64,000 nt of DNA from Chiloscyllium plagiosum. Lineage: Eukaryota. The notes under the pieces were generated by a model that searched no databases, was not told where the DNA came from, and saw only the letters and a list, made by a program, of their open reading frames with translations. Both the position numbers and the translations under genes were made by a program. This document shows, piece by piece, positions 1 to 64,000 of this stretch; position 1 is the stretch's first letter, and each line of letters opens with the position of its first letter. Location of the stretch: positions 32,949,947-33,013,946 of the forward strand of contig NC_057725.1 of assembly GCF_004010195.1 (NCBI RefSeq). Direction: 5' to 3'.

Positions 1-30
1 AATCAGTTCTTGAATTTGAGAAGGCAGATA

Positions 31-150
31 CTTACTTAGATTAGATGACTTACTGTGTGGAAACAGGCCCTTCAGCCCAACTAGTCCACACCGACCCTTC
101 GAAGCGCAAGCCACCCAGACCCATTCTCCTACATTTACCCCTTCATCTTA
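31..150 (-). mobile_element. HE1/V-SINE-like SINE, 3' part only (rest removed by a deletion in this unit)
   Basis: Matches the tail of the complete copy at 9435-9751 at the same position in the unit, then jumps to catggtcatggg. Confidence 0.85.
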
Positions 151-1136
151 CATGGTCATGGGTTATGTTAAAATTTGTACATATTTCCCTTTGAGTCCAT
201 GCATATTGAATGTTACTGATTTCTAAGCCAAGGGCTTTAATCTAATATAGCTGACCATAGTTCTGGGAAATCTCTGTACTTTGGAAATCATATCAAATGA
301 TAAAAGGTTATTGAAATGTGTACAAACACTTGAACACTGCATGCGCGAATACCTGTCAGTGTTTGACAGCTTTATGTTACTTATGCAGGTATTAGCACAG
401 TGTTCAGTGAGTGACTCAGGAGTTAATCAGGCAGATTTGGACTGAGTATTAGGAGTTAGATGATGGCAATGTTGTGAAAGGTTGGGACAAAATGGTTTCT
501 CCAAATGAAAATATTCACATCAACTACATGAGTGAGATTGTTAAAGATTTTGCTGAATATCATTCGTGGGCTTGGAACGACATTGCCACAATCATCTGCT
601 CTGCTTCCATTGGCCTCTAAACACCTGTGTGGATACCACATGCTCCATTATCAGGACAACACATCCTTTCTTTTTACTTTCCCCACCCACATCTCAAACC
701 CAATGCCTAGTGAAAAACCTAGTGCATGTTACCTCAGACATGTTAACCACTGATGAAAGTGTCAGGGGACATGTTTGTTTTACAAGTGATTGCACTAATT
801 TGTGAAGAGACAATGTAAGGCCACTAACGGAACTGGAGATTCTCAAAAAGTAATTTTTGCCCCTTGAAACATAAGGACCAGCATATGTATGCAGCCAAGG
901 AATATCATGCAAGCTATTGAGAGCACACTGAATTCAAATGATGTGGCAGGTGGGAAGGATGTACAGTACACCACATTTGCAAAGGCAAACTTTAAAAATG
1001 TATTGTCATCTCAATACCAATTTCTCAGGTCTTGAAGAAATTCCACTGTCAGAGTTTTGCATTACGCAGGTCTTTCAGCCAGGTGATTACTTTTGAATTT
1101 ACATTTTAATCGCATTATTACATTGTCACAACTCAC

Positions 1137-1217
1137 CTTTCTCTTTCGAGTCACCCTCTGCACTTGGTTGTCCATTCCCAACAGAGGCTTCGGGTTGTTC
1201 AGAGACATTCTGTGATC
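1137..1217 (-). CDS. Repeat micro-exon, 81 nt, phase 1/1: (G)SQNVSEQPEASVGNGQPSAEGDSKEK
   Basis: gatgcAG acceptor, GTGAGT donor, open frame. Confidence 0.75.
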
Positions 1218-3055
1218 CTGCATCATCATCATCAAATTATAAAGCAGACAGTGTAAACCCAGCAGTGTTTGTGAGTATGCACTGCATTAACAATGCTTTT
1301 CCGTGACCATGAATTTCAAACTAAACTTATTTGAGTTCAGTGCAACATTCTTGATGAATAAATAATGCTACTTTTCAGCTTAGTTCTGCATTAATTTCTC
1401 TCAATTATTGCAGAGCTGCTGTGCCCGGTGTGTATCATGTCCTCATCTGCTGTTCATTCTCTACATTTAACTGAGTCAGCTATTATATGAAGAATTCTAT
1501 AAGTTGGTGATTGAAATGGTCCTTGCATGCACTCGTGAAATGTCTGGAAGTCGGTTAAATCAGTGAATAAATCATTTCATTTGGTGTAAGGATAGATCCG
1601 TGGAGATCACAGGAGAAAATGCAATCAGTTCTTAAATTTGAGAAGGCAGATGATTACCTAGCCCATATGTTGACAACTATGAAACTATGTCTTTGCAAAA
1701 ATGATATTCTGGCATTTCCAAGATGGAATTTGCTCACGATTTGGCATGTGGGGCGAGTACACAAAAATCTGGCGTATAGAAGTTGTGCTGAATAATGTAT
1801 GCTGGATTTGCAACAATAGTGCAAAGGACGAAAAGTGGAGATGCTTTCTGAAGGCTGTTTCAGTTTGAATATTTTGCAGAACAAGGAGAAACTCCACCAG
1901 GTACAACATGGTAAGTAAACCTGCTTTGGTGCAATGTCGAACCAGTATTGCTGATGGCTGTATCTGTCATTTCACAAGGAGACCAACGTGTCCCTGTTTC
2001 GCCTGCAGGCATCTTAGCGGGCCAAGGTTCCCCTAAGTGCTGATGCTGTCGCAGACACAAAGACGGCTTTTGCCATCAGGAATATGGTCTTGGGTTATAT
2101 GAAAATTGTGCATATTTCCCTTTGAGTCCATTCATGTTGAATGGCACTGCTTTCTCGACCATGGGCTTTCATCTAATATAGCTGACCATGGAAATCTCTG
2201 TACTTTGGAAATCATATCAAATGATAAAAGATCATTGAAATGTGTAGGAACACTTGATCACTGCATGCTCGAATACCTATCTGTGTTTGAGGGCTTTACG
2301 TTGTTTGTGCAGGATTTCGCACACTGTTCAGTGAGTGATTCAGGAGTTAATCAGGCAGATTTGGACGGATTATTGTGAGTTGGATGATGGCAATGTCGTG
2401 AATGGTTGGGACAAAACGGTTTCTCCAAATGAAAATATTCACATCAACAACATGAGTGAGATTGTTAAAGATTTTGCTGAATATCATTCGTGGTCTAATG
2501 ACGACATTGCAACATGCACCTGCTCTGCTTCCATAGGTCTCTAAACACCTAAGTGGATTCCACATGATCCGTTATCAGGACAACACATCCCTCCTTTTTA
2601 CTTTCCCCACCCGCATCTCAAACCCAATGCCTAGTGAAAAACCTAGTGCATGTTACCTCAGACATGTTAACCATTGATGAAAGTGTCAGGGGACATGTTT
2701 GTTTTACAAGTGATTGCACTAATTTGTGAAGACACAATGTAAGGCAACTAACGGAATTGGAGATTGTCAAAAAGTAAGTTTTGCCCCTTGAAACAAAAAG
2801 ACCAGCTGATGCATGCAGCCAAGGAATAACATGCATGACGTTGAGAGCACACTGAATTAAAATGTTGTGGCAGGTGGGAAGGATGTACAGTACACCACAA
2901 AGGCAAACTTTAAACATGTATTGTCATCTCAATACCAATTTCTCAGGTCTTGAAGAAATTCTACTGTCTGAGTTTTGCATTAGGTCAGGTCTTTCAGCCA
3001 GATGATTACTTTTGAATTTACGTTTTAAACGCATTTTTAAATTTTCACAACTCAC

Positions 3056-3136
3056 CTTTCTCTTTCGAGTCATCCTCTGCACTTGGTTGTCCATTCCCAA
3101 CAGAGGCTTCGGGTTGTTCAGAGACATTTTGTGATC
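3056..3136 (-). CDS. Repeat micro-exon, 81 nt: (G)SQNVSEQPEASVGNGQPSAEDDSKEK
   Basis: AG/GTGAGT boundaries, open frame (inside ORF 3045..3242). Confidence 0.75.
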
Positions 3137-3586
3137 CTGCATCATCATCATCAAAATATAAAGCAGACAGTGTAAACCCAGCAGTGTTTGTGAGTATGAA
3201 CTGCATTAACAATGCTTTTCCGTGACCATGAATTTCAAACAAACCTTATTTGAGTTCAGTGCAACTGTCTTGATGAACAAATAATGCTACTTTTCAGATT
3301 AGTTCTGCATTAATTTCTCTCAATTATTCCAGAGCTGCTGTGCCTGGTGTGTATCATGTCCTCATCTGCAGTTCATTCCCTCCAATTACCTGAGTCAGCT
3401 ATTATATGAAGAATTCTATAAATTGGTGATTGAAATGGCCCTTGCATGCACTCATGAAATGTCTGGAAGTGGTTAAATCAGTGAATAAATCATTTCATTT
3501 GGTGTAAGGATAGATCCATGGAGTTCACAGGGGAAAATGCAATCATTTCTTGAATTTGAGAAGGCAGGTGATTACCTCCTCCACAT

Positions 3587-3624
3587 GATTCCTGAAGAAG
3601 GGCCTGTGCCCGAAACGTCGAATC
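3587..3624 (+). ncRNA. Minimal type-I hammerhead ribozyme motif in a Penelope-like element end (element 3585-3665, runs into gap)
   Basis: GATTC-CTGAAGA-A-GGGC-CTGT-GCCC-GAAAC-GTC-GAATC: 5-bp stem I, CUGANGA core, 4-bp stem II, GAAA, palindromic ACGU and GUC site. Confidence 0.7.
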
Positions 3625-3665
3625 TCCTGTGCCCTGGATGCTGCCTGACCTGCTGTGCTGTTCCA

Positions 3666-3748
3666 NNNNNNNNNNNNNNNNNNNNNNNNNNNNNNNNNNN
3701 NNNNNNNNNNNNNNNNNNNNNNNNNNNNNNNNNNNNNNNNNNNNNNNN
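3666..3748. other. Assembly gap
   Basis: Run of N. Confidence 1.
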
Positions 3749-5207
3749 TGGAGTTCACAGGAGAAAATGCAATCAGTTCTTAAATTTGAGAAGGCAGATG
3801 ATTACCTAGCCCATATGTTGACAACTATGAAACAATGTCTTTGCAAAAATGATATTCTGGCATTTCCAAGATGGAATTTGCTCAAGATTTGGCATGTGGG
3901 GCGAGTACACAAAAATCTGGCATATAGAAGTTGTGCTGAATAATGTATGCTGGATTTGTAACAATAGTGCAAAGGACGAAAAGTGGAGATGCTTTCTGAA
4001 GGCTGTTTCAGTTTGAATATTTTGCAGAACAAGGAGGAACTCCACCAGGTACATCGTGGTAAGTAAACCTGCTTTGGTGCAATGTAGAACCCAGTGTTGC
4101 TGATGGATGTAATTGTCATTTCACAAGGAGACCAACGTGTCCCTGTTTCGCCTGCCGGCATCTTAGCGGGCCAAAGTTCCCCTAAGTGCTGATGCTGTCG
4201 CAGACACAAAGACGGCTTTTGCCATCAGGAATATGGTCTTGGGGTTATATGAAAATTGTACATATTTCCCTTTGAGTCCATTCATGTTGAATGGCACTGC
4301 TTTCTCGACCAAGGGCTTTCATCTAATATAGCTGACCATGAAAATCTCTGTACTTTGGAAATCATATCAAATGATAAAAGATCATTGAAATGTGTAGGAA
4401 CACTTGAACACTGCATGCTCGAATACCTGTCTGTGTTTGAGGGCTTTGTGTTGTTTGTGCAGGATTTCGCACAGTGTTCAGTGAGTGATTCGGGGGTTCA
4501 TCAGGCAGATTTGCTCTGATTATTGGTAGTTGGATGATGGCAATGTCGTGAATGGTTGGGACAAAATGGTTTCTCCAAATGAAAATATTAACATCAACAA
4601 CATGAGTGAGATTGTTAAAGATTTTCCTGAATATCATTCGTGGTCTAATGATGACATTGCAACATTCACCTGCTCTGCTTCCATAGGCCTCTAAACACCT
4701 GTGTGGATACCACATGCTCCGTTATCAGGACAACACATCCCTCCTTTTTACTTTCCCCACCCGCATCTCAAACCCAGTGCCTCGTGAAAAACCTAGTGCA
4801 TGTTACCTCAGACATGTTAACCATTGATGAAATTGTCAGGGGATATGTTTGTTTTACAAGTGATTGCACTAATTTGTGAAGATACAATGTAAGGCCACGA
4901 ACAGAACTGGAGATTGTCAAAAAGTAAGTTTTGCCCCTTGAAACATAAGGACCAGCTGATGCATGCAGCCAAGGAATAACATGCATGCCGTTGTGAGCAC
5001 ACTGAATTCAAGTGTTGTGACAGGTGGGAAGGATGTATAGTACACCACAAAGGCAAAGTTAAAACATCTATTGTCATCTCATAACCAATTTCTCAGGTCT
5101 TGAAGAAATTCCACTGTCAAGAGTTTTGCATTAGGTCAGGTTCTTTCAGCCAGATGATTACTTTTGAATTTACGTTTTAATCATGTTCTTAAATTGTCGC
5201 AACTCAC

Positions 5208-5273
5208 CTTTCTCTGCACTTGGTTGTCCATTCCCAACAGAGGCTTTGGATTGTTCAGAGACTTTCTGTGATC
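5208..5273 (-). CDS. Repeat micro-exon, 66 nt (in-frame 15-nt deletion): (G)SQKVSEQSKASVGNGQPSAEK
   Basis: AG/GTGAGT boundaries retained; length is a multiple of 3. Confidence 0.72.
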
Positions 5274-5735
5274 CTGCATCATCATCATCAAGATATAAAG
5301 CAGACAGTGTAAACCCAGCCGTGTTTGTGAGTATGAACTGCATTAACCATGCTTTTCCATGATCATGAATTTCGCACAAAATTTATTTGAGTTCAGTGCA
5401 GCTGTCTTGATGAACAAATAATGCTACTTTTCAGATTAGTTCTCAATTATTGCAGAGCTGCTGTGCACGGTGTGTATCACGTACTCGTCTGCTCTTCATT
5501 CCCTTCATTTACCTGAGTCAACTATTGTATGATGGATTCTATAAGTTGGTGATTGAAATAGTCCTGGCATGCACTGGTGAAATGTTTGGAAGTGGTTAAA
5601 TCAGTGAATAAATCACTTTGTTTGGTGTAAGGATAGATCCGTGGAGTTCACAGGAGAAAATGCAATCAGTTCTTGAATTGGAGAAGGCAGATGCTTACTT
5701 AGATTAGATGACTTACAGTGTGGAAACAGGCCCTT

Positions 5736-6261
5736 NNNNNNNNNNNNNNNNNNNNNNNNNNNNNNNNNNNNNNNNNNNNNNNNNNNNNNNNNNNNNNNNN
5801 NNNNNNNNNNNNNNNNNNNNNNNNNNNNNNNNNNNNNNNNNNNNNNNNNNNNNNNNNNNNNNNNNNNNNNNNNNNNNNNNNNNNNNNNNNNNNNNNNNNN
5901 NNNNNNNNNNNNNNNNNNNNNNNNNNNNNNNNNNNNNNNNNNNNNNNNNNNNNNNNNNNNNNNNNNNNNNNNNNNNNNNNNNNNNNNNNNNNNNNNNNNN
6001 NNNNNNNNNNNNNNNNNNNNNNNNNNNNNNNNNNNNNNNNNNNNNNNNNNNNNNNNNNNNNNNNNNNNNNNNNNNNNNNNNNNNNNNNNNNNNNNNNNNN
6101 NNNNNNNNNNNNNNNNNNNNNNNNNNNNNNNNNNNNNNNNNNNNNNNNNNNNNNNNNNNNNNNNNNNNNNNNNNNNNNNNNNNNNNNNNNNNNNNNNNNN
6201 NNNNNNNNNNNNNNNNNNNNNNNNNNNNNNNNNNNNNNNNNNNNNNNNNNNNNNNNNNNNN
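5736..6261. other. Assembly gap (begins inside a SINE tail at 5695-5735)
   Basis: Run of N. Confidence 1.
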
Positions 6262-7360
6262 GTCATTTCACAAGGAGACCAACCTGTCCCTATTTCGCTT
6301 CCAGGCAGCTTAGCGGGCTAAGGTTCCCCTGAGTGCTGATGCTGTCGCAGACACAAAGATGGGTTTTGCCATCAGGAACATGGCCATGGGTTACTTTAAA
6401 ATTTGTACATATTTCCCTTTGAGTCCACGCATATTGAATGTTACTGATTTCTAGACCAAGGGCTTTCATCTAATATACCTAACCATAGTTCTGGGAAATC
6501 TCTGTACTTTCGAAATCATATCAAATGATAAAAGATCATTGAAATGTGTAGGAACACTTGAATACTGCATGCTCGAATACCTGTCAGTATTTGAGGGCTT
6601 TATGTTGTTTGTGCAGGATTTCGCACAGTGTTCAGTGAGTGATTCAGGAGCTAATCAGGCAGATTTGGTCTGATTATTGGGAGTTGGATGATGGCAATGT
6701 CGTGAATGGTTGGGACAAAATGGTTTCACCAAATGAAGATAGTCACATCAACAACATGAGTGAGATTGTTAAAGGTTTTCCTGAATATCAGTCGTGGTCT
6801 AGTGACGACCTTGCAGCATTCACCTGCTCTGCTTCCATAGGCCTCTAAACACCTGCGTGGATACCACATGCTCCGTTATCAGGACAACACATCCCTCCTT
6901 TTTACTTTCCCCACCCGCATCTCAAACCCAATGCCTAGTGAAAAACCTAGTGCATGTTACCTCAGACATGTTAACCATTGATGAAAGTGCCAGGGGACAT
7001 GTCTGTTTTACAAGTGATTGCACTAATTTGTGAAGAGACAATGTAAGGCCACTAACGGAACTGGAGATTCTCAAAAAGTAAGTTTTGACTCCTTGAAACA
7101 TAAGGACCAGCTGATGCATGCAGCCAAGGAATATCATGCATGCTGTTGAGGGCACACTGAATTCAAATGTTGTGGCAGGTGGGAAGGATGTATAGTACAC
7201 CACAAAGGCAAAGTTTAAACATGTATTGTCATCACAATACCAATTTCTCAGGTCTTGAAGAAATTCCACTGTCAGAGTTTTGCATTAGGTCAGGTCTTTC
7301 AGCCAGATGATTACTTTTGAATTTACATTTTAATCGCATTTTTAAATTGTCGCAACTCAC

Positions 7361-7441
7361 CTTTCTCTTTCGAGTCATCCTCTGCACTTTGTTGTCCATT
7401 CCCAACAGACGCTTCAGGTTGTTCAGAGACATTCTGTGATC
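7361..7441 (-). CDS. Repeat micro-exon, 81 nt: (G)SQNVSEQPEASVGNGQQSAEDDSKEK
   Basis: AG/GTGAGT boundaries, open frame. Confidence 0.75.
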
Positions 7442-7912
7442 CTGCATCATCATCATCAAAATATAAAGTAGACAGTGTGAACCCAGCAGTGTTTGTGAGT
7501 ATGAACTGCATTAACAATGCTTTTCCGTGACCATGAATTTCAAACTAAACTTATTTGAGTTCAGTGCAGCTGTCTTGATGAACAAATAATGCTACTTTTG
7601 AGATTAGTTCTGCATTAATTTCTCTCAATTATTGCAGAGCTGCTTTGCACGGTGTGTATCACATCCTCGTCTGCTGTTCATTCCCTCCATTTACCTGAGT
7701 CAACTATAGTATGAAGAATTCTATAAGTTGGTGATTGAAGTGGTCCTGGCATGCACTTGTGAAATGTCTGGAAGTGGTTAAATCAGTGAATAAATCATTT
7801 CATTTGGTGAAAGGAAAGATCTGTGGAGTCCACAAGTGAAAATGCAATCAGTCCTTGAATTTGAGAAGGCAGATACTTACTTAGATTAGATGACTTACTG
7901 TGTGGAAACAGG

Positions 7913-8412
7913 NNNNNNNNNNNNNNNNNNNNNNNNNNNNNNNNNNNNNNNNNNNNNNNNNNNNNNNNNNNNNNNNNNNNNNNNNNNNNNNNNNNNNNNN
8001 NNNNNNNNNNNNNNNNNNNNNNNNNNNNNNNNNNNNNNNNNNNNNNNNNNNNNNNNNNNNNNNNNNNNNNNNNNNNNNNNNNNNNNNNNNNNNNNNNNNN
8101 NNNNNNNNNNNNNNNNNNNNNNNNNNNNNNNNNNNNNNNNNNNNNNNNNNNNNNNNNNNNNNNNNNNNNNNNNNNNNNNNNNNNNNNNNNNNNNNNNNNN
8201 NNNNNNNNNNNNNNNNNNNNNNNNNNNNNNNNNNNNNNNNNNNNNNNNNNNNNNNNNNNNNNNNNNNNNNNNNNNNNNNNNNNNNNNNNNNNNNNNNNNN
8301 NNNNNNNNNNNNNNNNNNNNNNNNNNNNNNNNNNNNNNNNNNNNNNNNNNNNNNNNNNNNNNNNNNNNNNNNNNNNNNNNNNNNNNNNNNNNNNNNNNNN
8401 NNNNNNNNNNNN
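7913..8412. other. Assembly gap (begins inside a SINE tail at 7876-7912)
   Basis: Run of 500 N. Confidence 1.
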
Positions 8413-8932
8413 GCTTCTAAACACCTGTGTGGATATCACATGCTCCGTTATCAAGACAACACATCCCTCCTTTTTACTTTCCCCACCCGCGTCTCATACC
8501 CAATGCCTAGTGAAAAACCTAGTGCATGTTACCTCGGGAATGTTAACCATTGATGAAAGTGTCAGGGGACATGTTTGTTTTACAAGTGGTTGCACTAATT
8601 TGTGAAGACACAATGTAAGGCCACTAACGGAACTGGAGATTGTCAAAAAGTAAGTTTTGCCCCTTGAAACATAAGGACCAGCTGATGCATGCAGCCAAGG
8701 AATATCATGCATGCTGTTGTGGGCACACTGAATTCAAATGTTGTGACAGGTGGGAAGGATGTATAGTACACCACAAAGGCAAAGTTTAAACATGTATTGT
8801 CATCTCAATACCAATTTCTCAGGTCTTGAAGAAATTCCACTGTCAGAGTTTTGCATTAGGTCAGGTTCTTTCAGCCAGCTGATTACTTTTGAATTTACGT
8901 TTTAATCACGTTTTTAAAATGTCACAACTCAC

Positions 8933-9013
8933 CTTTCTCTTCCAAGGCCTCCTCTGCACTTGGTTGTCCATTCCCAACAGAGGCTTTCGATTGTTCAGAG
9001 ACTTTCTCTGATC
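8933..9013 (-). CDS. Repeat micro-exon, 81 nt: (G)SEKVSEQSKASVGNGQPSAEEALEEK
   Basis: AG/GTGAGT boundaries, open frame. Confidence 0.75.
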
Positions 9014-9434
9014 CTGCATCATTATCATCAAAATATAAAGCTGACAGTGTAAACCCAGCAGTGTTTGCGAGTATGAACTGCATTAACCATGCTTTTCCAT
9101 GATCATGAATTTCGCACAAAATTTATTTGAGTTCAGTGCAGCTGTCTTGATGAACAAATAATGCTACTTTTCAGATTAGTTCTCAATTATTGCAGAGCTG
9201 CTGTGCACTGTGTGTATCACGTACCCGTCTGCTCTTCATTCCCTTCATTTACCTGAGTCAACTATTGTATGATGGATTCCAAAAGTTGGTGATTGAAATG
9301 GTCCTGGCATGCACTGGTGAAATGTTTGGAAGTGGTTAAATCAGTGAATAAATCACGTTGTTTGGTGTAAGGATAGATCCGTGGAGTTCACAGGAGAAAA
9401 TGCAATCAGTTCTTGAATTGGAGAAGGCAGGTGC

Positions 9435-9751
9435 TTACTTAGATTAGATGACTTACAGTGTGGAAACAGGCCCTTAGCCCAACAAGTCCACACTGACCCT
9501 CCGAAGCACAACCCACCCAGACTCATTCTCCTACATTTACCCTTTCATCTAATACTACGGGCAATTTAGCATGACCAATTAATCCAACCTGCACATTTTT
9601 GGACTGTGGGAGGAAACCGCAGCACCCGGAGGAAACCCACACAGACCCAGGGAGAATGTGCAAACTCCATACAGTCAGTCACCTGAGGTAGGAATTGAAC
9701 CCGGGTCTCTGGCGCTGTAAGGCAGCACTGCTAACCACTGTGCCACCGTGC
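9435..9751 (-). mobile_element. Complete tRNA-derived HE1/V-SINE-like SINE
   Basis: Minus strand head GCACGGTGGCACAGTGGTTAGCA (A box) ... GGTTCAATTCC (B box), central GGTTTCCTCCGGGTGCTGCGGTTTCCTCCCACAGTCCAAA domain, CR1-like tail ending in TCTAA repeats. Confidence 0.9.
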
Positions 9752-11145
9752 ACTGTGAAGCTATGTCTTTTCCCAAATGATATTCTGGCATTTCCAAGAT
9801 GGAATTTGCTCAAGACCTGGCATGTGGGGTGAGTACACAAAAATCTGGCATATAGAAGTTGTGCTGAATAATGCACGCTGGATTTGCAACAATAGTGCAA
9901 AGGACGAAAAGTGGTGATACTTTCTGAAGGCTGTTTCGGTTTAAATATTTTGCAGAACAAGGAGGAACTCCACCAGGTACAACGTGGTAAGTGAACCTGC
10001 TTTGGTGCAATGTAGAACCCAGTATTGCTGATGGCTGTACCTGTCATTTCACAAGGAGACCAACCTGTCCCTATTTCGCTTCCAGGCAGCTTAGCGGGCT
10101 AAGGTTCCCTTGAGTGCTGATGCTGTCGCAGACACAAAGATGGATTTTGCCATCAGGAACATGGCCATGGGTTACTTTAAAATTTGTACATATTTCCCTT
10201 TGAGTCCATGCATATTGAATGTTATTGATTTCTAGACCAAGGGCTTTCATCTAATATACCTAACCATAGTTCTGGGAAATCTCTGTACTTTGGAAATCAT
10301 ATCAAATGATAAAAGATCATTGAAATGTGTAGGAACACTTGAATAATGCATGCTCGAATGCCTGTCAGTATTTGAGGGCTTTATGTTGTTTGTGCAGGAT
10401 TTCGCACAGTGTTCAGTGAGTGATTCAGGGGTTAATCAGGCAGATTTGGACTGATTATTGGGAGTTGGATGATGGCAATGTCGTGAATGGTTGGGACAAA
10501 ATGGTTTCACCAAATGAAGATAGTCACATCAACAACATGATTGAGATTGTTAAAGATTTTCCTGAATATCATTCGTGGTCTAGTGACGACTTTGCAACAT
10601 TCACCTGCTCTGCTTCCATAGGCTTCTAAACACCTGTGTGGATATCACATGCTCTGTTATCAGGACAACACATCCCTCCTTTTTACTTTCCCCACCCGCG
10701 TCTCAAACCCAATGACTAGTGAAAAACCTAGTGCATGTTACCTCAGACATGTTAACCATTGATGAAAGTGTCAGGGGACATGTTTGTTTTACAAGTGATT
10801 GCACTAATTTGTGAAGAGACAATATAAGGCCACTAACGGAACTGGGGATTCTCAAACAGTCAGTTTTGCCCCTTGAAACATAAGGACCAGCTGATGCATG
10901 CAGCCAAGGAATAACATGCATGCCATTGAGGGCACACTGATTTCAAATGCTGTTCCAAGTGGTAAGGATATACAGTACACCACATTTGCAAAGGCAAAGT
11001 TTAAACATGTATTGTCATCTCAATACCAATTTCTCAGGTCTTGAAGAAATTCCACTGTCAGAGTTTTGCATTACGTGAGTCTTTCACCCAGGTGATTACT
11101 TTTGAAGTTACGTTTTAAACGCATTTTTAAATTGTCACAACTCAC

Positions 11146-11226
11146 CTTTCTCTTTCGAGTCATCCTCTGCACTTGGTTGTCCATTCCCAACAGAGGCTTC
11201 GGGTTGTTCAGAGACATTCTTTGATT
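11146..11226 (-). CDS. Repeat micro-exon, 81 nt: (E)SKNVSEQPEASVGNGQPSAEDDSKEK
   Basis: AG/GTGAGT boundaries, open frame. Confidence 0.75.
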
Positions 11227-11837
11227 CTGCATCATCATCATCAAAATATAAAGCAGACAGTGTAAACCCAGCAGTGTTTGTGAGTATGAACTGCATTAAC
11301 AATGCTTTTCCGTGACCATGAATTTCAAACTAAACTTATTTGAGTTCAGTGCAGCTGTCTTGATGAACAAATAATGCTACTTTTCAGATTAGTTCTGCAT
11401 TAATTTCTCTCAATTATTGCAGAGCTGCTGTGCACGGTGTGTATCATGTCCTCATCTGCTCTTTATTCCCTCCAATTACCTGAGTCAGCTATTGTATGAT
11501 GGATTCTATAAGTTGGTGATTGCAATCGTCCTGGCATGCACTTGTGAAATGTCTGGAAGTGGTTAAATCAGTGAATAAATCATTTCATTTGGCGTAAGGA
11601 TAGATCCGTGGAGTTCACAGGAGAAAATGCAATCAGTTCTTGAATTTGAGAAGGCAGAGGAAGGATGTATAGTACACCACAAAGGCAAAGTTTAAACATG
11701 TATTGTCATCTCAATACCAATTTCTCAGGTCTTGAAGAAATTCCACTGTCAGAGTTTTGCATTAGGTCAGGTCTTTCAGCCCAATGGTTACTTCTGAATT
11801 TACGTTTTATTCGCATTTTTAAATTGTCTCAACTCAC

Positions 11838-11918
11838 CTTTTTCTTTCGAGTCATCCTCTGCACTTGGTTGTCCATTCCCAACAGAGGCTTCGGGTTGTT
11901 CAGAGACATTCTGTGATC
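11838..11918 (-). CDS. Repeat micro-exon, 81 nt: (G)SQNVSEQPEASVGNGQPSAEDDSKEK
   Basis: AG/GTGAGT boundaries, open frame. Confidence 0.75.
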
Positions 11919-12446
11919 CTGCATCATCATCATCAAAATATAAAGCAGACAGTGTAAACCCAGCAGGGTTTGTGAGTATGAATTGCATTAACAATGGTTT
12001 TCCGTGACCATGAATTTCAAACTAAACTTATTTGAGTTCAGTGCCACTGTCTTGATGCACAAATAATGCTACCTTTCAGATTAGTTCTGCATGAATTTCT
12101 CTCAATTATTGCAGAGCTGCTGTGCCCGGTGTGTATCATGTCCTCATCTGCTGTTCATTCTCTCCTTTGCCTGAGTCAGCTATTGCATGAAGAATTCTAT
12201 AAGTTGGTGATTGAAATGGTCCTTGCATGCACTTGTGAAATGTCTGGAAGTGGTTAAATGAGTGAATAAATTTTTTCGTTTGGTGTAAGGATAGATCCGT
12301 GGAGTTCACAGGAGAAAATGCAATCAGTTCTTGAATTTGTGAAGGCAGGTGATTACCTACTCCACATGTTTACAACTATGAAACTATGTCTTTGCAAAAA
12401 TGGTATTCTGGCATTTCCAAGATGGAATGTGCTCAAGATCTGGCAT

Positions 12447-12769
12447 GTGGGGCGAGTACACAAAAATCTGGCATATAGAAGTTGTGCTGAATAATGTAAG
12501 CTGGAGACCAACGTGTCCCTATTTCGCCTCCAGTCGTCTTAGTGGGCTAAGATTCCCCTGAGTGCTGATGCTGTCGCAGACACAAAGGTGGCTTTTGCAT
12601 CAGGAACGTGGGGCGAGTACACAAAAATCTGGCATATAGAAGTTGTGCTGAATAATGTACGCTGGAGACCAACGTGTCCCTATTTCGCCTCCAGTCATCT
12701 TAGTGGGCTAAGATTCCCCTGAGTGCTGATGCTGTCGCAGACACAAAGGTGGCTTTTGCCATCAGGAAC
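12447..12769. repeat. ~161-bp direct tandem duplication inside one unit
   Basis: gtggggcgagtacac...catcaggaac occurs at 12447 and 12608. Confidence 0.9.
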
Positions 12770-13615
12770 ATGGTCATGGGTTACGTGGAAATTGTTCATA
12801 TTTCCCTTTGAGTCCATGCATATTGAATGGTACTGATTTCTAGACCAAGGGCTTTCATGTAATATAGCTGACCATAGTTCTGGGAAATCTCTGTACTTTG
12901 GAAATCATATCAAATGATAAAAGGTCATTGAAATGTGTAGGAACACATGAACACTGCATGCTCGAATAGCTGTCAGTGTTTGATGGCCATTGGTAGGGTG
13001 TCCCGGTTTTGGCAGAGTGTTCATTGAGTGACTAACGAGTTAGTCTGTCAAATGTAGATTTGGGAGCTGAATGTTGGATATTGGATGATGAGGGTATGGG
13101 AAATGGTGTGTTTGGGACGAAATGGCCTCTCTACATGAACTCAGTCACATGACTGCGATTGTGAAAGACTTTCCTGAACAGCATTCATTGTCTTGGAACA
13201 ACATTGTGACATTCACCTGCTCTGCTTCTATTGCCTCTAAAACACCTTTGTGAATACCACGTACTCCTCTCAGAGGACAGACCATTCATCCTTTTTACTT
13301 TCTCCATCTAGTTCTCAAACCCAACGCCTAGTAAAAAACTTGTGCATGCTACCTCAGACTTCTTAACCATTCATGAAAGGGTGAGAGCATATGTTTGTTT
13401 CACAAGTGATTGCACTAATTTGTGCAATGACAATGTAAGGCCACTAAAGGAGCTGGTGATTCTCTTTAAGTTTGCCCCTTGGAATATAAGGACCTGCTGC
13501 TGCCTGAAGACAATGAACAACATGCATGGATTTGAGAGCACATTGAAATCAAGAAATGTGGCAGGTGGGAATAATGTAAAGTACACCTCATTTGGAAAGG
13601 CACAGTTTAAACAGG

Positions 13616-13925
13616 TAGAACATGGAACATTGAACTGAGAACAGTACAGCACAGCATAGGCCCTTTGGCCCATGATGTTGCATCAAGCATTTATCTCAAC
13701 CTAAGATCAACCGAACAAACACCCTCCTTGCTTTGCTGGCATCCATTTGCTTGGCCAGCAGTCGTTTAAATGTTCCTAATGTCTCTGACTCTATTACCAC
13801 CACCGGCAGTGCATTCCACACACTCACCACTCTCTGCATAAAGATCCAACAGCTGAAATCAGCCCTATACCTTCCTCCAATCACTTTAAAATTATGACTC
13901 CTCGTGACAGCCATTTCTGCCCTTT
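13616..13925 (-). mobile_element. CR1 LINE 3' fragment
   Basis: Encodes TRSHNFKV...QRVVSVWNALPVVVIESETLGTFKRLL; GTTCTA-type tail. Confidence 0.85.
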
Positions 13926-14051
13926 GGCAATCGCAATACCAATTTATCAGGTCTTGAACAAATTTCATTATCAGAGTTATGCAATAGGTCAGGTCTCACA
14001 CACAGAAAATCACTTTTTAAATGCTCACATTTTTAAGTTGTAACAATTCAC

Positions 14052-14114
14052 CTTTCTCATTTGCATCATCCTGTGCAACAGTACCTTCAAGGTGTTCAGA
14101 TTCATTCTGTGATC
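14052..14114 (-). CDS. Repeat micro-exon, 63 nt (in-frame 18-nt deletion): (G)SQNESEHLEGTVAQDDANEK
   Basis: gatgcAG acceptor, GTGAAT donor, multiple of 3, no stop. Confidence 0.7.
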
Positions 14115-14994
14115 CTGCATCATCAGCATCAAAACATAAAGCAGATCATGTAAACCCAGCAGTGTTTGTGACTTGGAACTGCATTGGTTATACTTTTGTG
14201 TGATCATAAATTTCACACAAACCTTATTTGTTTTCAGTGCAGATGTCCCTATGGACAAATGATGCTACTTTTCAGATTAGTGCTGCATTAATGTTCTCTC
14301 AATTATTACAGAGCTGTTGCTCACTGTAAATATTACACCCTAGACTTCCGTTCATGCCTTCCATTTACCTGAGTCAACTATTGCATGAAGAATTTTACAA
14401 ATTGGTGATTGACTTGTGAATCATCATGAAGTGGTTAAATCATTGAATAAATCATGTAGTTGAATGTAAGGATAGATCACTGGTGTTCTCAGAAGGAAAT
14501 GCAAACAGTTCTTGAATTTGAGTCGGCAGATTTTTACCTTCGCCAAATAGTATTAACTGTAAACTGCATCTTTTTAAAAATGATGTTCTGGATCTTAGAC
14601 GATGAAATTTGTATGTGGAGTGACCACACAAAAATCTGACACAAAGGAATTGTGCTGAATAACGCACACAGGATTTGCAACAACAGTGCAAAGGACGAAA
14701 AGTGGAGATGCTTTCTGAAGGCTGTTTCAGTTTGAATATTCTGCAGAACAGGCACGAACTCCACCAGGTACAATGTGGTAAGGAAAGCTGCTTTGATACA
14801 ATGTAGAACCCAGCATTGCTGATGGCTGAAGCTGTCATTTCATAAGGAGACCAATCTGTCCCTATTTCGACTCCAGTGATCTTGATGGGTGGGCTAAAGT
14901 TCCCCTGAGTGCTGATGCTGTCGCAGACACATTGATGGTTTTTGCCATCAGGAACCAGGTCATTTGTTATGTGGAAATTTACATATTTCCCTTT

Positions 14995-17900
14995 ATAGAA
15001 CATAGAACAATACAGTGCAGAACAGATATTGCGCCGACTTGTGAACTATTCTCAGCTTGTCCCCCTACATTACCCCAAAATCATCCATGTGCTTATCTAA
15101 GGATTGATTAAATCTCCCTTTTGTGGCTGAGTTGACTACATTAGCAGGTAGGGCCTTTCACGCCCTTACCACTCTCTCTGCAAAGAACTTTCCTCTGACA
15201 TCTGTCTTAAATCTATGACTCCTCAATTTATAGTTATGCCCTCTTGTACAAGCTAATGTCATCATCCTAGGAAAACGTCTTTCACTGCCTACCCTATCTA
15301 ATCTCTGATCATCTTGTATGTCTCTATCAAATCCCCCCTGAGCCGCCTTCTTTCCAATGATAACAGACCCAAGTCTCTCAGCCTTTCCTCATAAGACCTT
15401 CCCTCCAGACCAGGCAACATACTGGTAAATCTTCTCTGCACCTTTTCCAATGCTTCCACATCCTTCCTATGATGGGGCGACCAGGACTGTACACAATATT
15501 CCAGGTGTGGCCGCACCAGCGTTTTGTATAGTTGCAGCATGACATTGCGGCTCTGGAACTCAATCCCTCTACCAATGAAACCTAACACACCGTATGCCTT
15601 CTTCACAGCACTATCCACCTGGGTGGCAACTTTCAGTGATCTATGCACATGGACTCCAAGATCCCTCCACACATCCACGCTACCAAGAATCTTTCCATTG
15701 ACCCAGTACTCTGCCTTCCTGTTATTCTTCCTAAAGTGCATCAACTCACAGTTAGCTGCATTGAACTCCATTTGCCATCTTTCCGCCCAATTCTGCACTT
15801 TATCCAAGTCCCCCCGCAACCTGTAACATTCTTCCAAACTGTCCACTACTCCACCGATTTTAGTGTCGTCTGCAAATTTACTAATCCATCCACCTATGCC
15901 TGCATCTAAGTCATTTATAAAAATGACAAACAGCAGTGGTCCCAAAACAGATCCTTGTGGCACACCACTAGTAACTGGACTCCAAACTGAATATTTTCCA
16001 TCAAACACCACTCGCTGCCTTCTTCCAGAAAGCCAGTTTCTAATCCAAACTGCTAAATCACCCTCAATTCCATGCCTCTGCATTTTCTCCATCAGCCTAC
16101 CATGTGGAACCTTATCAAAGGTTTACTGAAGTCCATGTATACCACGTCAACTGCCCTATCCTCATCTACATGGTTGGTCACCTTCTCAAAAGACTCAATG
16201 AGGTTTGTGAGACACGACCTGCCCTTGACGAAACCATGTTGACTATCTGAAATCAAATTGTTGCTTGCTAGATGATTATAAATCTTATCTCTTATAATCC
16301 TTTCCAAACCCTTTCCTACAACAGAAGTAAGGCTCACTGGTCTATAATTACCTGGGTCATCACTGCTGCCCTTCTTGAACAATAACACATTTGCAATCCT
16401 CCAGTCCTCAGGTACTAAACCTATAGATAATGACGATTCAAATATCAAAGCCAACGGCTCTGCTATCTGGTCCCTAGTTTCCCAGAGAATCCTCAGATAA
16501 ATCCCATCCGGCCCAGGGGACTTGTCTACTTTCAGTCCTTCTAGAGTTGATAACACCTGTGCGTAACTAACTCGATCCTTTCTAGTCTAATATCTTGTAC
16601 CTCATTCTTCTCCTCTACAATATTCTCCTTTTCCTGAATGAACACCGATGAGAAATGTTCATTTAGCACCTCTCCGATCACTATAGGCTCCATACTCAAC
16701 TTCCCACTTCTTTCTTTGACTGGCCCTATTCCTCCTCTCACCATCCTTTTATTCCTCACATGCCTATAGAAAGCTTTAGGGTTCTCCTTTATTCTATTTG
16801 TTAAAGACTGCTCATGTCTGCTCTTTGCTCTTCTTAACTCTCTCTTTAAATCCTTCCTAGCTGATCTGTAACTCTCCATCATCTCATCTGTACCATCTTG
16901 CCTCATTAACACATAAGCCTCCTTCTTCTTCTTAACTAGAGATGCAATTTCTGCAGTAAACCACGGTTTCCTTACCTTATCACTTCCTCCCTGCCTGACA
17001 GGGACATACCTATCAAGGACACGCAATATCTGTTCCTTAAACCAGCACCACATTTTGATTGTCTGTATCCCCTGCATTTTGCTACCCCATTCTATGCATC
17101 CTAATTCTTGCCTAATCGCATTATAAACGCCCTTGCCCAATCAATAACTCTTGACCTGTGGCATATACCTATCCCTTTCCATCGCTAATCTAAACGTAAC
17201 TGAAATATGGTGACTCTCTTCTAAGTCCTCACCTACAAATGAATCAAACACCTGGCCTGATACGTTGCCAAGCACCAGATCCAGTGTGGCCTCCCCTCTT
17301 GTCAGCCCTTCAATATCCTGTGTCAGGAAACCCTCCTGTATACATTGGATAAAAACTGATCCATCCGACGTACTACAGCTATAACATTTCCAGTCAATGT
17401 TGGGGAAGTTAAAGTCCCCCATAATGACCACCCTGTTCCTTTCACTCCTACTCAGAATAATTTTGCTAATCCTCTCTTCCACTTCCCTGGAACTCTGCGG
17501 AGGCCTATAAAAAACTCCAAGCAGTGTAACCTCTCCTGTCTTGTTTCTAACCTCAGCCCACACTACCTCAGTAGACGAGTCCTCAGCAAAAATTCTCTCA
17601 GCCACCGTTATATTATCTTTGACTAACAAGGCCACACCTCCCCCTCTTTTACCGCCTTGCCTGTTTTAATGAAAGATCTAAACCCTGGAACCTGCAACAT
17701 CCATTCTTCACCCTGCTCTATCCATGTCTCTGAAATGGCCAAAACATCGAAGTCCCAGATACCTATCCATGCTGCAAGCTCACCTACCTTATTTCAGATA
17801 CTTCTGGCATTGAAGTAAACACACTTCAAACCAGTTTGCCGTCTGCCAGCATATTCCTGTGACCCTGAAATCCTGTCCCTGTCCTTCCTACTCTCATCCT

Positions 17901-18380
17901 CCTGTGCACTGCAACTACACTTCCTGTTCCCATCACCCTTCTGAGCTAGTTTAAACCCACCTGAATAGCACTAGCAAATTTCCCACCCAGGATATTAGTA
18001 CCCCTCTGGTTCAAGTGCAGATCATTCTGTTTGCACAAGTCTCACCTTCTCCAGAATGAGCCCCAATTATCCAAAAACCTGAAACCCTCCCTCCTGCACC
18101 ATCCTTGCAGCCATGTGTTTAGCTGATATCTCTCCCTATTCCTTGCCTATCACGTGGCACGGGTAACAAACCAGAGATAACAACTCTGTTTGTTCCAGCT
18201 CTCAGCTTCCACCCTAGCTCCCTGAAATTCTGCCTTACATCCCTATCCCTCTTTCTACCTATGTCGTTGGTACATACATGGACAACGACTTGAGGCTGGT
18301 CACCCTCTCCCTTCAGGACCCCAAAGACACGATCCGTGACATCACGGACCCTGGCACCTGGGAGGCAACACACCAACCAT
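14995..18380 (-). mobile_element. CR1 LINE: 3' part of ORF1 (esterase-like), APE endonuclease and RT, frameshifted
   Basis: [10 protein letters not shown] and FADD (15298..16092), NYRPVSLTS (16092..16556), MGDFNFP (17141..17635), VCCLPGARVRDV...HVCTND (18119..18376), (GTTCTAT)n tail. Confidence 0.97.
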
Positions 18381-19180
18381 TTCTGTTTTTCAGCGGCAGC
18401 AACAACTTGAAGGGCGGGAGCTTGGACCAGGGGCCTGTGGGGAGGGGTGAGTCTCTGATTTGTGCTTTTAAATTTGAAGTCAGAGAGCAGAGATTTCTGG
18501 GAAAGGAGGGACTTCTTACATTTATTTCCATCCTGCTATATAAGTCAGTGTCTTCTCAACCCGAGTCCCTACCTTTGTAGAGTCTCCCACCCAACCACCT
18601 CCTCCAACCTTAAAGACCAGGGTCATATCAGATAAGTGTCTCTTTTTACTTCATGACTAGGGGACTAGCAGGGATGGCAGTGCAGGGAGAGCAATGTTCC
18701 TCCTGCATGATGTTTGAGGTCAGGGACACTATTAAGTGCCCCATCCAAGTACATCTGCAGGAAATGCACCCAACTCTCGCTCCTCCAAGACCATGTTAGG
18801 GAACTGGAGCGGGAGCTGGATGAACTTCGGATCATTCAGGAAGAAGAGGCTGTGATAGATAGGAGTGACAAGGAAGTAGTTACTCCTAAGCAAGAAGAAA
18901 GCTGGGTGACTGTTCGAAAGGGGAAAATACAGTCAGTGGAGGGATCCCCTGTGGTCGTTCCCCTGAAAAACATGTACACTGGTTTGGATACTGTTGAGGG
19001 GACGACTTAACAGGGGCAAGCAGTGGAGTCCAGGTCTCTGGCACAGAGCCCATCCCTGTTGCACAAAAGGGAAGGAGGGAAAGGAGGAGAGTGTTAGTCA
19101 TTGGGGACTCAATAGTTAGAGGCTCAGATAGAAGGTTTGTTGGGAATGAACGAGACTCGTGGTTGGTGTGTTGCCTCTCA
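18381..19180 (+). mobile_element. Inverted 5' segment of the same CR1 (5' UTR and ORF1 N-terminus)
   Basis: CSSCMM...CRKC zinc motif, coiled coil ELERELDEL, VIGDSIVRG; ends at the same VCCL codons where the minus piece begins. Confidence 0.88.
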
Positions 19181-20093
19181 TGAGTCCATGCATACTGAAT
19201 GGCAATGATTTCTAGACCAATACATTTTGTATTGCTGATCACAGCTCTGCGAAATCTCTGTGATTTGGGCAACCATATCAAATGATGAAAGGTCATTGAA
19301 AAGTGTAGAAACACTTGACACTGCATACATGAATAGCTGCCAATGTTTGAGGGCTTTATGTTGTTTGTGCAAGATTTCACACAGTGCTCAGTGAGTTATG
19401 AAGGAGATAATCAGACAAATTTGGATGGGAGTTGGATGATGGGGATCTGGTGAATGGTGTGCTTGGGACAAAGTGGCCAATCTACATGAACACAATCACA
19501 TCAACACCATGAGTGAGATTGTTAAAGATTTTCCTGAACAGCATTCGAGGTCTTGGAACGACATTGTGACCTTCACTTGCTCTGCTTCCATCAGCTTCTA
19601 AACACCTGTGCAGATACCACGTACTCCCCTCAGAAGGCAACACATCACTCCTTTATAATTTTTCCATCTGGATCTCAAACCCAATGCCTCATAAAAAGCT
19701 TGTGCATGCTGCCTCAGACTTTTTAACCATTCATGAAAGTCTCAGAGCAGATGTTTGTTTTACAAGAGATTGCACTAATTTGTGTAGTGACAATGGAATG
19801 CTACTAAAGGGGCTGGAGATTCTCTTGAAGTAACTTTTGCCCATTGGAATATAAGGATCTGCCGATGCCTGCCACCAAAGAACAACATGCCTGCCGTTGA
19901 GAGCACATTGAAATAAAGAAATGCGACAGGCGAGAATAATGTACAGTACACTTCATTTGCAAAGGCAACATGTACTGCCATCTCAAAACCACATCTTGTA
20001 CAAATTCCATTGTCAGAGTTATGGATTAGGTCAGGTCTTGCACCCAGATAATCACATTTTAATTGCTCACCTTTTTAAGTTGTAGCAACTCAC

Positions 20094-20174
20094 CTTCCTC
20101 TTTTGAGTCATCCTTTGCATTTTGTTGTGCATTCCCAACATGCGATTCAATTTGTTCAGAGGAACTCTGTGGTC
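20094..20174 (-). CDS. Repeat micro-exon, 81 nt: (G)PQSSSEQIESHVGNAQQNAKDDSKEE
   Basis: AG/GTGAGT boundaries, open frame. Confidence 0.75.
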
Positions 20175-21989
20175 CTGCATTATCATCTTCAAAATTTAAA
20201 ATAACCAGTGTAAACCCAGCAATGTTTGTGAGTAGAAACTGCATTGACAATACTTTTGTGTGATCATGAATTTCACACAAAACTTACTTGAGCTCAGTGC
20301 AGATGTCCCTATGGGCAAATGATGCTACTTTTCAGATTAGTGCTGCATTAATGTTCTCTCAATTATTACAGAGCTGTTGCTCACTGTAAATATTACACCC
20401 TAGACTTCTGTTCATGCCTTCCATTTACCTGAGTCAACTATTGCATGATGAACTCTATAACTCTGTGATTGAAATGGTCCTGGCATGTACTTGTGAAATG
20501 TTTTGAAGTGGTTAAATCATTGAATAAATCATTTAGTTGGCTGTAAGGGTTGATCAGTGGAGTTCTCAGAAGAAAATGCAATCAGTTCTTGAATTTGAGG
20601 TAGCAGATTTTTACCATACCCAAACACTGTTGACTATGACACTGCATCTTTTTAAAAATGATATTCTGGCATTTCCAAGATAGAATTTGCTCAAGGCCTA
20701 GAGTGGGGACAAAAATCTGACACATAGAAATTTTGCTGACTAATGTAAACAGGATTTGCAACAATAGTGTGGAGGACCAAACAGGGAGATGCTTTCTGAT
20801 GAGTGTTCCAGGCTGAAAATGGAGAACATGGAGGTGCTCCACAAACGTGGGTATGTAAACCTACTACGATGCAATATGGAACCCAGTGTTGCTGATGGCT
20901 GAAGCTGTCATTTCACAAGGAGAACAAACTATCCACAATTCAACTCCATTGATCTTGGTGTGCTTACGTTTCCCTGAGTGCTGATGCTGTCACAGCCATG
21001 AAGATGGTTTTTACTACCAGGAAACTGCTCATGTCTTACGTGGAAATTGTACATATTTTCCTTTGAGTCCATACATATTGAATGGCACTGATTTCTAAAC
21101 CAAGGGCTTTCATCTTGCACAGCTGATCACAGCTCTGAGATATCTCTGTACTTTGGGAAATCATATCCAATGCTGAAAGACATTGAAAGTGTAGAAACAC
21201 TTGAACACTGCATGCTTGAATAAGTGCTAGTGTTTGAGGGCTTTATGTTTTTTTGTCACAGTGCTCAGTCAGTGATGAAGGAGACAAACAGACAAATGTA
21301 GATTTGAAGACAGATTGTTACGAGTTGGATGATGGGCAAGTGTTGAATAGTGTGATTGGGACGAAATGGCCTCTCTACATGAACAAAATCACATCAACAT
21401 GAGTGAGATTGTTAAAGATTTTCCTGAACACCATTTATGGTCTTGGAATGACATTGCAACATTCACCCTGCTCTGCTTCCATCAGCTTCTAAACACCAGT
21501 GTAGATACCATGTGCTCCCCTCAGAGCACAGCACATCCCTCCCTTTTAATTTCTTCACTCGCACCCCTCGTGAAAACCTTAGCGCTTGCGACCTCAGAAT
21601 TTTTAATCATCCACAAAAGGTTCAGAGCACATGTTTGTTTCACAAGTGACTACACTAATTTGTGCAGTGACAATATAAGGCCACTAAAGGAGCTGGAGAT
21701 TCTCTTTAAGTACATTTTGCCCCTCGTAATATAAGGACCTACTGACGCACGCAGCTGATGAACAACACACATGTCATTGAGAGCACAGTGAAATCAAGTA
21801 ATGTGACAGGCGGGAACAATGTACAGTGCACCTCATTTGCAAAAGCAACATTTAAACATGTGCTGTCATCTCAATAAAATTTATCAGGTCTTGGAACAAA
21901 CTCCATTGTCAGAATTATGCATTAGGTCAGGTCTTTCACTGAGATGTGTACTTTTTAATTGCTTGCATTTTTAAATTGTAGCAACTCAC

Positions 21990-22070
21990 CTTTCTGTTTC
22001 GAGTCATCCTGTGCTTTTTGTTGTCCATTCCCAGAAGTGCCTTCACGTTGTTTAGATTCATTCTGTGATC
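21990..22070 (-). CDS. Repeat micro-exon, 81 nt: (G)SQNESKQREGTSGNGQQKAQDDSKQK
   Basis: AG/GTGAGT boundaries, open frame. Confidence 0.75.
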
Positions 22071-23917
22071 CTGCATCATCAGCATCAAAATATAAACAGA
22101 CAGTGTAAACCCAGTACTTTTCACAGGTTTGACATGCATTGTCAATGATTTTGTTGATCATGAATTTCACACAAACCTTTTTTGAGTTCAGTGCAGATGT
22201 CCCCATGGCCAAATGACGCTACTTTTCAGATTAGGGCTGCACTAATGTTCTCTCAATTATTGCAGAGCTATTGCTCACTGTGTATATTACACCCTAGTCT
22301 TTGGTTCATGCTATCCATTTAGCTGAGTCAACTATTATATGATGAATTCTATAACATGGTAATTGAAATGGTCCTGGCATGCACTTGTGAAATGTTTTGA
22401 AGTGGTTAAATCATTGAATAAATCATTTACTTTCATGTAAGAATAGATTAATAGAGTTCTCAGAAGAAAGTGCGATCAGTTCTTGAATTTGAGATGGCAG
22501 ATTTTTACCATACCCAAACTATGTTAACTAGGACACTGCATCTTTTTAAAAATGATGTTCTGGCATTTCCAAGATGTAATTTGCTCAAGACCGAGAGTCA
22601 GCTCTGAGCACACAAACATCTGACACCTAGAAATTTCACTAATGTAAACAGGATTTGCAACAATAGTGCAGAGGACCAAGCAGGGAGATGCTTTCTGATC
22701 AGTGTTCCAGGCTGAAAATTCTGGAGAACATGGAGGTCGTCCACTAATGTGGGTATGTCAACCTATTACGGTGCAATATAGGAACCAGTGTTGCTGATGA
22801 CCGAAGCTGTCATTTCACAAGGAGACCAATCTGACCACAATTCAACTCCATTGATCTTGGTGGGCTAATGTTCACCTGCGTGCTGACGCTGTTACAGCCA
22901 TGAAGATTGCTTTTACCATCAGGAGCCTGCTGACGGGTTATGTGGTAATTGTACATATTTTCCTTTGAGTCCATACATATTGAATGGCACTGATTTCTAA
23001 ACCAAGGGCATTCATCTTGCACAGCTGATCACAGCTCTGAGAAATATCTGTACTTTTGGAAATCATACCAAATTATGAAAGGTCATTGAAATGTGTAGAA
23101 ACACTTGACAACTGCATGCTTGAATAACTGCCAGTGTTCGAGAGCTTTATGTTGTTTGTGCAAGATTTGGCACAGTGCTCAGTGAATGATGAATGAGTGA
23201 TGAAGACAAATTTGGATTTGAAGACTGATTGTTGGGAGTTGGATGATGGGGATGTGGTGAATGGTGTGGTAGGGACAAAGTATCCTCTCTACATGAACAC
23301 AATCACATCAACAGCATGAGTGAGATTGTTAATGATTTTCCTGAACAGCATTCATGATCTTGGAACAACATTGCAACATTCACCTGCTCTGCTCCCATTG
23401 GCTCCTAAACATCAGTGTGGATACCACATGCTCCCCTCAGAGGGCAGCACATCCCTGCTTCTTACTTTCTCCATCTAGATCTTGAGCCCAATGCCCAGTG
23501 AAAAATTTAGTGCATGCTACCTAAGACTTCCAACCATTCATGGAAGTGTCATACCATATGTTTGTTTTACAAATGATTGCACTCTTTTGTGTAGTGACAG
23601 TGTAAGTCACTAAAGGAGCTGGAGATTCTCTTCAAATAACTTTTGCCTCTTGTCATATAAGGACCTGCTGATACAGGCAGCCAATGAACAACATGCATGC
23701 TGTTGAGAGCTCATTGAAATCAGGCAACATGGCAGTTGGGAATAATATACAGTACACTTCATTTGTAAGTGCAAAGTTGAAACATGTATTGTCAGCTAAT
23801 ACCAATTTAGCAAGTCTTGAATAAATTCCATTGTCAGAGATATGTATTATTAGGTCAGGTCTACCACCTAGATGATTACTTTTTAATTGCTTGCAATTTT
23901 AAATTGTAACAACTCAC

Positions 23918-23998
23918 CTTTCTCTTTCAAGACATCCTCTGGATTTTGTAGTCCATTCCCAAATGTGCCTTCAGGTTGTTTAGATTCATTCTGTGATC
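23918..23998 (-). CDS. Repeat micro-exon, 81 nt: (G)SQNESKQPEGTFGNGLQNPEDVLKEK
   Basis: AG/GTGAGT boundaries, open frame. Confidence 0.75.
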
Positions 23999-25827
23999 CT
24001 GCATCATCGTCATCAAGATATAAAGCAGACAGTGTAAACTCAGCAGAATCTGCGAGTATGAACTGCACTGACAATGCTTTTGTGTGATCTTGAATTTCAC
24101 ACAAACCTTACTTGAGTTCAGTGCAGCTGTCCCTATGGACAGATGATGCCACTTTCGTTCTCTTAATTATTGCAGAGCTGTTGCTCACTGTGTGTATTAC
24201 GCCCCAGTCTGTTGTTCCTGCCATCTGTTTACCTGAGTCAACTATTTTATGAAGAATTCTACAACTTGTTGATTGAAGTGGTCCTGGCATGCACTTGTGA
24301 AATGTCTGGAAGTGGTTAAATCATTGAATAAATCATTTAGTTTGGTGTAAGGATAGATCAGTGGAATTCACAGGAGAAAATGCAATCAGTTCTTGAATTT
24401 GAGATGGCAGATTTTTACCTTGCCCATATGGTGTCAACTGTGAATCAATGTCTTTTTAAAAATGATATATTGGCATTTCCAAATTGGAATTTGCTAAGGA
24501 CCTGGCATGTGGGGTGTGCACACAAAAATCTAACATACAGAAATTGTGCTGAGTAATGTACATAGGATTTGCAACAATACTGTGAAGGATGAAAAGTGGA
24601 GATGCTTTCTGAAGGCTGTTTCAGTTTGGATATATGGAGAACAGGGAGGGACTCCACCATGTACAATGTGCAAAGTAAATCTGCTTTGGTGCAATGTGTA
24701 GGACCCAGCGTTGCTGATGACTAAAGCTGTCATTTCACAAAGAAACCAACCTGTCCCCATTTGCCTTCATTGATCTTGTTCGGTTATGGTTCCCTGAGTG
24801 TTGATGCTGTCACAGTCACGAAGATGGCTTTTGCCATCAGGAACCTGGTCATGGGTTACGTGGCAATTGTACATATTTCCCTTTGAGTCTATACATATTG
24901 AATGGCACTGATTTCTAAACTAAGGGCTTTTAACTCCCATAGCGGACCACAGCTCTGGGAAATCTCTGTACTTTGGGAAATCATGTCAAAGGATGAAAGG
25001 TCATTGAAATGTGTAGAAACACTTGAACACTGCATGCTTGAATACCTGTCAGTGTTTGAGGGCCATTGGTAGTGTGTGCTGCTTTTAGCACAGTGTTCTG
25101 TGTGTGACTAAGGAGTTAATCAGACAAGTTTAGATTTGAGGACTGATTGTTGGGTATTGGATGATCCAGGTATGGTAAATGGTGTGGTTTGGATGAAATG
25201 GCCTCTCTACATGAACACAGTCACATCAACATCTTTAGTGCGATTGTTCAAACTTTTCCTGAACAGCATTCATAGTCTTGGAATGACATTGCAAAATTCA
25301 CCTACTCTGCTACCATTGGCTCCTAAACACCTGTGTAGATACCCCATGCTCCTCTCAGAGGGCAGATAATTCATCCTTTTTAACTTTCTCCTTCTTGTTG
25401 TCAAACCCAATGTCTCGTAAAATCTTATGCACGCTACCTCAGACTTTTTAAACCATTGATGGATGTGTCAGAACACATGTTTGTTTTACAAGTGATTGCA
25501 CTAATTTGTGTAGTGACAATGTAAGGCCACTTAAGGGGCTGGAGATTCTCTTGAAGTGACTTTTGCCCATTGGAATATGAGGACCTGCCGATGCCTGCCA
25601 CCAATGAACAACATGAATGCCGTTGAGAGCACATTGAAATCAAGAAATGCAACGGGCAGGAATAATGTACAGTACACCTCACTTGCAAAGGCAACATTTA
25701 AACATGTACTACCATCTCAAAACCACGGCTTGAACAAATTTCATTTTCAGAGTTATCGATCAGGTCAGGTTTTGCACCCAAATAATCACGTTTTAATTGC
25801 TCACATTTTTAAGTAGTTGCAACTCAC

Positions 25828-25908
25828 CTTCCTCTTTTGAGTCATCCTTTGCATTTTGTTGTGCATTTCCAACAGTGGCTTCAGGTTGTTCAGAGAAACT
25901 CTGTGGTC
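25828..25908 (-). CDS. Repeat micro-exon, 81 nt: (G/R)PQSFSEQPEATVGNAQQNAKDDSKEE
   Basis: AG/GTGAGT boundaries, open frame. Confidence 0.75.
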
Positions 25909-27509
25909 CTGCATCATCATCAAAATTTAAAATAGACGGTGTGAACACAGCAATGTTTGCAAGTATTAACTGCATTGACAATGCTTTTGTGTGATCATGA
26001 ATTTCATACAAACCTTACGTGAGCTCAGTGCAGCTGTCTCTGTAGACAAATAATGCTACTTTTCAGATTAGTGCTTCATTTATGTTCTTTCAATTATTAC
26101 AGAGCTGTGGCTCACTGTATAGATTACACCCTAGACTTCCGTTCATGCCATCCATTTACTTGAGTCAACTATTGTATGATGAATTCTATAACTCCGTGAT
26201 TGAAATGGTCCTGACATGCACTTGTGAAACCATTGAATAAATCATTTAGTTAGTTGTAAGGATAGATCAGTGAAGTTCTCAGAAGAAAATGCAATCAGTT
26301 CTTGAATTTGAGATGGCAGGTTTTTTCCATACCCAAACAATGTTAACTATGACACTGCATTTTTTAAAATATGATGTTCTGGCACTTCCAAGATGGAATT
26401 TGCTCAAGACCTAGACTGGGAACTGAGCACACAAAAATCTGACTCATAGAAGTTTTGCTGACTAATGTAAACAGCATTTGCAACAATAATGCAGACGACC
26501 AAACGGGGAGATGTTTTCTGATGAGTGTTCCAGGCTGAAAATTCTGGAAAACACGGAGGTCCTCCACAAACGTAGGTCCGTAAACATGCTACAGCGGAAT
26601 ATAGGACTCAATGCTGCTGATGGCTAAAGCTCTCATTTCATAAGGAGACCAACCTACAATTTGACTCCATTGATCTTGGTGGGGAAGGTTATCCTGAATG
26701 CTGATGCTGTCATAGCCATGAAAATGGCTTTTACCATCAGGAACCTGCTCATGGGTTATGTGGAAATTGTATATTTTTCCCTTTTAGTCCATGCTTTTTG
26801 ATTGGCACTGATTTCTAAACTAAGGGCTTTCATCTTGTAAAGCTGACCACAGCTCTGAGAAATCTCTGTTCTTTGGGGAATCATATCAAATGATGAAAGG
26901 TCATTGAAATGTGTAGAAACAGTTGAACACTGCATGCTTGAATAGCTGCCAGTGTTTGAGGGCCATAGGTAGTATGTGCCGGTTTTGGCACAGTGTTCCG
27001 GTGTGACTAAGGAGTTAATCAGACAAATTTGGATTTGAGGACTGATTGTTGGGATTTGGATGATGGGGATGTGGTGAATGGTGTGGTTGGGATGAAGTGG
27101 TCTCTCTACATGAACACAATCACATCAACAACGTGAGGGAGATTATTAACGGTATTCCTGAACAGCACTCATGGTCTTGGAATGACATTACCACATTCAC
27201 CTGCTCTGCTCCCATTCTAAGCACCTGTGTGGATACCACATGCTCCTCTCAGAGGATAGCACATCCCTCCTTTTTAATTTCTCCACCTGCATCTCAAGCC
27301 CAGTGCCGAGTAAAAAACCTTAGTGCATGCTATCTCAGACATTTTAACCATTCATGTAACTGGCAGACCATATGTTTGTTTTCCAAGTGACTGCACTAAT
27401 TTGTGCAGTGACAATGTAAGGCCACTAAGAGAGCTGGAGATTCATTTCAAGTAACTTTTGACCCTTGTAATATAAGGACCTGCTGATGCATGCCAGCAAT
27501 GAACAACAT

Positions 27510-29143
27510 AGACAGGATAGATCGAATGAATCCTTAGAAGAGTATAAAGGCAGTAGGAGTATACGTAAGAGAGAAATCAGGAGGGCAAAAAGGGAACATG
27601 AGATAGCTTTGGCAAATAGAGTTAAGGAGAATCCAAAGGGTTTTTACAAATACATTAAGGACAAAAGGGTAACTAGGGTGAGAATAGGGTCTCTCAAAGA
27701 TCAGGAAGGCGGCCTTTGCGTGGAGCCGCAGAAAATGGGGCAGATACTAAACGAGTATTTTGTATCAGTATTTACTGTGGAAAAGGACATGGAAGATATA
27801 AAAGGTAGGGAAATAGATGGTGACATCTTGAAAAATGTCCATATTACAGAGGAGGAAGTGGTGGAAATCTTGAAACACATAAAAGTGGATAAATCCCCAT
27901 GACCTGATCAGGGGTACCATAGATCTCTGTGGGAAGCTAGGGAAGTGATTGCTGGGCCTTTTACTGAGATATTTGTATCATCGATAGTCACATGTGAAGT
28001 GCCGGAAAACTGGGAGTTGGCTAACGTGGTGCCACTGTTTAAGAAAAGTGGTAAGGACAAGCCAGGGAACTATAGACCAGTGAGCCTGACCTCGGTAGTG
28101 GGCAAGTTGTTGGAGGGAATCCTGAGGGACAGGATGTATACGTATTTGGAAAGGCAAGGACTGATTAGGGATAGTCAACATGGATTTATGCATGGGAAAT
28201 CGTGTCTCACAAACTTGGTTGGGTTTTTTGAAGAAGTAACAAAGAGGATTGATGAGGGCAGAACAGTGGATGTGATCTATATGGACTTGAGTAAGGCATT
28301 CTACAAGGTTCCCCATGGGAGACTGATTAGCAAGGTTAAATCTCATGGAATGCAGGGAGGACTCGCCATTTGGATACAGAACTGGCTCAAAGGTAGAAGA
28401 CAGAGGGTGGTGGTGGAGGGTTGTTTTCCAGACTGGAGGCCTGTGACCAGTGGAGTGCCACAAGGATCGGTGTTGGGTCATTATTGTTTGTCATTTATAT
28501 CAATGATTTGGATGTGAGCGTAAGTGATACAGTAAGTGAGTTTGCTGATGACACCAAAATTGGAGGTGTAGTGTACAGCGAAGAGGGTTACCTCAGATTA
28601 CAATGGGATCTTGATCAGATGAGTCATTGGGCTGAGAAGTGGCAGATGAAGTTTAATTTAGATAAATGTGAGGTGCTGCATTTTGGAAAAGCAAATCTTA
28701 GCAGGACTTATACACTTAATGGTAAGGTCCGAGGGAGGGTGGTTGAACAAAGAGACCTTGGAGTGCAGGTTCATAGCTGATTGAAAGTGGGGATAGGATA
28801 GTGAAGAAGGCATTTGGTATGCTTTCCTTTATTGGTCAGAGTATTGAGTATAGGAGTTGGGAAGTCATGTTGCAGCTGTACAGGACATTGGTTAGGCCAC
28901 TGTTGGAATATTGCGTGCAATTCTGGTCTCCTTCCTTTTGAAAAGATATTGTGAAACTTGAAAGGGTTCAGAAAAGATTTACAAGGATGTTGTTAGGTTT
29001 GGAGAATTTGAGCTATAGGGAGAGGCTGAACTGGCTGGGGCTGTTTTCCCTGGAGCGTCAGAGGCTGTGGGGTGACCTTATAGAGGTTTACAAAATTATG
29101 AGGGGCATGGATAGGGTAAATAGGCTAAGTCCTTTCCCTGGGT
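27510..29143 (+). mobile_element. CR1 LINE fragment, 5'- and 3'-truncated
   Basis: [28 protein letters not shown] in broken ORFs; no 3' tail. Confidence 0.96.
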
Positions 29144-29632
29144 GCTGCTGATGGATGAAGCTGTCATTTCATAAGAGACCAAGCTGTCTGCATTTTGGCC
29201 CCTGTGGTCTTGCTGCCGAGTGAAAACCTTTCTGCACGCTACCTCAGACTTTATCATCATTGGTGAATGTGTAAGAGCACATGTTTGTTTTACAAGTGAT
29301 TGCACTAATTTATGTAGTGTCAATGTAGGTCCACTAAAGGAACTGGCAATTGTCTTCAAGTAACTTGTGCCCCTTGCAATATAAGGACCTGTTGATGCCT
29401 AACACAAATGACCAACATGCATGCTGTTGAGAGCACACTGAAATCAAGCAATGTGACAGGTGGGAATAATATACAGTGCAGTTCATTTGCAAAGGCAATG
29501 TTTAAACATGTGCTGTCATCTCAATACGCATTAATCAGGTCTTGAACAAATTCCATTGTTATGTAATAGGAATGGTCCAGCATCCACTGATTAATTTTTA
29601 ATTGCTCACATTTTTAAATGATTGCAACTCAC

Positions 29633-29713
29633 GTTTCTCTTTCGAGTCATCCTGTGCATTTTGCTGTCCATTTCCAACAGTGCCTTCAGGTTGTTCATAT
29701 TCATTCTCTGACC
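29633..29713 (-). CDS. Repeat micro-exon, 81 nt: (G)SENEYEQPEGTVGNGQQNAQDDSKEK
   Basis: gttgcAG acceptor, GTGAGT donor, open frame; first intact repeat in transcript order. Confidence 0.75.
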
Positions 29714-30597
29714 CTGCAACATCAACATTAAAATAGAAAGCAGACAGTGTAAACCAAGTAGCGTGCTTGAGTTCAAACTGTATTGACAAAGCTTTTGTGT
29801 TATCATGAATTTCACACAAATCTTATTTGGATTCAGTGCAGCTGTCTCTGTGGACAAATGATGTTACTTTTCAGATTAGTGCTGCATTAATGTTCTCTCA
29901 GTTATTGCAGAGCTGTTGCTCATTATGAGTCTTACACCTCAGTATGCTGTTCATGCCATCCGTTTACCTGAGTCAACTATTATATGAAGAATTGTATAAC
30001 TTGGTGATTGAAATGGTCGTGGCATGCCCTTGTGAAAATTTTTGAACTGGTTAAATCATTGAATAAATCATTTAGTTTGGTGTAAGGATAGATCAGTGGT
30101 GTTCTCAGAATAAAATGGAACCAGTTCTTGATTTTGAGAAGGCAGATTTTGGCCTTGCCCAAATGATGTTAACTGTAAACTGCATCTATTTCAACATGAT
30201 GTTCTGGCATTTCCATGATAGAATTTGATGAAGATCTGGAATGTGGAATGAACCCACATAAACCTGACACAAAGGAATTGTGCTGAATAACGTACATAGG
30301 ATTTGCAACAAGAGTGCAAATGACCTGAAGGGGAGATGCTTTCTGAAGCATTTTTCAGGCTGAATATTCTGGAGAATATGGATGTCCTCCACCATTTACA
30401 ATGTGGTAAGTAAACCTGCTTTGGTGCAATGTAGGACCCAGTGTTGCTGATGGCTGGAGCTGTCATTTTCAGAAGGAGACCAACATGTCCTCCATTTGGC
30501 CCCAGTGATCTTGATTCTGCTGAGTGCTGATGTTGTTGCAGACACAAAGATGTCTTTTGCCATCAGGAACCTGGTCATGGGTTACGTAGAAATTGTA

Positions 30598-32025
30598 GTT
30601 TGGCTAACATGGTACCATTGTTTAAGAAAGGTAGTAATGACAAGCCAGGGAACTATAGATCAGTGAGCCTGACGTCAGTGGTGGGCAAGTTGTTGGAGGG
30701 AATCCTGAGTGACAGGATTTACATGTATTTCGAAAGGCAAGAACTGATTCGGGATAATCAACATGGCTTTGTGCATGGGAAGTCATGTCTCACAAACTTT
30801 TAAAAGTTTTTTTTTAAAAGTAACAAAGAAGATTGATGAGGGCAGAGTGGTAGATGTGATCTATATGGACTTTAGTAAAGCAATCTACAAGCTTCTCCAT
30901 GGGAGACTGGTTAGCAAGGTTAGCTCTCATGGAATACAGGAAGAACTCACATTTGAATACAGAAATAGCTCGAAGAACGAAGACAGAGGGTGGTGGTGGT
31001 GGAGGGTTATTTTTCAGACTGGAGGCCTGTGACCAGTGAAGTGCCACAAGGATCGGTGTTGGGTCCACTACTTTTCATCATTTATATAAATGATTGGGAT
31101 GTGAGCATAAGAGGTATATTTAGTAAGTTTGCAGATGACACCAATATCGGAGATGTCGTGGACAATGAAGAAGGTTACTTCGGATTGCAACAGGATCTTG
31201 AACAAAAGGCCAAGGGGCTGAGAAGTGACAGACAGAGTTTAATTTAGATAAATGTGAGGTGCTGCATTTTGGGAAAGCAGATCTTATCAGGACTTATACA
31301 CTTCATGGTAAGGTCCTAGGGAGTGCTGCTGAACAAAGAGACCTTGGAGTGCATTGCTCCTTGAAAGGAGAGTCACAGATAGAAAGGGTAGTGAAGAAGA
31401 CACTTGGTGTGCTTTCCTTTATTGGTCAGAGTATTAAGTAAGGGAGTTGGGAGGTCATGCTGCGGCTGTACAGGACATTAGTTCGACCAATTTTGGAATA
31501 TTACATGCAATTCTATCAGAAGGATGTTGTGAAATTTGAAAGGGTTCAGAAAAGTTTGACATGGATGTTGCCAGGGTTTGAGGATTTGAGCTACAGGGAG
31601 AGGCTGAAGAGGCTGGGGTTGTTTTCCCTGGAACGTCGAAGGCTGAGGGGTGACCTTATGGAGGTTTATGAAATCATGAGGGGCAGGGATAGCTTAAAGA
31701 GGCAAAGTCTTTTCCCAGGGGTGGGGGAGAACTAGAGGGCATAGGTTTAGGGTGAGAGGGGAAAGACATAAAAGGGATCTAAAGAGCACTTTTTCAAGCA
31801 GAGGGTGGTACGTGTGTGGAATTAGCTGCCAGAGGAAGTGGTGGAACTTGTACAATCACAATATTTAAAAGGCATCTGGATGGATACATGAATAGGAAGG
31901 GTTTAGAGGGATATGGGCCAAGGGCTGGCCAATGGGACTAGATTAGTTTGGGATATCTGGTCAGCATGGATGAGTTGACCAAAGTGTCTGTTTCCATGCT
32001 GTACATCTCTCTGACTCTATGACTT
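30598..32025 (+). mobile_element. 5'-truncated CR1 LINE with intact 3' end
   Basis: RT motifs ([13 protein letters not shown]), ctctatga-type tail; unit sequence resumes in register. Confidence 0.96.
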
Positions 32026-32685
32026 TACATATTTCCCTTTGAGTTCATGTGTATTGAATGGCACTGATTTCTAGACCAAGGGCTTTCACCTTGTATAGCT
32101 GACCACAGCTCTGGGAAATCTCTCTACTTTGGGCAATCATATCAAATGATAAAAAGTCATTGAAACATGTAGAAACACTTGAATGCTGCATGCTTGAACA
32201 GCTGCCAATGTTTGAGGGCTTGAAGATGTCTGTGCAAGTTTTGGCACAGTGTTCAGTGAGTGATTAAGGAGTTAATCAGACAGGTTTGGATTTGAGGACT
32301 GATAGTTGGGTATTGGAAGATGGGGATGTTGTGAATGGTGTGATTGGGATGAAATGCTGTTGTACACAAACTCAGTCACATCAGCAACATGAGTGAGATT
32401 GTTAAAGGTTTTCCTGAACAGCATTCATGGTCTTGGAATGACATTGCAATATTCACTTGCTCTGCTTCCATCAGCTTCAAAACATCTGTGTGCATACCAC
32501 GTGCTCCACTCAGAGGGCAGCACATCCCTCCATCTGGATATCAAACACAATACCTTGTGAAAAACTTAATGCATGCTACCTCAGACCTTTTAACCATTGA
32601 TGAAAGTGTCAAACCACATATTTGTTTTACAAGTGACTGCACTAATTTGTGTAGTGACAATGTAAGGCCACTAAAGGTGCTGGTA

Positions 32686-33031
32686 GCAGGCAACATCCTA
32701 GTAAATCTCCTCTGAAACCTTTCCAAAGCTTCCACATCCTTCCTATAATGCAGTGACCAGAACTGTACCCGAATTGCCCAGAGGCAGCTAAGAGTCAACC
32801 ACATTGCTGTGTGTCTGGAGTCACATGCAGGCCAGGTAAGGATGACAGTTTCCTTCCCTGAAGGACATTAGTGAACCAGATGAACCAGTCATCATTGGAC
32901 AATAAATTCCAGATTTTTATTGAATTCAAATACCACCATCAGCCATGGTGGGATTTGAACCCAGTCCCAGAATATTACCTAGGTCGCTGGATTAACATTC
33001 CAGCAATAATGTACTCGGTCAGCGCCTCCCC
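32686..33031 (-). mobile_element. Short CR1 fragment plus a tRNA-headed SINE of a second family
   Basis: VQFWSLHYRKDVEALERFQRRFTRMLP fragment; minus-strand GGGTTCAAATCCC B-box-like head. Confidence 0.65.
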
Positions 33032-33158
33032 TGTAATGTAAGGTCCTGCTGATACATGCAGCCAATGAACAACATGCATGCCGTTGATAGCACACTGAAA
33101 TCAAGTAATGTTGCCGCTAGCAAAAATGTACAATACACCTCTTTTGCAAAGTCAAGGT

Positions 33159-33229
33159 TTAAACACATACTGTCATTTGGTTTGTATTTGCAGCGTTATT
33201 TTCCTGAAGCTTAATGACATTCAGGGATT
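33159..33229 (-). pseudogene. Diverged repeat exon, donor deleted, reads to stop: (E)SLNVIKLQENNAANTNQMTVCV*
   Basis: Acceptor tttttgtgatgatgtAG retained; 3' end of exon and donor deleted; TAA at 33159-33161. Confidence 0.5.
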
Positions 33230-35063
33230 CTACATCATCACAAAAATACAAAATAGACAGTATAACCCCATTAATATAAGGGAGTAGAAACTACAGTGAT
33301 AATGATTGATCACACAAATCTTATTTGTGCTCAGTCCAACTGTCTCTATGGAAAAATAATGATTTTGCTCCAGGCATGCATTTGTGGGGTATGTTAAAGT
33401 CCTCAAAGCATTGTACAAATTGTGCAGTTTGTTAGAGGGACAGGTGAATAGCTTTCTTAGATTGAAATGCAATCAGTTCTTGAATTTGACGATTTTAGAA
33501 TGTTAGCTTCCCCGGCTGTTGTGGCATCTATGAAATTGGGTGTAATGATAGATCAGTTCAGTTCTCAGGCAAAAATGCAATGAGTTCTTGAATTTGAGAA
33601 GCTGGGAATTTTACCTTGCCAGAATGATGTCAACTGTGAAACTGTATCTTTTTACCAATGACGTTCTAATATTTCTAAGATGAAATTTTCTCAAGAAGTG
33701 GCATGGGAGACCAACACACAATAATCTGACACAGAGAATCTGCTGATTGATGTATATATGGTTTGCTCCATAGTGCAAAGGAGCAAAAGGAGAGATCCTT
33801 TCTGATGTGTCTTTAGGGGTGAATATTTGGGAAAACAGGGAGGACCTCCATCAGTTACAACATGGAAGTAAACCTGCTTTTGTGAAATATAGGACCCAGC
33901 GTTGCTGATGGCTGAAGCAGTCATTTCACATGGAGACCAAGCAGTCCTCCATTTAACCTCAGTGACCTTGGTGGGCTGAGGTTCCCCTGAGTGCTGATGC
34001 TGTCACTACCATGAGGATGGCTTTTGCCATCAGGAAACTGACCACAATTTAGGTAGAAATTGTACATATTTTCAACTGAGATCAGGCATGCTTTTTAGAC
34101 CAAGGACTTTCATCTTTCAAAGCTGACCACAGCTCTCGTAAATCTCTGTACTTTTGGGAATCATATCAAATGGTGAAAGATTTTTGAAAAGTGCACAAAC
34201 AGTTAAACTCTGCATGGTCAGAATGCTGCCAGTGTTTGAGGTCTGTGGGTTGTGGCTGCAAGTTTTGATACACAGTTCACTGTGTGATGAATGGGTTCAG
34301 CAGATAAGTTGAAATTTCAACACTGATTGTTGGTAGCTAGTTGGTAGCAATACAGAGAATGTGGTTAATGGTGTACTTGGCAGGAAATCTCCTTTGGAGG
34401 TGAATACAGTCACATTGATAAAGTGAGTGGGATTGTTGAAGTTCTTCCTGAACAGTAGTCATGGTCTTGGAACAACATTATGACATTCACCTGCTCTGTT
34501 TCCATCAGCTTTTAAATGCATGTGAGAATACTACATACACCCCACAGAACACAGCACACCTGGCCTTTTTAACTTCACCACCTCAATCTCTACTTCAGTG
34601 CTTCATAAAAACCTTAGCAGATTTACCTCACACATTTTAATTGTTGTTAGAAGTGTCTGAGAATAAGTTTAGTTTGCACTTGATTGCACTAGTTTTTGCA
34701 GGAACAATGTAAGGCCACTATAGGAGCTGCTTTAAGTAACTGTAGCCTCTCACAATATAAGGACCTGCCAATGCAGGTCCTGAACAACATGGATATCACT
34801 GGCAGTGCACTGAAATCAAATATTACAGCTGGTAGCAAACATGTACAGTGCACCAGTGATGCACAGACAAGGATGAAACATACTGTCAGGTCAATACCAA
34901 TTTACCAGACCTTGAACCTAATTCCATTATCAGAAGTTTGCATTAGATCAGGTATTATACTCAGAGAATTACTTCTTAATTGGTCACACTTTAAATCACA
35001 GCAATTAATGTTTCTCTATCAAGTTATTCTCTGTATCGTTTTTGTGTCCCAAGCAATTCTTTG

Positions 35064-35089
35064 TTAACTTTCAGTGACTTCCTGTGACT
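35064..35089 (-). pseudogene. Most diverged repeat exon with early stop: (E)SQEVTES*
   Basis: Acceptor tttttgatgatgtAG retained; TAA at 35064-35066; donor position no longer GT. Confidence 0.5.
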
Positions 35090-35531
35090 CTACATCATCA
35101 AAAAGATACAAGCTAGATAATGTAAAGCCAATAACATAAAGGAGTAGTGTTTGCAGTGACAATGCAGTGATCACGTAATAATGAATTACAAACATATTTG
35201 TGTGAGCTCAGTGCAAATCATACTACTTTTCAGATTTGTGCTGCATTAATGTTCTCTCTAACATTGCAGAGCTGCTACTCACTGTGTATGTAGCATCCCA
35301 TTAGTCATTTGATGCCATACATTAACCTCAGTCAACATGATTTAACTATTCTTTAAACTATTTGATAACTTTGTGATTCAAATAGCCCTGCAATGCATTT
35401 GCAAAATATCTTAATATGGTCAAACCATTGAATCAATTACATATTTCCTGCAAGGACAGATTAGTGGAATTTTTAGATGGAAATGCCATCAGTTCTCGAA
35501 TTTGAGATTCCAGGAATGATACCTTGCCCAC

Positions 35532-35709
35532 ATAGAGTCATTGAGTTATAAAGTCATAGAGATGTACAGCACGGAAACAGACCTTTCAGATCCAATGTTC
35601 CATGCCAATCAGATATCCTAAATAAATTTAGTCCCATTTGCCAGCATTTGACTAATTCATTCACCCATCCAGATGCCTTTTAAATGTTGTAATTGTACCA
35701 GCCTCCACC
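35532..35709 (-). mobile_element. CR1 3' end remnant marking the right boundary of the array
   Basis: atagagtc-type tail and reverse complement of CR1 3' UTR / FKRHLD region. Confidence 0.75.
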
Positions 35710-36150
35710 CGATGAGGAAGAACGCCTCATCTTCTCCCTCGGAACCTTTCAACCCCTGGACATCAATGTGGACTTCATCAGTTTCCTCACTTCCCCTCCC
35801 CCCCATCTTACCCCAGTTCCAAACTTTCAGCTCAGCTCCATCCTCATGACCTGTCCCACCTGTCAACCTTCCTTCCCACCTCCTCTCCATTCCACTCCAC
35901 TCTCCTCTCCAACCTATCACCTTTACCCCTTCCTCCATCCACCTATTGCAATCCCAGCTAACTTCTCCCCAGCGCCATCCCCTCCTATTTATCTCTCCAC
36001 CCGCAAGGCTTCTAGCCACATTCCTGATGAAGGGATTTTGCCCAGAACATTGATTTTTCTGCTGCTCAGATGCTGCCTGACCTGCTGTGCACTTCCAGAC
36101 CACTCTAATCTTGACTCTAATTTTCAGCATCTGCAGTCCTCACTTTCACC
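35710..36150 (+). mobile_element. Penelope-like element 3' remnant
   Basis: EERLIFSLGTFQPLDINVDF resembles the end of the GIY-YIG domain; pyrimidine-rich UTR; degenerate hammerhead cctgatgaagggattttgccc; same gatgctgcctgacctgctgtgc end as at 3637-3660. Confidence 0.75.
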
Positions 36151-37531
36151 TTTCTGCCTCCTCCTCCCTTCCAGGCAGTGAGGTCCATATTCCCACCACC
36201 TCTAGTGAAAAAAACAAATGTCTTCACATCCCCTCTAAACATGCTGCTGCTGAGCTTAAATTTGACCCCTGTTTGTTGATCCTTCCATCAAGGAAAAATT
36301 TGTTAACGGTCCTAGGATAGCAAACATGTCGGATCCAATGGTTGAGGGAGAGGTTGCTTTGTTGATTTGTTGTGGAAAAGTACTGAGTCCTGGGAGGTGG
36401 AGTGTGCTGTTTGGAGCAGTCAGGGTTGGAATCCAGATCATGATCAAGTGTTTCTTGGCTCAGTGGAGGGGTGGGGTTGTTTGTGGTGTGGCTCCAGAAA
36501 AGGGATGAGGCCACTTGTCAGTCGGAAGTTCAGTTTTACACATAACCCAGGACTTAGAGTAGGTTTTAATCCTCAAAGTTTTCTTGTGTAGCTGCTCAGC
36601 TCAGTTGAATTAGATCCCTCCAACACCAACAACTTTAAATATATTGTCCCAAGTGATCCAGATGCAGGGAATTGTCAACTGGTATTTTCAATTTCATGAG
36701 AAATTTCCTCAGTCTGTTAAGTCAGGATTTCTATACCATTCCCACTTGAAACTCCAATCTGCACTTTTAAAGGACATCCATCCATCAAGATTTCTGGCCA
36801 GTCTCCCTTAGCGACACTGCTAATACTTCCATGAATGGTTGAAGTCACAATGTGCAGATTCAATTCCTAAATGGATGAATAATGATATCCCCCACGTTAA
36901 ATAATACAGAATGCATTTCATCACGTTTTTTGCCTCCATTATCTATTGATCATGATTTTCCTTTCTCAGGAGGGTTTCTCATGTGCAGTTACTGATGGTA
37001 TTAAATGTATGACTTGTCAGATCTCTTTCTTTTCATGACAGTAGTTTCCTAACTAGAAATGTCCACAGTAGAAGTCATTTAAGTGCATTTGTGTATTTTA
37101 TGAAATGCCCCAGAAGTACTAGGTCCATTTGTTAAAGCTGTAATCAAGAAACTGAGCAAATATCTTAACTAAAACATGGAATAGTTTTGATGGAATGGTG
37201 TATTGTGACTGTTGCCATCACATTTGGGCAAGATGAGTATTCATTTTCTCGAAGACAGAAATTTATTGTAAGAAATTCCACACATCTTTCCATCAAAGTA
37301 ATTGAACAATGTAATTGCTCAAAGTTTGAACAATAATTGAACACCAAGAAGACAGTTTAATAATAAATTCTATGGTTCATTGAACAACCAAAAATTGAAG
37401 ATCACAGCTGGGAGGTAGTTAGGTGTTCAGTGATAAGACAAGGGGATAATTAAATAGTTACCCACACGTTAGGGTAGGTTGTTAATTGTCTAACTTTCCA
37501 TGAGTAATGTATAACATAAGCAAGTCCAAAC

Positions 37532-37627
37532 CTTCATTTTTTTCCTCAAGCAGGTTTTGAAGCTCATCAGAAGGTTCACCTTGATTGTTAATACCGGCTT
37601 CAGCATTTGAGAGGGCGTACTTTCCTT
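37532..37627 (-). CDS. NCR3LG1: First cytoplasmic exon, 96 nt, phase 1/1: (E)GKYALSNAEAGINNQGEPSDELQNLLEEKNE
   Basis: T-rich acceptor ending tatgtAG, AAG/GTTTGG donor, open frame continuing the TM exon. Confidence 0.7.
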
Positions 37628-38620
37628 CTACATAAGCACAAAAATACATAAGAAACATTGTAAACATGTAGTATGTATTTAGTTGAGCTCAACGGTCATA
37701 GCTGGGAGGTAGTTAGGTGTTCAGTGGTAAGTCAAGGAGTAATTAAATTGTGATCTACAAGTTAGAGTTGGTTATTAATTGTCCAACTCACTCTGTGTAA
37801 CTCCTAAGCTTAGGTAACTCCAAACTCTCTGAAACCATGACTTTAAGGGACTTTTCCAGAGTGGTCAGAAAAGATTTCTAAATGACACTGTTAATACTTC
37901 CATGAATATCTGAAGTCATATTTCATGGATTCAATGCCTGAGTGACAAACAATTCTTTTATTTCCATTTTAAATAGTACAAAAACATTTCAACACATTTA
38001 TTACCTCTATCATCTGTTTCTTCCATTAGATTTTTTCTTTTCTGAGCACTTTCCTAGCAATGGCTTATTTGTGCATCTTTTTCTCTGACACTGCTATCTT
38101 ATGTGCTGTCTGGGTTTGATACTGAATTCAAACAAAGGAAAGATATCTCATTTGTAAAGATTGCAAGCTTTTCCGACTCAAGTCTTCCAACAAGGCATCA
38201 TGGCAACACTCCTGTTCTAGACATTGGCACCTACTTGACCACATTATCATGTGAGTGACTGACTACAAGAATGTTTACATCACCCATGCCATGAGAGGAC
38301 CTGATGATCTATGGACTATTATTCACCAAATCTGGTCTGCTATTTTCATCACAATGGCCCACTTCCTGCTTTCCTTCTATTGCAGCATCACTACTGGATT
38401 TGCGGGAACAAACATTAATCTTGGTGGATTTCATCAAAACAATAAGAGATGATACTTTTACATCACACTTATCAGAAAACTCATTGGCATTTTAATCATA
38501 TTATTGGAATTACTCAATAATGTAGAGTTCTGGTGAAGTCATTATCTCAAAGAATATTATCTTCATGTTAATTATTAATACAAAGATAAGTTAGGAAGAA
38601 ACAATGATTTGCTTTTCTAT

Positions 38621-38822
38621 GAAGTTAAAAATCACACAGCACCAGGTTATAGTACAGGTTTATTTGGAAGCACTAGCTTTTGGAGCACTGCTCCTTGATC
38701 AGGTGGTTGGGAGGAGTGCTCCAAAAGCTAGTGCTTCCAAATAAACCCGCTGGACTATAACTTGGTGTAGTGTGATTTTTAACTTTGCACACCCCCAGTC
38801 CAACACCAGTGATTCCAAATCA
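38621..38822. mobile_element. Penelope-like inverted terminal (hairpin) insertion with 12-bp TSD
   Basis: Arms 38622-~38690 and ~38714-38785 are reverse complements; ttgcttttctat at 38609-38620 and 38823-38834. Confidence 0.8.
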
Positions 38823-39159
38823 TTGCTTTTCTATAACAACCTCAGGATATCTAAAGATGCTTTAACAGCAGTGCAGTATTTCAAAGTGTGGCCTTATTAG
38901 TCATGTTGGAAAATGGCATTTAATTTCATTACGTAAACGCCCACAAACATTAATACAATAGGGTGCCCAAAATGTGTTTGTGAAGTGATGTTGGTTAAGC
39001 AATAACGTCATGGAAAATTCTGTGTTTACAATCTCACAACCTGGCACAACACCCTCCCAATATGACCAGATTACCTCCAACCAGCCAACTGTATCCCCAA
39101 CACATCCCCATATGTTCAAAAATGCCTCCAATTTGCCCCAGCTCTGGCTACCTCACAAC

Positions 39160-39290
39160 CTGAGTACCCATTCACCCACCTACCCACTTACTCACACTAT
39201 CAATGTCACCCAACTAACCATCCACTTACTCATTCATTCACTCACTCAGTCAACCATTTACCCACTTATTTATTCACTCACTCATTCAAT
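39160..39290. repeat. Degenerate (CACT/CATT/CACC)n low-complexity tract
   Basis: Visible tetranucleotide periodicity. Confidence 0.7.
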
Positions 39291-39793
39291 GACAATAAAA
39301 CCTTCTATGTATAAAGTTGCCATGTGATGCTTCATGCATAAACTGGGCTTGTCCTATGCTCTCTCTACTCCTCTCTGACAGAGATACCAAAGGAATGCTG
39401 TCTTCTATGCATTTCAGTGAAAATTGGGATTGGAACATTCCAAAAGCAATGTGCAGCAGCATTATGTTGGGGAGTTTCCAAGCACAGCAGTAATCCACTC
39501 AACCATGTCAGTGCTCAGAGGTTCAGGCCCATGATTCAAACATGGATCACATTGCTTCATCATCATTGTTTCAAAATTCTCTAGCACTATAACCAAGAGC
39601 AATGTGGAAGTACCTTCATCAGGCAGAGTACAGAGTTTCAAAGTAAAGGTCCACCAGCACTATTTCATGGGCAACAAGAGATGGACTATAAGTGATGGCC
39701 TTGCTAGCAACTTCCATTGACCAAAACTGAACAAGAGAAAACAAATTATGAACAGAGTATTTCATTTATTTGTAAGTTTAAGCAATTTCTTAC

Positions 39794-39895
39794 CTTTTGA
39801 CCGTTTTCTCCAAATGTAAATTCCAATGACAAGTCCACATACTAATACCATACTACAAATTATAGCCAAACCGAGGACTGAACGATCACGAAGCT
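39794..39895 (-). CDS. NCR3LG1: Transmembrane exon, 102 nt, phase 1/1: (E)LRDRSVLGLAIICSMVLVCGLVIGIYIWRKRSK
   Basis: ttttcAG acceptor, GTAAGA donor, 23-residue hydrophobic run followed by basic stop-transfer RKRSK. Confidence 0.92.
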
Positions 39896-40119
39896 CTGAA
39901 AATTTAAAAATATAAGAACAAATAGCTACTTAAATACATTCAAAACTTCAGGAAAACTGATAATGATCCATGATATTTAACAAAGTGCTCAGGCTGCTTT
40001 CATGTTAATACTTAGGTCCTCAGAACAGTAAAGCCGAGAATGTGAACAATTGGTATCATAAAAAGGAGACATGAAATGTAAATACTAGAAATGATTATGT
40101 CCTTCAGGTATTCAGAAGG

Positions 40120-41235
40120 GAAGACTAGAGCATATTTCAACAAAGGGTGCTGCACAGGAGGTTGCTAAATAAGAGTCCATGGTGTTAGCGGCAAGTTACT
40201 GGTGTGAGTGGAGGATTGGCTGACTTGGCAGGAGGCAGAGAATGGGTAAAAGGAGTCTTTTTCAGAATGGCAGCAAGTGAATGTGGAGTTCCACAGGAGT
40301 CCGTGTTGGGGCCACAATATTCACATTATATATTAACAATCTGGATGAAAGAACTGAGGGCATTGCTGTTTAGCTTGCAGAAGAAACAAAGATAGGTGAA
40401 GGTACAGGTAGTGTTGAGGAAGCAGAAGGACTTGATGTTGCAGAAGTATTTGGACATGCTAGGAGATTGAAAAAATAAGTGCCAGATGGAATACAATGTG
40501 GGAAGGTGTGAGGTTCTGCACTTTGGTATGAAGAATAGAGGTGTGGGGTATGAGGAAAGGCTTTGGAAATCTGAAGCACTAGGTGCCTTGGGAGTCACAG
40601 TTCAAAATTCTCTTAAGAGGTTTAGTTGGCAATTAGGAAGGCAAATGCAATGTGAGCATTCATTTTAAGAGGGCTCGAATACAAGAGCAGAGTATGTACT
40701 GCTGAAACTGTATTTGGCTCTGGTCAGACTGCACTTGAAATATTGTGAACAGTTTTGAGCCCTGTATCTAAGGGTCAGAGGAAATGTACAGGAATGAGCC
40801 CAGACATGAAAGGCTTGTTATATAAGGAGCATTTGAGGATTCTGGTCTGTACTCGGAAGGATGAGGAGAATTTAGAATGATGAGGAGAATTTGACTGAAA
40901 ATTGAAGAATACTGAGAGGCCTGGATAGAGTGGACATGGAGAAGACATTTTCACTTGAAGGAGAGACTAAGATCTGAGGGCACAGCCTCAGAGATGGATG
41001 TCTCTTTAATACTAAGCTGAGGGAGAATCTGTGGAAATTGTTGCAGCATTAGACTGTCGAAACCAAGTCATGTCTCTTTAAGAGACATAAATCAGTTCTT
41101 GATCTGTAAGGGGGTCAAGGGTTTACAGGGAGAAGGCAGGAGAATGGGACTGAGAAACACATTCACTATGATTAAATGGTGGAGTAGTCTCAATCGACTA
41201 AATGGTCGAACTCTGCTCCTATACCTTATGGTCAA
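40120..41235 (+). mobile_element. Degraded CR1 LINE 3' portion
   Basis: GVPQESVLGP, MEYNVGRCEVLHFG; ttatggtc-type end. Confidence 0.85.
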
Positions 41236-41544
41236 AGATCTTTTATTACTATGTGTGAAAGGGTAATCGTGAAATAAAAACAATGCTTCAAAAATGTTTT
41301 AAAAACTTGAGGATTTTTAGCTCAGTCTGCTTTGAGAGATATGGGAAACAATTTATGAGAAAATTATAATCATTTTGGAGAAATTTGTAAAATTAGGACA
41401 GCAACCAGACATTTGAAGCTGCATACTGTAATATGGTACCCGAGCAGGTGGAAAATCAATAAAACATAACTGTTAGACCCATCAATCTCATAATTGTGTG
41501 CAAACTTTTGTGTAAAATGATTAACAAAGATTATCACTAGCCAG

Positions 41545-42290
41545 ATTCCTGAGGATTACTATTGACCAGACACTCAACTGGACTAGTCATATAAACACTG
41601 TGGCTACAAGAGCAGGTCAGAAGCTGGGAATTATGGTGTCTTCCTGAATTCCCAAACCTTATACACCATCAAGTAAGTGACATCTCAGGAGTGTGATGGA
41701 ATCCTCTCCACTTGTCTGGATGAATGCAGCTTCAGCCACACATGAGAAACCTGACACCATCCAGAACAAAGCAGCCCGGTTAATTAGCAACCCATCCATG
41801 ATCCTTAACATTCATTCTCTCCATCAACAATGTACAGTGGAAGCAGTGTATATCATTCCCTTAACTTCATTTATTGAATGTGGGTGCTGGCTAGGCTAGT
41901 ATTTATGGTTCACACTAATTTCCCAGAGGGCATTTGAGAGTCAATCACATTGCTGTGCGTCTGGAGTCACTCAGAGACCAGACCGGGTAAGAGTGACAGT
42001 TTTCATCCCTAAAGGACATTCATGAACACATAGCAGCAATATACCAAGCTTTCTATGATTACATTTTCTAAACCCACAACATTTACCAACTATAAGAATA
42101 AGGGCAGCAAGGACATGGGAATGCCACCACCAGCAACTGCCCTGCCAAAGCCACACATAATCCGATTTGGAAATATGTTACTGTTCCTTCACTGCTTTTA
42201 AGTCCAAATTTTAGACCTTTCTCTCTGACAGCACCTACAGGTGTACCTATGTCACATTCACTGCAACAATCTCAAAGAGATATTTTCAAA
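41545..42290 (+). mobile_element. Old CR1/L2-group LINE remnant (second family) with nested SINE piece
   Basis: SPLVWMNAASATHEKPDTIQNKAARLI...NIHSLHQ; similar to 52620-53840. Confidence 0.65.
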
Positions 42291-42293
42291 CAT

Positions 42294-42712
42294 CGGCAGC
42301 AAGGTCGCTCAGTGCTTAGCACTGCTGCCTCACAGCACCAGGGTCCCAGGTTCGATTCTAGCCTCAGGTGACTGTCTGTGTAGAGTTTGCACATTCTCCC
42401 TGTGTCTGCATAGGTTTTTAGATTAGATTACTTACAGTGTGGAAACAGGCCCTTCGGCCCAACCGACCCGCCGAAGCACACCCACCCAGACCCACTCCCC
42501 CACATTTACCCCTGCACCTAACACTACGGGCAATTTAGCATGGCCAATTCACCTAACCTGCACATTTTTGGACTGTGGGAGGAAACCAGAGCACCCAGAG
42601 AAAACCCATGTCAAGACAGGGAGAATGTGCAAACTCCACACACAGTCATCTGAAGATGGATTCAAACCAGGGTCCTGGGCACTGTGAGGCAGCAGCTGAG
42701 CCACTGTGGCAC
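42294..42712. mobile_element. Two HE1-like SINEs in inverted orientation (+ head 42294-42415; - full copy 42417-42712)
   Basis: Both match 9435-9751. Confidence 0.85.
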
Positions 42713-42939
42713 TCCATGGTTTCAACGACATCAGTAGATTCTGATATTTTTTATTGATAGGCCATCACCTCCCCCTGATTGTGTAGCATTTTGAATTTGT
42801 TATTAATATTGAGGCATTCGTGCAATACCAGCCACTTTCTTTTTCCCATTCCAAAATGTTGCTTTCCCTGATGTGTAACCATCTTCTTATCCCCTTCACT
42901 TCTCTGAATCACTCTTTTCTTTTCCTTCCTTCGACTCAC

Positions 42940-43296
42940 CATTCACAGTTCTGTTTCTCCCGATGTAGAGCTCATCTCGTACAGTGAGTACACATTCCAC
43001 TGTGAGTCCATCAGGAAGCGTTGAATGCACCACTACACATCTATACTTGTCACCATCATCTTTCATTGTTGGTTTAATGTTCAGTTGACTGGATACATAA
43101 AATGTTTTATCACTACTTGTCCCAAACTGCTTTGTGTATCTTTGTAATGAAACATTTTCTGTTCCCCACTTTGTTACTTTGATCCAGCTGATCTTCAATT
43201 GTTGAGGATAAAATCCAGTCACGTCACATCTCACAGAGCTCTCTAAACCACTCAAAATGGTAAGAGATCGTGTGGATAAGCTAACACTTGGCCGAG
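42940..43296 (-). CDS. NCR3LG1: IgC1 domain exon of B7-H6/NCR3LG1-like gene, 357 nt, phase 1/1
   Basis: RCDVTGFYPQQLKISW and YRCVVVHSTL C1-set motifs; cacacAG acceptor, GTGAGT donor. Confidence 0.92.
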
Positions 43297-43879
43297 CTGT
43301 GTGGCAAGAAAACAAATTTCATTATATGTTGGCTTGCATAGGCCAATAACAGTAAAATAAGATGCTGGTAAAAATGTATGGATAAGTTATTAAAAACCGA
43401 GAAAATTACGATTTGATCAAATATCATCTTTTTGTTCTTTTATGTCACAAAACAGATCTTTTCAAATCTGAATACAATTAACCTTTGTGATGTCAATAAA
43501 TTATTGAAAATTTCAACAAACAAATGGGTTTGAAAAGAAATTTAGGGATCGGAGTCCCAAATTTTCCTGTTCTGTATTTTTTATCTGGCATGTATTTTGA
43601 AATTAGACCAGAACAAAAACACACAAAGTCATAATCTCATTTGAGAATTTCCATTGTTGATCAATTCTGATTCCTGACCCCATCCAGCAGCCAGTGCATA
43701 AGGTGGGAAAAGGGAAGCAAGTATACTGAATGCTATTGGGAGAAGCATAATTTTCTGGAGAGGGGCAGATAGGCAGTTAGCATCATAGAGAGGTATAGGC
43801 AAGGTGAGGACCCTGTGACAGTCAGTTAGCAATCACTTAGAGGAATGGAAGAGGTGAGGGCACTCTGACAGGCAATGGT

Positions 43880-44236
43880 CCGACTTTGACCGAGTGTTGT
43901 GGACTGCCACATTCCAAGGTCAAGGACCTTGCTGAGGGATGCACTAAAGCCTAGGGCAGCTGCCGCCAAAGCACAGTGAGGAAAGACCACTTGTCTAAGA
44001 TGTTCCTGCAGTTATTAAATGGGAGTCCATTCAGTTATCAGACTCTCCTGATACCTCAAATGCAATTAAGTATTGTCTGTTCAAGTAAGAGATGCCTCTG
44101 GTTTATTTAGACAGAGTGAAACTCTAATGCTTGTTTGTTTCCATGTTATGCTACCGTACACAACTGAACTGCATTTGTGATTATGTATGTATAAAGATAT
44201 TTTTAATGAATAAAGTATTTTTAAAATAAAAATAAG
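43880..44236 (+). mobile_element. 3' remnant of a Tx1/L1-clade LINE
   Basis: Degenerate ECC...HSKV...LRDALK.RAAAAKAQ.GKTT end, then AATAAA and A-rich tail. Confidence 0.55.
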
Positions 44237-45080
44237 GCAGTGGCCCATTCCCAGAGTCTGTGCCTCCTTGATCATCTGAGCCATCTTCTACTTGCTCTGG
44301 AACTCAAAGATGGAGTGTCCACAGGGACACCATGTACAAAACTCTGGAAAATGTGGTATATGGGGGATGACCGTACCTAAAGTCACCCTCATCCCGATGG
44401 CCACCTTGTGTCTGGCTACATCAAGGTGTGCCTCAACTCATAATATTCAACCACTAAGTTTCACTGCATACTGAGGTTCTACCTGTCCCTGGTGTTGCAA
44501 AGGATGGATCTGGTCTCGGTGTCACTGAATGCTCCAAGTAGTTGACTGACATGGATGTGATGGGCCAAACGACCTCATTCTGTGCTATAACTGTCTATCT
44601 GTTATATATGGGTCAAGTTTGATCAAAAATATATGTGAGATCCTTTTCAAAAAGTATGTATTATAAAAGAAGTTCAAGAATAATGCATTATTGTTTCTAG
44701 AGAACAAAGATATCAAACCCCTAAACACAGATCTCTAACTAAGTCAACATGCAACCTTACGATGAATAAGGGCACCTGAGATACTTCCAGAGTGACATAG
44801 GCACAACTGAACATATGTCGGTTTTGTGACCCTGCCACAACTCCCCATGTTCAATGGGAGTCAGTAGTGGAGAGCCAAGTATGGCATGATCACTGCAATG
44901 CCATGTCACTTCACAAGAATAATTTCAGCAGATATGTTATTTTGGTGGATAAAACAGAACAACAAAGTTTCGATGAAGAGCAGGATTTATGTTGAGGAAG
45001 TCATCATTATGTGTTGACTGACACATTCCCTTAAATAACTTAACGCAGGAGGAAAACAGATATGTTTTTGTGATCCTTAC

Positions 45081-45419
45081 CTGATACTTTCATTTCTGAT
45101 GTCTGTTCTGCACTCTCGGGTGTTAGGAACACAATGCAAGTGTATCTTCCTTCATCTGCAATCTGTACTCGCGGAAGGAAAAGTGAGGCATCTCCCTTCA
45201 GTAAATTGCTATCATTAATTACTGCTCCAAGTCGCTTTACATTACGTTGACCTCCCGAAAAAGAATACACCTCTGTTTCTCCATCAAGCTTCCACTGAAC
45301 TCCTACCCTTTTTAGGTCAATAGGGCCACTAGTATAGCCGGTCACCTTGCATTTCAAGTGAACATTTTCATTTAATAATACTTGCAGTGGACTTTGAAAC
45401 ATCTCCAGATCCATTGCAT
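45081..45419 (-). CDS. NCR3LG1: IgV domain exon of B7-H6/NCR3LG1-like gene, 339 nt, phase 1/1
   Basis: LNENVHLKC...VGVQW...RLGAVI...KGDASLFLPRVQIADEGRYTCIVFLTP resembles, from memory, human B7-H6 LNDNVTIFC...MGITW...RPGAIV...[27 protein letters not shown]; tttaaAG acceptor, GTAAGG donor. Confidence 0.9.
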
Positions 45420-45789
45420 CTTTAAAGGAAGAGAAAAATATTATGGAATCATCTCATATATACCACAACAGTGTCATAATAAAAGACATTTGTGCATTTC
45501 TTTAAAGTTTAACAGAACAATTTACATAGTTCTGCCATGTTGAATTTAAAGCAATTGTTGTGGAGATTCTAAAGCTTTTTCAGCAAGATACTCTGAGGCC
45601 AGAGCAGACCACAAGGGTGCTGCAACTTCATTGGTCCAGGTTTTCTGAGGGCAGTGAATCTGAGGAATTCTCTCCTGCAGAGGGCTGTCAAGGCTGGGTC
45701 ATTGGCAAAATTTTAATCTGTAAGGGTGGTCTTGCTAAATCTATACAAGATGCATGAAATGCCACAAACATTCCTGCTCCCCTAATCTA

Positions 45790-46560
45790 AGGGAATGTAT
45801 ACTGGCATAGGAGGGAGCCTACAGAAAGTTCACTAGGTTGATGCGCTGGTGTGGAGGGATTTTCCTATGAGGAAATGTTGAGCAGGTTTGGACTGTACTC
45901 ATTACAGTTTCAAAAAATGAAAGGAGACTGTATTGAAACATATCAAATTCTTATAGGAGCTTAATAGAGGAGATGCTGAGAGATTCAGCGGCATGGTGGT
46001 ACAGTGGTTAGCACTGCTGCCTCACAGTGCCAGAGACCTGGGTTCAGTTCCTGCCTCAGGCAACTGTCTTTTGTGGAGTTTGCATATTGTCTGTGTGGGT
46101 TTCCTCCCACAGTCCAAAAATGTGCAGGTTAGGTGAATGGGCCATGCTAAATTGCCCATAGTGTTAGATGTAGGGGGGGTGGGAGGGTCGGTCTGGACTT
46201 GTTGGGCTGAAGGGCCTGTTTCCACACTGTAAATAATCTAATCGAATTGCATACCATAGTCAGAGAGTCTATGAAAAGAAGACGTAACCTCAGAGTAAGG
46301 GGTTTTCTTGTAAGGCAGATGAGGAGGACATTTTTTCTGTTAAAGTGTGGAATTCTTTATTGTAGAGAGCTGTCAGAATTGGGTCATTGAGCATATTCAA
46401 GGCTGAGACACAGATTATTAATCAGTGAGGAAATCAATGCTTATGGATTAAGACAGAAATATGGAGTTGAGAATTATCAGATGAGCCATGATGTCATTGA
46501 ATGGTGGAACAGACATGATGGGATGAATAGCCCACTTCTGTTCCTATGTCTTATGGTCTT
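45790..46560 (+). mobile_element. Degraded CR1 3' fragment with nested HE1-like SINE (45988-46243)
   Basis: CR1 C-terminal coding remnants; SINE head ggtggtacagtggttagcactgctgcctcacag and ctaat tail. Confidence 0.8.
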
Positions 46561-47962
46561 ATAGATATCCAGATAATCAGTTTTGCAGCATTGATGAAAG
46601 TTGTATAGGGGAACCCTGCAGAATCCCCATGGTAGCAGATTCCAAAAGAAATTATTTAAAAAATTAAGGATCCCAATGGCCAATCCCTCTACACTTGGAA
46701 CCTTCTGATATTATCCTTTTAAATCAGAGAATTTGGAAAGTTGTACTGAGGTCAAGTAAATAGTTACTGAGGAAATGTTAGACTGAGTGCGTATTATCAG
46801 GCCACTAATTTATCTCAAATATTCCTAACTGTACCTCTGTCTGACACCATATTTCCTCAAATCAGACAGCTCCTTTGCCTCTGTGATGTGAGCCCCACTT
46901 CGTACACCACTAGACCCAACAAACACCACCCACACCACCCCTCCTCCAAGACCACTCTGGGCCAGTCACCCAGGCCTCATCACCAGATTTGACTCCTACC
47001 TGGCCATCCTGGAACCACCCCTTACTGCTGACAGAGTCAGTGCTATCCCTCTTCCACTGCTGGACCTGAACCATTTGTTTTGGGACCTAATCCTCCTGAT
47101 TCAGAAACTAATGTTCCTTTCCTGGCACTGGATCTGACTACACCATTTATCATTTTGCTGTTACTTTTTCCAAATTATAAGTAAAGGATTCTCAACTTTG
47201 CAGCCAGAATAGCAACCCATGAATGCAAATTTCTATATAGAGAAAGCATATTCATTCCAAACAGGTAGGCACCACTTGGTTGTATTACCGTTTTTATGTA
47301 AGTGCCAGTTAACCAGGCTCCAATTGGGTGCAAGGCCAGGAAACTCACATTGAAGGTGTTACTGTCCCAGGTGCACAAATTAACAACGAGGCATTGGACA
47401 GGCAAGTTGTGATCAAAGAGCAGAAGGTGATAGAAACTCTTTAAAATATGTACTAACAGAAGAAATTACTTCCATATGAGTTCCCTTATTTGGTGATCCA
47501 AGTGCATAGAGATCAGCATATAGTCGCATGATCTTTGATTTTATCTCTTTTGGGAAATATAATTTTATAACACACTTTTAAGACCTTGAGGAATTCATGT
47601 GGTCATAAATGTTAGTATGTTGCTGAACATTTGCTTTTGCTATTATTCCTTATACCTTTTGTAATAAAATACATTTTTGGCAAACTGATCAGAATCTCCT
47701 GACAGTTTCAAACAACTTGTACAAGTGTAAAATGAAATACACAACTTATTCAATTTTACTTTTCACTTGTCTGGTGTCCTTCATACATGGCAACTCTGTA
47801 CAATTCAAGGGCATATTTCTAGTTACCTTTGTCCTCCTCAATTCTTCCGGATTGTTCTTTATTGCAGTAAATTCTAATCTATAATCTACCTCTAACTTGG
47901 CATGTTTTTAAGGTGTCTCTCTCACTTGTTTTCCCATCAGCCTATTTAAATATTACCATCTA

Positions 47963-48462
47963 NNNNNNNNNNNNNNNNNNNNNNNNNNNNNNNNNNNNNN
48001 NNNNNNNNNNNNNNNNNNNNNNNNNNNNNNNNNNNNNNNNNNNNNNNNNNNNNNNNNNNNNNNNNNNNNNNNNNNNNNNNNNNNNNNNNNNNNNNNNNNN
48101 NNNNNNNNNNNNNNNNNNNNNNNNNNNNNNNNNNNNNNNNNNNNNNNNNNNNNNNNNNNNNNNNNNNNNNNNNNNNNNNNNNNNNNNNNNNNNNNNNNNN
48201 NNNNNNNNNNNNNNNNNNNNNNNNNNNNNNNNNNNNNNNNNNNNNNNNNNNNNNNNNNNNNNNNNNNNNNNNNNNNNNNNNNNNNNNNNNNNNNNNNNNN
48301 NNNNNNNNNNNNNNNNNNNNNNNNNNNNNNNNNNNNNNNNNNNNNNNNNNNNNNNNNNNNNNNNNNNNNNNNNNNNNNNNNNNNNNNNNNNNNNNNNNNN
48401 NNNNNNNNNNNNNNNNNNNNNNNNNNNNNNNNNNNNNNNNNNNNNNNNNNNNNNNNNNNNNN
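47963..48462. other. Assembly gap
   Basis: Run of 500 N. Confidence 1.
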
Positions 48463-48555
48463 AGCAACCTGTGAAAGGAAATTTCTGCTGTATAGAGAGA
48501 GCATGTTCATTCCAAACAGGTAGGCACCACCTGGTTGTATTATAGTTTTGATTGC

Positions 48556-50149
48556 AAAATGTCCAAATTACAGAAGAGTAAGTGCTGGATGTCTTGAAAC
48601 TGGTAAAGGTGGATAAATCCCCAGGACCTGATCAGGTGTACCTGACAATTCAGTGAGAAGCTAGAGAAGTGATTGCTGGGCCTCTTACTGAGATATTTGT
48701 ATCATCATAGTCACAGGTGAGGTGTGGAAGACTGGAGGTTGGCAAATGTGGTGCTACCATTTAAGAAGGGTGGTAAGGACAAGCCAGGGAACTATAGACC
48801 AGTGAGCTTGACGTCGGTGGGCAAGTTGTTGGATGGAATCCTGAGGGACAGGATGTACATGTATTTGGAAAGGCAAGGACTGATTAGGGATAGTCAACAT
48901 GGCTTTGTGCGTGGGAAATCATGTCTCACAAACATGATTGAGTTTTTTGAGGAAGTAACAAAGAGGATTGATGAAGGCAGAGCAGTAAATGTGATCTTTA
49001 TGGACTTCAGTAAGGTATTTGACAAGGTTCCCCATGGGAGACTGATTAGCAAGGTTAGATCTCATGGAATACAGGGAGAACTAGCCATTTGGATACAGAA
49101 CTGGCTCAAAGGTAGAAGACAGAGGGTGGTGGTGGAGGGTTGTTTTTCAGACTGGAGGCCTGTGACCAGTGGAGTGCCACAAGGATCAGTGCTGGGTCCT
49201 GTACTTTTTGTCATTTACATAAATGATTTGGATGCGAGCATAAGAGGTACAGTTAGTAAGTTTGCAGATGACACCAAAATTGGAGGTGTAGTGGACAGCG
49301 AAAGAGGGTTACCTCAGATTACAACAGGATCAGGACCAGATGGGCCAATGGGCTGAGAAGTAGCAGATGGAGTTTAATTCAGATAAATGTGAGGTGCTGC
49401 ATTTTGGGAAAGCAAATCTTAGCAGGACTTATGCACTTAATGGTAAGGTTACTGAACAAAGAGACCTTGGAGTGCAGATTCATAACTCCTTGAAAGTGGA
49501 GTCGCAGGTAGATAGGATAGTGCTTTTTCTTATTGGTCAGAGTATTGAGTATAGGAGTTGGGATGTCATGCTGCGGCTGTACAGGACATTGGTTAGGCCA
49601 CTGTTGGAATATTGCATGCAATTCTGGTCTCCTTCCTATCCAAACGATGTTGTGAAACTTGAAAGAGTTCAGAAAAGATTTAAAAGCATGTTGCTAGGGT
49701 TGGAGGATTTGAGCTATAGGGAGAGGTTGAATGGACAAGGGCTGTTTTCCTTGGAGTGTCAGAGGCTATGGGGTGACCTTATAGAGGTTTATAAAATCAT
49801 GAGGGGTTTGGATAGGATAAATAGACAAAGTCTCTTCCCTGGGTGGGGGAGTCCAGAACTAGAGGGCATGAGTTTACGGTGAGAGGGGAAAGATATGAAA
49901 GAGACCTAAGGGGCAACTTTTTCTTGCAGAGGGTGGTACGTGTATGGAATGAGCTGCCAGAGGAAGTGGTGGAGGCTCGTATAATTGCAACATTTAAAAG
50001 ACATCTGGATGGGTATATGAATAGGAAGGGTTTGGAGGGATATGGACCAGGTGCTGGCAGGTGGGACTAGATTGGGTTGGGATATTTGGTCAGCATGGAT
50101 GAGTTGGACTGAAGGGTCTGTTTCCATGTTGCACATCTCTATGACTCTT
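48556..50149 (+). mobile_element. 5'-truncated CR1 LINE, young, same subfamily as 27510-29143 and 30598-32025
   Basis: ORFs 48724..49356, 49367..49882, 49843..50070 with RT motifs; ctctatgact tail. Confidence 0.97.
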
Positions 50150-50269
50150 AAGTACACAGATTTTACAGTTGCTGAATTAACAATAATGCCTTTGGAATAA
50201 TCTTCAATTGAGTTTTGTTTTGTCTGCAACTCAACCAAAGACCAGCTTGTCTACTCAGCGTGTAATGAT

Positions 50270-52245
50270 CCCGAATGGATCAATGCAAGAGGTCTGACAG
50301 GTAAAGCAGATGAACCTAGGACATGGGTGAGAACATGGCACTGGGATATCATAGCTATTACAGAAACATGGTTCAGAGATAGACAGGACTTAATCGAGGA
50401 AGGATAGAAAGGGAGGCAAGAAAGGGGGAAGAGTGGCATTTTGGTTAGGGGAAACATTATGGCTTTTCTGAGGGAGGATATTCCTTGGGGAGATCGTCCA
50501 GTGAAGTTATATGGGTAGAACTGAGAAATAAGAAAGGGATGATTACCTTGTTGGGATTGTATTATAGGCTTCCCCAATAGTCAGTGGGAAATTGAGAAGA
50601 CATATATAAGCAAATTTCAGATATCTGTAGAAAGATTAGGGTTGTAATGATGTGGGATTTGAACTTTCCAAACATAGACTGGGCTTGGATGGAAAGGAAT
50701 TTGTTAAATGTGTACAAGAAAACTTTCTTATTCAATATGTGGATGTATCTATTAGAAAAGGAGCAATACTTGAACTTCTGTTAGGAAATAAGGCAACGCA
50801 GGTGACTGAGGTGTCAGTGGGGTAGTACCTGGGGGCAAGTAATCATAATTCTATTAATGGTAGGGCCCAGGCAAGTTTTTCTGAACAAAGAGACCATGAA
50901 TTGTGATGATGCTGCTCCTTTAATAAGGTTATGCTGTGCTTAGTTTTTTATTCAGAGAGATCGTAAAAGCAGTGACTCCGAAAGGTCTAGGTTTGAAGGG
51001 TTTTCAGGCCAATTTGATTATAGCAAACAGATAATGCCCACAGCAAAAGGCTTTCAAGTGAAAAACAACACTTGTACAATGATGGGGGTCTGGCCAGTTC
51101 TCCCAATTCAGCTTTTCTCTAGTTTGGTTTGGTTTGGTTTTTAGCAGACTGTCTATTTACTGAAAGCAGGCAGTCATTTGAAACTGCTATACCCAAAGAG
51201 ACCCAAAGATGATCTTTCTTCTCTCTGATATCTCTCCTGTAAGAACCTGAGTTTAATTTTTCCTTTTTTGCCAAGGAATGTTTATGGGCATTGTTGCAAG
51301 TATTTGGAACAGCATCATTAAGTTGGAATAATCTGTTGGGTTTTTGGATAAGCTACGCTATTCTATACTCTGTTCTGTTTTGTTTGTGTGTCCTTCAGTA
51401 ATCTTGTAAATCAATTCTGTTTTGTTTAAAACAAGTAGTTTGATCAGCTGCATCACTCCTGAAATATTTGCTTTACATCTATTTAAAACAACTAGCAAAG
51501 TTAGGGTCCAGGCTACTTTCTTGAAATGTTTTGATGGGGTCTGGCCTGGTCCATAACAGAGTGCAGGTACATAGTTCCTTAAAAATGGAGTTGCAGGTAG
51601 ACAGGCTGGTGAAGAAAGTGTTTGGCACTCTTGACTTCATTGAGTATAGGAGTTGAAATGTTGCCGCTTTATAGGACATTGGTGAGGCCACTTTTAGAAT
51701 GCTGCGTAAAATTCTGGTTGCCCTTTTATAAGGAAGGATGTTGCTAAACTTGAAAGGCTGAAGAAAAAATTGACGAGGAAGTTGCTGGGACTGGAGAGTT
51801 TGAGCTATAGGGAGAGGCTGAATTGGCCAACATGTTTTTTTCCTGGAACATTGAAGGCTGATGGGTGACTTTATAGAGACTTATAAAAGCATGAGGGGCA
51901 TAGATAGGGTGAACAGCCAAGGTCTTTTTTTCTGAGAGTGAGGGAGACCAAAACTAGAAGGTTTTTGTTTAAGGTGAGAGGGGAAAGATTTAAAAAGGAC
52001 CTGAGGGGTAACTTTTTCACACAGAGGGTGGTTGTGTGTATAGAACAAGCTGCCAGAGAAGGTGGTGGATGCAGATACAATTACAACATTTCAATGATAT
52101 CTGTTGGGTACATGAGTGGGAAGGGTTTGGAGGGACATAAGACAAATGCTGGCAAATGGGACTAGGTCAGATTGGGATGTGTGGTCAGGACCGAAGGGTC
52201 TTTTTCCATGCTGTATGACTCTATATCTCCAAGACTATGATTCTA
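50270..52245 (+). mobile_element. Fragmented CR1 (endonuclease region, then RT 3' end) interrupted by a solo LTR
   Basis: WDIIAITETW and DLNFPNIDW-like remnants; GERFKKDLRGNFFTQRVV. Confidence 0.85.
50902..51558. mobile_element. Solo LTR, 657 bp
   Basis: TGTGATG...CATAACA termini, flanked by GAAT/GAGT 4-bp TSD, splitting CR1 sequence agagacc..gagtgcagg. Confidence 0.75.
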
Positions 52246-52619
52246 CAAAAACAATTTATTCTGAGTAACCTACAAAACCTTATTCAGTGTCTACTCTTTC
52301 TCATTCCGAATTCCGTTAGTCACTAGTGTACTACACCTGGGGTCAATGGATATTCATCAAAAGCAAAAAGCCAACTATGATACCTCATACATCAGCTATT
52401 GCATTATGTCCTGATTTTGTGGTGAAATAATTAGGGTGCTAGTTAGATAAGCTTTGGCTAGCGATCCCTCATTTTGAATTTATGTTCTCAACTCAGCACA
52501 AAATGGGTTCAAATCTAGTGCCTTCCTAACAACACTGGCATCTATCCTGTAATATAAAAAAAATCCTGATATGTCCTATATACAAGAAAGGAAAATATCA
52601 AATGCTACAGTATCAGTCT

Positions 52620-53840
52620 ATCCTCAAGCATCAGCAAAGTGATGAAATTGGTTGTCATGAGTTCTATCAACCAGCTCTTGCAAAGGAATAGATTGTTCAT
52701 TGATGCTCAGCTTGGGTTCCACCAAAACCATACAGCTTCTGCACTTTGTCAAAACAGAATAGAAATTGTAATTTCCATAGATAAGATAACATTTGCCCAA
52801 ATATGTTATCAAGGAACCTCAACAAAATTGGAGTCAACGGAAATCAGGGGAAAGGTCTCCATTGGCTGGAATCATATGCTGCACAGAGGAAGATGGCTGT
52901 GATTGTTGGAGATAAATCACCTCATCCAAGGACATCACAGCAGATTTCCTCAGGGTAGTGACTTAGACTCAATCATTTTCAGCTGCTTCATCAATGACCT
53001 TTACTTCATCTTAAGGTTAGCAGTGGAAATGTTTGTACTGTTTACACAATGTTCAGCACCAATTGCAACTCCTCTGATCGAAAAGCAGTCAGTCCATGTC
53101 CAAATGAAGCAAGACCTGGACAATATCCAGGCTTGAGCTGAAAATTGATATGTAATATTCACTTCCCATAAATACAAGAACATTACCATCCTCAACAAGT
53201 AAGGGTTTAACTATCGCACTTGACATTCAATAGCATGACTATCACTGAACACCTCAGTATCAACACACAGGGGAAATTGAACGTGGCCAGCTATGTAAAT
53301 ACTGTGACTAAAAGAGCAGGGTAGAGACCAGAACTTCTGTGGCAATTAATGCACCTCCTGACTCCCCAGTATCTATCCGTCATCTACAAGCCACTTCAGG
53401 AGTGTGATGGAATACTTGCCTAGAGAGTGCAGCTCCAACACCACTCAAGAAGCTCAAAACTATTCAAGTCAAAGCAACCCATTTGATTGGCAGAACCTTC
53501 AACATTTACTCCCTTCACCTCTGATGTGCAGTGGCAGCAGTGTGCACCATCTACAAGATGCACTGCGGTAACTCATCATGGCTCCTTTGACAGCACCTTC
53601 CAAACCTATGGCCTTTACCACCTGTGAGGATAAGGGCAGCAGATACATAGAAACACCACCAACTACAAGTTCCTTCATGTCACACAACATCCTATTCCCA
53701 GTTCTTCATTACCACTGGGTTAAATCCTGAAATTTATTTTCTAACAGCACTCTTCTAAGGACTGCAAATGTTCAAGGAGTCAGCTCCCCACTGCTTTCTC
53801 AAAGACAGTTAGAAATGAACAATAAATGTCATCCATATCC
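52620..53840 (+). mobile_element. Old CR1/L2-group LINE remnant
   Basis: DAQLGFHQNH, FPQGSDLDSIIFSCFINDL, KQDLDNIQA; AATAAA near the end. Confidence 0.75.
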
Positions 53841-54010
53841 CATGAAGAAATAAAAATAATCATAAACTCTTTTCAAAATATTGTCTATTTGTATTGAGTT
53901 TTTATTTCCACAGATTTGATCTTAAAGCTTTGTACTCAAGTTTACAAGGATAGAGCAATATAAGCATTGCCTATCAGAATGTTATGGCTGGGTTTCTCTG
54001 AATTACTTAC

Positions 54011-54087
54011 TTTTGTGGATCCAGAAATTAACTTGCAGCCCTTGTGCAAGACTTTTCTTCTAATTTTGTACATTTTAGTGAAATTCA
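54011..54087 (-). other. Candidate upstream exon (77 nt; 5' UTR or unassigned)
   Basis: Strong acceptor tttttcttttccttacAG and donor GTAAGT in a non-repeat island. Confidence 0.45.
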
Positions 54088-54221
54088 CTGTAAGGAAAAG
54101 AAAAACACTGATGAGGATAGCATTCTCTGTGCACAAAAAATTGAAAATTCTTCCCTAACTATCACTTTATGAAGATACCATGTTACCTTGTCATCCCCAA
54201 AAACATGACTACAGGAATAGT

Positions 54222-55630
54222 ATCAAAAGACTGGAGGATAGCAAATATTGTTCCTTGATTCAAGAAGGGGAGTAGAGACAACCCTGGTAATTATAGACCA
54301 GTGAGCCTTACTTCGGTTGTGGGTAAAGTGTTGGAAAAGGTTATAAGAGATAGGATTTATAATCATCTCAAAAGAAGTAAGTTGATTAGGGATAGTCAAC
54401 ATGGTTTTGTGAAGGGTAGGTCGTGCCGCACAAACCTTATTGAGTTCTTTGAGAAGTTGGTGGACGAGGATAAAGTGGTTGTTGTGGTGTATATGGATTT
54501 CAGTAAGACGTTTGATAAGGTTCCCCCATGGTAGGCTATTGCACAAAATATGGAGGCATGGGATTGGATCAGAGATTGGCTCACTAAAAGAAGACAGAGG
54601 GTGGTGGTTGATAGGAAATGTTCATTCTGGAGTTCAGTTATTAGCGGTGTACCACAACAACCCTGTTTTGGGACCACTGCTGTTTGTCATTTTTATAAAT
54701 GACCTGGATGAGGGCATAGAGAGATAGATTAGAAGGATGCGGATGACACTAAAGTCGGTAGAGTTGTGGGTAGTGCCGAAGGATGTTGTAGGTTACAGAG
54801 GGACAGAGATAAGCTGCAGAGCTGGGCTGAGAGGTGGCAAATGGAGTTTAGTGCAGAAAAGTGTGAGGTGATTCACTTTGGAAGGAGTAGCAGGAATGCA
54901 GAGTACTGGGCAAATTACAAGATTCTTGGTATTGTGGATGAGCAGAGAGATCTCAGTGTCCATGTACAGAGATCCCTCAAAGTTGCCACCCAGGTTGATA
55001 GGGCTGTTAAAATGGCATATGGTGTGTTAGCTTTTATTAGTGAAGGAATCAAGTTTCAGAACCATGAGGTCATACTGAGGCTGTACAAAACACTGGTGCA
55101 GCCGCACTTGGAATATTGCATGCAGTTCTGGTCACCACATTGTAGGAAGGATGTGGAAGTTTTGGAAAGGGTTCAGAAGAGATTTACTAGGATGTTGCCT
55201 GGTATGGAGGGAAGGTCTTATGAGGAAAGGTTGAGGGACTTGAAGCTGTTTTTGTTAGAGGGAAGAAGGTTGAGAGGTGATTTAATTGAGACATAAGGTA
55301 ATCAGAGGGTTAGATTGGGTGGACAGTGATAGCTTTTTTTCCGAGGATGGTGATGGTTAGCATGAGGAGGCATAGTTTCAAATTGCAGGGTGATAGATGT
55401 AGTACTTTCAGAGGTAGTTTCTTTACGCAGAGAGTAGTAGGGGCATGGAATGTACTGCCTGCAACAGGAGTAGACTTGCCAACTTTAAGGGCATTTAAAT
55501 GATCATTGGATAGGCATATGGATGAGAGTGGAATAGTATAGGTTAGATAGGTTTCAGATTGGTTTGACAGATCAGCGCATCATCGAGGGCCGAAGGGCCC
55601 ATACTACGCTGTAATGTTCTATGTTCTATA
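54222..55630 (+). mobile_element. 5'-truncated CR1 LINE, subfamily like 14995-18380
   Basis: RT remnants (54301..55296), (gttctat)n tail. Confidence 0.95.
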
Positions 55631-56111
55631 TCAACACACAAATCAAATCCCAAGTTAACTTCAGTATCACACTTCAGATGAATATTTATAAATTGTTCCC
55701 AAGAGATTCCATGGATAGATGGGAATGGTGAGGATTTAATTTATTTGCAGTTTGTTTCTTTCTTTTGTTAAGAAGTTCTTTATCTAATAGGCTATTACTT
55801 TTATTTTATGGCTTCTTCATACTGTAGCACTGCTGGTGATGGCAGTCCAAGCTGCAATGGCACCAATAGCAGCACTTTCTTCGGAGGTGCTCAATATTGT
55901 CTAAAGAAGTGCTTATTCCTGGCCTGTAGAAGTTGGCAGTGATACAAGCAGTAAACATATCGAAGTGTATGTAAAGCCAGTCACCAATATTTCTGTATAG
56001 ACCAAAGTTAAAATACAGGGTGTTTATCATCAGTTTATACTATTTTTCTTACTGAACCAAAAAATCACTTGGTAACTTTACACAAATGAAGCTACAAAAT
56101 AGCAATCATGT

Positions 56112-56835
56112 GAAATGGGGAAGCATTAGGCTTTGGAAACCTGAAAAACAAAGGGATCTGGGAGTCTTAGTTCAGGATTCTCTGAAGATGAACATGCAAG
56201 TTCAGTTGGCAGTTAGAAAGGCAAATGCAATGTTAGCATTAATTTCAAGAGGGCTCGAATACACGAGTAGAGATGTACTCCTGAGGATTTTGAAGGCTCT
56301 GGTCAGACTGCATTTGGAATATTATGAGCAGTTTTGGATGCTGTATCTAAGGAAGCATGTCCTGGCCTTGGACGGGGTCCTGGGGATGAAGGGTTTGGAA
56401 TGTGAGTAGTTGAGGAATCTGTGTCTTTACTCAATGGAGTTTAGAAGGAAGAGGGGGTATCTGATTGAAACTGACAGAATACTGAGAGACCTGGATAGAG
56501 TAAACTTGGGCAAATTTTTTCACTAGTAGGAGCAACTAGAAGCTAAGGGCACAGCCTCAGAGTAAAGGCACAACTCTTTAGAATGGAGATGAGGAGGAAT
56601 TTTTTTCATCCATTGAGTGGTTAATCTGTGTAACTTATTGCCATAGAAGGCTGTGGAAGCCAAGTCATTGAGTGTCTTTAAGGCAAAGATACACCGATTC
56701 TTGATTAGTAAGGGGACCAAAGATTACAGGGAGAGGCAGAAAAATGGGATTGAGAAACATATCCACCATGATTGAATGGTAGAGCAGAACTGATGGGCTG
56801 TTACGGTCTAATTCTACTCCTATACTTATGGTCTC
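56112..56835 (+). mobile_element. Degraded CR1 3' fragment
   Basis: QRDLGVLVQDSLK...LVRLHLEY; ttatggtc end. Confidence 0.85.
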
Positions 56836-56989
56836 AGAGTTACTGTAGACTTCCCAATCCTACGGGTTGAAATCCCTAATAGGGTCAATGGTTGAAATTT
56901 TGAATCAATGGTTGCCACGGAGCAGAGACCAAATGCTAAAGGATGTGGGGCCCCTTTGACGGATTGTAATTTATTCCAATCGTGGTCTG

Positions 56990-57453
56990 GAGCACTAAAC
57001 AGACAGAGAAGAGCTGGATGACTGCCAGGAAGATGAGTATATGTGGCCAGGCAGTATAGGATTCTCATGGGACATTCTCCTCTCAAACAGGTATACCTTT
57101 TTGGATACTGTTAGGGAGGATGGCCTCTCATGGGGAAATGACTAAATATGTGGCCAAAGGATTGATGTAGGAGGGAGGGCTTCAGGTATGTGGATCATTG
57201 GGATGCCTTCCAGAGCACCTGGGACCTATACAGAAAGGACAGATTGCAGCTAACCTGGAGTGGCACTGATAGTCTGACAGGGTTTGCTAATGCAAGTAAG
57301 GAAGATTTAAACTAGTGTGGCTAGAAGCAGAACAGTTGATCAGGAAGCAAAATGACCGCTAAGGAGTCTGAGAGTAAGGCTAGTAAGGCTAAGAGGAAGA
57401 ACAGATAGGGCGAGGTTACTGAACATGGCATGACTGGTGGTCTGAAGCACATC
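56990..57453 (+). mobile_element. CR1 5' remnant (ORF1 region), continued at 63279-64000
   Basis: LYRKDRLQLTWSGT esterase-like remnant; sequence joins in register across the L1. Confidence 0.65.
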
Positions 57454-60400
57454 ATTTATGTATATATATATTTTTATTGGAAAATATGTTTACTCTTTTA
57501 CAAAAACGTTATAAAAATACAAAGATACAGAAGAATAGAGATAATCGAACATTATTATATTACAATGATATTAGCAATGATACTACGCTACAGGATACAA
57601 TCATCTCCTACTTACTTAACTGAAATTAAATTAAAATCAAATTAAATGAAGTGAAATTGAATTAAATTATAATTAATTTTAATTAAATTATATTACATGA
57701 CTCCACTTGCCTCACTTCCACCAAAGCTCCAGTCCATGGGAGCAACAGTTTTTCTATCCATATTTACTAGGCCTGTGCATGCGTACACACACACGCCCCC
57801 GCAGGTTCCCTGACCACCAAATCCAGCTCCCATAGCTATACAAAGGCCCTAATCAGTATTGCCGATAAATCTGTATTTATATAATTTGAAAACGTTCACC
57901 ACGTCTTATAGAATTGCTCTGTTCTGTGGTGCATCATATTTGTAAGATAGTCTTGTGGGATGTGCTCCATCACAAGCCTGAACCACTTTGAAAGACTTGG
58001 TAGTTTTTCTGATGTCCAGTTCATTAGAATGTTCGTCCTTGCAAAGTAAGAATGTTAAATAACCTCTTCCTGTGTTCACCCAGAGAGGGGAGATTCAGCA
58101 GTCCCAAAAGAAGGGATACTGGGTCCACCCTAACTTCAATTTCCAGGATCCTCTCCAGCTCATTCACTATGGCACCCCAATATCCATGAGTCTTGTAACA
58201 TGACCAGAAGCAATGTGTCAGGGTGCCTATGCTAATTTTGCATTTAGGACATTCTGGAGAAGATCCTTTCTTAAACTTAAATAACCTCTCTGGTGCCATA
58301 TAGGCCCTGTGAAGGATCTTCAATTGCATAGTTTGTGCTTTATTGCATATTCAGATTTTCTTCACATTCTTTCATATATCCTCCGATGTTTCCAATGAAA
58401 TTTCCCCTCCTAGTTCCTGACTCCAGATCCCATGGAGTCTCTCCATGTCTCCAAAGGCACTTCCTTTCTGCAAATGGTCTAGGGTACTGACCGAGAGAGC
58501 GCCCCCACATCAGAGCACTCTTCTCTCTATGTTCGACTTGTAGGGCTGAGCCAAGAGTGTGGTCTTCCTCTGTATATAATCCCTAACCTGAAAGGAGTGG
58601 AAGAGGTCCCTACTAGGTAATCCATAGTTCTGACTTAATTGGTTAAAATTAAGACCTCTCCCTCAAATAGGTCTCCCAATCAGGAGATTCCCTTACCCTC
58701 CCATGCTTTGAAGCCAGAGTCCATTGACCCCGACCTAAATCCTGGGACTTCCCTAATAGAGTGAACAGCAAGGTCTTAAGCAAATTGCCCTCACCCTGCC
58801 ACATTATTCTCCATGCTTTCACCATATTTAAGATAATTGGGCTCACATAGTGCTCAGCTACTCACAACATCTTGTCCATAGGGGCAGCAGTCCAAAGATG
58901 TGCAGATTAGGTAAATTGGCCATGCTAAATTGCCAATATTGTTAGGTGTAGGGGAATGGGTCTGGTTGGGTTGCCCTTCGGAGGGTCATTGTGGACTTGT
59001 TGGGCCGAAGGGCCTGTTTCCACACTGTAGGGAATCTAATCTAATCTAATCTAATCTAAACAGTAAATTAATGAGGGGGCATCTTGCCTGCAAGGCCAAT
59101 CACCCACATATGACAACAGGGCACCTATTTGGTATCTCCTCGGATCAGGGAGATCCACCCCCTCCATTCCCTGCAGGGGTTGCAGCTTAGTAAATTTAAC
59201 TAGGGGGCGCCTACAGCACCAAATAAAGGAGTCAAGCCAACCAGTGAACTGCCACAGCACATGTCTGGGAAGCAACAACAAGAGCATCCTTGTAGGGTAT
59301 AATAGCCAAGGAAAAACATTCATTTTAATCAAGGCTATTTGGCCTAATCAAATATTGGTAGCCCATCCCACTGAGCTCTTGTTTTATCCTATCAAACAAT
59401 TGCACCACATTAGCTCTATACAGCTGATGGAAGATGGGGGTAATAAAAATTCCTTGATAGAGAAAACCTTTTTTGCGACCACCGAAAGGGAAACTGTGTT
59501 CCGTCTTCCAGGCTCAGGCACTCTTACCAATACCCCCACGGGCATGACTTCCGACTTTGCAAAATTTAGCCTGTCTCCCGAAAATTTGCGAAGAATTTAA
59601 TTTTTGGTATTAGCTGGAGTACAGACTTTTCCAAGTTAGCCAGAAACAGAAGGACATCATCAGCGTAAAGAGTAATTTTATGCTCCTCCATTCCTACCTC
59701 TGGTGCCATTATTTCTGCGTCCTTTGGATGGCCTCTCCCAACGGCTCAATTACCAAGGTAAAATAGTAGCGGTGAGAGAGGACATCCCTGGCGGCTGCCT
59801 CTCCCCACACTAAAATTATCTGATTTAACACCGTTCGTGATGGTTGCCACCTTGGGATTATTATATAGCACTGCCACCAACCTAGCAAAGGCCCCCCCAA
59901 AGACCAAAACGATCTAGAACACCAAAGAGATACAACCATTCCACCTGATCAAATGCCTTTTCCGAATCTGGTGAGACCACCAAGCCCGAAATCTATCTCT
60001 GCTGACATACTTGCACTATGTTCAGTACTGTCCTGATATTATTGAAAGAGCTACAGCCTTTAATAAAACCCATCTGGTCTTTTTTTATAATAACTGGCAG
60101 TACTTTTTCCAACCTCAGGGCCAGCATCTTTGATAAAATTTTGAAGTCTACATTCAACAACGAGATAGGTCTGTACGAGGCACAATCCTCAGGATCTTTC
60201 CCTTTCTTTAAAATGAGGGAGATATTGGCCTCCCTAAGGAAGGGCGGGAGGCAGTCTTAGCTAGACGAGTGACTGTACATCCTCAGAAGTGGCTCGGCCA
60301 GCATGTTTATGAACTCCTTGTAAAACTCACTTGGGAACTCATCTGGGCCATTGCTTTGCCACTTTGGAGCTGCCTTACTACCTCTTGTATCTCTGGTATT

Positions 60401-63278
60401 GTCAGGGGTGCATTTAAAAGGGAGACCTGCTCTGCGTTTATACTGGGGAGGTCCAGGTTCCCGAAAAAGGATTCCATCCTCACAGCCCTCCGATCGATAT
60501 AACTCGGCATAGAATTCCCAAAATCTAGCATTAATCTTTTTCAGCTTGCAGGTGATGGTACCAGCTCTCTCCCTAATAGATACAATGGACTGTGGAGCAC
60601 TTTTCTTCCTAGCCAGGTACCACCTGATTTTTCCCCGTATTCGAACAACCTTTGCATTGCAAAGGAGATCCCTCCCTTCGCCTCTTGTATGAGCACTGAG
60701 TCCAGAGCAGCCCAGAAAGCCATGACCCACTATAACTTAACCACAGACGGTCTGCTATAATATGCTGACTCAGCTGCTTTCAGCCGAGCCTCAAGCATCT
60801 GCTGCTGCTTCCCTCTCTGCCTCTTTCTAGTTGTTGAGTATGAGGTAATCAAACCCCTTAAATACGCCTTGGTGGTCTCCCAAAGCACCGATGGATTACT
60901 GGCCATTCCCCAATGTAGTCCACAAAGTTGCCAGCCCTCAACAGAAATGGATCCATGTGTCAGTGCTGTGTAACTGTTCCACCACCCTTAATCTTGACAT
61001 CCAAATACACTGTCACATGGTCTGAAATGGTTATGTCCCCAATCACTGAGTCAAAACAAAGCAAAGGAATAAATAAATATCAATTCTCATGTGGCACTTG
61101 CGTGGGTTGGAGTAGAAGGTAAAATTCCACCCATTAGGGTGGAGACACCTCCATACATCCACTAGCTGCAACTTCCTACACAAGTCCACTAGCTATCTAG
61201 ATTGCAGGGGTATACCTGACCGACCCTTTGGCATCCTGTCTACTCCGGGATCCATGAGGCGATTAAAGTCATCCTCCTATGATCAAACGGCGCTTCTCAA
61301 GAGCCATTAATTTAGAGATTATGCCAACTGAAAATTTGAGGGGTTGCACTGGGGGACAATAAACATTCAGGATGCCATATTCTTCTCCCTGTATTAAGGC
61401 CTTGAGAATGATGGATCGCCCGTGCTCATCCTTGATTTGATCTATCATCTGGTATGGGAGGTTCCTTTGTACCAATATGGCTACTCCTCTACTTTTAAAG
61501 TTAAAGGAGGAGAAAAATACCTTACATTAACCTCCTGCTGTAACTTTAAATTTTCCCCATCAGTTAAGTGTGCCTCCTGCAGCAGAGCAATGTCATCCCT
61601 TTCCTTCTTAAGGTTTGAGAGCACCGTTTTTACTTTTAATAGGGGGATGGCTCCCTCTTATATTCCAGGTGCGCCATCTGAACAGATTGCTAGCCATGAC
61701 CACCCACTGCAACCCGAGAGGAAGACACCTATTCAATGTGCAGCAGGTGGAAAAATCACAGGCTCTAAACATTGTCCCTATAAACACTACTAAAACTAAA
61801 AAACTAATCACTACACTTAAGTTAAACAGATAAACAGATAAACCACAAAACACTAGAGATCTCCCCCGTCACCGATAGGGGACATTCATTCCAAACCTTC
61901 CAGCCATCCTGGTTCCTTCCAGCCAAGGCTGTGCCCCACACCCAAGCAATGCACAGACAAAGAAAACATGTTATTTACACTCATGGAATTTAACAATGGA
62001 TGCCCTCCCCTCCCCTCCATACCTCAATTCCATACATTTTTGCACAAAAGATTACCACCCCTCACCCAGAAAAAAAGAACAGTGAAATAACAGATAATTA
62101 CCAAATGGATGAAATATTAGACAAAGTTTACACCAAGTCAATACCAAGCCTCTAGGACCAAAAACCACGAAAGGGATAAGAACAAAGAAAGAAAAAAATA
62201 CTATAGCATTGTCCGCAATTATCTTTTTTTTCTTTCCTTTCTCCCCTTCCCCGGCCCAAGTCATTCATTTCAGAGGGTTCAACAATTCCTTTGCTTTTTC
62301 TGATGAGTCGTAATTATAAACAGATGATTAAAATGGAGTACTGCCGGGTACCTCAAAGAATATTGAATATTTAAATCTCTTCATTTCATCTTAACATCGT
62401 CAAAAGATTTCCTCTTCTTAATTATGGCCCCAGAGAAGTCTTAAAAGAACATTATTCTTGAACCTTTATACACCAGGGCCTGTGGATCTTGTTCCAGTCT
62501 TCTGGAGGTTTCTATTATTAACTACTTCTCTTTATAGTGCTGGAGTCACACTAGGACCAGGTGAGGGTGCTGATACGATCCGGACCTGCGCATCGCGATT
62601 CGGTGGGCCCACTCCACATTCACCCAGCCTGACTCGATCTCCAGCCCCAAACACTTTGGGAGACACTGCTCTAGGAATGCAACCAGACTCTCACCCTCCT
62701 CACGCTCCGGAAGACCGATGACCCGTAAGTTTCTTTTCCGGTCTCGGTTCTCAAAATCATCAACTTGGTACGATGGGGCCTGAACTTGGCCTTCCAGAGT
62801 TCAGATACGCCCCTCCAAGTTCTCTGTCATGGTCTTTGATGCTGCGGTCCTTTGCTCGATCGCTTCCATGCATCAATCCAATGACTGGATCTCCTGCTAA
62901 TGCTTTATCAGCATGGCAGAGATCAGCTCCAACACTGTTTCAATTTTTTCTCGGGGTTTTGCAAATTCCGAGAGTAAATGCTGCTCAAAGGCACGGCCAC
63001 TAGAGTCGAAGGAGTGGCTGTGGTGCACCTGACACAGTAGGGAAGTACCCTGCCTGCTGTGGTCCTTTCACTCCCTTTCCCTTGTTCATCTTCATCTCGA
63101 TCCCAGAGCTTCCAAATCCAAATTTAAGAGATTCTAGATATTTTGCCTGCTTTGTGCTAACAAATTTTCAAAAGGATGGCTAGTGATAGTGCAGTGGGTA
63201 GAGGTCCACCTTGCCCAGGTTATGGGACAGTGCCCAGCACAGCAGACTTTTCAGACCGCTGCCATCTTGAATCTCTCC
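57454..63278 (-). mobile_element. Full-length but decayed L1-clade LINE (~5.8 kb) with 7-bp TSD; nested SINE fragment at ~58880-59058
   Basis: gcacatc TSD (57447-57453, 63279-63285); 5' CAAGATGGC; ORF1-like ENRDRKRNLRVIGLPE; WNIRG endonuclease; EKAFDQVEW and YADD RT; CPKC...THCFWSC knuckle; AATAAA at 57473-57478. Confidence 0.92.
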
Positions 63279-64000
63279 GCACATCTGTTTTAATGAAATG
63301 AGTAAGATAGGTAAGGCAGATGAATTTAGAGCCCGGATTAATACATATAACAATGATATTGTAGCTATTACAGAGACTTAGTTGAGGGAGGGAGAAGACT
63401 GGCAGCTTCACATTCGGGATTTAAGTGGTTCAGCTGAGATAGAGAAAGATGTAAAAGATGTGGGGGAGTTGTCTTACTGATCAAGGAAAATATTACAGCT
63501 GTACTGAGGGAGGACACCTTGGAGGGTTCATCCGCGAGGCCATATGGTTAGAGTTCAGGAATAGGATGGATACATTCACTTTGATGAGATTGCATTGCAG
63601 GCTTCACAACAGCCAGTGGGTGACAGAGGAACAGGTATGTGGACAGTTTATGGATAAATATGAAGACAACAAGGTTGTTGTGGTGGGTGATTTCAATGTC
63701 CCCTACATTGACTGGGGCTCACTTAGTGCCAGGAGCTTAGATGGGGAAGGCTTTGTTCAGTGTATCCAGGAGAGCTTTTTGAAACAATGTGCAAATAGTC
63801 CAACTAGGGAAGAGGCCATATGGCACAGGGGATTGAGCCGAGCTAGGTGTTTGAAGTTACAGTGGGGGAGCACTTCGGGACCAGTGACCATAATTCTGTA
63901 AGTTTTAAATCATTTATGGACAAGGATAAGAGTAGGTGAAAGTACTAAATTGGGGGAATGTTAACAACCACAATATGAGGCAGGAACTGGGGAATGTAGA
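63279..64000 (+). mobile_element. CR1 endonuclease region, runs off the right edge
   Basis: DIVAITET, VVVVGDFNVPYIDW, FLKQCANSPTREEA. Confidence 0.9.

What the first reader, a model, noticed from the sequence alone, without database searches (positions are those of the whole stretch)
1137..37627. A ~1.9-kb macrosatellite is a serial micro-exon array that would give a shark B7-H6-like protein a tail of at least 340 aa of repeats
Seen: every unit has one minus-strand segment bounded by (gat)n-gcAG and GTGAGT/GTGAAT. Thirteen copies (29633, 25828, 23918, 21990, 20094, 14052, 11838, 11146, 8933, 7361, 5208, 3056, 1137) are stop-free, multiples of 3 and phase 1/1. This is the same strand and phase as the V, C1, TM and first cytoplasmic exons upstream. 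The surrounding introns have many arbitrary indels and transposon insertions, none inside an exon. Spliced together they add 11x27+21+22=340 aa of acidic, Ser/Gln/Gly-rich, probably disordered repeat. Known: B7-H6 is the NKp30 ligand, and the human tail is not built from such exon repeats. Inference: tail elongation by exon-plus-intron tandem duplication, with length tunable by exon skipping and copy-number variation. I know of no description of this for a B7 family member but cannot search.
Basis: partly seen in the sequence, partly recalled or inferred. Interest (0 to 1): 0.92.

Follow-up and report, generated by a model that had tools for sequence, protein, structure and literature searches.

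The report
Shark B7-H6-like gene's serial-exon tail
A bamboo-shark immune-ligand gene related to B7-H6 builds its long, acidic intracellular tail from a tandem row of near-identical small exons that are really spliced together in RNA, a design already known from chicken BG genes and already present, under a misleading name, in the public annotation.

Summary
The window has 13 minus-strand segments: 11 of 81 nt, one of 63 nt and one of 66 nt. All are bounded by AG and GT, are multiples of 3 and are open in phase 1. This is the same phase as the V, C1, TM and first cytoplasmic exons.

- **Annotation.** RefSeq protein XP_043561701.1, named "ribosome-binding protein 1-like isoform X18" [Chiloscyllium plagiosum], matches the window's exons exactly. 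It strings V-C1-TM-cyt1 to nine of these exons. Six further isoforms use other subsets.
- **RNA.** Contigs and raw reads show canonical serial splicing of four of the exons.
- **Family.** The ectodomain's best solved relative is human B7-H6, E 3.5e-26.
- **Selection.** It keeps splice signals, frame and openness but not residues. The tail is acidic and predicted to be disordered.

It is not unprecedented. Chicken BG genes, of the B7/butyrophilin family, have tails of 27-37 phase-1 21-nt exons with alternative splicing. A neighbouring paralogue shows 43-aa cassettes.

Open points:
- No leader exon was found.
- The three assembly gaps lie in introns and may hide further units.
- The cyt1-to-array junction rests on the RefSeq model only.

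Verdict: real, and a new variant of a known kind.

The parts
45081..45419 (-). IgV exon (339 nt, phase 1/1)
   Evidence: Pfam V-set. Exact match to XP_043561701.1 residues 1-111. AG/GT bounds.
42940..43296 (-). IgC1 exon (357 nt, phase 1/1)
   Evidence: Pfam C1-set, E 1.8e-13. Exact match to residues 112-230. Bounds.
39794..39895 (-). Transmembrane exon (102 nt), ELRDRSVLGLAIICSMVLVCGLVIGIYIWRKRSK
   Evidence: Present in P0002.
37532..37627 (-). First cytoplasmic exon (96 nt). It is the diverged founding member of the repeat-exon family.
   Evidence: Exact match at P0002 residue 266. Its flanks align to the 1.9-kb unit.
34995..35214 (-). Decayed repeat unit: the exon homologue has lost its GT donor and carries indels
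   Evidence: Skipped by all seven RefSeq isoforms seen.
33146..33261 (-). Decayed repeat unit: partial exon homologue that reads to an in-frame stop
   Evidence: the stop was read by eye from the alignment. Skipped by all seven isoforms seen.
29633..29713 (-). Repeat exon 1 (81 nt)
   Evidence: In 7 of 7 isoforms seen.
25828..25908 (-). Repeat exon 2 (81 nt)
   Evidence: In 6 of 7 isoforms. RNA: X2 joint 23997>25828 and X1 loose ends.
23918..23998 (-). Repeat exon 3 (81 nt)
   Evidence: In 6 of 7 isoforms. RNA joint 22069>23917 in X1, X2 and 2 raw reads of X11.
21990..22070 (-). Repeat exon 4 (81 nt)
   Evidence: In 6 of 7 isoforms. RNA joints on both sides.
20094..20186 (-). Repeat exon 5. 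RNA and RefSeq use an acceptor 12 nt upstream (20186), which adds DDNA in frame.
   Evidence: X1 joint 20186>21990, CT..AC on the + strand. 'DDNAG' in 5 of 7 isoforms.
14052..14114 (-). Repeat exon 6 (63 nt, donor GTGAAT)
   Evidence: In 5 of 7 isoforms. The X2 loose end matches this exon type.
11838..11918 (-). Repeat exon 7 (81 nt)
   Evidence: Its peptide is identical to that of 3056, so the assignment in the models is ambiguous.
11146..11226 (-). Repeat exon 8 (81 nt)
   Evidence: In 6 of 7 isoforms.
8933..9013 (-). Repeat exon 9 (81 nt). It is intact but used by none of the seven isoforms seen.
7361..7441 (-). Repeat exon 10 (81 nt)
5208..5273 (-). Repeat exon 11 (66 nt)
3056..3136 (-). 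Repeat exon 12 (81 nt)
1137..1217 (-). Repeat exon 13 (81 nt). The array continues left of the window: RefSeq adds 3 more repeats and a terminal exon.
15298..17635 (-). Degenerate LINE (endonuclease/RT ORF pieces) inserted in an intron of the array
   Evidence: It breaks the unit alignment at 14994-19181.
30597..32026 (+). LINE RT fragment inserted in an intron
   Evidence: RT-like ORFs. Break in the unit alignment.

Best explanation
The window carries most of a B7-H6-like gene of the whitespotted bamboo shark, on the minus strand: V, C1, TM, then a cytoplasmic tail.

The tail is encoded by a tandem array of ~1.9-kb units. Each unit holds one symmetrical phase-1 exon (81 nt, 27 aa) plus its intron. 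The array most likely grew by repeated tandem duplication of a unit descended from the first cytoplasmic exon; this is inferred from homology of the flanks and from a repeat insertion that several units share at one position.

Because every exon is phase 1/1, any subset can be spliced in frame. Transcripts do join them serially and do skip some (shown).

The product is a long tail: 411 aa in the longest isoform seen, net charge -55, rich in Glu, Ser, Gln, Gly, Lys and Asn. It is most likely intrinsically disordered; this is inferred from composition.

Selection preserves splice signals, reading frame and absence of stops, but not amino-acid identity. What matters is therefore probably the tail's length, charge and composition rather than a folded structure (inferred).

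What the tail binds or does is unknown. I take a length-tunable acidic spacer or scaffold to be the most likely role.
For: Structure:
- 13 of 13 copies have AG/GT bounds, lengths that are multiples of 3, and are open in phase 1.
- The upstream exons have the same phase.

Annotation:
- XP_043561701.1 matches V, C1, cyt1 and 9 repeat exons exactly.
- Six more isoforms carry other exon subsets.

RNA:
- An X1 contig at depth 16.9 shows joints 22069>23917 and 20186>21990, both CT..AC on the + strand, which is GT..AG on the gene strand.
- That contig's loose end matches the 3' end of exon 25828.
- 2 raw reads of X11 show 22069>23917.
- An X2 contig at depth 53 joins 25828, 23918, 21990 and then a 14052-type exon.
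- X1 had been picked because it holds 0.25 of the words of the V-C1 stretch. That is about the share of the stretch that the two exons make up (about 0.26 by the bounds).

Family:
- Human B7-H6 is the best solved match over V+C1, E 3.5e-26. TAPBPR scores 5e-17 and CD276 5e-13.
- The ectodomain is 43% identical to nurse-shark B7H6.

Selection:
- 1 change in the 13 splice-signal columns, against about 0.8 per column elsewhere; empirical P about 0.002.
- P(all 13 copies open | 69 neutral substitutions on the tree) = 0.036.
- Exon indels: 2 of 2 are multiples of 3, against 5 of 22 in the flanks.
- Two older units without selection have decayed.

Tail properties:
- Hydropathy 0.315 against a Uversky boundary of 0.461; pI 4.24.
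Against: - The exon is no better conserved than the upstream intron: 0.852 against 0.809 changes per column. Codon positions 1, 2 and 3 carry equal changes, so nothing shows constraint on the protein sequence.
- Openness is partly compositional: 12 of 13 copies are open in another sense frame and 13 of 13 in one antisense frame.
- None of the 7 isoforms seen has a signal peptide, and I found no leader exon between 45.4 and 64 kb. A membrane protein is therefore not proven.
- The cyt1 > 29713 junction, and the junctions across the three assembly gaps, rest on RefSeq models only. A search for short transcript-derived peptides spanning cyt1 found nothing.
- Isoform diversity in a near-identical array can be inflated by ambiguous read mapping.
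- X1 and X2 are labelled RNA only by guess. Their spliced contigs are what shows they hold RNA.
Confidence: 0.82

Rival explanations
1. The exons are spliced, but the locus is a transcribed pseudogene or a non-membrane product. It has lost its leader exon, and the tail array is carried along without function.
For: All 7 isoforms seen start at an internal Met of the V exon. No leader-like exon was found upstream by similarity or by a hydrophobic-ORF scan. There is no codon-position bias in the exons.
Against: The V exon keeps a good acceptor with a pyrimidine tract. A 500-N gap lies 2.5 kb upstream of V, and the window ends at 64 kb, so the leader may simply be unseen. Splice signals, frame and openness are kept beyond neutral expectation. 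Paralogues and relatives in other species have leaders. Isoforms X1-X11, X13 and X17 were not retrievable.
Confidence: 0.12
2. Most of the array is young, neutral duplication. The exons are included only because their splice sites have not yet decayed. The apparent isoform repertoire is largely an artefact of mapping short reads to near-identical units and of a collapsed, gapped assembly.
For: Units 1137-11918 are about 94% alike around the exon. Three gaps lie in that part. Exon and intron diverge equally. Exons 11838 and 3056 encode identical peptides.
Against: The older, 76-82% alike units (20094-29713) are also all intact, and they are the ones shown spliced in RNA. The two oldest units did decay. 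The splice columns are significantly conserved. A related organism also expresses the array (X2).
Confidence: 0.15
3. The repeat exons belong mainly to a different transcription unit, for example one with an internal promoter that gives a tail-only 'ribosome-binding protein 1-like' product, and join V-C1-TM only in computed models.
For: I have no read across cyt1 > 29713. RefSeq's name for the gene ignores the Ig domains. Thirteen isoform numbers (X1-X11, X13, X17) were not seen and escaped both length-limited searches.
Against: Strand and phase are the same. All 7 models seen include V-C1-TM-cyt1. cyt1 is itself a member of the repeat family. Run X1 holds V/C1 exon words as well as the spliced repeat exons.
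Confidence: 0.05

Closest known systems
Chicken BG (B-G) genes, butyrophilin/B7 family (Front Immunol 2018, PMC5938342, passages read; PLoS Genet 2014, PMC4046983, start of abstract only)
   Same: An IgSF ligand-type gene of the extended B7 family. Its cytoplasmic tail is encoded by a long series of short exons, each with the first codon split 1+2 (phase 1). Exon number differs between genes, and alternative splicing changes tail length. The genes sit in rapidly evolving multigene clusters.
   Different: [quoted passage not shown] Here the exons are 81 nt (27 aa), rich in Pro, Gly, Ser and acidic residues, with no heptad pattern and probably disordered. They sit in 1.9-kb units that carry transposon insertions. 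BG has only an IgV domain; this gene has V+C1 and is nearest to B7-H6.
Human B7-H6 / NCR3LG1 and nurse-shark B7H6 (UniRef name, P0183)
   Same: V-C1 ectodomain. Human B7-H6 is the best solved-structure match, E 3.5e-26 over residues 4-217. Identity to nurse-shark B7H6 is 43% over the first 262 residues.
   Different: Orthology is not shown. Another C. plagiosum gene, LOC122557766 (P0185), resembles nurse-shark B7H6 more in its N-terminus and post-TM region. Nurse-shark B7H6 has Ig-like domains after its hydrophobic segment, not 27-aa repeats. From recall, not from any call: the human tail is a single gag-related segment with ITIM-, SH2- and SH3-type motifs.
Neighbouring paralogue LOC122557767 of C. 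plagiosum (RefSeq 'retinitis pigmentosa 1-like 1' / 'myb-like protein X' / 'midasin-like' isoforms X1-X10)
   Same: V-C1-TM plus a long acidic repetitive tail, on the same 76-Mb scaffold. Its 10 isoforms differ by cassettes of 17, 24, 43, 46, 86 and 129 aa.
   Different: The repeat period is 43 aa. There is no significant BLASTP similarity between the tails.
Titin PEVK exon arrays (recalled, no call)
   Same: Serial short symmetrical exons, each encoding one ~28-aa disordered repeat, with extensive exon skipping that tunes length.
   Different: Titin is a muscle spring protein, unrelated in sequence and cell biology.

Membership tests
B7-H6 (NCR3LG1)-like B7 family member | N-terminal IgV followed by an IgC1 domain | tested here: met
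   Pfam V-set and C1-set. One exon per domain, both phase 1.
B7-H6 (NCR3LG1)-like B7 family member | Closer to B7-H6 than to other B7 or IgSF proteins | tested here: met
   PDB sequence search of P0002: B7-H6 3.5e-26, TAPBPR 5e-17, CD276 5e-13. 43% identity to nurse-shark B7H6. No phylogeny was made, so orthology is open.
B7-H6 (NCR3LG1)-like B7 family member | Type I membrane protein: signal peptide plus a single TM | tested here: inconclusive
   A TM exon is present. No leader exon was found, and the 7 models seen lack a signal peptide. A gap and the window's edge may hide it.
B7-H6 (NCR3LG1)-like B7 family member | Binds NKp30 | not testable with these tools
   This needs a binding assay. 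Contact residues were not examined.
BG-type serial micro-exon cytoplasmic tail | Tail encoded by many short exons, all phase 1/1 | tested here: met
   13 exons in the window, plus 3 more to the left in RefSeq. Splicing is shown for four of them.
BG-type serial micro-exon cytoplasmic tail | 21-nt exons encoding heptads of a coiled coil | tested here: not met
   The exons are 81, 66 or 63 nt. Each 27-aa unit contains Pro and several Gly. Only 14 of 411 tail residues are F, W, Y, I, L or M.
BG-type serial micro-exon cytoplasmic tail | Tail length varied by exon number and alternative splicing | tested here: met
   Seven isoforms of 591-675 aa with different exon subsets. X2 joins 21990 to a 14052-type exon. 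Variation between individuals was not tested.
Macrosatellite (kb-scale tandem repeat) | Head-to-tail units of about 1-2 kb in many copies | tested here: met
   A 1928-nt unit matches from about 160 to 35500 in one orientation, at 70-82% identity. TRF missed it because its period limit is 500.

The most novel reading that the evidence does not exclude
Elasmobranch B7-H6-like genes form a cluster in which each paralogue has independently inflated a different cytoplasmic module: 27-aa exons here, 43-aa cassettes next door, ~26-30-aa acidic repeats in rays, and ~167-aa repeats in Heterodontus and Scyliorhinus. Selection acts on splice-ability and length rather than on sequence. On this reading, tail length or charge would be a tunable, diversifying functional parameter of an NK-ligand-type family, convergent with chicken BG. 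That would point to an unrecognised intracellular role for such ligands, for example reverse signalling, cytoskeletal anchoring or a decoy for pathogen effectors.
Probability: 0.3. Interest if true: 0.65.

Novelty: new variant of a known kind. Interest (0 to 1): 0.45.

Why it matters
**Annotation.** RefSeq names this gene and its neighbour after unrelated low-complexity proteins (ribosome-binding protein 1-like, retinitis pigmentosa 1-like 1, myb-like X, midasin-like). This hides a cluster of B7-H6-like genes from anyone searching shark immune genes by name.

**Evolution.** The locus is a clean, datable example of protein elongation by tandem exon-plus-intron duplication. It contains living units, decayed units and a founder exon side by side. 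Selection is visible on splice signals and frame but not on residues.

**Convergence.** The design parallels chicken BG tails and suggests that long modular tails recur in B7-type ligands. That raises a testable question: what does the intracellular part of such ligands do?

Tried and rejected
- TRF with its 500-nt period limit did not see the 1.9-kb array. BLASTN of one unit did.
- I expected the exons to be better conserved than the introns. They are not, so I turned to splice columns, stop avoidance and indel phase.
- The leader exon was sought with the N-termini of 8 relatives. The best hit, at 47607-47621, is a chance match that ends in a stop. It was also sought with a scan for Met plus a hydrophobic stretch plus a phase-1 GT. 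That gave 0 candidates at the strict threshold and 27 weak ones at the lax threshold, none convincing.
- A search for short transcript-derived peptides spanning cyt1 (60-aa ORF across the exon) found no candidate. This says nothing about longer or shorter proteins.
- The tail-only search found only 3 clusters, all C. plagiosum isoforms, among proteins of 355-1129 aa. Tails of 8 relatives gave no BLASTP hit at E <= 0.01. So the 27-aa repeat is not demonstrably shared outside Chiloscyllium.
- Literature. Searches listed no paper on repeat-exon tails of shark B7-H6. These are listings and abstract starts only. Search terms were: B7H6 + shark + NKp30; B7H6 + NKp30 + Xenopus + cytoplasmic tail; B7H6 + cartilaginous fish + cytoplasmic; B7-H6 + elasmobranch.
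- Flajnik et al. 2012 (PMC3709836) and Ohta & Flajnik 2015 (PMC4594805), the papers most likely to describe shark B7H6 tails, are not held. A description there cannot be excluded. Supplements were not consulted.
- Structure prediction and Rfam searches were judged uninformative and were not run.

Full report
**What is in the sequence.**
- Eleven are 81 nt, one is 63 nt (14052-14114) and one is 66 nt (5208-5273).
- All 13 are preceded by AG. In 12 the acceptor is (GAT)n-type followed by GCAG.
- All 13 are followed by GT: GTGAGT in 12 and GTGAAT in one.
- All are multiples of 3 and open in the phase-1 frame. The typical peptide is GSQNVSEQPEASVGNGQQSAEDDSKEK.
- BLASTN with one copy finds no copy on the plus strand and one extra partial copy at 33216-33261.

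A 1928-nt unit (21990-23917) matches head to tail from about 160 to about 35500 at 70-82% identity. The alignment is broken at about 14994-19181, 27509-29214 and 30597-32026. The first and third breaks hold LINE pieces; the second was not examined. TRF missed the array because of its period limit.

**Upstream exons.** Four exons lie upstream, all AG/GT-bounded and phase 1/1:

| Exon | Coordinates | Evidence |
|---|---|---|
| V | 45081-45419 | Pfam V-set |
| C1 | 42940-43296 | Pfam C1-set, E 1.8e-13 |
| TM | 39794-39895 | hydrophobic segment followed by basic residues |
| cyt1 | 37532-37627 | first cytoplasmic exon |

The intron flanks of cyt1 align to the repeat unit, so cyt1 is the most diverged member of the same family. 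Between cyt1 and the first intact repeat lie two decayed units. The one at about 33.2 kb reads to an in-frame stop in the alignment (read by eye). The one at about 35.1 kb has lost its donor and carries indels.

**Assembly gaps (tested first, as asked).** All three gaps inside the finding lie in introns.
- On the left, each starts just after unit position about 525, inside inserted sequence that the reference unit lacks.
- For gaps 2 and 3 this is a ~330-nt repeat insertion that is complete in unit 8933.
- On the right, the sequence resumes at unit positions 465, 830 and 1404.
- No exon is cut and orientation is kept.
- Whether whole units are hidden is unknown. Gap 1's flanks even overlap in unit coordinates.
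- The exon count and the adjacency 3056 / 5208 / 7361 / 8933 are therefore properties of the assembly only.
- I did not fill or look up the N stretches.

**Is it more than chance?** Openness alone is weak evidence. The segment is purine-rich, so another sense frame is open in 12 of 13 copies and one antisense frame in 13 of 13.

The exon is not better conserved than its upstream intron: 0.852 against 0.809 parsimony changes per column. Codon positions 1, 2 and 3 carry identical numbers of changes.

Three other measures do depart from neutrality:
- **Splice signals.** The 5 acceptor and 8 donor columns carry 1 change in all, against about 0.8 per column elsewhere. Resampling windows of the same alignment gives an empirical P of about 0.002.
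- **Stop avoidance.** With 69 neutral substitutions placed on the unit tree, all 13 copies stay open in 3.6% of 5000 simulations. The mean number open is 8.6.
- **Indel phase.** Both exon indels are multiples of 3, against 5 of 22 in the flanks.

The two decayed older units show what happens without such selection. So selection keeps the exons spliceable and open but does not care which residues they encode.

**The gene is already modelled.**
- A phmmer search with the V-exon ORF returned a 645-aa protein. It is XP_043561701.1, [quoted passage not shown].
- The window's V, C1, cyt1 and nine repeat-exon translations occur in it exactly and in genomic order.
- They are followed by three more repeats and a terminal segment that must lie left of the window.
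- Six further isoforms (X12, X14, X15, X16, X19, X20; 591-675 aa) use other subsets.
- 12 of the 13 window exons appear in at least one of the 7 models. Exon 8933 appears in none.
- Exon 20094 is entered 12 nt early, which adds DDNA in frame, because the (GAT)n tract reads as Asp codons.
- All 7 models start at an internal Met of the V exon, with no signal peptide.
- Isoforms X1-X11, X13 and X17 escaped both length-limited searches.

**RNA.** Run X1 is from the same organism and is kept as contigs. It holds 0.25 of the sampled words of the V-to-C1 stretch, about the share of that stretch that the two exons make up (about 0.26 by the bounds). Laying four runs on 20050-26000 gave the following:
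- **X1.** One 258-nt contig at depth 16.9 covers 23917-24000, 21990-22069 and 20104-20186. Its joints, 22069>23917 and 20186>21990, have CT..AC ends, which is GT..AG on the gene strand. An 11-nt loose end matches the 3' end of exon 25828.
- **X11.** This is raw poly(A) single-cell RNA reads with about 2% of the run read. Three reads were laid, and 2 of them show 22069>23917.
- **X12.** No reads were laid.
- **X2.** This is a related organism. One contig at depth 53 joins 25828, 23917-23997 and 21989-22069. It then runs into an exon whose loose end matches the 14052 type, so 20094 is skipped or absent there. A second, low-depth X2 contig has odd joints that I cannot interpret.
- **Intron coverage.** X1 also has intronic contigs at depth 2-6.

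Serial splicing of four of the exons is thus shown. The cyt1 > 29713 junction and the junctions in the gapped, younger part are not; they rest on RefSeq models. A search for short peptides spanning cyt1 found nothing.

**What family.** Over V+C1, the best solved relative of the RefSeq product is human B7-H6: E 3.5e-26, residues 4-217. TAPBPR follows at 5e-17 and CD276 at 5e-13.

| Relative | Identity | Region compared |
|---|---|---|
| Protein that UniRef calls nurse-shark B7H6 (1092 aa) | 43% | residues 1-262 of P0002 |
| Mustelus protein | 63% | residues 1-262 of P0002 |
| Cetorhinus 'NCR3LG1-like' protein | 64% | V-exon ORF |

Two further B7-H6-like genes sit on the same scaffold: LOC122557766 and LOC122557767. 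'B7-H6-like' is justified. Orthology is not shown.

**The tail.** In isoform X12 the tail is 411 aa.
- E, S, Q, G, K, N, A and D make up 84% of it.
- Net charge is -55 and pI is 4.24.
- Only 14 residues are aromatic or large aliphatic (F, W, Y, I, L, M).
- Mean hydropathy is 0.315, against a charge-hydropathy boundary of 0.461.

This predicts disorder. There are two tyrosines, and neither sits in a YxxL/I motif.

**Comparison with what is known.** Chicken BG genes belong to the butyrophilin family, which the PLoS Genet 2014 abstract places in the B7 family (listing). Their cytoplasmic tails are encoded by 27-37 exons of 21 nt. The first codon of each exon is split 1+2. Exon numbers differ between genes, and alternative splicing alters tail length (PMC5938342, passages read). 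That is the same genomic logic.

The shark array differs in four ways:
- exon size: 81 nt;
- likely structure: disordered rather than coiled coil;
- unit size: 1.9 kb, with transposon insertions;
- ectodomain type: V+C1, nearest to B7-H6.

Modular tails are common in this shark family.
- The neighbour LOC122557767 has 10 isoforms that differ by cassettes of 17, 24, 43, 46, 86 and 129 aa.
- Relatives in Mobula, Rhinoraja, Scyliorhinus and Heterodontus have tails of about 430 to 1250 aa with periods of 26, 30 and 167 aa.
- The repeats themselves share no detectable similarity.

**Verdict.** It is not categorically new: the models are already in RefSeq under misleading names, and the principle is known from chicken BG. 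I found no paper that describes this array, but the two papers most likely to bear on shark B7H6 tails are not held. I file it as a new variant of a known kind, of moderate interest.

Noticed in passing
P0183 (nurse-shark B7H6), P0185 (C. plagiosum LOC122557766), P0015, P0007, P0017, P0033, P0180: Many relatives carry a conserved ~135-aa segment directly after the hydrophobic 'TM' segment. In several of them a series of C1-like Ig domains follows. The ~135-aa segment has no Pfam match above threshold in the two of these scanned (P0007, P0033). It recurs in a ~167-aa repeat 7-8 times in Heterodontus XP_067902348. Ig-like domains on the apparent cytoplasmic side are odd. Other first readers flagged the same thing 170-275 kb away in this genome.
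   Followed up: partly
window 20175-20186 and the (GAT)n tract before every repeat exon: The (GAT)n just upstream of each acceptor reads as in-frame Asp codons. In unit 20094 a change creates an AAG acceptor 12 nt upstream. That acceptor is the one used in RNA (X1 joint at 20186) and it adds DDNA. Acceptor slippage by whole codons seems to be built into the unit.
   Followed up: partly
window 9438-9766; also just left of the gaps at 5736 and 7913: The same ~330-nt repeat insertion sits at unit position about 525 in units 5208, 7361 and 8933. It therefore predates the duplication of those units. Two of the three assembly gaps begin inside it.
   Followed up: partly
window 45420-64000 (minus strand), gap 47963-48462: No signal-peptide exon could be found for the gene. 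The region is dominated by LINE RT fragments on both strands. The leader may lie in the gap or beyond the window.
   Followed up: partly
window 12447-12773: A 161-nt tandem duplication (2.0 copies, 97% alike) lies inside one intron of the array.
   Followed up: no
X2 record 8 on window 20094-20352, 24157-24305 and 25828-25856: A low-depth contig of the related organism joins the end of exon 25828 to an intronic 149-nt piece, and then to exon 20094 with its upstream intron. One of the joints is non-canonical. It could be a different unit arrangement in that species or unprocessed RNA.
   Followed up: no
RefSeq names of P0002, P0041 and its cluster, and P0011: Automatic naming labels these V-C1-TM genes 'ribosome-binding protein 1-like', 'retinitis pigmentosa 1-like 1', 'myb-like protein X', 'midasin-like' and 'DDB_G0290685-like'. 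The low-complexity tails evidently drive the naming.
   Followed up: yes
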